DNA of 62,425 nt, the filler included, from Choristocarpus tenellus KU-1152 (Eukaryota > Protista > Phaeophyceae): the NCBI GenBank assembly GCA_964200185.2. It is 11 parts of 11 records of this genome, joined end to end, with 100 filler letters (N's around TTAATTAATTAA, not from the genome) between each part and the next. Parts side by side here need not be neighbours in the genome. Positions count along the whole stretch, not along the records: positions 1 to 7,826 come from CAXNAD020005529.1; positions 7,927 to 14,611 come from CAXNAD020007567.1; positions 14,712 to 17,511 come from CAXNAD020024646.1; positions 17,612 to 21,243 come from CAXNAD020018842.1; positions 21,344 to 26,702 come from CAXNAD020011044.1; positions 26,803 to 36,096 come from CAXNAD020003808.1; positions 36,197 to 41,444 come from CAXNAD020011359.1; positions 41,545 to 44,363 come from CAXNAD020024481.1; 3 more parts are not named here. One strand, given 5' to 3'. The notes beneath the pieces were generated by a model. That model saw nothing but the letters and a program-made list of their open reading frames with translations. It was not told where the DNA came from and searched no databases. Both the position numbers and the translations under genes were made by a program. Positions 1-62,425 of the stretch are shown piece by piece. Position 1 is the first letter of the stretch, and each line of letters opens with the position of its first letter.

Positions 1-49
1 GGTATGGTGGGGTGGGGGGGTGTGGGGGTGGGGGGGTGGGTAGGGGGGT

Positions 50-94
<45 letters not shown>

Positions 95-2689
95 AAGAAG
101 TGATGTTTCGAGTGCGAGCAACGGTAGTGCCGTGACAGATCGGTGGATGGGAGGCGTGATGGTGTGGTTATTGGCGAGTCAGTATGGTGTGTGTGAGATT
201 TTTTTTGCATGCGGAGCAGTTTGGTCTTTTGCTCAGAGTGTTTTGCTTTTTGATATTGAGGACCCTACATGGTTGGATTGCTCTACCATAGTAAGAAACG
301 GGGGGTTGTTTTGGTGTTACGGTGTGGTTGGGGAAAATGTTGGTGGTTGGTCTATGCCACAAACCTACCGTCGGGTATCTAGGAACCAGCTGTTGGCGAC
401 CATGGAGATATATATACATATATATATATATTTATTTTTTTAATGTGCACAGAGTTAATAATTGCGTAACTGCCCCATGGGATTTCTGGACTAGATGGCG
501 CCCCTGCGGGCTGTATGGGCACTGCTCTATGTGCTTGTGTTGAATGCGTTGATTGTCTCTCCTGTACGCAAGAATGGTTTAGGGTCATTGTCGTGCACAA
601 CCGTGGAAGGTTCGTGCCGTCATCATTGTCGACAAGAGGTACAGCCATAAACCATAACCGTAATAAATAGATCAACAGAACTGCAGCCGTAGAACAGAAC
701 ACACCGTGAGGCCGAATGAAAAGTGCATCCATCGCTGTACTGCTGCAGACATTTTCGTTTTGTGCTTCATATTTGTGTTTTTGCACAACCAAACCCTGGC
801 ATTGAAATTCCCTATGTAAACACTCCGTACCGGTACAAAATGCATTTTGTACCGTGGCAGAGACAACAGCGGTCCTTACAGCCGTGTCATCGTATCTGAC
901 AGTTACATCTAACACATAAGCATATGGTTGGACAAGCCCTTACGCAATCGGGAAGAGATGAATTTGATTGAGTCCAACCGTGTAGGACCCTGTTAGAATT
1001 AAGACATCAATTGTCGCAATGCGGTGACAAGCTTTTGTTCGAATCCTATACCACGAAGTAATTCGAGTTATTTGTGTCTTTGGGCGGAGGCCATGTGTCA
1101 TTCTTTTTTGTACCATTGTACCCTCTGGTGTGTAAGGGGTCTGGTGGTAAGAGATAACAACAGGGTTTGTAAGGTAGTTTGCATTGATTTTTGTTTTTGT
1201 TGGTTGTCTATAACGTTAAAGGGTTTGGTCAAGGGATGCCAGGCGTGATTGTAGGCACTGATGGTTCAAGGATCATCCCAGGGTCTACTGTACTTCCTTG
1301 GACCCCCTGATGAATCCCAATACCTCTTGATCAGAAGAGGTGGTGCTTGTAGGTGATCCAGGGTCTGTCCATGATGTAAAAATCCCCATTCCGAAGGTTG
1401 TTCGTGGCAAAGACCCTCAATTCCACTTTGTCGCAAGACCTGACTCCTTCTGTCGGAGGTGAACATTCTAGTGACAAGCACAGAGAGCGGCTTGTTTTCG
1501 CTTCAGGTTTGAGCATGACCCCAACATTCTTTGAGACGCATGGTCTAAGTGGGATAGATACCTTTGACAGTACAGCAGGATGAGTAGCGCAGCCTCCGAG
1601 GTGTGCTTCCCAGGGCACTCTGTGTAGATGTACTTCAAAGTACTTGCCGAAATGACCCAACACCTACAGTGCCATTGGAAGACTTCACTTCTGACATCTG
1701 AATTGGTTATGGTACCTGTCTTCACTCAAGTCGTCCATGCAATGGTGAAGATAGACCATGATGATTCTTCCTCTCCACCTCACTCAAACAATGGGTCATG
1801 ACAAATCCACCCAGGAGAAAGTCCAATGTATTTTGCTAATCTATTGCTCTCTTTAAGGCAGGTCACCATGGAAAGGGACTAGGAGGAGGTGAAGAATGTG
1901 TGATGTGGGTATGTGACAGGGGGGGCCGATGCCTGGCTTCAATTATCCCATTGCGGGATCTTGTACCTTGACCTCAAGCATTGAAGTACTTTTAACAGGA
2001 CATACAGCAGTGGACTTGTATAGCTGGATGTGTGCACACTTTTTGGGGGAGTGCAACAATGTGGGACTTGGAGCAGTTTTGGAAGGATCTTTTATTTCAG
2101 CTCAAGAAGTCTGGATTTGGTTAGCTATCCAGTCAAGACAACCATTGTGTCACCCACCACACCACCACCCGTCAAGAGTCAGAGGCCTTCCCCACCATCT
2201 TGGAGTCCTACCCACTTGATTTCTTTTGAGGGGTATACCTCCTCAGCCTTCGCTCCTATCACCAGACACAACCAGTCCTTGGCAATGAAGAAAAAGATCC
2301 AAAAGAAAACAAATGTTGCGAATGTCAGGAAGAACAGAAAAAAAGGAAAACAAGGTTAAAATAAACACACACACACACACACACACTCAGCACCCCAAAG
2401 AAGCACAAGCATGAGCCCTCTACCCCTCCATTGAGCAGTGGGGAGAGTGGGGTGGAAAAATATATTGAAGAAAATCCCCACCTGTTCTTTACCACAATGG
2501 CCCATTCTTTGTGTGTGTCTGTGTTTAACCTCTTACCACGAGCCATCTCCTGCTTGATATTTACCTCCCATGCCAAGTTTTCCTACTCCCTCTTGTACCT
2601 TACGCTCCCTTCACTAGTCAGAACACCCAAAGGCAACACTGCAATAAAAATAAACAAGGCAAATGAATCAACTCTACTCTACGCCTAGA

Positions 2690-3650
2690 GAGTCCTGGAT
2701 GTTGGCCTGTGTGCCAGGTCATGGCAGTCAGGCATCCATGAAGGTCATCTTGACCTTGCACAGAAAGTTGCTAACAAAATCAATGCCATACTCCTCTACC
2801 AGTGCCTTCAACTGTGCAAACATTACCGTCACTTCCACTACCAATGGGGGGAGACAGACTAGTCTCACAACTTCTTGCTCCACACCAGCTGCCCTATCCT
2901 TCCTGTCGCACCATTCCTCCACCTACAGACAAACACCCGTCAGCTCCTCTACCATGGCTGCCTCCACACCCTGCTCTTCTCCATGCTTCACCCAAATTGT
3001 GCTACAGCCATGTCCTGCAAAAATGAACAATGTTTGCACTAGAGAGTGCACTAAATACCTTGTGTTTGAGTCTCTCCACGTTCTGGTGCATCTCCTTCAT
3101 GGCCAGACTCGACCTTGTCAGGGTTGCCATGAGATACTCAACCACTGGATCTCTTTCATCGTGGGTCGCAGACCTACGTGCCCACTGTGTCCTGTGGGTC
3201 TTGGCTTCATCTCTGAGGCAGGAGTGTATTGATACTCAGCAAACACTGAGCAATGGTGTCCTTGTGCATCTCCTCCCACACCCCGAGCAAAAGGTCAATC
3301 CCATTGAGTACATGTGCGTCATAACCCTCAGCTAGCCCCATGGTCCCATAAAGTACTTCCCCCAGGAACTGAGAGACCGTGTCAATGATGGGAAGAGAAA
3401 GCTCTCGTGAACTATTGGTGTTTGTACAATGCACGCCAATATGCAGTCCTTTTGGCCCCTGCACAGAACGGTGCAACCCCCCCTCCTCGATGAGGTAGAT
3501 TTTCCTTGGCAGGACCCTGTAGAAAGGCCCATCTCAAGTGCATTATAGAGACGGTCCAGGCTACACTCCGCACATCCCTTGTGGGTTTACTTTGGGGATA
3601 CATGGCCTTCCTTTTGGCCCTCACTTTCACGACTTGATTCATTGAACCTT
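2690..3650 (-). mobile_element. Degenerate pogo/Tigger-like (DDE_1, Tc1/mariner superfamily) transposase remnant
   Basis: Minus-strand peptide HVLNGIDLLLGVWEEMHKDTIAQCL (ORF 3207..3476) resembles the C-terminal 'vldai.l...W..v...tI.ncf' segment of DDE_1/CENP-B-type transposases. There are multiple stops and frameshifts and the region is heavily CpG-depleted. Confidence 0.4.
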
Positions 3651-3654
3651 ACAT

Positions 3655-3835
3655 GACTCAAAGTATCTGGAGGGGGTGGCAGCTGTCCATTCGGGGTCAA
3701 TTTTTTTATGTCGCGATTTTTGGGTGATTTGGGTGCATACGTCAGATGGCTGATGTAGGTGCACTTTTCCTGGTTTTGGTCCAAATGGACACCCTGGTGT
3801 AGACCCCCTCCCCCCCCCAACAGATACGTTGGGTC
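3655..3835. mobile_element. MITE family A (~180 bp, TIR (G/A)(G/A)C(T/C)CAAAGTATCTGGGG), complete copy
   Basis: Begins GACTCAAAGTATCTGGAGGG and ends CAGATACGTTGGGTC. Internal sequence matches the copies at 10326, 37300 and 38090. Confidence 0.85.
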
Positions 3836-5374
3836 ACATTCCCCCTGCCTCTCAACTGCTTTGCCACGACTGTTGCACCACCGCTATTGAACCACACACT
3901 TCACTAGAAGGTCTAGGATATCCCCCTTTTTTGCTCAAGGTAAAGTCAATTGCGTTCACCTGCACACCTGATCCCTTTCCGACACTCTGTTCTGACCCCT
4001 CATTACCCTGGGTTAGGGGGTCCCGTGGTCGCAACACTTACGGTGAGCACTGTGCTATATATACCCTAGAAGTTAGGGTTGTGGATCAAAAGCATTTGTG
4101 AGGTAGAAGTTAAATCAACTCAAAGAATTTTGATGTGCTCTATTTTCAGTGAACTGTGAACATAGTGCTGCTGCGGCGAGACAAGATGATCAGGCCCCCC
4201 AGCACATGAGCGACCCCACCAAAGGTGCAAAAATATATGTGTGTTTTCTTCATTTGTGTGGTCTTATCCCCCACACCCAGACACACTTTGATGTTTGTAT
4301 GAGAGACTTTCGAACGTACCTTTTTGGAGGAGAAAAACTGGGTGAAGAGTTATCAATCGGAACATGATTTGAGCAGTGATTTTTTAAAAGAGAATGGTTA
4401 GCTTTATTCTGAGCTATCTTTTTCTACTTTTGTGTAATGTGTGACTGGACAAGACCTGTTACTGTAGCTACTATAGCCTTGAGTTGTTATCCGCTCTGTG
4501 GCCACTCCTGGCAGCCTCCCATGCATCCACCTTCATCCCCAAGCATTGCACAGGAAGACTAGGAGCTACACAATATTGTAAGGTTCATATGGCCACTCCA
4601 TGCAAAAAATCGGTTATTTTAGAGCACGAAAAACAACCATACCCGGCAGCCAGCAGCAGTAAAATCAGTTTTACTTGGGGTGCCTAGGACTGCACACATA
4701 AAACTCCAATGGCACTCCGTTCCATGCCCAAATTATTTTCCCCAACCGATTCTTGAGTGCTTCCTGCAAGATGGTCCTCTTTCCCTTTCTAATCATCTTC
4801 ATTTGAAATGTAGTACTATTTTTCATATTTATTTGGGGTGAATGGGCTTAGAAAGCGCGCTGTGATATGGCCAGTGTTCATGTGTCAAATGTATTCTATC
4901 CAGACATTCACAGGTGAAATTTCCTAACGTGGCGGGATCCATGGTTTTCATTCACTACTTCAACATATGCAGCCGCCAGCTCGGTACAAGTAACTCCGAA
5001 CATGGCCAAGTCCATGGCTGTCACTGCTTTAACATAGCCAGGCCACCGGCTGGACCTATACAACCAAGTTCGAACTTGACCGAGTCTATGTCCACCAACT
5101 GTTTCACATGGTTGGGCCACAGGCCAGTCTGTGGCCCGGATGGTGGACATGCTGACTTATCTGCCCGGTCTGGTGAAAGGCCCTGGTTGTTTTCACATTG
5201 CTATAGGCTAAACAATATTGAGTCAAAGAAGTAAGAGGTGTCCAGAGTTGCATTTAAAGGATAGTGACAAAGATGTTCAAATTTCTGATTTTTTTACAGG
5301 TTTGTGCAGGACAGTTTCTGAATTGTGTTGGCAATGTTTCAAACAAGAGATAAATAAACGCTCTCAAGTCAAAC

Positions 5375-5462
5375 TTAGAACTTCATCCATCGAAATCTGA
5401 ATGAATTGCAAAAGACTGAAAAACCGGAATTAAAATGTAAAACGACCAAAACCTTGGTACCC
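5375..5462 (-). repeat. Dispersed repeat, probably a DNA transposon terminus; related copy at 55205..55295 in the opposite orientation
   Basis: Reverse complement GGTACCAAGGTTTTGGTCGTTTTACATTTTAATTCCGGTTTTTCAGTCTTTTGCAATTCATTCAGATTTCGATGGATGAAGT aligns by eye with GGTACCCAGGTTTTGACCGTTTTGCAGTTCAAGCCAGTTTTTCAATATTTTGCAATTCACCCATATTTCTATGGATGAAGT at 55205. Confidence 0.65.
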
Positions 5463-5744
5463 TTGTTCCCTTTACTCATATCAATAAGGCAACTTGTTTA
5501 TCTCATCCCTAGGTCTACAGCACCAACTAGCCATTATTCTCCACATGTTATAGGATGAAATGGAAGTCTTTGAGAATATTTAAATGCCTGATATTCAAGT
5601 ATCTTATGTTGCTGCATGCTTCTTCTGTCCGAGGTTAGCAGGTCAAACTTGATGCAAGTGAATGAACCCAGGTGTGTAATCCATGAGCACCCTTCCACCC
5701 CCATTCATCCTCCGCAACTGTACCTGCTTTGTCTCTCTTTGCAG

Positions 5745-5991
5745 ATCTGGGAATGTAGAAGGGGCAAGCACAGAAATGGTTAACAACGACATTGCATTCT
5801 ATGGGCAACTTCTGGCCTTGACTGTAGGTGGATCTGCCTTGGTCAAGTACGGCGAGCTGTTTGTTGACTTCCCATTTCAACCTACATACACTGCAGCCTT
5901 GGCATTGATTGGGCTGCCCACGCTAGTTAATGTGAAGAAGTGGGCGGATAGAAGCAAAGATCCTTCTGCGCCCTTTGAATATTTCCTTTGA
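5745..5991 (+). CDS. Terminal exon of an algal membrane protein; resembles the C-terminal extension of algal Ycf49-like (DUF2499) proteins
   Basis: Polypyrimidine tract plus TTTGCAG acceptor, then SGNVEGASTEMVNNDIAFYGQLLALTVGGSALVKYGELFVDFPFQPTYTAALALIGLPTLVNVKKWADRSKDPSAPFEYFL*, with two hydrophobic helices. The family call rests on recalled similarity only, and upstream exons were not found. Confidence 0.5.
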
Positions 5992-6849
5992 TCAATCAGG
6001 GACATGAAAACGCAACCTTCAAGAAATACGTATTAAAAAATGTGCTCCAGCAAAGGTTGGTGCCATAACAGCAAGAGGAAATGCAAGGGACAATGCTTAA
6101 TGACAAGACCAGTGTAGCGCACACATTAGACACGGTAGATCAGAAGAGGTTTACTATCTACATTACTTTGTTGGATCTACCTTCCAAGAGCAAGTTGGGG
6201 ATTAGAGGCCACTCGTGATTTCGAGGGCAAGCAGGCAGTTATCTTGGATCATTTTTTTGTTTGCCATTTTTCCTGCATCTTTTAACATGGTTTGGAAACG
6301 GGAATTTAAACTGTCTCTCATCATATTGTGGCATGGGAGCACAATCAATTAGGGGATAGTGGTGGGTCTGCTACGAGTGATTATGGCGTAATGGCGCTTG
6401 CTTGCTTACTTCAGTAATAAGTTAACCTCTAGCTTGTTATCCCAGGCAGTAGATTAGAAGAGTAAGCAATCGTGTGGGAAACCCTGGTGGGTCACCTATT
6501 TCAAGTACCAATGTCCTGATTGTGAGTCTGCTGTGCATTGCTTTGTACTCGCTGCCTCTTGTGTGGCTTTGGGTGGTCAGAGTTTTTGCCAGCTAAGGCT
6601 ACATTATGCGACAACTCTATGTTGTAGTGATCAATACTTATGTGTTAAACATGTCCATCCATGACATATAATTTGTGGAATCATCCTGCAAGGATCCCTT
6701 TGCTTGGTGGGGCTTGCACACTCTAGATGTGAGACATTCAGTGAGAAAGTGATTTGCTGTTTGTCCATCATGCTAAGGTGATCCCTGGTGACTTGTAGGA
6801 TGCTATGAACAACAGACTGCTGAAAAAAGAAAAGTGACCCCAGAGTCAA

Positions 6850-7560
6850 CTGGTTCTAGCTATTGTACTCTTGCGGGCCTTACCAAAACCTTGATATGTT
6901 TGGAAGGAGGTGGTTCAGGCAGGTAAGTGATGGAGACTTCAGGCGAGTCACATTTGTTCTTTGTTCTTGGGTGGCATAATCCCACCAACATGATGGTGCG
7001 ATGACCAAACAATCACCTCTTACTGTATTGAGAGTTGAGCCACCAACATCTGATGTCCTCTTGTCCACTTGGAATAGTGTAGTCTTTGTGATAAATATTC
7101 CAATCATTTCAGAATGTGAGGAAGGAGAAGAGTGCCACGTTGTCTATTATCTTGTCATCTACTCTGTAATTCACCTACTTAGCCTGTGTTTTCACGTATA
7201 GGAGTGTTCAAAATCATCATATAGCATTCACAAACGCTTGTCAACAGATATTGACATCTTCGAGCATTAACTTGTCGTATCCCCATTCTTGATTATCTTC
7301 TGTTTATACAAGATACAAGAGACCAATATGCTGACCACATTGCGAGCCCCATGCCCTCAGACCTTGACCATGAGCTTGATGCGATGCTGACCACATACCA
7401 TCAACCTTGGGCTAACGATATCTTGATCAGATCGTTCATGATGTCACATTTATATCTTGCACTTCATTTTGCATTGATGAAGTCGAGTAATATAATGGTC
7501 CAATAGTGTAATAATAGTTACACCTTTTCCCCATTTGCTTCCAGGGCTCACTTTTTGGAC
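6850..7560 (-). mobile_element. Highly degenerate Copia-like gag/protease remnant
   Basis: Broken frames give DYTIPSGQEDI / DVGGSTLNTVRGDCLV / NVTRLKSPSLTCLNHLL, similar to the Copia protease-adjacent region, downstream of a G/R-rich gag-like stretch at about 7350..7400. Confidence 0.3.
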
Positions 7561-7826
7561 AATCTCAAATCATGTTTACATGACTTCGAGGCCCATCAGA
7601 TAGGGAAGTGATGTGAAAGGCAGGGTTGTCTGTTATCATACAGTTATTGCCGTATGTCATACAACACCATACCGATTGAGGTTCCTTTCAGGAATCCCGG
7701 ATTCAAGTGGAGGATATTTCGTGAGATGGGGGCGTGGAATCTTTTTAAGAGACCAGACCCAAAGTATCTGGGGGGGGGGGGGGGGGGGGGGGGCACCCAT
7801 CCATATTTTTTTTACTTTTTTATATC

Positions 7827-7926
7827 NNNNNNNNNNNNNNNNNNNNNNNNNNNNNNNNNNNNNNNNNNNNTTAATTAATTAANNNNNNNNNNNNNNNNNN
7901 NNNNNNNNNNNNNNNNNNNNNNNNNN
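7827..7926. other. Artificial contig linker N44-TTAATTAATTAA-N44 (first of ten)
   Basis: Same six-frame-stop linker at 7827, 14612, 17512, 21244, 26703, 36097, 41445, 44364, 51360 and 59567. A separate 10-N gap lies at 27525..27534. Confidence 0.98.
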
Positions 7927-9924
7927 TGGTAGGTACGGTGTTGATGAAGAAAGAAAAAAAAAAAAAAAAAAAAAGGTCAACTGGCTGGGTAGGTAGATGA
8001 TTGCTTCACGGGAGAAAAAGAACTCAGAGAGACTGAGCAACTTGCAGCTGCAGATTATAGCATGAGGGACGATCCTCCAGTGGACCAGGCTATGAATCTG
8101 TTTCCTCGTCCCAAGTCCTGGTCACAAAGTTTACTCTCCTTTGCTTTGTATTCTCAACAAAGTTTGTACAGGCTCTTCCTTTTTTCTTCCTCCCATTTCC
8201 CCTCCCCTACATCTATGCTTACTGTTGACAGTTGGGTACCTAATTCAATTTCTAAGGGCTGATATCCTCAGGTGGTTCTTTGGTCCAAGTCCTCCTATAG
8301 AGTTCAGTTTTATTGAGGGTAGAGTAGGATTATTCGTAAACTCACTTTCTTCCCTTCTCTCACAGATGTGTCTTCCCAATCAACTCTACAATGAAATTAC
8401 ATCAACTCTCAGCCCTTTGATGCTTCCCTCTCAAGTTGCGTACATCTAACCACAGTCTCACATTCTCCAGATATATGATATTACGATCTATTATTACTCT
8501 GAAGTTCATGTCAACAGAATCCCATACCATTTTAGGAACTAAACCGCTTTGGGGGAGCTCTGGACTCTGCTGAGGGAGGATCTCTCATGATAGCTGGGGA
8601 TGAATTCACTACTGTGAATGGGTGAGGGATCACATGGACTTGTTAAACGAGAGAAGAGCTAGGGGGAATCTCTCACAGCCGGCTGACTATTTCAATTTGA
8701 TTGAATGTGTGTCTGGATTTTCTGGATTTCATTGGAGAAAGGAGATACAGCACACAACCTCCATCCCTAACTTGAAAAAGAGATAGTTCAACAAACTTGA
8801 AATTATCGTGGTCCACACTTGAAAATCTGCCACCAAAATGATCCATGTGGGGAGCGAGTTACACAACGATCACAATAACTTGTTAGCTTGTTAACTTGTT
8901 TACCAATTGCTAACTACTTTCAGCGTATGCCCCACCTGTAATGGTGTTCCCTGACGCTGACTTGCTGCCCCCAATCCGGTCCAATATCCCTATGATGGAT
9001 TGAATGAACTGGCAAAAGTTCAACACATTGTGGCTCAGCATACATTTTCCGACTGGAATATGGAGCCTGGGAACAGGAAGCTGTCCTAGTCCCAAGTATG
9101 GTTAGCAGAGGAGCACATTTTGGCCAAGCTGTTCAGGTGAGGAAGAAGAAGTATACAATTTCTTCAGCAATGAGGATGTTCACTCTTGCAGGCACGGATG
9201 GGTGTTAATTTTGTAGGGAGGGGATGAGCTACATGGATAGAAGTTAATTCGGTAATGGGGAAAAGATCAAGTTGGACAATTGACTGATACCATGGACTTA
9301 CACACTACAGTGGAATAGTATAACTTGTTTCACCTTCTTTCTGGTTGCAAATTGTTGAGGTATATCCACTTTGAAGTCAACATTCCCTCCACAGTGTCAA
9401 GCACAACATGCACATCATATTGCTGATGTCCTCCACGGGCTGCTAGATCTGTTCTATCTGCTCAAATAGCTGAAAGCCAATTACTAAAATCGCCGGGAGT
9501 GCGAGTTTGTTTCACACACTTAGTACCATCAGTATACATCCTGGTGCTCCAGCACTTGAAGAAATCTACATTTTGCTGCCTTCAGGGTGTTCATATCCTA
9601 GAAGACATTCCACTCAAGTTGTGAACAACTCCTGTTAGCAAAGAGCAATTTAGTCTTTATTTTCAAAAAATAATTTGAGTGATCTGTTGGGAAATATACA
9701 TTTTCAAAATTTGTTGAGGAGAGGAATAGATGATGCGAGGCATGGGAAGTGGCAAAGTGGGAAAACCTTCTTCACTTACCGAGTTAAAGGCTACAGAGAG
9801 GTGACTCATCCTAGTGCAACAGGACCAATTTCAACCTTGGTCTGACCTTTTCTAAGACGTGTGTCAAAGTCACCCACCAATAACTTCTCTTTCATGACTG
9901 GAAGTCCCAATCCCCCGAGAAAAG

Positions 9925-12900
9925 ATCGACAAGGTGTATGGGCAAGCGAAGTACACAGCCTTGGTTGGTGCACCTGGTCAGGCTGCTGTGTACGCCTTTG
10001 AGTATGATGCAGACTCAGGAGAATGGAATGAGACACAGGTGCAGAAGCCGAGGGTGTGATAGGGGAGGGAGAAATACCGAAAAATCTCTGAGAAAAAATT
10101 AGATAGAAAATTGAGATGATCAGAGAAGCTGCACAAAATAACTATAATTAGAAGATAAGGGCAGAAATGGCTCTAGGTAGTCAAGCCATTCATTTTCTGT
10201 GAGGGGAGGGGCTTGTACATGATCTCCCTCTCTCTGGAATGGCCCCATATATGAATATGGTTGCTGTTGACGAAACGGAATCTCAAATCAATGAGCACAA
10301 GTGCTTGGAGTCCCTAGTGTGTTTTGGATCAAATTATCTGGGAGAGGGTGGCGGCTGTCCATTTGGGGTCAATTTTTCATATCGCGATTTTGGGGTGACT
10401 TGCTTGCATACGTAGGATGGATAATGTAAATGCACCTTTCCTGATTTTGACCCAAATGAACACCCTGGTATAGACCCCCCCCCCCCCCCCCCAGATACTT
10501 TGGATCTTTTTGTCGAGTTTCGTGAGCTTCCACAAACTGGGCTTCTTCATCGTGCAATTTGTGGATTATACTGCATAACCCTGATTGTATGAGGATCAAA
10601 TAGCTTTGTCACTAAACCTACACAATTTGAGTCTGCAAAGTGCAATAGCCTGAACTGTATTGCTACAGGGCCCTCCAAATAACTGCTTGCAAAGTGGTGT
10701 AGATACCGGGGCAGTGCTCAAGGATCATTTAGAGAATACACCGTTACATGTAGCAATGTAGATGTCGCTTGAAGTTTCCATGTCAAAAGATGGCTCTTCA
10801 AAACACTGCTGCTTGATCTCGGTTTAACATCTTCCATTTGATTCACATGAATAGTTTGTAGTAGCCCATGGTACACTCTGGAAAAGCTGTACCTTACTGC
10901 AGATTTCCAATCAATAAACTTTTTCAAATTTCCTCATGAGCCTCCTAAGTGTATCTTCCTCTTCTGTCATATCTATTGTAAAGTCCTTCCCCTAAAAATC
11001 ATTTCTCCCTCTCAATGGATCAGTATTCCAATCGCCCAACCAACAAACCTCCAACCACTACAATTATGTTTTCCTATTCCAGCCCCACACCCAACTCAAG
11101 ATCCTTTCTCCCTACTGTTAACAACTACAACAACCTGTTGACCTTGCAGATCCTTAGCGTTGATGGAGTCAACTTGCCTGAGGATGGCTTGGGCGGATTG
11201 AACAGCCTTTCTCTTGATGGTGATGTGGCTGTTGTTGGTGCCAGGGGAGCAGAGGCAGTATACATGTATTACCGAACACCAGTTAATTCGAGTGAGAGTG
11301 AGGGAAATAATAGGAGTGCTAGCAGTGACAACTCTTCAACATCATGGCAGGGGCGGAAAGGATCCGCTTACAGTAAACTGATGTCATCCGATTTCGACTA
11401 TGACTTTATCCATCAGCGCAAGGTTGTGCACAAGCAGGTATAGGGCAGAGGAGATGGATCTTTCAGCCCAACTATTGATCATGGCTGTTTCTGGTAGAAA
11501 AGTAGAAATGTTTGATTTTGGGGTTGATGTCGTATGAAGGATGTTTCGAGTTGGTTATCCAAATGAGATACACTTTTCTTCGGCTGAACAATACGGTCTC
11601 CAAATTCTCGTTTCTTTAGGAGTATGGAGCTTCCGTTTCACTGGACTTGACCTATCGCACCCTGGCTGTGGGTTCTCCATTGGCCGACTACGACAAGCTT
11701 GGGTCAGACTTGACCGAAACCTATTCAACTAGGCCGGAAAAAGCTGAGTCCAGGGCAAGAGGGAAGGTCTATGTATACTATGCTACACCTGCAGTGCAGG
11801 CAAGTTTGGGAGACGGTATATGCATTGGTGCTTCCCAATACCACCAGTCATGGGGGAATACAGAGTGATAATAGAGTGGGGAGGGATTGTGGAAGTTGGC
11901 ATTCAGGCGTTGGGAAGGTTGCAAATAGGGAGAGGTTGGAGATCAGGAAACAGCCTAGAGCGAGAAAGAATGCATGAAATAAAGGTTGAGATAAAATCCA
12001 AAGAGTTGTGGAGAGATTGGCCGGCAGGAAATGGGTCAAGGGAAGCCTTTTAATCGAGTTTAAACTGTTGACCTGTTGTAACTATTCAACTACAACACAA
12101 CTAATATTTTGTTATCTCCTTGTACGATTTTTCTGTTGACACAAATATGTTATCAAACGAATGAAATACATGTATCTCAATAGACTATACCCCTGGCATA
12201 CGCTGCAGTGGACAGACTTATTACCTCAAATGCCTTCTTCGTCACTCCTTCTCATTTGACATTGTGGTGTTGCTCATAGTCCATGGACTGTTCTGGAGTT
12301 GAAATTGATGCAGGGAAAGGTGGCAAGAAACAGGTAAAGTTACCTTGAATGCCAGGTATTCGTCAAGAAACAAAAAACTTTTGGTCAGAAGGAAGCGGAC
12401 CTTGACATATCTGCATGTTTTCAAAAACAAAGGGCCTACCAATCATATCTTTCAATCCCTCCCCGCTCATCCTGTATTGTACCCACCTGTCGGACAGGAG
12501 ATCACGCTGGGAAGCGAATTTGGCCTGTCATCAGGCTCATTTGTCCTATCTCTGGACCATCGAAATATCACCTCCAACACAACGCAGATCGCCTGGGATG
12601 CCCCTGCCAATGACTTCAAGGCCGCAGTGGAAAATCTTTCTAACGTGGAGGAGGTTGCTGTCACAAAGGACGAGTGGGCAGACGGATATGGCTTTGACTT
12701 CTACCGTTGGAAGGTGGGGAAAGAATTGAACTGCAGGGGATTAGGACACCGCCTACTCTATTTGAGCTAAGGCGACAAAAGTTCATAGGTATTAAATTTA
12801 CGGGGGCTGTTGGATCTGATGTACAGATTAAAGGGGATGGGAATGGGCAAGAGGTAAAGAGGATCAACAACAATATTGAAGTGTGCCCAGTTGGACAATG

Positions 12901-26114: not shown

Positions 26115-27295
26115 GTGTCCAAATGACGTGATGTGCAGTACATTATAAATTTATGCTCACATACATGGTGTTTTTGCATGGCAGATGGCTGGGGTGCGTG
26201 AATGTTGAAAGGCTCTCTTGTTCGGTTGGGAAGGGAGAAGGGGGGGAGGGGGGAAAGGGGGGGTTGGCCTGTACATTGATTGAGTGGGTAGGTACAAGTA
26301 AGAGCTTTTCCGGTGTTATGTGTGTGTGTGTGTTATGTGTGATGTTATTTCTGATGTTGTTTCTCCTTGTTATCAGAAAAAACAGAGGGTGTTCTTCGCC
26401 TTCGAATTCGCACAGAACAGAAAAAATATAACATTTTTTTTGTTTTTTTCATGTTTTGTGGTACTCGGTGTATATATACTGTGTTAGGTTGGGACGTATT
26501 CCATTGAGTTGAACCACTCCTCGTAGGCAATGAGAGTGTCGCAATGAAGGGGGTAAAAGAGTGCGTGTTACATACATTATCCATCTGACGCATGCAACAA
26601 AATCACCCAAAAATCGCAACATGGAAAAATGGGCCCCAAATGGACAGCCCAGCCCCCCCCCCCCCCCCCACCCCTCCCCCCACCTCCTCCCTCCCACTTC
26701 TGNNNNNNNNNNNNNNNNNNNNNNNNNNNNNNNNNNNNNNNNNNNNTTAATTAATTAANNNNNNNNNNNNNNNNNNNNNNNNNNNNNNNNNNNNNNNNNN
26801 NNTCACCACTCCTAGATACTTTGAGCCAGGGTCAAAAACGGATGCCGGCACCCCCCCCCCCCCAGATACTTTGGCCCAGAAAGGAATCCACAAGGGAGGG
26901 GAGCAATAGAGAAAATGCGGTTTTTATAAATGCAAGATTCAGGACGAGCAAGAGCTTTAGATGTAAACACTGTAGCACATTACTACAGTTTCTTACTTTC
27001 AATTTTTTTAGGGTTAGATTAGGGTTAGGGTCAGGTGCAAGATCAGTACTGTTGACGTTATGATGATTAATACCGCCAACGTTATCATGATCGATTCAAC
27101 ATGCACAAAAGCAATGTATGACACGTTCACAACATTATGGACAAGTCACACCTGACTCAATCCAACATATAACCCTCTCTACTATGCCCAGGTACACATC
27201 CATTGAGGGAGGTGAACTCATTCTTGAACATGGAGTTCTCTCTGCCTTCAGAATCTTTCCCACCCAACTCGAGTGCCACCTTGCAGCAGACCCAC

Positions 27296-27556
27296 CTGGC
27301 CACCAACAACGTCTTCCATGTCCTGGTTGTGCTCATCTTGCATGTCTTCATCTCTCCCCTCCCTCTCCTCTACCTCTGCCTCCTCAACTCTCTCATCATA
27401 GTTCAGCCACTCAACAATCCATGAGATGGCTCCAAGGACCTGATGGGATTTATTTCCCGGGGGGTGGGAGTGGGGGGGGGGGGGGGGGAAATAGGGGTTA
27501 GGGGGGGGGGTAAAGGAAGGAGGGNNNNNNNNNNCTCTCCCCACGGGGCGTGGCGT

Positions 27557-27588
<32 letters not shown>

Positions 27589-30500
27589 AATTAGGGTTAG
27601 AGTGTGGGTTGAAGGAACGAGGGTGTGAACATGCAGGAGATGCCTGAACACTCAAGATACATTGTGAGGGACGAATGTCTCTTTACTCTTAATACAAAAA
27701 AAAGTTCTACAAGAAACAAAAATACTATACGGGATAAAAAAAATATAATAGACTAGTTTACCTGAAAAAGCCATGAATAATTTTTTTTTGTTGAAGTAAT
27801 GAATTATTATTATATTTTGTTACTTCAAAACGAAACGGAGTTAAATTGGGTCTTCCTCAAGCAATCTGGATACACTGCCTCAACCTATTCACGCATATCA
27901 GTGTGGGGTGTGTCATGAGGGTATGACCAATGCAACTAAACATTGAGCAGGGATTAAATTAAGGTAGTTGACGTCCTCGTCACAAGCACACACCATCATC
28001 AGTGCTTTTCTCCAGACTGGGTAAACAAGACAGGACCGGACCTTTGCCCAGTCCAGGTAATTTTTTTTTTCAGAACCAGTCCAGGGCCATCAAATATCAA
28101 GTGACCCAGACTGCAGGCCAGCCCTGGTGAAACATGGTGTGACATGGCTGTCCATGACTGTCAGACATAGCAACCAGACCTGGCCATAGGCCAGTCTACA
28201 GCCTCGCTAAGACACATGAGCAGATGATACGGAGCTTGTCGGGTCACCTGTCAGCTAATCATACTATGATGACCAAAATGTATGCAGCTCGAGGCATTTA
28301 AAAAGTGGTTTCATTCCCACATGCGTTTCACTGAGCGTTACTACTATTAATGTTATTGTTCTTATTGTTAGGTATTGGTAATGCCCCACTTCAGGTACCA
28401 GAAAATGCTGCCGTGGGGGTATATTCAGGTATATATGCATTTCAATTTCTACTACAGCGTGTATGAAATAGTAAACAGGCTCTAGAGTTTTGTTTTGATG
28501 ACTAACAAGCGCCATGACCTCGTACCACCTGGACAAACTCAAGCCAGCAACGACAACACAAGTGCTTGATTGACTTCCTCTCTTTCCAATTTACAATATT
28601 CTCCCCTTCACCTCTCACCCCTACAGGACAGCATCTATTGCGTGGCCACGGCATATGCTGTATATATTGGAACCATTTTTTCTTTTGTCTGACATATTTT
28701 GACCCGGCAGGTCCGACCTGTGTTGACTGGTCAGTCCGGCTACCGCACTACAATGTTCAGGACCGTCAGAGCTTTGGACTGGATGCTGACTCACCCCTGG
28801 CAAAATATCTTTTAACAAAATATCTTTTAACAGGACCGGTCCACGACCAACAGGGTCTTCAACTGGACAGGACAGTGGGCCAGTCCCAGTGAAACATGCT
28901 TCGGAAGGGCAGCTCTAAGACCATCAAAGACGCAATCGGACAGGGTCATGGGCTGACCCGTGCCACAGGGTAGTGAAAATGCTGCATACCACTAACCCTT
29001 AACCAAACCCTGGAAAGGTATTATTATTGTCAATATTATTATTATTAATACATGTTATTACTATTATTATTGTAAAGTAAGAACAGCAGAGGCTTTTTCA
29101 AATGGCACGTGTGCTAGATCCACCGTTATCACTAACTCCACCAAAGCAATGTCCAAATGGGAAAGGGAGATTGGGCTCCATTGCCATCCTTTTATTCCTC
29201 ATGGTATAAGCATATAAGCATCATGGTCACTGGTGGGGCAAAGCCTTGGATCGTACTAGAGTACTAGCTAACCATAGCCCCAATTCCAACCCTCATGCAC
29301 CAATAAACAACAAAAAATGAAAATTATGCATAACTGTACCTAAGGGGCACGCGTGTTTATAAAAGACATTCCTGTGAAAGGGGAAAGGATGGGGATCAAC
29401 ATAGAAAAGGTTTAAACCTAAGGGAACTGTTATCTGTTGAATGTGATATCTCTGAGGTCCACATACAGCCTAGCTCAGAAACAGTTGGCATCTGACCATA
29501 ATACTGTGTTTGTCCAGTCACTTTGGAAGAGGCTTCCCTTTCATCTGCTGCACATGCAGACGTGTACTAAAAGAAAAAAATCCTGAAACAAAAAGGCCGT
29601 GGTGAGATTGAAGAAAACCTACAGCATACTACATTGAAAAAAATCAGCTACAACCTACTGCTGTCAATTGGGACAGACACCTCTTACGAGATGTGATGAA
29701 ATTAAGGTAGGTACAAGAGCATTTCCACAAAAGCCTCTGACTGAATCCTTATAGTGCAAGGGAGATGCACACTTTACAAAGCCTATGAATGCTCGGGCAA
29801 TAACTGCCATCGCTATTCTCGGTTGAATGTCAGGTTGCCAAAGAAAACTCAAAACTCAAATAGCAATATACCTTGGGCCATGTTTGGGGAGCTCCCACAG
29901 CTGCAAGAGATGACCTACTGAGCTGAAAGGGGTAGTGGAAAGCCCTAAGCATGGGTATCACGTCATCCTCAAATCTTCCCGGAGCCTGTGTGGGGTTGAC
30001 AGGGGTTAACCCAAGATGAGCGAGAGTGACTGACAAGAGGAAACTCATGCTGTATGGTAGAGCATCGTTCGTTGCGATCCCTCCAGTCACATGACTGCCA
30101 TCGCCACAGAGAAGACTTGAAAAATAGGGTAGTTGGTAAGTATATTAAGCATGTTAGTCAGTATAGGTGATCCGCATTTAAACAGGACCACCTCGATCCC
30201 AATTGAAAAGTTGAATGTAGATTTGTTGGTGCTGGTAAATTAACGCCCTCACCATGTAGTTGGGGTCGATCTGGCGGAAAAGGAAGCCCATTATGTTGTT
30301 GAAATCTCTTCCACTTGGACTTGTGAGGGTCTTTGGCTTGATAGGCTGATCATATCGGTGCTCACTGAGGTATTCCACCAGATTTCGGATGCACTGACCC
30401 ACATAGTTCTTGTCATGCAGGGGGCGGGGATCTGATTTTACCACTCCCCCCCCTCCGCCGTATGCGCTTGACCGCCGGTGGCCAACCGAACCTTTCCGAT

Positions 30501-30723
30501 CTCCAACGGATGAAGCCAGACTCGGGCGTGAACCCCCTCCGGCACCAGGCCTCCTCCCTCCGCCCGCCGTTGAAATGCTGAAGCGTGATGTCTTAGGGCC
30601 AGGAGCCAGGGAAGTTCGCTTTGTTGGTGCCAGAGACGAACGAGCTGAATTCGCCCCATTGGCACGGTTGTTGAGAGAAGAACTCGATACAGCCGCTAAT
30701 GTCGTACGCCGCCTCGTTGCCAT
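27296..30723 (-). CDS. NDC80: Kinetochore protein NDC80/HEC1, 5' three exons (partial)
   Basis: Exons 30723..30253, 29985..29872 and 27439..27296. Basic disordered N-tail followed by the CH-domain signature DPRPLHDKNY...LTSPSGRDFNNIMGFLFRQIDPNY / FEDDVIPMLRAFHYPFQLSRSSLAAVGAPQTWPK / VLGAISWIVE. Confidence 0.95.
28000..28984. mobile_element. Possible non-autonomous DNA transposon in NDC80 intron 2
   Basis: Imperfect termini CAGTGCTTTTC...GAAAATGCTG, flanked by CAT on both sides, with many subterminal GACCGG/CCAGTCC-type motifs. Confidence 0.35.
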
Positions 30724-31205
30724 GTTTTACGGGAGGAGTAGCTTCCACGGCCAATCAAGGGCACCTACTCTATGTCGCTGATGAGGGGTGAGAGATATCA
30801 CCCCCGTTGGGGAATTGAACGCGGAGGTTGTGTGACAGGCCGTCGAGCAGGCACGCTTCTGTATTGACTGCGGTCAGCTCCTCGACGATGTCTATGGATG
30901 CTGAAGGGAAGGAGAAACGGCGTTCACACTTCTGTCTTTCCTTTGATACCTTGAAAAAATGTTGTTGAGGGATTTCGAATTGAATCATGGTCCGTTAACT
31001 ACTTTCACTCGTCATTTTTTGTGTTCATGCAATTAGCACCAGAAAGTTAAACTGAAACATTGATTACAACTTGAAGTATTTAACCAATATGGAGTCGATA
31101 TGCCAACGCCTTCACCCCAGATTATTGTATGTGGCCGTTTGTTGTTTGGTGTCAGAAATTCCTTTCAGTTAGGAAGAGGAAAAGGAGAGGAGACGTCCTC
31201 CTCGA
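30724..31205. promoter_or_regulatory. Putative bidirectional promoter between NDC80 and the divergent coiled-coil gene
   Basis: Only 482 bp separate the divergent ATGs. The interval is repeat-free and CpG-rich, with CCAAT at 30751 and 31084 and AACGG/CCGTT at 30804, 30916, 30992 and 31135. Confidence 0.7.
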
Positions 31206-34200
31206 ATGGATTCGTCCCCCTTCGTACGCTCCCGGAGGGCGTCACCGATTAGGCCCGAGCAAAGGAAAAAGAAAAGCGTGCGGTGGGATGTTCAGGGTAA
31301 CCCCTCAGAGCAAGCATCGAAGGAGGGGTTCAAGGAGAATACTAGCCCCATCCCTCACAATAGTGGCAGGCAAAGGATAGTGAAAGGTGCTGAATCCCGA
31401 ACACAACTTCTTGGTCCAGCTGGTCGGTCTTTTGTAGGGAAGCCAGCTGAAGTGGGATGTGAAAGTGACGCTTCTGCTCCTGCAGTCAGGCGAGTTGGAA
31501 CCGGAGCAATAAGCGGGGGGGCAGTTCGTGTGAAGACTCCGTACAAGTCCAAACGTCCCACAGTAAAGCCGGGTATTGACGAGGGGATATCTTCATTTTC
31601 GTCGTCATCATTCCTCGGGCAATCTGCGGTGGAAACCGGGCGGTCCAGCATATTGTCGTCGCCCAAATCGTCAAGCCTTCACGACATCGAAATTGAACTG
31701 CAACCCACCCCCTGTGAGCCCGCAATTGGTCTACGCTCCAATCCACCATTACGCATCGCCGTGCCAAGAACTCCAGTTGCAGATAATCGAGGGCATGGCA
31801 CTGGACATACTCGTCCGTTAGGCGTAGGATTACGAGATGTAGCTGGAGGATATGGCAATGCTGACAATGATGCACCCCAACTCTCTCCGGCTTCCTTCGT
31901 TGGGGAGGAACAGCCCTTGGATTACCTACGTGCTCCGTCACCATCCTCTAAGTCACCCAGAAGCTGTGCATGGAATACCCCAAGCAAGGTTTGATTTTGA
32001 TATTTGAGAGGGTTATACGCTGGACGATCTCATCCTCGTGCGCATGACGTTACCAATCACACTTTACGCTTTGTTGAATACCACAATTTACAAATTTAAG
32101 CACACGTTTGGTCAATCTATACCAACCCTAATTGCCTAGCACCACCGATCATTTTTGTATGCTGAAGATGTTTACATGTCATCCGCGATTGTTCTGCTTG
32201 CCATCAGTTTCGTCGGGAGCAGTCAGCTTCAAAAGAAGCCGTAAAATCCAGCCAAAGAAGGACGCCCAAGGGATCACCCGATTGCTTCAAGTTTTCGAGT
32301 GAAGCAGAGAACCCAAGAAATTCCATCAGTATCATGCAGTCATCCACAATCGAGGTCAATGTGTGGCCGCATGCCTCCCTGCACCACGTAGAGTGCACAG
32401 TTAGTTGGATGTGCAATAGATGACCATGTCATGTCCACCCCTGTGACCTCATTTGATACATTGCTACTCTGTGGTGCAAGATACTCTGTGTGTAAACATT
32501 GCCTGGACCCAAGACATGCTGCAACCAATGCTGTAATATGCTTGACCTAATTTGGGACTTGCCAACCTCCCTTTCTTGGCGGACCCCTGCTTGCATACAC
32601 AATTCAGCCCTCCTTCTTGTCTGAGGATGGTTGTGAGACCTCAATTATCATTGCTGGGGGTTGCAGCTGTGAGCATCAGGTGGGATGCTTGGCAGTGGGC
32701 AATGGTGTGGGGGGCATAAGAGATGAGGAGAGTGGCAAAGGACAGCGAGATTCAGATGGGGTCGGGGGGGACCCCATGGAGCTAAAGTGTCGGTTGGAAG
32801 AGCTCCAAGCCAATGTTGCCAATCTGGAAGAGGAGAAGGTGATTGCTATTGTGTTGTTGTGAGAGATCACAAAGCTAGAGGATAGAAATATAAGAAATTA
32901 ACTGAACAGCGCCCTTGGCAAGAAGGGCAAGTATGCTCCTCCTCCTCCTCCTCCTCCTCTTCCTACCCCACCTGTCATGTACTGGTTTGTTCCTATCTTA
33001 CAACCTGAAAAAGAATCTTCGCACGTTTTCCTTGGTATTCCCTAATTCACTTGGTGGCAACAACTATCGTATGTATGATTTTGTGCAAGCTCCCAACAGT
33101 CCAGGACCGTAGTCACCCCTACAGCCCATTTCTGTTTGCCAACATTATTTTCCCAGGTAGCCCTGAATATGGCACTTGCGCCTCTGGAGGAACGTCTGAG
33201 GTTACGGGAGAGAGCATGGGAAACAGAGAGGAGTGAGCTTGAAAGTAAGTTGTTTGAAAGCGGACAGGCAGCTAAGTCTGCGGAGAGGCGATGCCGTGAG
33301 TTGGAAGAGGAGAGGACTGCTGCTGCCATGGAAAGGTGAGGGTTGGGGTAAAGGTAGTGGTTGGCTGTGTGGATGGTTGGTGCAAGTATATGGGTTACAT
33401 TGGCAAAAGAAATATAGTTGTTTAGGTGTTGCTTTGAGTTGTTGATGGTTGGTGATTTGTCGAGTGGTGTTAATGGTTTGCTGGGGTAGTGATGGCACAG
33501 GAGACATTGGTTAAAACTGTGGATACAGGTTGTATGAGTGAAGGGATGTGCTTGTGCGTGCGTGCGTGTGTGTGTTGCAGTGGCACTCTAAAAGTAGGGC
33601 AACAAGTTAGATACACAGCGATCTGCTTATGGGAGAGGTTTTACAGCATTTAGTTATAAACTTCTTTGCTATTGCTAATCCCTAATGCACTGTTGCATGT
33701 GGAATTGATACAGGAGAGGTTTTACAATATACGACTAGAATTTTTTTTGCTATAGCTAATCCCTGATATGCTGTTGGATTGTGGTCTTCCACTTGGGGGA
33801 AGGTATGAATGGGATCATTATATTAGGCACCACAATCAGTGCAAACGATCATGATCTTGACTCACCTGTGTAACTAGATAGCTGCAATGAAACTCGAGAT
33901 CAACAAATTTTGGCTGTAGCCAAAATCCATTCGATTGTTGCTTGTGAGCTTACCTTGACTTGGGGCAAACAAAACGCCTCTCGTGGACATGACCATTTTA
34001 TGTTGTTGCAGGAAGCTGATTGCCCTGAAATGGTCATGTTCACAGACGTTGCATCCTCTTATGCCTCCAAGTATTCTGCAATATGCAAGGAAGATTATTA
34101 GCTTTTCTGTGACCCTTGGTTACTGTGTCTTTTTGTTTTGCCAACCCGATTACAGTAGGAGAGTTCCTTCAAACCACGGCATGATAGCTCCACTACATGG

Positions 34201-35758
34201 ATTTTTCATAATGAGCAGATGGCCAGTTCTTGATCAGCTACACCCCCCCTCCCCCTGGGTTGTATCTCATGTGTGTTTGAACTCCCAATCTGTCACAATT
34301 CTCGATGTAAATGAACTTTTGTTGGTTTTCTATTACTATACCGCAGTGTATACTGTATGATGTGAGCGTGGTCTGTTGCTGTTTGCCCAAGTATCTCCTT
34401 GTTTCAAAACACGCATGTGTCGTTCTCGTACCCTCTGACCCTAACCCTAAACCTTTTTAGACTGAATGTTTAGACAAAGAACCAATAGCTCGAGTCGTTA
34501 AAGAACAGTTTTTTATGTCATAATTAGAATGATAATACTTTGAACTTTCTTCTCAATTAGCCGTAAGTGTGGTTGACCCTTATTTCAAGGAGGCCGTAAA
34601 CGCTAATCCCATAGGATTGTGTTCTGATTTATTGCAGTCCTCTGGAATAAATGAGGAAAAAAAAATGTTTCTGTAAAGACATCAGATGCCAGTGCAGCAT
34701 GGAGATGTCCGTACAGGCCTGATCGTTTTGCTTATTTAGGAACTGGACAACCATTCTGAATCTTTGTTTGGGCTTGTTTATATTTCTTCTGCTTAAGAAG
34801 ATACAAAGATGTTACATTTAATTTTTTGTGTCGATATTTTGCATTGTTCTTTCAATCCCTTTTCTTTTGGCTCTCTCTCCCTCTCTCCCTCTCCCCCCCT
34901 CTCCCTCTCCCCCTCTCTCGCTCTCCCTTTGTTTGTACTCAGGCACAAGGCCCAGGCTGAACTGAGACGTCTACGAACAGAGGTAGAGGACAAAGAGACC
35001 AAGACGGCCGAGAGCTTCTGGCAACGGACAGTCGTGGCCAGCAGGGAGAGGACGAGGTTGGAGTCAGAGCTGAGTCAGGCGAAGGACAAGGTATTGCACC
35101 CATGTAGCTTCCGTCTGGCTTTTTGACTCCATGCAACTGTCTATGGTCATTTTTTTGTGCCTTTCAAATTTTTATTTTTTCTTCTTGTTCTTGTTCTTCG
35201 AGGAATTTTGATTTTGATTGTCATGAAACGCCTTCTGGTGGCAAGGGAAGTTTACGGAGAGTGAAGGGATAAAGCGTGATGGGTTTGTCTTGCTTGCTTG
35301 CTTGCTTACTGGAGAAATATGTTGTGGGGCAACGGATGAGATGTGGTTGTGGAGATGGGAAATGGGTTGATGTGATGCTAGGTAGGGTTAGCTGCAGGGC
35401 TTACATTATGTTTTCAAGATTGCTGGGTTGAGAGTCGGACCTCGTATGGTTTACCTGCATATTGCAAGTGTTGCTTGTGAAGCTGTGGGATGTTTTTTGC
35501 TGCGATTTTGGTTGCTTTTGTCCCGCTAACAATGTGTAAGAACAATAAATGGCGCCTGAGTACCCTTAAGTTTGTTGCATGATGAGTAAAGTGATGCTCA
35601 TTTCCACGTACTCCATCCCACCCCCCCTGTCCATCATTTGGTAATGCCGAGGTCAGGTGGAGATGGTGTCTAGGGAAAAGGCCATTCTGGAAGGAGGGCT
35701 GCAGCCCACCAAGGACGAATTAGAATCAATGAGGAATAAGCTTGTCGAAGCGGAAAGG
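31206..35758 (+). CDS. Unknown protein: long S/P-rich disordered N-terminus with an RVxF-type motif, followed by coiled coil (5' six exons, partial)
   Basis: Exons 31206..31988, 32208..32354, 32680..32838, 33157..33335, 34943..35090 and 35657..~35758 splice in frame. Heptad-rich segments include LEELQANVANLEEEK, LEERLRLRERAWETERSELESKL and AELRRLRTEVEDKE. Confidence 0.8.
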
Positions 35759-36197
35759 GTGAGATGCAGACAAGAGCAGCTGCTTGGTAATGTCAATATT
35801 GTATGCTGGAGTACAAATCGATCAGCTTGTATCTTTAAGGGGGGGTGGATGGGGTTCTGGTTGGGTTAAATATGTATATATGTTGGTTGGGGTGCTCCAT
35901 ATTGCATGTGTTACTTATCAGAGGTGTTGATTTCCTTTGGGTGTTTTTTTCACAAGGGCATGTGCATTTATTGTTGCTGTGCTGTGGATCTCATGTTGAT
36001 TTTCAGCGTGTCTGGACTTGATGCAAGAGACTATTATTATGATTCTTCCCAGAATATATTGAAGGGTTGTCACCCCCCCCCACCCCCTGCACCTTGNNNN
36101 NNNNNNNNNNNNNNNNNNNNNNNNNNNNNNNNNNNNNNNNTTAATTAATTAANNNNNNNNNNNNNNNNNNNNNNNNNNNNNNNNNNNNNNNNNNNNC

Positions 36198-36554
36198 TTG
36201 GTTGTGGAAGATCATCCCCTGCTAATAATGTACAAGACGATGGGGGGGGGGCGCCCTCTCGCAGGCACTGATAACCATCTCAGATGCCACCAGGACATGA
36301 TTCTTCTCACGCACAACGATGGGACAGAGTTCACGTGCAACAAGCGAGTCACCGTCGACGACATCTTTGGCCACGGGAGTGATCCATCTCCTCCGGTGCT
36401 CCAAACCATATGTGACGGCGAGTACCAAGGTGCTGCGACGGACATCCCCATGAGGGCCCTCCACTTCCTCGGTAACAGGTTCGTTAATTACGTTACATAC
36501 GCCCTTCTTCATGGGAGCAATGAGCTTTTTTGTATAGGTGTAGATCATCGTTAA
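36198..36554 (+). CDS. 3' end of an unidentified ORF (CpG-rich, no intron seen), truncated by contig start
   Basis: 118-codon open frame with G/C-rich third positions. The overlapping minus-strand ORF reads like its antisense shadow. No family recognised. Confidence 0.35.
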   Translation: MVVEDHPLLIMYKTMGGGRPLAGTDNHLRCHQDMILLTHNDGTEFTCNKRVTVDDIFGHGSDPSPPVLQTICDGEYQGAATDIPMRALHFLGNRFVNYVTYALLHGSNELFCIGVDHR

Positions 36555-37299
36555 ACAGTAACGCAACAAGCTGGGCGACGGTTCAGGGGCATCAAACCGT
36601 ACCATGAGTGTGTTTCCCTGAATCAGTACGTTACGCGTCAAACCGCACCATGAGTGTGTGTTGCCCTGAATCAGTACGTTACTCGTACATTGCCATATGA
36701 TGAATCCGCGCGCAATACAATGTACTCCTCGGGATAATTTTCGACTCGCCCTCCTATGTCCTACTACAGCCTTCGTGGGATGGATTCCCATTCGTACCAG
36801 GGCCCTCCAAAAGTGCCGCAAGATTTACAAAAAAGAACATCTGTGCACTTTCCGCGCACCATTCCGGGTCTCGCTCATCCTCCATAAAAAGCTCCATCCT
36901 CCATTTTGGTGATCGGCTGTTTTAGTGACTTTGACATTTTCTTCTATAATGTTACGTAGGTATTCCGAATCTTACTCTGCATCTTCTACGAAATCATTTA
37001 TTTTGTAAGTAAGGCTACCTGTGTGTTATTGATATCGTATATAGTTCGTACTTGTAGAACGCGAGAAACAATCCTCACACTATACGTCTGTCACAGATTT
37101 TCGTATTTCCTAAAACGTGGGGAGAAAATGCTGGCGCTATTCGCGTATAACAAATGCTCGCACTTCGTTGGAACACAAGAAGAAACGCTCGCGCTATTCG
37201 CCTGTAACGTTTATTCGAGAAAGAGAAAAGTGAAAGAGGTACGTTGAGTGGCTCTCAAAAGCACTCTTATATATTAGCGTCATCCACCCGATTTTTACA

Positions 37300-37449
37300 G
37301 AACCCAAAGTATCTGGGGGGGGGAGGAGGGTCTGCACCAGGGTGTCCATTTGGTCCATCCAACGTATCCAACCAAATCACACAAATGTAGCGACATGAAA
37401 AAATGACCCCAAATGGACAGCTTCCACCCTCCCCCAGATACTTTGAGCC
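37300..37449. mobile_element. MITE family A, internally deleted copy
   Basis: ACA|GAACCCAAAGTATCTGGGG...CCAGATACTTTGAGCC|ACA. Confidence 0.8.
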
Positions 37450-37499
37450 ACAGGCTACAAGTTGAAAGACATCTGTAAGCTGTTGTTTACGTACTCAAA

Positions 37500-37685
37500 T
37501 TACAAATCTCTTCTGTAACTTCTAGGAAATCGGCATTCATTCTGTAAGGTCACCTATGTGCTACGAATCTTATTCGGTAACTTCTAGTAAATCGGTATTT
37601 ATTCTGTAAGATTACTTACGCATTACAAATATTACTTCTACACCTTCTAGCAAATCAAAGTTTCTCTTGTAAGAATCCTTACGTG
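37500..37685. repeat. Degenerate ~60-bp tandem repeat (three units; related unit near 36965)
   Basis: Recurrent TAC(A/G)AAT...CTTCTAG.AAATC...TGTAAG units. Confidence 0.7.
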
Positions 37686-38089
37686 TGTATAGTGCTCGCG
37701 CTTATTAGGACACGAGAAGAAATACTCGCGCTATTCGCCTGTAACACAAATTCGTCCAGAATGCTGTGGACCTGGCTATCAACTGCTGCTTGAAGCCCTT
37801 GACCCGAGAATACGGACAAACTCTCAAGGTTCCCTCCGCATCTTCTGATTGCTGCTGTGGAAGCAGCTAATTCAGGAACATATGGCAATGTGTTGAGCTT
37901 CTCAGCCGTTGGCAAGGCTAGGAGTAATAAGTCAAAATTACATCGAAATTGCAACATTGGATTTTGGCCCCCAAATGGACACGGCTCTACCCTCTAAGAT
38001 ACTTCGACTCAATGGTTGTCTACAACTCCTTCCCCTCTTATCATGTAAAGTATTTGTCCGAGATATACTTGGGGCTGTGGTGAAGCTCG

Positions 38090-38271
38090 GACCCAAAGTA
38101 TCTGTGGGGGGGGGGATATTACACTAGGGTGTACATTTGGGCCATAACCAGAAACAGTCCACTTACATTTTATCCATCTGACGTAAGCAACCAAATCACC
38201 CAAAAGTCGCGACATGAAAAAATTGACCCCAAATGGACAGCCGCCACCCCCTCCCCCAGATACTTTGAGCC
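38090..38271. mobile_element. MITE family A, complete copy
   Basis: TCG|GACCCAAAGTATCTG...CAGATACTTTGAGCC|TCG (3-bp TSD). Confidence 0.88.
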
Positions 38272-39312
38272 TCGCCACATGGTAACTCGAGGTCGACGGA
38301 GTTCAGATGCCGGGAGCCTCATCTTTGTTCGACACACTGTAAGTGGCCAAGACAATGTACACCTCCAGGGACTCTACGCCAGTTGAAGAAGTGCACCCAT
38401 GGAAGGATTCCAAGAATCCTCCCGGGCAGACTGTCACACTAGAATGTTCAATACTTCACAGTCTCTACTTCTCGTTGATGACACATATTGCTTTGCTCAC
38501 GAATTCTGGATTAATATATGTTAGGCTCGTCTTACCGCCTTCCATCCATTCTACTCCTCCTCAACCACTGTATCACCACTGGTGACCAACCAGTGCGACC
38601 AATCTTCGCCACTGGTTTCCCAGTCACCAACGAATGCAGCTAATCCCGCGTGTCCAGTGACTAACCAGTGTGTCCAATATCATCACCACTGATTTCCATT
38701 CGGCAACCATATCCAATGACCAACCAGTGCAACCACTCTTCCCAACTGATTTCCAGTTACCAACTAAATGCCACCAAATCCGCATTATGCAATATCAATA
38801 ACCAACTAGCATGACCAATCTTCACCACCAGTTTCCAGTCACCAACAAATGCAGCCGAATTCCGTGAATCCATCCACCTTCCTCCACCACATTCTACGAC
38901 CCTCCACCATCCTCCACAACGCTTTCCACCATTTGCCACTACACCACACCACTCTGCACCATACCCACTCAACACCACTCCACCACACTCCACATATTCA
39001 TCCAAGAACACCCCTCCATCGTCCACTTCAATACCGTGCCTTTGATTTGAACTAGAAGACATCTACCCGCCCGATCTTGACCTACGTCCCCTTTGAAATT
39101 GATGTCTGTATCTCGTTCACAATTCTACCTCGTGCCCCTTGGCTGCACGCAATCCTTCCTACTCTCCGCCAGACCCTTCAATACCCACACCGGGTCTATT
39201 TGGTTGACCCTAACATACACCAAGAACGCCCCCGACTTCCACCTCACCCCCCTTTATATCACTATCTCCAATGCCCCCATTGTTGCCATTCTCCTTCCCC
39301 CCCTATCCTACC

Positions 39313-39658
39313 TGTGCGAATTACCTTGGGCACTTTACCTTGGGAGGTAATGCTATTGATCAGTAGTGAAGACAAGAAGGTGTGAAGCCTCACACGGTTC
39401 CCTATTGCTGAACGTGGAAAGAATGGATGGAATTGTAAGAGTGACCTTTGTGGGGTGTTTTCTATTGCTTGTTTATTATTATTTGTCTCATACGTAAGTT
39501 AACGGTTATGTCAGAGAATTCTAACTGTCATACCAAACTCCATACATAATCTAAATGTACCATTTCATTAGTTACATCATATGGACTCAATTCAACGCAA
39601 TAACCTCACAAACACTCGTCAAAATAAGGTACACCTCGCTATTGTCCTATTTTGCACA
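39313..39658. mobile_element. Solo LTR (346 bp) inserted in the YR gene
   Basis: TG...CA ends with short inverted termini (TGTGCGAA / TTTGCACA) and a 5-bp TSD CTACC at 39308..39312 and 39659..39663. It interrupts the H-x-G-R-I-G-G motif. Confidence 0.8.
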
Positions 39659-40830
39659 CTACCCAAGTGTATGTAGGGCATACTCCTCCGGTCTCAACTC
39701 AAGTTCCCTTGCTATCCTCTTCAGGACACATGTGTCCTGGCCTCTCGTGATAACCTTCAACTTCTCATCATCCCTATACATCAATAGCGGGGTGTCAAGC
39801 AGTAGGTATGGGAAGCATTCCATGATTGCTACTGCAACCTCGAAGCCCCCCATGCTTTCTTCGTCCCCTTGCCCTTCCACTCTTCGCCTCGTCAACCCCG
39901 TTCCTTCCTGCTCTGGTCTCCTTTTGGCCCTGTGAATATCACCTCTACTTTCTCTGCCTGGTGTTTACCTCCTCACTCTACGATCCTCTACACATCATCT
40001 CCCCTTCCCGACCCAGGGACAGATCCTGCCAATGGACACGTGGACAAGAGTTCTGGAGGTTAGACTGAGTCTTATCCCTAGTCCATCTACATATTCCGTC
40101 TGCCAAACCAATTGTCCTTTCCAGGAATATGTTCTGCTACAAATGATTCCCCTGCTACCTCTGACACTACCCTAACCAATCCTCCTGCCCTCCTATCCTT
40201 TGCCCCAACAAACACTTTCGAATCCAATGCACTGCTGATTTATTATTCCCTCTTAGTAACACTGTCTCATTTCTTCCTTGCCCTACTTCTCCCTTCACTT
40301 ACCACTAGTCATGCGTTCACTACTATCCCAACAGCTCCAGTACATTGAATGATATACTCCAACTCCCTCCCCTCTCACTACACTCTATTTATTGTCTTTC
40401 TTCACTCTCTATGGAAAATTATACCTCCACCACCTACCCCTCTCTACATTGTATCCCCCTACTGCTGTAAAGCACCCGTCTGAGAACCAAGTCGTCGTTG
40501 GTGGTACCGTGACGAAACTCCAAATTGATGAGGTCAGGTTTTCCCCCAACTCTGCCAGTCCTCTCACTCTACTACCTACCTCCACCAGTACAAGTCTTCT
40601 CTGAAATATCTGCCCATCCTAGTAAGGTTCCTTTCCTTTTCTTGCCCTCTTACTCCTACACTCTTTCCCTTTGACCCCTACCTTGCCTTATGCTACCCAG
40701 TCAACCTCCATCCTAGTGTAGCCCCGACAGATAACACCAGCCGCCAAAGGAAAAATCGACCCGGTCAGATAATGTACCCACACATCCCGTACCCGTGCTT
40801 TAGACCTAGACTCTGGCCACTCCTCCAACA

Positions 40831-41088
40831 GAGTGAAAGTATCTTAGAGGGTACGAGTTTTACCCTGTTTTTCCATTTGGGGCTTGGCTTCCCATGGGTA
40901 TTTTTATGACATTTTTCTACTCCAAAATGTTTCGGAGTAAGTAAAACGTATACGTTATGAAAAGGTGTTTCCGAAAGATAGATATTGACACTTCCTAACA
41001 AACACAATCGCCAAAATTACATCAGAATCGCAACATTGGATTTTACCCCTAAATGGACGCGGCTCTATCCTCTAAGATACATTCACTG
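40831..41088. mobile_element. MITE family B (~258 bp, TIR GAGT(C/G)AAAGTATCTTAGAGG), inserted in the RT region of the YR element
   Basis: ACA TSD. Removing it restores colinearity with the uninterrupted site at ~57420..57450. Confidence 0.88.
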
Positions 41089-42252
41089 ACAGTCCCTTAA
41101 ATCCCCTTCACTTTTCTTCTGGCAACACAATCGTATGGCATCTGTGTGTCAGTCTTCCACCCGACTACTACTTGTGTGGTATGCCAATCTGTAAGTTTTT
41201 TTGGTGACAAAATGGGGGGTCCCTCCTTTCCTAGAGTCTAGCAATCGCATATAGTCAGACACTAAAGAACTTGTCGCCAAATTGTAATCTCTTCCCATCC
41301 GCAAACCATTGGATCTCTACATGAATACTGCCATCCACATACATCCTAGCAAAGAACGGGTCATCTCCCCCCCCCCCCGGAACAAATTCTGGAACCTTCA
41401 ATGCCTCATCTAAGTCACATACAGGCTCAAAGTATCTGGGAGGGNNNNNNNNNNNNNNNNNNNNNNNNNNNNNNNNNNNNNNNNNNNNTTAATTAATTAA
41501 NNNNNNNNNNNNNNNNNNNNNNNNNNNNNNNNNNNNNNNNNNNNGTGAAGACCCCTCCCCCCCCCAGATACTTTGGGTTAAACAAGTAGGAGTATGGGAT
41601 GTTACTTCGAAAATGTCATTGGTGATGCGTCAGACAGAGCAAACAAACATGCTAGTATCATCGAAAACTCTCATCCTTAACAAACAGTAGAAGTAATACT
41701 CAAGTACTAAGTATTCCGAAGTACTGGTCAATGAAGCGGAGGCAAGGCGAGAGGATGAGGTTCCGGTTTAACCAGAAGCAATAGTGATAATCTATGACAA
41801 ACAAAAATGAAGCGAAGGACATTCCACAAGAAAACACAACGATGCTGTGCACATTCACATTGATATAAGCAGAAATGTATCCAGACATTTGGTTGGTACA
41901 CACGCACCTGATCTTCTGGTGACAGAGAGGGTGTAAAATATTGACTGACGATATCTGACCTGTCCAATAATGAATTCACTAAATACTTTCTTCCTCAACT
42001 TATCAATTCTGAAGAGTGAAGATTCAACGTGTTACTAAACGTTCCAGTGGCGATCGTAATATACTTCGCAATAAAATACCTAGAATGCGATGGCTGATGT
42101 CATATTGCATTGGGGATAGCCATCACTTATACAACATAAACGGGTTACAACATAAACAGCAAATTCTCTATCGCTCCATATTGCTCCTGCTATCCATGGA
42201 GCTTCAATGTGACCTCATACGGAGCAAAAAAAGGCAGTACTTGCAGTCGGAA

Positions 42253-43935
42253 CTAGTGCTTTTGCAGCCCAGCAGCACCATCAAAGTGCGTGTGCACCTT
42301 GCCATCCAGGAATGCTGAGAATTCCCGCCTCACATCACAGGTGAACCTGCCCAAGAAGGGACGATTTGAGGTGAAGAACAAAATGATCATACTGAATACT
42401 TACTATTCCTACCAGCACTATCGATAATGGCTCTAGGTGCCGAAAGAGACGAGCACTGCTATACGATGATTACTAGGTGGTGGTTGGTGCAATTGATCCA
42501 CTTTTCATGTCTAAGGGAGAGTAATGCAATATGGAGCATGCGCCACTCTGCTACTCTGTAGTATCTTCTGGAACAGAGAAATACAACATGGTATGTAAGG
42601 TGCCCGCAAAACAAGTGTATGGTAATTGCACCAACAGCAAATACTTACAACATAACTAATCCTCTCCAAATCCAACCCATCAAGTTCATGTAAATCCGAC
42701 CCGTGGAGGAAGTAAAAGCAACAACAGACTGAAGGGGGGTTAGCTGTAACAAAGTGCAGGCACAGTAGCCTATCCACATACTGAGGAAAATATATGTTGA
42801 GGGCCATGCAGACTTGAGGGGTTGCACGTTGGGTGCAAGCTGGGAGAAATTTCGTCTATAAGATAGTCAAAAACTAGTGACTAGTCCTTGCAAATGGTGC
42901 ACTCCGTGAAAGTCTTTGGGGCAAACTTCACCCTAAACCGGTCCTAGTCCCCCCTCTGCTATGGTTCCTTTCTGTTCCCTCACCAAAAGGAAAGCACATA
43001 TCTTGTACCAGAGGTGACCCGCTGCACTTGGTGAGGGTTCTCCATTCCCGCGGTGAACATCAGGAGCAGGCCTTACGAGAGATTGAAATGGATGATAAAC
43101 AGTCATCCACAGACATTATACATGGACAGAACCAAGGTTGTGCAGAGAGTAATCAACTGATAACTCCTTAGGTCAATGGGTGGGTTGAGTCTCATGCAAC
43201 TGACTATCTAGCACTACAATGGACTGATAATCAAATACTTACGTGGGAGTACTGACCCGCCTGGTACTGACCCCGCATGGAGATGTCAGTGGGGGCACCA
43301 AAGGGAGCGATAAAGAAAAAATATGAAAATAATGAAAAGCCACACGATTGGTCAGACTGGTCCAGTGCTATCCTGGGATGCTGACGTATAATTGATCATA
43401 CAAACATACGATATAATGGAGGACAAGCCTCATCTTATCCATCACTTTGTGTGAGAGGAACGTACTAAGGGCAACATACATAGCCTATCCCTGAATCATA
43501 GCTGTGCTACCCACTCTCGATTTTTGGGTTAGTTGCAACCAACAAGAACAATCCAACAGCTTTTTCACGTCTCTCTTGAGCTCAACATGGGACTATCTGA
43601 ACCCTTACAGGTACTATAGTTTGAAGCAAACCCCTCCGATAGATAGAGCACAGCACCCATCAACTACTCCTTGCCACAATCAGTAACACGAATTCAAATT
43701 CACATGATCAATGCAGAAGTGTTACGGAGTACTCTTTATACAACAGCATTGTGGACCATGTCTTGTGTGAACACGGAACTGAGCTGGGTGATGCTAGTCA
43801 CACAAAGATGTAGCATACCTTGCTGCACAAGCATTGAGCAACTCACCTGGCGCAGGCTCAATGACCATCTCAGGGTAGTCTTCATCTGTTTGTCGAAAGG
43901 CGAATGAACCGCCCTCAAAGTCAACACCCTTCTCG
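42253..43935 (-). CDS. 2-oxoglutarate/Fe(II) oxygenase, OGFOD3-like, 3' three exons
   Basis: Exons 43935..43847, 43071..42984 and 42346..42253 (TAG) give [11 protein letters not shown]...[40 protein letters not shown]..., with the distal iron-binding His and 2OG-binding Arg (H-x-V-x-x-V-x-x-G-x-R). Confidence 0.85.
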
Positions 43936-44868
43936 CTGGGGACATCACCAACCGGCATGAGCCATTCGAAAGACAAAGAGGAAGGCTAGGGGATGAAGTA
44001 GAGACAAGGAGCGATCAAGCTAGCACACAAGGCCACCTGTGAACGTGACTGTGCAACACAAAATAACAATCACACCACTGCAGAGAACGACAAGTCTCGC
44101 ACTCTGGTCAGGTAGCACAGGAAGGGGCTCAAGAGGCACGACGGCAGCATTGCAATGCGCATTGTCGTCTGATTCCAGCTATCATATGAAGATGTCGCTC
44201 ACATGGCCCAGGACAACAGCAGCAGGAAAAACGCAGAACAAAAGAGTCTTGGCACAGAAAAAGAGAAAAAAAAAAAAACACTCTCACAGCTAGACCACCT
44301 TCCCAGGTACCTTTGAGGGACCTTCAGATTATTGTCTCCAGGGAAAACAAGAGTAGCTACAACNNNNNNNNNNNNNNNNNNNNNNNNNNNNNNNNNNNNN
44401 NNNNNNNTTAATTAATTAANNNNNNNNNNNNNNNNNNNNNNNNNNNNNNNNNNNNNNNNNNNNATCTACATTATCCATCCGACGTATGCAACCAAATCAC
44501 CCGAAAATCGCGACATGAAAAAATTGACCATAAATGGACAGCCGCCACCCCCCCCAGACACTTTGAGCCCAATGGGATATAGAAAGGGCTCTATAAGTAA
44601 TGGCACTGGTGTAGCGGCTTTGTCGATTTGTGTCTCCTACCACTTCAATATTAAGGAATACTCCAGCGTGCTAAGAAGTATGTTGAGTAAGAAGATGCAG
44701 TGAGATGCATATTGCACTGTCAAAGCACAAAACCTACAGAGGAGCAAAACCACCAGGATGTATTAATCAGCCTCACGTACACCATAGCATCATTATCAAA
44801 CATGAGGATCGCTCCAGAAGGAGGGAGCATGTGTGTTTCAGAGTTGCCCAATAAATAAAAAAACTCAC

Positions 44869-47800
44869 CTCATGTCATCATTAGCTGCAACATAGGCCTC
44901 CACATTGGTTGTGAGGTTTGCCAAGGCGGTTACATTCCTGCAAAGTGCATTGAACTGGCCCTCATATGTGTAGATGGCTATATTTAAATTATCGGAGACA
45001 AGAAGGTTACCGGCGGATGGGTAGAAGTTGGAGTTTTGGTTGCAGACCTGGAGCAGGGAAAGAGGCGGCGGTATAACAAACAAAGGAGAGAATTTGACGA
45101 GGAAGGGAGGAGAGTTGATTGAAGGTCAGAAAAAGCGACTAAACGATATGTGTTGCCAAGCAACAACTGTGTTATCTACAGTAGTAACCTAGGTATTACA
45201 TTCCTTCTATCTACAGGTACACAGTGTCACAGTTGACTACACCACTGATAACACTGGAGAGAGCAAGTGTCAAGGGTTCGGGCAACACATTCCGCCAAAC
45301 ATCTAGTCAGTCCGGACGTGCCCTCTCGTGCTCTTGACTCCGCCACAGGGGAGAACAAATGAGAACGATGCGGAACGTTTTTTCTTTAGAAATGACAGGA
45401 GGGGAGCTGTGACTCAAAGCTTTATTTGGTGCTCCTACCTCCTGGGAGTGGAAAATTAAATATTGAGATCAAGGGTCATCCCCCCCACCCTGACCCATAC
45501 AGATTCAAAGTAAAGGGTGCTGACAAAAACTTGCAAACTCGACCTTTCTTACCGGCGTGTACAGGATACTTTCTGAATTGTGTCGGAAACCTTTTGAGCG
45601 ATAGAGATTTAAACACTCTCAATTCAAGCTTAGGCCTTCATCCATGGAAATATGGGTGGGTTATAAAAGATTGAAAAACAGACTTACACTGCAAAACGAC
45701 AAAAAAAAGGGTACCTCTCGCTTTACTTCGGCTCACACCAAAGTGGTGAAATACTTCTTTCTCCTCACTGGAGACCCTTCAAGACTGAGAGTGCGACCTG
45801 TAAACACCTCCGCAAGCGTCCGTCCGCCAAATGCCCTCTCGTTATCACACCTCTATTACCGCTGAAAAAGAAGAAGAAACCATTGTGAAACGTTCATGAA
45901 ACCGAACTTGCAGATGCAGATATCCCAAACCTCAACATTTAAAAATGAAACCGCAAGGCCCCACAGGTGATGTCACAGACCAACGCGGAAACATTGGTTG
46001 CTACATCACCTGTCCACGTACCTTATCCCGAGTAAGGTTGCGTGCCATTGTGAAGTTGTATGTATCATAGAACAGGTCAAACCCAGAGCCACCCAAGACC
46101 CCGGACTCCATGTCGCCTAGCAGAATGTTCACCATCTTAAGTACATCGCTGTATAGTATGTCCCCTTCACTGGCATTGTTCCAGCTACGTAAACAGAAGC
46201 ACATGGAGCAACAGATGTGTGAGAAACAGGGTTGGAAGTGGCTCTATTATAGTCGGTTCGAGGGATATAGAGATGGGGAGGTTGTCGATGAGGACTAGCG
46301 TTGCCGACAAGATGTAAGTACTGGTGCCACCGACTGAGTTGAAGTACCTTAGAGGGTAGAGCTGCGTCCATTTGAAATGTTTTGGAGTAGGTAAAATGTG
46401 TAAGTTATGAAATGGTGTGTCCAGAACAAGGATTTTGACACTTTCTAACAAACACGATAGCCAAAAGTACATCAAAATTGCAACATTAGATTTTGACCCC
46501 CAAACGGACACGTCCCTACCCTCTAAGATACTTTGACTCTCGCTCTTATCTTACTTTGTAACGTTATTTTGCAAGAGGAGAGCGTGGTACAATCCGAGGA
46601 AGAGATGGATGAATGATAAGAGGAATAGGGGATAATGAAAATAGGACTATGAATGTGTCATTCCCACAAGGAATATGATCATAATAGAAACTATTAGAAC
46701 AACAATAATGTTTCATCAGTAGTAAAAATGATAATATACACGATGACCTTCGATCTTGACATGCCTCCAATGGGGGATTATTTTTGAACACAACTAATAG
46801 GCGAAAGATCTGAAGCCGTTGTTGAGGTTGAGGGTATGAAAATCGTAGACTTGGGAGGTCTTACATAGGCAGGGGAAAGGGTTCAACGGGCTTGAATAAA
46901 AGAAAGAAAAGTGCACTGGAAAAAGGAAGCTGCAGATGTCTTCACAACATGTGGCCAAGCGATATCAAGTGTTTTTGAAGGGTGCAAAAGCTTAGTCACT
47001 GTGTGATCCTGAACGTCAAAATAAGGAACTTGCTCCTGTCAGAGTCTTCTGGGAACAGGTCGTTTTGAAATGGAGTACTGTGGAGTTCCAAAAAGTACCG
47101 AATTGCTCCATTTCCATTCTGAGTTAGCCCTTGTAATGCCATACTTGCTTTTCTGATATTGTTGTGTAGGAATGAACAGTGAGTGACCGCTTGAACCTCT
47201 ATGTGCATAGAAGTATATATACCAGCGAACTATTGTACTAGGATATACTCCAAAAAGCTTTGAAGATGTACAGTAATGATTTGAGCAAGACTACAGCACT
47301 GTTTGGTTCAGATTTGCAAGAGTCACAACCCATCACAGTGGAGGATGTAACGTACCCATACTCCTGTAGATATTGGCCCCTTCCGATGGAAAAAAGAAAG
47401 CCTCTGTAATGAGAGTGCAGAAAAACCCCAAGGACAATGTGTGTACTAGTACCACTCTTGATGGATCAAACTAAATATACCAACCTTGAAGGTGTAAAAT
47501 ATTCACCTTACCCCCAAGTGTCAGACACAAGTTGACCAGCGTCAAAGATTCAGAGACGGCCAGTTTCAATTCCCCTTCGCAATCCCCATCACAATCCCCA
47601 TCACAGGTGCCTAGTTGGTTGCACCATCTATGTGAAAGAAGACTTGAACGTTCTTGTGTAGGGATATATCATAATATTCTGTTTAATGCTCAGCATGAAG
47701 TCTCGATGATCTTCTAGAGCCCCATGCAGCAACCAGCGAAGCAAGGGTCCATGTGAAGATTTTTCCATTCGTCCCCCCATCACTGAGTTTATTCCATCAA

Positions 47801-50235
47801 GTGTTACTCTCCAAGAGGAACATATTGTCAACCAGGGTGGAACAAAAAACACTCCAGGGGATGGATGAAAAGGCAAACACTTACTATAAATGGTGAGGGG
47901 TGGAGGGGAGAAATATCTAGAGTCCTTTACAGGGATTCGTTTTAATTATTGTTTCATTATCCAAAAACATCACACCACGTACATCCTGAGAGGACGTTCC
48001 TGTACACTTGTGTGCTTGTAGGGTTTCAATGGGCAGAAAAATTCCTTTGAATCGCAAGTTCAGAGTTTCGCATTGAGTGCTTGGTGTGGTTGTTGTTTGC
48101 AGCGACTTCCTCTCTCTGCTGCGCTCTTGGTGGTATGCCTGATCACACCCCCTCGTCATCAGGAGCCCTCCTTCACAATTTGTCAGTGCTCACCCGCCCT
48201 ATCATGACCCCAGGATCGGCTAAAAAATGCACTATGAATTGCTTGTCAATACATACATACCTTCAAAAAGACCTACCAAAAAGCTTCAAATTTCATATTA
48301 CTTTGAAGCACCATTTAAGAATCAATTACACCCTTTCCCGAAATTTACCCAGTTCTCATATTCGGTCTTCGATATCAGGCGCAATCTTAAGACCTTTGCC
48401 CCCATCTCCCTCCTTAGCCTCCTTCCCACGACCCTTATTGTAAGCACACCGCACCTGAACTCAGAAACGTTAGAGAGGTACATCCTGTCCAGCTTGTCCT
48501 GGTCTGCTTTCTTGTCGTAGTTGAAAGGGGACCCTGGGAGGGAGTCCAGGATATCAGTTATATCATTCCTTGCCGTAGATGCACTGGAGCCAGTGGTGAG
48601 ATTCAACTCAATAAAATCGTCCAGTGGTGAGAGTGATGCCTGTGGCAGGGAGCTGGGAGATTACACTAGATATACAAAAGTGGGAGGAAGAGCCAATACA
48701 AGAGCATCAGAGGAATGGGTACTGCTACAGCAAGAAACAGACCAGGTTGGTCTCTTCAATAGAATGCTAAGGAGATTGTAGTCAAACTAATGTATATATG
48801 GGGGAGGGGGGGGTATTATAGCGTTGTACCAAGGAGACCCACGTGGTTATATGAATTAGAGTTATGTTGAGGGTTAGGGCTAGGGCTCGGGCTTCACCCT
48901 AGCTGCTATCCACTAGTTAATGTGTGTTGTGTACCACCACGTCATCAGGCTAATCAGCAGCTTTCTGTCCTGTAAAAATATTGATATTTTGACCCTCTTT
49001 AACCTAGGCAGATATGGAGGAGGAACAGAAACAATTGGCAGGTATAATCTGACAGAACTTGGGGGTGACATGCACCCTTAAGACGGTGAAGACAGTCGCA
49101 TGTACTCTGGAGTATCATAGATGGAACACACAATCGCAATGATTGCTTATTATTCCGAAGAAGGGTGTCCAACTCGTGACGGAGCAGGGTAGGAGAGATT
49201 TGAAGGAATGAGGTATTTTGTGGCACAAATGTAGAGGCCATATTAGTCCATGTATGCAGAGGCCAAAGATCCACCAATAAGTGTCTTGGCAACCTTGTAA
49301 TAATTATAGCGATCACACCGTGTGTGGGGGCTGATTTGATCCAGTAATTATACTGTAGACTGTAGCTTCTCACAACTCAATGTTGCCAGATCTTGGGTGG
49401 AGATTACATATTATAACGATTTTTGTTCACTTAGGCAATCCAGCTAATAAGACACCACTGGTGGTAGGACAAGAAACTGCAGGTGCCGCCAGGTGTGTCT
49501 CCCAGACCCATAAACCCAGTGATAGGGTCTGATACAGCACTGCCTGTTGATATATCATATATATCATTTATATTTTCTGTGCCTAGATATTTCTTCTTGA
49601 CATGTTGAAAGCATGATGTGAGGAGTAGATGAGCCATGGGGGAGTATGGCACCACCTGGCCATCCCTGGCATGATCCATTTGGAAGGTCTGGGGTAGGCA
49701 AGCACAACTTTAACATCAAATATACTTATGGCGTGAGTTTGGTATACTAAGAAGTGGCATTTTCTTGTAGCAATCAAAGTAGCACCCTCTTGCGGCAACT
49801 ATTTCAGAGTGAAAGTATCTTAGAGGGGGCGAGGTTTGCCCTTTTTGTCCATTTGGGGCTTGACTTCCCATGGCGTATTTTTATGACATTTTTCTACTCC
49901 AAAATATTTCGGAGAAGGTAAAATATATGCGTTATGAAATAGTGTGTCCAGAATACGGATATTGACACTTCCTAGCAAACACGATAGCCAAAAATACACC
50001 AAAATCGCAACATTGGATTTTGGCCCCCAAATGGACGCGGCTCCACCTCTAGGATACTTTGGCTCTCATATATAACGGGCCACAAAACTTTTTCCATGGG
50101 ACAGAGTAGAGATACGACGAATGTTTCGCCTGTTACCTGAGCTTGCCGTAAGGTCAACTTTGGAGAAGTTAGAGCGTCCATGTTTCTAGTGACAGCGGAA
50201 GTAATGTTTCTGATCTCATCCGAAATGTTGAATAC
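44869..50235 (-). CDS. Internal exons of an unknown N-glycosylation-rich extracellular/lumenal protein
   Basis: Exons 50235..50137, 48639..48455, 46184..46022 and 45047..44869 splice in frame with canonical sites. Nine N-x-S/T sequons in about 208 aa. Confidence 0.75.
46336..46539. mobile_element. MITE family B, shorter variant
   Basis: GAGTTGAAGTACCTTAGAGGG...CCCTCTAAGATACTTTGACTC. Confidence 0.8.
49807..50065. mobile_element. MITE family B, complete copy
   Basis: TCA|GAGTGAAAGTATCTTAGAGG...CCTCTAGGATACTTTGGCTC|TCA. Confidence 0.9.
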
Positions 50236-50644
50236 CTGAGGTATTTTTTACATGGGAAAGGGGAGTGAGAAATCTGATGACAGGTAGCAGCTAACACCTC
50301 GAAAGCATGCAGAACAAGACAGGATGGAGAGAAAGATGGGGGGTGCAGGAAGGGAGTTGCAAGTTTTCATAGATTTTTAAAAACAAAGCACTCTGGGTCC
50401 TTCAAGGTATTTTACTTTGGAAATATGTGGGTGTATATAGTTAGAGGGGAATTGTTTGAATACAGTGAGACAGGATGCAAGTCGGGTTCGTAACGAAAAA
50501 TAGACAGTCCATTTTTTTCCATGTAAAAAACGCAAGTTCAGCAACAAACGCAATCATAACAAGTTATATATATATACTATCAAATATATACTTCCTCCCT
50601 TAAGGAAGAAGCATTTTTTTCAAAAATGTTCATATTTTATGGGT

Positions 50645-51358
50645 ATATTGTACACTGTGAAGACGATCTGCCATACGCGGTTTAGTGTTTCCGAGGGGTA
50701 CACATTGAATGCCCCCGTTGTGGCCTCCACCACCTTCTCTGTGTTGGTCACCCCCACGTCTTCCTTCAGTTGCTGGATGCTATGAAAGAATCTCAGGTTG
50801 TTGATGTTGACGTCAGGTCAGTCGGCTGACTGGGTCTCTACGAAAATGTCGTCCCCTTAGGCCTCCTCAATTGCCTACATGATCCCCACCTTAGTGTGTT
50901 GCTTTGCCCCGTCCTGTTGCTCGAAGATGGGGTATCCTTCAGGCCTGGGCATACAAGCCTCGGTTGCCAAGATGACAACCTCGATCATGAGCTTCTGATA
51001 CCTCTCCCTGTCCACCATGGCTACCATAAGCACCTTGGTGCCCACGGGGAGGTGTTTACTGGGGCGGTGAGCGACCTTAGTGTCCACAATTGGCCAGATC
51101 CCGGTTTTCTCATCGAACCTCACCCTGTTGGAGAGCTCCCTAGGGCAGACCAAAATGAATATCACCTTTGTAATGTAACGGATATTCTGTGCTTGTGGTG
51201 GTTTGGGGGGGGTCCTCAGTGGGGTGCAGGTACACACCTTGCCCATTTTTGAGGATGCAAAACCACTTCTCGTCCACATGCACCCAGATAGTTCACTACC
51301 ACCCCACTTCCCCCCCCTCCTGTGCGTCTGGCTGAAGACGAAACCCACCCTGTTTACT
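50645..51358 (-). mobile_element. Degenerate mariner-type (plant/oomycete DD39D-like) transposase
   Basis: Frameshifted translation VDEKWFCI..., YITKVIF...FDEKTGIWPIV..., IFEQQDGAKQH, then TQSAD*PDVNINNLRFFHSIQQL (in-frame stop), matching the DEKWF / QQDNAxPH / SPDLNxLDLGFF motifs. Confidence 0.88.
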
Positions 51359-53479
51359 TNNNNNNNNNNNNNNNNNNNNNNNNNNNNNNNNNNNNNNNNN
51401 NNNTTAATTAATTAANNNNNNNNNNNNNNNNNNNNNNNNNNNNNNNNNNNNNNNNNNNNGACTCAATCCCAAAAAAACACCCCCCCCCCCCCCCCCCCCA
51501 GATACTTTGAGCCAAAGTGGGTGGGGGGAGAAGGGAGAGTTGTATTGAAAGATCCACTGTGTGTAATGTAGAATTCAAGAATTTGAAGAGAGGGTATGAT
51601 TCCGTAGTAACAGCCAAAAGCCCTTTGAAAGAGAGATTCTCAGTCAAAGTTGGTGCCGTTGTATCTGATAAAAGTCTTGTCAAAGTATATCTCATTTCCT
51701 CTTAATATGCAGAGGGATCCACATGCCGGTTTATGTTATTGGCAAGCCAAAAAGCAAGTCTCAAGCCTAAAGACAGTGATGGCCTTGCGCTGTGTATTGC
51801 TGGTTGAGTTTGTTGTTACAGGTTTGATGTTTCAAGATGTGTGCTTGAAAACTTTAGCAACTATAAAATGTGAAGGGGGAAGGTAAACACTCTCAACTGT
51901 TTTGAAAGAGTTTTATTTATCACCGGGTGAATATTTTGTTACAGAATTGATCACCAGGACGCGCACTTAAAACCTTGCTAAGCAATAGCAGGTAGAGCTA
52001 AACTCCTTCCTCTACGTTCTTGCCCTATTCAACGGTGGAGTCTGTTGCTCTACCAGGCACTTGAACTTAGGTGTTATTTTAAGCTTAACAATACAACATT
52101 AGGATGGTTTTAACATATGTTTTTAGACATGTGATGTTAATACTTTAGATCTAGAACTATTGTAGTGACTGCATTATGTTGAGGGCGCTTACCTCAGGCA
52201 GACAATTTTGTGAAATTTCTGGTCCCATGCCGTCAAAGATGTTAGATGTCTCTCTATCGCTGTGACCCTTCCCTGCCTCCCCTCGACATTTTTTCGTCAT
52301 CAAACTTGCCTACACATACTGCTCACCTCCATCCCCTCAAACCTTCCCCAGCTGACCTCGTATCCTTGCTTGTTTCTCTTTTTTCCATGAGCCTGACACA
52401 CCCAACTCAATATTGTCATTACCGTATCTGCATCACCACATATCCCTGATGGATGAAAAATATGATAACACATGATGATGGATGATGTATCATGCCAGCG
52501 CGCTGCTGTCTTTGTGGGCAAGAATGTTCTCGGAGATGAGCGTGCCGTAGACCGCACAGGACAACTGTTACGGCGGGTAGATATTGTCAGCTGCAAAGTG
52601 GTATAGGTAGAGCTCCTGGGATGGATGTCATTTATTGTGCTCTGAGCGACATTTGAACCCGTCAAAAGTTGCCTGTGAAGCTACCATTGTTTTGACGTGT
52701 TTTTAATTTCCAGGGTTGGCTTATGCAAGGGTCTGGTAGTTTCAGCTTCAATTGGTTAGTTTGGTAGACGGGAAAGAGTCTGCTGTTGTACTCCAGGTTG
52801 GCCTCCTCAGTCTCACCCAGTGATGCCATATACCTAAGACACCAATGCTCAGGAGAAGACTATATTACCTTTTTTTGTATGAGGAGCGTATTTCACATTT
52901 TATCCTTTTGTTGGTTATTGGTTGTGTTCAGTGGAACTACATTGCCTTGCGTCATGCATTTGTTACAAAAGGACACCATGCAGACCTTGAGGGCATATTC
53001 AGACAAGACATGTGTGTGTGTATGGAATGATATTCAACACTTTTACTCTGTAACTGCACCCGACTATTTAATGCTTGTTGTGTTCAGTGGAACAGCTACT
53101 AATTTACTTTTTTCATTTATGACGATGCTGTGTGTGTGATGCAGAAACTAGGAAATGTTCATACAACGTAACCGGTCAATGTTGATGTGTGGAGGTATTG
53201 AGGAAGCACTGTTGCCCTCTTACTGGAACCTCCTGGTTAATAACAGGGAAGTAAACGTAGTCAAACTATCACTGGTTCACTGCCAATTTTGAGGGTAAAT
53301 TAGGGATTATTTTGCACTGTCTCAGTATATAATGAGTTTTTTCCCCTGGACATGATTGTCTTATTAATAGAACGCTCCTAAAAGAGACGAGGTCCAGTGG
53401 ATGCATTTTTTTTTTTATCAAACTCCAAGAGACAACACAAGGTGTAGAATTTTGCCTTGAATATTCCAACAAGCGTCTG

Positions 53480-54650
53480 CTTGAGAAAGTTGGAGGTGAA
53501 GGCATGTACAGAGTGGGACTAGTTGTGTAGAAGTTTTGTAGAAATCAATACCACCCATGAGGTAGGGCACATCAGCCAAAGGATGAAGGTTATTTACTGA
53601 CGACAGGAAATTCCAGTGGTGATGCCTTTGTGATGCTTTATATTCCAACAAAAGAGGTCCCAGAAACAGGTCAAGATACTTTCTTGGAGAACCTGTACAC
53701 TGTGCTGCAACAGATATCAGTCATGGACAAACATGATATGATGGGCATGGACACCTGCAATGGAAGGAGAGGTGAAGGGGGAGGAAATATCAACAACAGG
53801 ATACTTGGGGCATATGGTGGTGATGTGCTAAACAACAATGGTGAGCGACTGTTTAATGTTTGCAGAGATAGACTTGCCCTCATCAACACATCCTTCAGTG
53901 TACCAGAGGGAAAAGGGTCCTACATGTGCATGCATGAGTGAGAGAAGGGGTATCTCCACCTTGATCATATCATCACGCACCAGGAATAACACTGCCTTGT
54001 ATACAATGAGAGTGAGCCCACTCTTATCAGCAGAATCAAACCAATGTATCATATCGATATCAGTTCGCCTTCTTGATTGACTATTAACTTCCAAGAGGTG
54101 TGCTTTGCTCAATAGACATCCCCGCATATTTAGCCAACCTTTGAGAACTGAACTGGTGAGTGTAATTGTAGACAAACTCCTGCTGGTAGAAGCAGTGGAA
54201 AACAAGGACGCAGATGGAAAGTGGATATCAACAGCATGGCACCTTCACTCAGAGCCCGTTTGCTAGAAGCTGATTCAGAAGAAGTGCTACCAGAAACCAT
54301 GTCAAAGTTGTTGCAAGGAGGATGATACGGAAGTGACCAAGCCCAGGTAACTTTCTTGGAGCCATGGCAGGAACTTGAGTAAGCATGGCGGCAGCAACAT
54401 ACAGACCTCAAAAATTGCCATCTTCAAGGAGATGTTGAAGGTGCCTGTAAAGACTGAAACTGGCGAGGGCGTCTGCCTTGCATGCAGACACCAGGGAGAT
54501 GGGAGAATTCATTTGTGGTTGGGATCAAGATGGATTTGTTTGACACCTGAAAGGCTTCGCCATAGAGAGGAGAAGACAGAGGGCCTCCTAATACATCCAA
54601 GACAAGTCTGGTCAGCTCGTGAGTCAGGACTAATCAAGGAGCAATGAGGG
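53480..54650 (+). mobile_element. Degenerate non-LTR retrotransposon (RTE-like LINE), AP-endonuclease region
   Basis: YIPTKE...QDTFLENL...MDTCNGRRG...ILGAYGGDVLNNNGERLF...LALINTSF matches the APE motifs YAPT / GDFNA.G / NDNGERL / L..NTFF, with stops downstream. Confidence 0.8.
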
Positions 54651-54680
54651 TGATGTGTTGAGTGAGGTGCTGCTAAATGA

Positions 54681-54955
54681 GACCCAAAGTATTTAAGAGC
54701 GTAGGTGTTTTGCCCTGCTTGTCTATTTGGGGCTTGGATTCCTGCGGGTTTTTTATGACAGTTACCTACTCTGAAATGTTTTGGAGTAGTTAGGAGTAGG
54801 TTTTTGGTAAAATGTATGCAACTATGAAGGTGTGTCTGGAACAAGGATATTGACGCTTGCTAACAAACACGATAGCCAAAATCACCTCAAAATCGTAACA
54901 TTGGATTTTGGACCCCCAAACGAACGCGGCCCTACCCTCTTAAATGCTTTGACTC
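54681..54955. mobile_element. MITE family B, diverged copy
   Basis: TGA|GACCCAAAGTATTTAAGAG...CTCTTAAATGCTTTGACTC|TGA. Confidence 0.85.
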
Positions 54956-56535
54956 TGACCTGCCAGTCACTATCGACCCTATTAGTGCTGATCCCCTCAA
55001 TTAATGACAAATCTGGGTAGGGTGCCATCTCCAAGAGGGAACAGAAGTGAGCAAAGAAGAAGCAAGTCAAGGAAGAGATGAACAAAACCGACATTTGAAT
55101 AAGCAGAAACAAAATAACACTTTGTCCCAAAGAAGTGTTGACAGAGAGGGGTGGTGTTTGAGGTCAATGCGATTCCAGACATATCCGAGCTAATATAAAC
55201 GAAAGGTACCCAGGTTTTGACCGTTTTGCAGTTCAAGCCAGTTTTTCAATATTTTGCAATTCACCCATATTTCTATGGATGAAGTGAAAGTTTATGAAGT
55301 AATCTGAGTTTTTTGGGTGGAAGAATTCTGGTTGGCGGGGGGCAAAGGACAAGCGATGGGAGTAGAAAGAAAAAGAAGAAAGCAGGAAGAGAACAAATGA
55401 TTAAGGAATGACTGGCTAAGAGAAAGGGGAAAAGTTGTAAGGAAATGAGTGGTAGGAAGGAAGAGGGATTGTTCAGTATTGAATAAGAGGGCTGAGAACC
55501 AGGGGTACAAGACGAGGAGGGCGAGACCAAGACAACCTCCGAGCAAGCTCTCCTAACCGAAGTATGGCGGAAAAAAGAGAGAATGAGAACGGAAGGAACA
55601 AGACAATGTGGGAAAAAATTGGGGAAAACGATGGGAAGGAAAGGGGGATAGAAGAGAGAAAAAAGATGGAAGGATGGGCAGAAGAAAAAGGATGGAAAGA
55701 GAATGAAGAAGAGATAGGGACAATGACGTTGAATAGGATGCCTTCAAAGATCGAGAAGGTGAGAGATGGGATTCTTAGCAACGGGGGAGGGAGAGGAAAG
55801 AAGTGGGGGAAGAAGAAGATTACGAAGCAGAGAACAGGAGTAAAGGAGACCCAAGCCAACCCCGGACCCAGAACAACGAGATAGCGAAGTTAATAGCGAG
55901 AATAGATAGGATGATGGAGATCTTGCAGGATTACACAAAATCACAAACACAAAATCCAGAAAGGGGGGGGGTAGACAGAGGGATGGGAGGGGGAGCCAGA
56001 TCAACAGTGAGAGAAAGTTCGATATCATCAACAACAATGGCGGAAAGGATCAAAGAGAAGTCAATGATCCAAGCATGGAGCAGGGTCGAGGTGAGGAAGT
56101 ACTTCGTACTCCTTGGATTCATTCCCTTGTTTATTAAAACGGGGAACGCCAGAGCAACGCAATATGAGCTACAGCGAATAGTGGACAAGACAACGGATGT
56201 GACGAAAGAGGTGGCCAAACAGCCGGAAAACTTGGCAGCCTTCACAATTAAGGACTACATACCAAAGGGGGAGCTGGGGAGGAAGATGTACGGGGGGGAT
56301 TATGAACTGCCAGATAATTTCGACTGCTTTGTGGCAGCAATGGAGAGGTTATGCAGGTATGGGGAAAGTTGGAATCCAGTTCAGAGGAAGACAGCAAGGG
56401 TGATAGAGGATTTGGAAGAAGCCAGATGCAAGGTACGAATGTTTTACGGAGCAAACAAACCTACGTTGTTAAAGAGTCCGCGGATCGTGGAACTAATTTT
56501 CAGAGCAGTGGGGGAGGATCTCCAGGTATGAGAAA

Positions 56536-56793
56536 GAGTCAAAGTATCTTAGAGGGTAGAGCCGCGTCCGTTTGGGGGCCAACATTCAATGTTGCGATTT
56601 TGATGTAATTTTGACCATCGTGTTTGTTACGAAGTGCCAATATCCTTGTTCTGGACACACCTTTTCATAACGTACACATTTTACCTACTCCGAAACGTTT
56701 CGGATAGGAAAATGTCATAAAAAAAGCCATGGGAAGCCAAGCTCCAAACGGACAAACAGGGCAAAACTCATACCCTCTAAGATACTTTCACTC
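56536..56793. mobile_element. MITE family B, inserted in the gag-like ORF of the YR element
   Basis: AAA|GAGTCAAAGTATCTTAGAGG...CCTCTAAGATACTTTCACTC|AAA. Confidence 0.9.
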
Positions 56794-58485
56794 AAAAACA
56801 GATAGCTACAGCAGCAGATATTATAGGGAACAAGTTCAACGCCCCACCAACCCCTGAAAAGTGGATACCACTCCCTCCGAGCCCCTACTCCACGTGCTTG
56901 AAGATGACACTGAGTCAGGCAAAAAATATGCTATCCGCTTTGTACAGCACGAGTCCTGCTCCCGGTCAATGAAGAGGGTGGGAACATGCGGGGAGACAAG
57001 AGCGTCAAAGTCCCCTAGACCAGACGAGAGAATCAGGGCAGGAGTCTCGAATGGAGGGGGAAGGACATACAACCCGTGCTTTGTGTGGAAGGTGGGGCAG
57101 GAATGTGACTTCTTGAAAAAGAAAAGGATCAGACTAATGCCAAGCCTAAAAACAAAGACACCAGAAGACGCAGGCCCACCCCTCCCCGGGGTGGGCCGGC
57201 AGGACAAGACCAATGGACGTCAGTACTACCACAACATATGAAGGGGACGTCAGGGATTCCAACACCCGGGTCGATACGCTGGACAGAGAGACATAGATGA
57301 GCCCCCCATTTTGTCTGCAAAAAAAATGACAGGCTGGCATACTACACAGGTAGTGGTAGGATGGAGGATAGGCACAGAAAAGATGACCATTGCCTTACCA
57401 AATGGAAAGTTGAAGGGAATTAAGGCGTTGTAAGCAGAGTGGCCAGAATCGAAGTCGACAGCCAGGGTGAGGGAGGTATGGGTGCTGTTGGGCTGACTAT
57501 TCCACATGTCGTACATCATACACCCAGGGAGGTTTTGTCTTTGGCGACTGGTACAACTGATGAGGTTGCACCAGTAGAGGGATTGGTTGAGAAGGATAGC
57601 GAGTGGAGGGGGGGCAGGGCGAACAGAGGGAAGGTTCGAAAGAACGAGATAGGGAGATTAGGCTAGGGAGAGAATTTAAGGAGGACTTGCATTGGTGGAG
57701 GTGGGTGGTCGAACAGGGTCTGGCAGAGGAAGCAGAAAACTTGAGTTCCCCCTTCTTGGGTTTTGTGCCAAGGCTCCCAAGGATGACATGGTTACTTCTT
57801 CGCCTTTCTTGACTCCAGCTACTAATGCTTGAGCACGGCGTTTGGTATTCAGACGCGTGTTTTTCTGCAGTAGGGGGGTACAATGTAGAGACGGGTAAGT
57901 GGTGGAGGTATGATTTCCCAGGACATATGAAGAATGATATTACACGTAGTGTGATTAAAGGAGAAAAAAGGATTATATCAATGTCTTAGAGTTACTAGGG
58001 ATGGTCATGAATACATGGATACTGGTCATGAAGGTAAAGGGGAAGGCAGACAAGAAGGGAGATCCAGTGTTGCCTAGAGGGGAACAACTACTCTGCAGTG
58101 TATTGGTTCCATAAGTGTGGGGAGGCAAAGGATAGGAGGGCGGCGAGATTGATGAGAATAGTGGGGATGTTGGAGATAGCAGGGGAATGGTAATTTGCAG
58201 CAGAACACGTTGCAGGCAAAAAGAATGACCTAGCAGATGATATTTCGAGGTGGATGAGGGATGAGATTCAGTCTAACCTCAACATGTTTGCCCATGTATT
58301 GATTGGCAGGAATAGCCCATGGGTTCGGAAGGGAAGACGGTTTGTTTGAGTGCCTTGCAGTATTGTACGCCAGAGGATCGGTTGCGCCATCTACTCAGAA
58401 GTGTTACGAGGCAGCTTGAAACCAATGGTCTGAGTTCCGTATATACAGAGGATTGAGTCGGTGGTTAGACCCTAGGAGCTGAGAG

Positions 58486-59422
58486 ATGGATGTAATGAAG
58501 GCCCTAGCAGAGTTCATGCGTTTCTGTTGCGGGAGTAGGAGGAACCAAGCAAACACAGTGAAGGGTAAGATAGCAATCCAGTACTACCACAAACATCTCC
58601 TCAACTTCCAACTCCCCACAAAACATTTCATGATTCAATCGGTACTCAAAGGAATAGGCAGGAGCCACACAAAAGTAGGGAGCGAGCCCAGGAGGAGGAG
58701 ACCCTTAACATGGAGAATGATTGTAGAGACAAAGCAATGCACTGAATTGCGCTAGGTAGGGAAGGTGAATTGACAAAGTTGGGCTTGGGTTTCTCATTCT
58801 TCTTCTTCGCCAGAGCTTCGAAATTGTGAGCCTATGATGAAGGGGGGGGAGTACATGGAGATTTTGCAAGTAAGAAGGAGGGACGTAGTCTGGAGGAGGG
58901 GAGTAGAAAGATTAAGTTGGGAGGATAGACATCAGGCAGGGAAAGTAGAGGTAACATTTACAGGGGTCAAAGGGGGACCAGGGTAGGAAGGGAGCAGTGT
59001 TGACAAGGTTTAAGGTAGATAATAAAGGGAGAGAAGAAAGTATGGGAGGTTGGGAGGTGGCGATGGCTATTGTGGAATGTTTCCCAGAACTCCCACCGGG
59101 CGCCCTACTGATGACATGGAGGCAAGAAGGGGGATGGAGGGTGATCACGAGGGGCCAAGCGACATGCGTCCTGAGGAGAATGGTAAAGGAACTTAAGCTA
59201 AGACCAGAAGAGTATGCCTTGCATTCGGGTAGGATAGGGGGAGCCACGAGATTGGCAAACATGAGGGTATCAGAATTGGTAATACAGAGGGAGGGAAGAT
59301 GGAAGTCGAGGGCTTTTATGGGATACGTAAGAGCTAACCAGAGGGACCCAGTGTTGGTACCAAAGGGCTTGGCAGAGAGTAGGAAGGATTGGGTCCAACC
59401 AGGGCAGGAGGTAAGGGGATGA
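58486..59422 (+). pseudogene. Tyrosine recombinase of the YR retrotransposon (frameshifted, in-frame stops)
   Basis: Catalytic set recognisable: FFFARAS (R), GSKGDQGRKG (K), YALHSGRIGGAT (HxxR), GRWKS (W), FMGYVR (Y). Split over ORFs 58486..58755 and 58997..59422. Confidence 0.9.
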
Positions 59423-59495
59423 GCTAGAAAGAAATCAACCCCGAAGGGGAGGGAAGGTCAAGTTCCGGCGGGGTAGATGTCTTCTAGCTCAAAGA

Positions 59496-59566
59496 GAGCC
59501 AAAATATCTTAGAGGGTAGAGCCGCGTCCATTTGGGGGTCAAAATCCAATGTTGTAATTTTGATGT
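59496..59566. mobile_element. MITE family B, truncated by contig end
   Basis: GAGCCAAAATATCTTAGAGGGTAGAGCCGCGTCCATTTGGGGG. Confidence 0.8.
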
Positions 59567-60434
59567 NNNNNNNNNNNNNNNNNNNNNNNNNNNNNNNNNN
59601 NNNNNNNNNNTTAATTAATTAANNNNNNNNNNNNNNNNNNNNNNNNNNNNNNNNNNNNNNNNNNNNTACCTCGAAAATCAATGAGACCCAGGAGGAGAAA
59701 CACGCCGGCTAGCTGTGAGGCGACCACAGCAACTACCCCGACAAGCTTCCAGGAAACCACCCATGGTGGTTTCGCCTGTGTTGATGGTCGAGTGGACATG
59801 TAGGCATGAGCTTGGAGTTGGAGGCAAAGTCAATCGAAGTGGAGATGGTGGGTAAGAGCGACCTTAGACACACAGATTTGTTCTTCTCCAAAAACGAAAT
59901 CACTCCGATTATTTCGAGAGCTTAAGGGACCTCGAATTTCTTAATGCAGTCACAATATGACTGTTCTTGAACTCGTCGTTGTTTCAGTATCTCGAATTTC
60001 GAGATTCCACGTGTCAACAAATAAAAATACCTTCAATAATATCACAACAATATTGTAGTATATACACAGTTCAAGAAACTAACAGTTCTAAAAAGAGACC
60101 ACAAAATTGAGAATTGAAGTTCGTTCCCGAGATTTCAAATAGGTCACCAACATCTTCGGCACCCTTACTGCCTCCCAACACAGCGGAGAGGTAGGAGAAC
60201 TCGAGCCCTATTAGGACACCTAAGTACGACCAAAATCACTTTTGGAGCAGGGAGTGGGTAAAATAATTATCTCTATTGTGAGTGTGTGTCAGTACAGCGA
60301 AATTGTATTCATTCGGATAATGTGAACACTTCTCTACTGGATAATATTATACACGCTCCCAACTAGTTCACTTGGATTGAAATTTTGTCTAACGCAAGAG
60401 CTTGCTTGTCTGTCCTTCATCCAGGCAGTCCGAA

Positions 60435-61911
60435 ATGTCTTCTTCCCCCATGTACGCGGTTATCAACTCGGTGGCATTCATCGCCAACGCCTTCGTTGTC
60501 GGGACAAGTACTCTTGGCTGGTGGGGTAAGGACAATGCTGAAGTATCCGACGAGAATCCCACCCTTGTGACGCCTGCAAAGTGAGAAGTTTTCCAGCACT
60601 CTAATGACTCCATGGTGTTGCATGATAACGCTGTGTTTGTTAAACAAACTTGCAGTGTGTACTCTCCACAGTTCTGGAATCTTGAACGTCGAAACCCTTT
60701 CCTAACTACTCTTTGTCTTCTCCAGCTGGGCCTTCGCTATATGGGGTGTCATTTTCTTCTCTGAGGCAGTATTCACTATTTGGGAAGCACTACCAGTCAA
60801 CTGGGGCAAGAGGGTTGTGAATGAGGGGATCGCTGGATGGTTTGCAGCAGCATGTCTCTTTCAGGCAAGTTGTTTGAAAAATGGTGCATCCACCGGGGAC
60901 AGCATCCTCTCGCTTGGAAATGAGCCCTTCAAACCGGTATCTCTAGATGTCCCATCTGACTCTCAAAAAGGCAAACTGGAACTGGTAGAGCTATTGTCAA
61001 CCTGGAAGACCCTTGTATACAGAGCGGCGAGATCGAGAGAGCGCGAACTAAAAGTTTACCTATTTCTTCGCCCCTTGTTGGCCTTGACCTCCAAACCTCT
61101 CCTCACACATCATGTGTCGTTTTCCGCAGATCGCCTGGACATTTGCCTTTGCACAGGAGAGGCTGGCTCTGAGTGCAGCCCTGCTCCTAGGCATTGCTGC
61201 CTGCCTGGCTATAGCGGTTGTTAGACTATCTGAATTTAAGCGCGAGGAACTGACAATATTTTCCTTCCAGTATTGGCTGGTCCACTTCCCCATCGGACTT
61301 CATGGAGGCTGGACTTTGGCAGGTGATCACATGCTTGTATTTTTAGCTTCCTTCTACTCAAGCAGATGGAAGAAGAATGAATCTTAATAGGCACAGAGAC
61401 AGTAATCCAGTGGTGTACTGAACCTTTTAAAAGTTACTGTCAATGTTTCCTGGTTCTTTCTTTGCTAGTGCATCCTCTTGTCTACTCTTTGCACATTTCT
61501 ATTGTCCCATTTCATCTATGATTGGACCCCAATCAACCAACCCACCTGCATCCCACACCCTGTCCAACAGCTTCACTCGTGAACATCAATGTGGCATTGG
61601 AGGATCCTACAGTCAGTACTGAGGTCACAGCTCTTTTGCTGACATTGGTTGGTGCTGGTATAGTAGCAGTGTTTGCAAGCACAGTTTTTGGTGACCAGGT
61701 GTACCTGCTAGCTATTGCCTGGGCGTTGGCGGCAGTGTCAGATGAGACGGGCTACAGGACCCAGATTTTGGGAGCTGCAGTTGCCCAGGGCGTTGATGAT
61801 GCTCTGGCCGGATTGTGGATTGCTCTGTTGGTTGTGGCAGTTGGATCAGTGGTGGCGTCAAGGGCAAGGATGATGAAACGCCGTGAGATTATTCCCCCCT
61901 CATATGCATAA
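60435..61911 (+). CDS. TspO/MBR-related (tryptophan-rich sensory protein-like) multi-pass membrane protein, complete four-exon gene
   Basis: Exons 60435..60580, 60726..60864, 61130..61322 and 61571..61911. Motifs NAEVSDENPTLVTPANWAFAIWGVIF, FQIAWTFAF, HFPIGLHGGWTLAASLVNIN and DQVYLLAIAWALAAV. Intron 2 has a GC donor. Confidence 0.85.
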
Positions 61912-62425
61912 CATGATAAGAAGTGTGTATCAGTTACCTAGTGTAAGTGATGGGGTGCCAGGTTGAAAGTATACCTCTCTGGCTAGGAGTTTGTAACAAT
62001 TGACTGAGAAGAGATCATAAGGGGGCAAAATTTCAGTGCATTGGAGGTTGGAATATTTGTGAGTGGAATGTAGTGGAGGTTATCAACAATTGAAAGGGTG
62101 TTGCCTGTGGTTTTCACAGGAGAGGAAATTGCAAGGCATGTGATGCTGCAAAAGCATTGCCCTGCAATGCACTGTTCGCTTTTTTAATATCGCTGGGGGT
62201 GTCCATACAGGACCAATTGTGATGGTCCTCTGAGATATTTGAGGGGGGGACCTATTGTGTAGATTGTACCGTGGTCATGTATGTTAATTTTGATCCGATT
62301 ATTCCAGAAGGGAAGGTACTGAGCCTGTCAGGTTAGAGGTTTACTTGTACACATGACTTGTCGTGTTTGAGCAACACTCTTTTTTTGGCCATGCCGGATG
62401 GGTTGAATTGTCAACTAGCTCCACC

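What the first reader, a model, noticed from the sequence alone, without database searches (positions are those of the whole stretch)
1..62425. Vertebrate-like CpG landscape: global CpG depletion with CpG-rich islands over gene starts in an apparent brown-algal/stramenopile genome
Seen (hand counts, approximate): about 27 CpG in 30421..30720 (NDC80 exon 1), versus about 3 in 2701..3000 (pogo remnant), about 1 in 53641..53940 (LINE), about 7 in 19021..19320 (GC-rich internal exon) and 2 in 27241..27440 (NDC80 exon 3). CpG-rich sequence covers roughly 30300..32350 around the bidirectional promoter and roughly 59900..60600 around the TspO-like start. Known: 5mC deamination converts CpG to TpG/CpA, and model brown algae such as Ectocarpus are regarded as essentially lacking 5mC. 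Inference: this lineage has, or had, genome-wide CpG methylation of transposons and gene bodies with protected promoter islands, which would be an unusual epigenetic system for the group.
Basis: partly seen in the sequence, partly recalled or inferred. Interest (0 to 1): 0.8.

Follow-up and report, generated by a model that had tools for sequence, protein, structure and literature searches.

The report
Methylation footprint in early brown alga
This DNA from the early-branching brown seaweed Choristocarpus tenellus is short of CpG almost everywhere except around gene starts and some repeats, likely because it still methylates its genome the way its relative Schizocladia is known to, which would place the loss of DNA methylation inside the brown algae rather than at their origin.

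Summary
All 5 hand counts are exact. CpG observed/expected (o/e) is 0.47 over the window, 0.39 in background and 0.82 in CpG-rich segments of the same GC content; GpC is flat and CHG is not depleted. Synonymous sites in internal exons show the loss strongly (C before G 27 of 147, before other bases 167 of 255). Both tested gene-start loci (3 genes) sit in CpG-rich segments.

The organism is Choristocarpus tenellus: 248 of 249 residues of a named protein are encoded here, and NDC80 groups with Discosporangium. The pattern itself is published for the sister group Schizocladia (about 80% 5mCG, unmethylated promoter islands), and DNMT1 is published for Discosporangium. What is new is a footprint inside the brown algae proper, which a 2026 paper describes as lacking DNA methyltransferases.

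'Vertebrate-like' is overstated: depletion is milder, islands are not GC-rich, and only 2 of 8 CpG-rich segments are shown gene starts (the largest is high-copy repeat). Methylation was not measured, DNMT1 could not be searched in this species, no DNMT1-less brown alga was available as control, and the repeat mutation tests are mixed.

The parts
30351..32324 (.). Main CpG-retaining island over a divergent gene pair (o/e 0.88, GC 0.51)
   Evidence: HMM posterior 1.0; change points 30455-32305; 30221-30980 is the only Takai-Jones island in the window
30253..30924 (-). NDC80 first exon (CDS 30723-30253, plus 5' leader); o/e 0.85
   Evidence: Pfam PF03801; spliced contig of run X3 covers 30252-30924 with joint 29984/30252; o/e
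30925..31167 (.). Gap between the two divergent spliced contigs, likely the shared promoter (CpG 6, GpC 5)
   Evidence: contigs cannot fix the exact start sites
31168..31988 (+). First exon of the partner gene (ATG 31206; no Pfam family); o/e 0.80
   Evidence: X3 contig 31168-31988 and GT..AG joints to 32206 and 32606
27296..29985 (-). NDC80 exon 2 (29872-29985), intron 2 and exon 3 (27296-27439): CpG-poor gene body (o/e 0.24, 0.42, 0.14)
   Evidence: splice support
59667..60578 (.). Second island: upstream region and first exon of the membrane-protein gene (o/e 0.81 upstream, 0.94 in exon 1)
   Evidence: homologues align from residue 1 at ATG 60435
60435..61911 (+). Four-exon gene encoding P0069 (CAN0033600.1, Choristocarpus tenellus); identifies the species; introns o/e 0.44
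   Evidence: 248 of 249 residues in exact 8-mers; name
1100..3640 (.).
   Evidence: no Pfam support
53400..54660 (+). CpG-poor LINE-like remnant (o/e 0.24); label rests on a recalled endonuclease motif, no Pfam hit
36197..38300 (.). CpG-rich segment (o/e 0.96 over 36197-38000) that is high-copy repeat DNA, not a shown promoter
   Evidence: summed contig depth 10^3-10^5 in X1 against 15-20 for single-copy DNA
55000..59493 (+). Tyrosine-recombinase retroelement-like copy (o/e 0.52); second copy at 39046-41219 on the other strand, 70-73% identical
   Evidence: self-BLAST; Atlas hits to eukaryotic phage-integrase clusters at 0.97-0.98, Pfam share 10-14%
3650..44575 (.). Short repeat family A: 7 copies at 3654, 10323, 14453, 26570, 37302, 38090, 44464; used for the mutation spectrum
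37925..59566 (.). Short repeat family B: 7 copies at 37930, 40829, 46374, 49799, 54686, 56535, 59494; used for the mutation spectrum

Best explanation
The CpG shortage in this Choristocarpus tenellus DNA is likely the mutational footprint of present-day, genome-wide CG methylation that spares active gene starts. Shown: CpG is depleted and TpG/CpA enriched in introns, internal exons and old transposons; the loss is CG-specific; it is much weaker over about 1-2 kb around the tested gene starts; the organism belongs to the earliest brown-algal branch. Inferred: a retained DNMT1 methylates CG by default; 5mC deaminates to T, raising CpG transitions roughly 3- to 5-fold; promoters carrying H3K4me3/H3K9ac stay unmethylated, as measured in Schizocladia, so their CpGs persist; high-copy repeats are CpG-rich because they are too young to have decayed.
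For: CG-specific depletion at constant GC, with GpC flat and gapped C.G equal to G.C (0.877, 0.872). First exons CpG:GpC 103:104 against 98:228 in 19 internal or last exons, p 7e-6. Synonymous C before G 27 of 147 against 167 of 255 before other bases in internal exons, p 1e-20; in first exons 26 of 74 against 84 of 149. Island centred on two divergent spliced contigs. Repeat copies: transitions at consensus CpG 19 of 138 against 49 of 833 at other C/G, p 0.002. Simulation: o/e 0.40-0.46 needs a 4-5x multiplier and relaxes to 0.8 within 0.3 substitutions per site after loss, while NDC80 alone is 0.40-0.46 amino-acid changes per site from Discosporangium. Species; tree support 98/94. Literature: DNMT1 in D. 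mesarthrocarpum; about 80% 5mCG with promoter islands in Schizocladia.
Against: No 5mC was measured and no DNMT1 was found or searchable for this species (no genome held). The repeat tests are mixed: counted once per site 11 of 22 against 47 of 153, p 0.09; CpG against GpC 20 of 150 and 10 of 146, p 0.08; all-pairs test 134 of 429 and 142 of 518, p 0.22. The repeat ratio (2.3x, i.e. a true multiplier near 2.5-3) is below the 4-5x the background implies. The window-level CpG versus TpG+CpA correlation (-0.49) lies within its shuffle null (-0.42 +/- 0.075). Only 2 independent gene-start loci were tested; their 1-kb windows rank in the top 4.6% and 6.2%. 6 of 8 CpG-rich segments are not shown gene starts. 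PMC13076208 reports no DNMT1 in the brown algae it screened. No DNA of a DNMT1-less brown alga was obtained as a negative control.
Confidence: 0.65

Rival explanations
1. Relic: the lineage had Schizocladia-type methylation but lost it recently, and the CpG landscape has not yet relaxed.
For: The repeat-copy excess of CpG transitions is smaller than the background depletion implies and is not significant per site. The published DNMT1 statement names only D. mesarthrocarpum among brown algae. High-copy repeats keep o/e near 1.
Against: The simulated signal fades to 0.63 after 0.1 and 0.8 after 0.3 substitutions per site, so the loss would have to be very recent. Repeat copies about 8% from consensus still lean toward CpG transitions. 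C. tenellus appears not to have been in the reference set searched for DNMT1 (inferred from PMC12459048 adding it separately; Tables S11 and S21 not visible).
Confidence: 0.2
2. Not methylation: a context-dependent mutation or repair bias, or selection on CpG at promoters, gives the same pattern without 5mC.
For: No negative control from DNMT1-less brown algae was obtained. Two loci from a relative outside the brown algae are also CpG-poor (0.54, 0.60; GpC 1.18, 1.06) with unknown methylation state. TpG+CpA excess (1872) exceeds the CpG deficit (1469), so other biases also act.
Against: The CG-only context, the TpG/CpA product, the strength at synonymous sites and the relief at gene starts match what was measured in the sister lineage.
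Confidence: 0.08
3. Mosaic methylation: repeats and gene bodies are actively targeted, and 'islands' are simply untargeted sequence rather than protected promoters in a default-methylated genome.
For: The lowest values are in old transposons (0.24-0.27) and the highest at 5' ends; 6 of 8 CpG-rich segments are not shown promoters; the window holds little long single-copy intergenic DNA.
Against: All 11 pieces are depleted (0.32-0.68) and about 80% of the unmasked sequence is in the low state. In Schizocladia gene-body 5mCG does not scale with expression.
Confidence: 0.07

Closest known systems
Schizocladia ischiensis CG hypermethylation with demethylated promoter islands (Vigneau et al. 2026, PMC13076208; sections 6, 10 and 13 read in full, other passages, 3 of 4 supplements searched)
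   Same: CG-only context, genome-wide extent over genes and transposons, relief at gene starts; closest outgroup of this organism's class.
   Different: There 5mC was measured (almost 80%) and DNMT1 found; here only the sequence footprint is shown. Schizocladia lies outside the Phaeophyceae, C. tenellus inside. The paper's main text has 0 hits for 'Discosporang', 'tenellus', 'mesarthro' and 'deamination', and I saw no analysis of CpG depletion in the parts read.
DNMT1 retention in Discosporangium mesarthrocarpum (Denoeud et al., bioRxiv 2024.02.19.579948, passages; repeated in PMC12459048, passages)
   Same: Same order according to PMC12459048; predicts that this branch can methylate CG.
   Different: Gene presence only, in another genus; no methylome or CpG analysis in the passages read; status in C. 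tenellus not stated.
Vertebrate CpG islands (figures recalled, not from a call: bulk o/e about 0.2-0.25, GC-rich islands, about 10x CpG mutability)
   Same: Depleted bulk with CpG-retaining gene starts, including a divergent pair.
   Different: Milder depletion (0.39-0.47), islands no richer in GC than bulk, 1 Takai-Jones island, estimated 3-5x mutability; DNMT3 and DNMT5 are absent in the sister lineage.
Ectocarpus and Saccharina (PMC3145265 and PMC6916402, passages)
   Same: Same class, intron-rich and transposon-rich genomes.
   Different: Ectocarpus has no detectable 5mC and only DNMT2; Saccharina about 1.4% methylated C, mainly CHH. I obtained no CpG o/e for either.

Membership tests
Schizocladia-type DNMT1 CG hypermethylation | Signal confined to the CG context | tested here: met
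   CpG 0.475; gapped C.G 0.877 equals G.C 0.872, so no CHG-specific loss
Schizocladia-type DNMT1 CG hypermethylation | Covers gene bodies and transposons alike | tested here: met
   Sequence footprint only: introns 0.42-0.44, internal exons 0.43, old transposons 0.24-0.52; synonymous sites
Schizocladia-type DNMT1 CG hypermethylation | Discrete relief around promoters of expressed genes | tested here: met
   2 of 2 loci (3 genes); first exons o/e 0.80-0.94; small sample
Schizocladia-type DNMT1 CG hypermethylation | High measured nuclear 5mCG | not testable with these tools
   Only assembled contigs of 3 runs were served
Schizocladia-type DNMT1 CG hypermethylation | DNMT1 gene present | not testable with these tools
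   No genome held; no DNA methylase domain in 242 of 275 window ORFs of 70 aa or more scanned; reported for D. mesarthrocarpum
Schizocladia-type DNMT1 CG hypermethylation | Islands coincide with H3K4me3/H3K9ac | not testable with these tools
   No chromatin data available
Vertebrate-type CpG islands | Bulk CpG o/e about 0.2-0.25 (recalled) | tested here: not met
   0.47 overall, 0.39 background
Vertebrate-type CpG islands | Islands GC-rich relative to bulk | tested here: not met
   GC 0.455 against 0.448 over all 8 segments; main island 0.51 is mostly coding; 1 Takai-Jones hit
Vertebrate-type CpG islands | CpG o/e above 0.6 over gene starts | tested here: met
   0.88 and 0.84
Vertebrate-type CpG islands | DNMT3/UHRF1 writers and CXXC/MBD readers | not testable with these tools
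   No proteome of this species could be searched
5mC deamination footprint | Raised C>T/G>A rate at CpG among repeat copies | tested here: inconclusive
   2.3x, p 0.002 per copy but p 0.09 per site and p 0.08 and 0.22 against GpC
Transposon-restricted methylation or RIP-like mutation | Depletion limited to repeats | tested here: not met
   Single-copy internal exons are depleted at synonymous sites, p 1e-20
Discosporangiales (Phaeophyceae) | Protein identity and tree position | tested here: met
   248 of 249 residues of a C. tenellus protein; NDC80 with Discosporangium 98/94 and within Phaeophyceae 99/99; alternative placements p-AU 0.039; no named Schizocladia row in the tree

The most novel reading that the evidence does not exclude
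Choristocarpus tenellus is a living brown alga with a globally CG-hypermethylated genome and unmethylated promoter islands. The switch from 5mC to methylation-free, H3K79-based silencing happened after the Discosporangiales split, at the base of the big brown-algal radiation and not at the origin of the class, and may be tied to the H2A.X-to-H2A.N exchange and to the spread of inserted giant viruses reported for the same node.
Probability: 0.55. Interest if true: 0.6.

Novelty: new member of a known kind. Interest (0 to 1): 0.42.

Why it matters
Two recent papers disagree on when brown algae lost DNA methylation. One finds DNMT1 in Discosporangium and puts the loss after that branch; the other states that DNA methyltransferases are absent across the clade and that the loss accompanied its emergence. 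This window gives sequence evidence, from the second genus of that branch, that methylation was working inside the brown algae until now or very recently. It names a culturable species in which one nanopore or EM-seq run settles the question, and offers an in-group comparison for what replaced 5mC. The system itself is not new.

Tried and rejected
1. Window-level anticorrelation of CpG with TpG+CpA: -0.49 against a shuffle null of -0.42 +/- 0.075 (200 shuffles); rejected as evidence.
2. All-pairs repeat test over 50 self-BLAST pairs: p 0.22; the GpC control is contaminated by CpG-adjacent bases. The two retroelement copies differ at 15 of 21 YpG against 101 of 366 YpH sites (p 7e-5), but this is not independent of the depletion itself.
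3. GC confounding or assembly artefact: rejected. GC is equal, GpC is flat, and runs X1-X3 show 1 substituted letter over 8471 bases; X1 may be the source data.
4. The idea that all CpG-rich segments are gene starts: rejected for 36197-38300. ORF 382-939 in the first segment gave no Pfam support and no Atlas hit.
5. Control DNA from DNMT1-less brown algae: the metagenome scan gave 3 loci of 426 candidates, none a brown alga by best protein match; viral and prokaryote collections gave 0 of 8 and 0 of 19.
6. No RNA holder was listed by record; X3 was read as RNA only from its GT..AG joints.
7. Window as Schizocladia or another outgroup: rejected by the named protein match and tree.
8. PMC6336885 has 0 hits for brown algae or stramenopiles. 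Three look-ups of earlier scan findings returned nothing.
9. The weak Gardiner-Garden criteria segments and are uninformative here.
Full report
Observation. The five hand counts are exact: 27, 3, 1, 7 and 2 CpG. Over the window CpG o/e is 0.47, TpG/CpA 1.25 and GpC 0.85. After masking linkers and simple repeats, CpG varies between 122 windows of 500 bp far more than chance (chi2 253 on 121 df) while GpC does not (118 on 121). A two-state HMM splits the sequence into 49 kb at o/e 0.39 and 11 kb at 0.82, with GC 0.448 and 0.455, so this is not a GC effect. The loss is CG-specific: gapped C.G (0.877) equals gapped G.C (0.872). All 11 pieces of the window are depleted (0.32-0.68). The pieces are 2.8-9.3 kb long and joined by 100-nt N/stop linkers, so only within-piece context was used.

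Gene starts. Run X3 is not on record as RNA but gives GT..AG joints. One spliced contig covers NDC80 from 30924 downward and another begins the partner gene at 31168; contigs cannot fix exact start sites. The island 30455-32305 straddles this gap: 110 of 468 C are followed by G inside and 132 of 1371 outside (LLR 26.5, maximum 9.5 in 30 permutations on a coarser grid), with GpC nearly unchanged. The second gene starts at ATG 60435, where homologues align from residue 1, at the end of the second island. The three first exons have CpG:GpC 103:104; 19 internal or last exons, some RNA-supported and some chosen by homology or by eye, have 98:228 (p 7e-6). At third codon positions in 12 internal segments a pyrimidine is C in 167 of 255 cases before A, C or T but in 27 of 147 before G (p 1e-20); in first exons the figures are 84 of 149 and 26 of 74 (p 0.003), so even islands are partly depleted.

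Limits of the island claim. The HMM finds 8 CpG-rich segments. Two hold shown gene starts. The largest begins in high-copy repeat DNA, with summed depth in the thousands or more against 15-20 for single-copy DNA. One lies in a retroelement-like copy, one between two prenyltransferase-alpha exons, and three are unassigned. The two gene-start windows rank in the top 4.6% and 6.2% of 1-kb windows. Only one segment meets Takai-Jones criteria. 'Vertebrate-like' is therefore an analogy of layout, not of degree (vertebrate figures are recalled).

Is it deamination, and is it recent? In two families of 7 repeat copies, transitions occur at 19 of 138 consensus CpG bases and 49 of 833 other C/G bases (2.3x, p 0.002). 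Counted once per site this is 11 of 22 against 47 of 153 (p 0.09), and two cruder tests against GpC gave p 0.08 and 0.22. This line is suggestive only. The window-level CpG versus TpG correlation is within its null and was discarded. A simple context model needs a 4-5x CpG multiplier to reach o/e 0.40-0.46, and once the multiplier is removed o/e returns to 0.63 after 0.1 and 0.80 after 0.3 substitutions per site. NDC80 is 0.40-0.46 amino-acid changes per site from its nearest named relative, so a relic from the base of the class is unlikely; a very recent loss is not excluded.

Organism. NDC80 is 72% identical to Discosporangium mesarthrocarpum and 48-50% to Ectocarpales. In a 23-row tree it groups with Discosporangium (98/94), and that pair is sister to the other brown algae (99/99). 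In a 16-row tree without the long outgroups both alternative placements have p-AU 0.039. No named Schizocladia row was available. A search with the Discosporangium orthologue of the last gene returned 4 proteins, one named Choristocarpus tenellus (P0069, CAN0033600.1); 248 of its 249 residues lie in exact 8-mers of window 59667-62425, against 73 of 284 for Discosporangium. PMC12459048 places both genera in the Discosporangiales; NCBI still files them under Sphacelariales.

What is known. Vigneau et al. 2026 (PMC13076208; sections 6, 10, 13 read in full, other passages, 3 of 4 supplements searched, figures not visible) measured almost 80% 5mCG in Schizocladia ischiensis, with discrete unmethylated promoter regions carrying H3K4me3 and H3K9ac, one DNMT1 and no DNMT3 or DNMT5. 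They report no DNMT1 in brown algae; their main text never names a Discosporangiales species, and I could not see whether Fig. 1a includes one. Ectocarpus has no detectable 5mC (PMC3145265, passages) and Saccharina about 1.4%, mainly CHH (PMC6916402, passages). Nine library searches (read as listings, plus passages of nine papers) showed no methylome or CpG analysis for Choristocarpus or Discosporangium; the library lacks most subscription journals.

Mechanism. Most likely (0.65) a retained DNMT1 methylates CG by default, deamination drains CpG from gene bodies and ageing transposons, and active promoters are spared for 1-2 kb. The location and context of the loss and the identity of the organism are shown; the enzyme, the present methylation and the histone-based protection are inferred from the sister lineage. 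Rivals are a recent loss (0.2), a methylation-independent bias (0.08) and mosaic targeting (0.07). The main gap is the missing control: I obtained no DNA from a DNMT1-less brown alga. Two loci from a relative outside the class are also CpG-poor (0.54 and 0.60), which fits an older origin but has no methylation data behind it.

Verdict. A real feature, and a new member of a known kind. It works like the Schizocladia system; membership is not proven because 5mC and DNMT1 could not be tested. It fails two defining features of vertebrate islands. Its value is that it bears on a published disagreement about when brown algae lost DNA methylation and names the species to test. Interest 0.42.

Noticed in passing
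window 7827-59666 (10 places): Identical 100-nt linkers of N with a central all-frame stop motif join 11 short pieces; NDC80 is cut off after exon 3 by one of them, so neighbours across linkers may be unrelated.
   Followed up: partly
window 31986-32606: The partner gene shows two splice forms in run X3: with and without the exon at about 32207-32354. The skipped exon marks the downstream edge of the island.
   Followed up: no
window 3654, 10323, 14453, 26570, 37302, 38090, 44464 and 37930, 40829, 46374, 49799, 54686, 56535, 59494: Two very high-copy short repeat families share the same 9-bp end motif in inverted orientation, as non-autonomous DNA transposons would; summed depth reaches 10^5. 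Several linkers sit beside them or beside poly-G/C runs.
   Followed up: partly
window 39046-41219 and 55000-59493: Two decayed tyrosine-recombinase retroelement-like copies in opposite orientation, 70-73% identical, less CpG-depleted (0.52) than the LINE-like and pogo-like remnants (0.24-0.27).
   Followed up: partly
L001 1-1750; L002 1-5140: NDC80 loci 96% identical to P0013, a relative outside the Phaeophyceae in the tree, have CpG o/e 0.54 and 0.60 with GpC 1.18 and 1.06, and lack the intron found in the window's gene; L003 has o/e 1.04.
   Followed up: partly
literature: bioRxiv 2024.02.19.579948 says only two of 72 genomes have no inserted giant-virus regions, both Discosporangiales. This coincides with the DNMT1-bearing branch but could reflect fragmented assemblies.
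   Followed up: no
literature: PMC12459048: the two Discosporangiales keep H2A.X and lack H2A.N, unlike other brown algae, the same node as the reported DNMT1 loss.
   Followed up: no
window 60728-60853: The public model P0069 matches only about the first half of this exon, while the Discosporangium, Pylaiella and Scytosiphon orthologues align over all of it, so that model may use too early a splice donor.
   Followed up: no
window 109-1104, 16211-17370, 45292-46742: CpG-rich segments with no assigned gene start; 16211-17370 includes a long AAT microsatellite and telomere-like repeats; 45292-46742 appears by eye to hold internal exons of a minus-strand gene.
   Followed up: partly
window 11149-14169 and 21620-26087: Exons of an FG-GAP repeat protein and of a protein prenyltransferase alpha subunit (Pfam PF14312, PF01239), both CpG-poor gene bodies.
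   Followed up: partly
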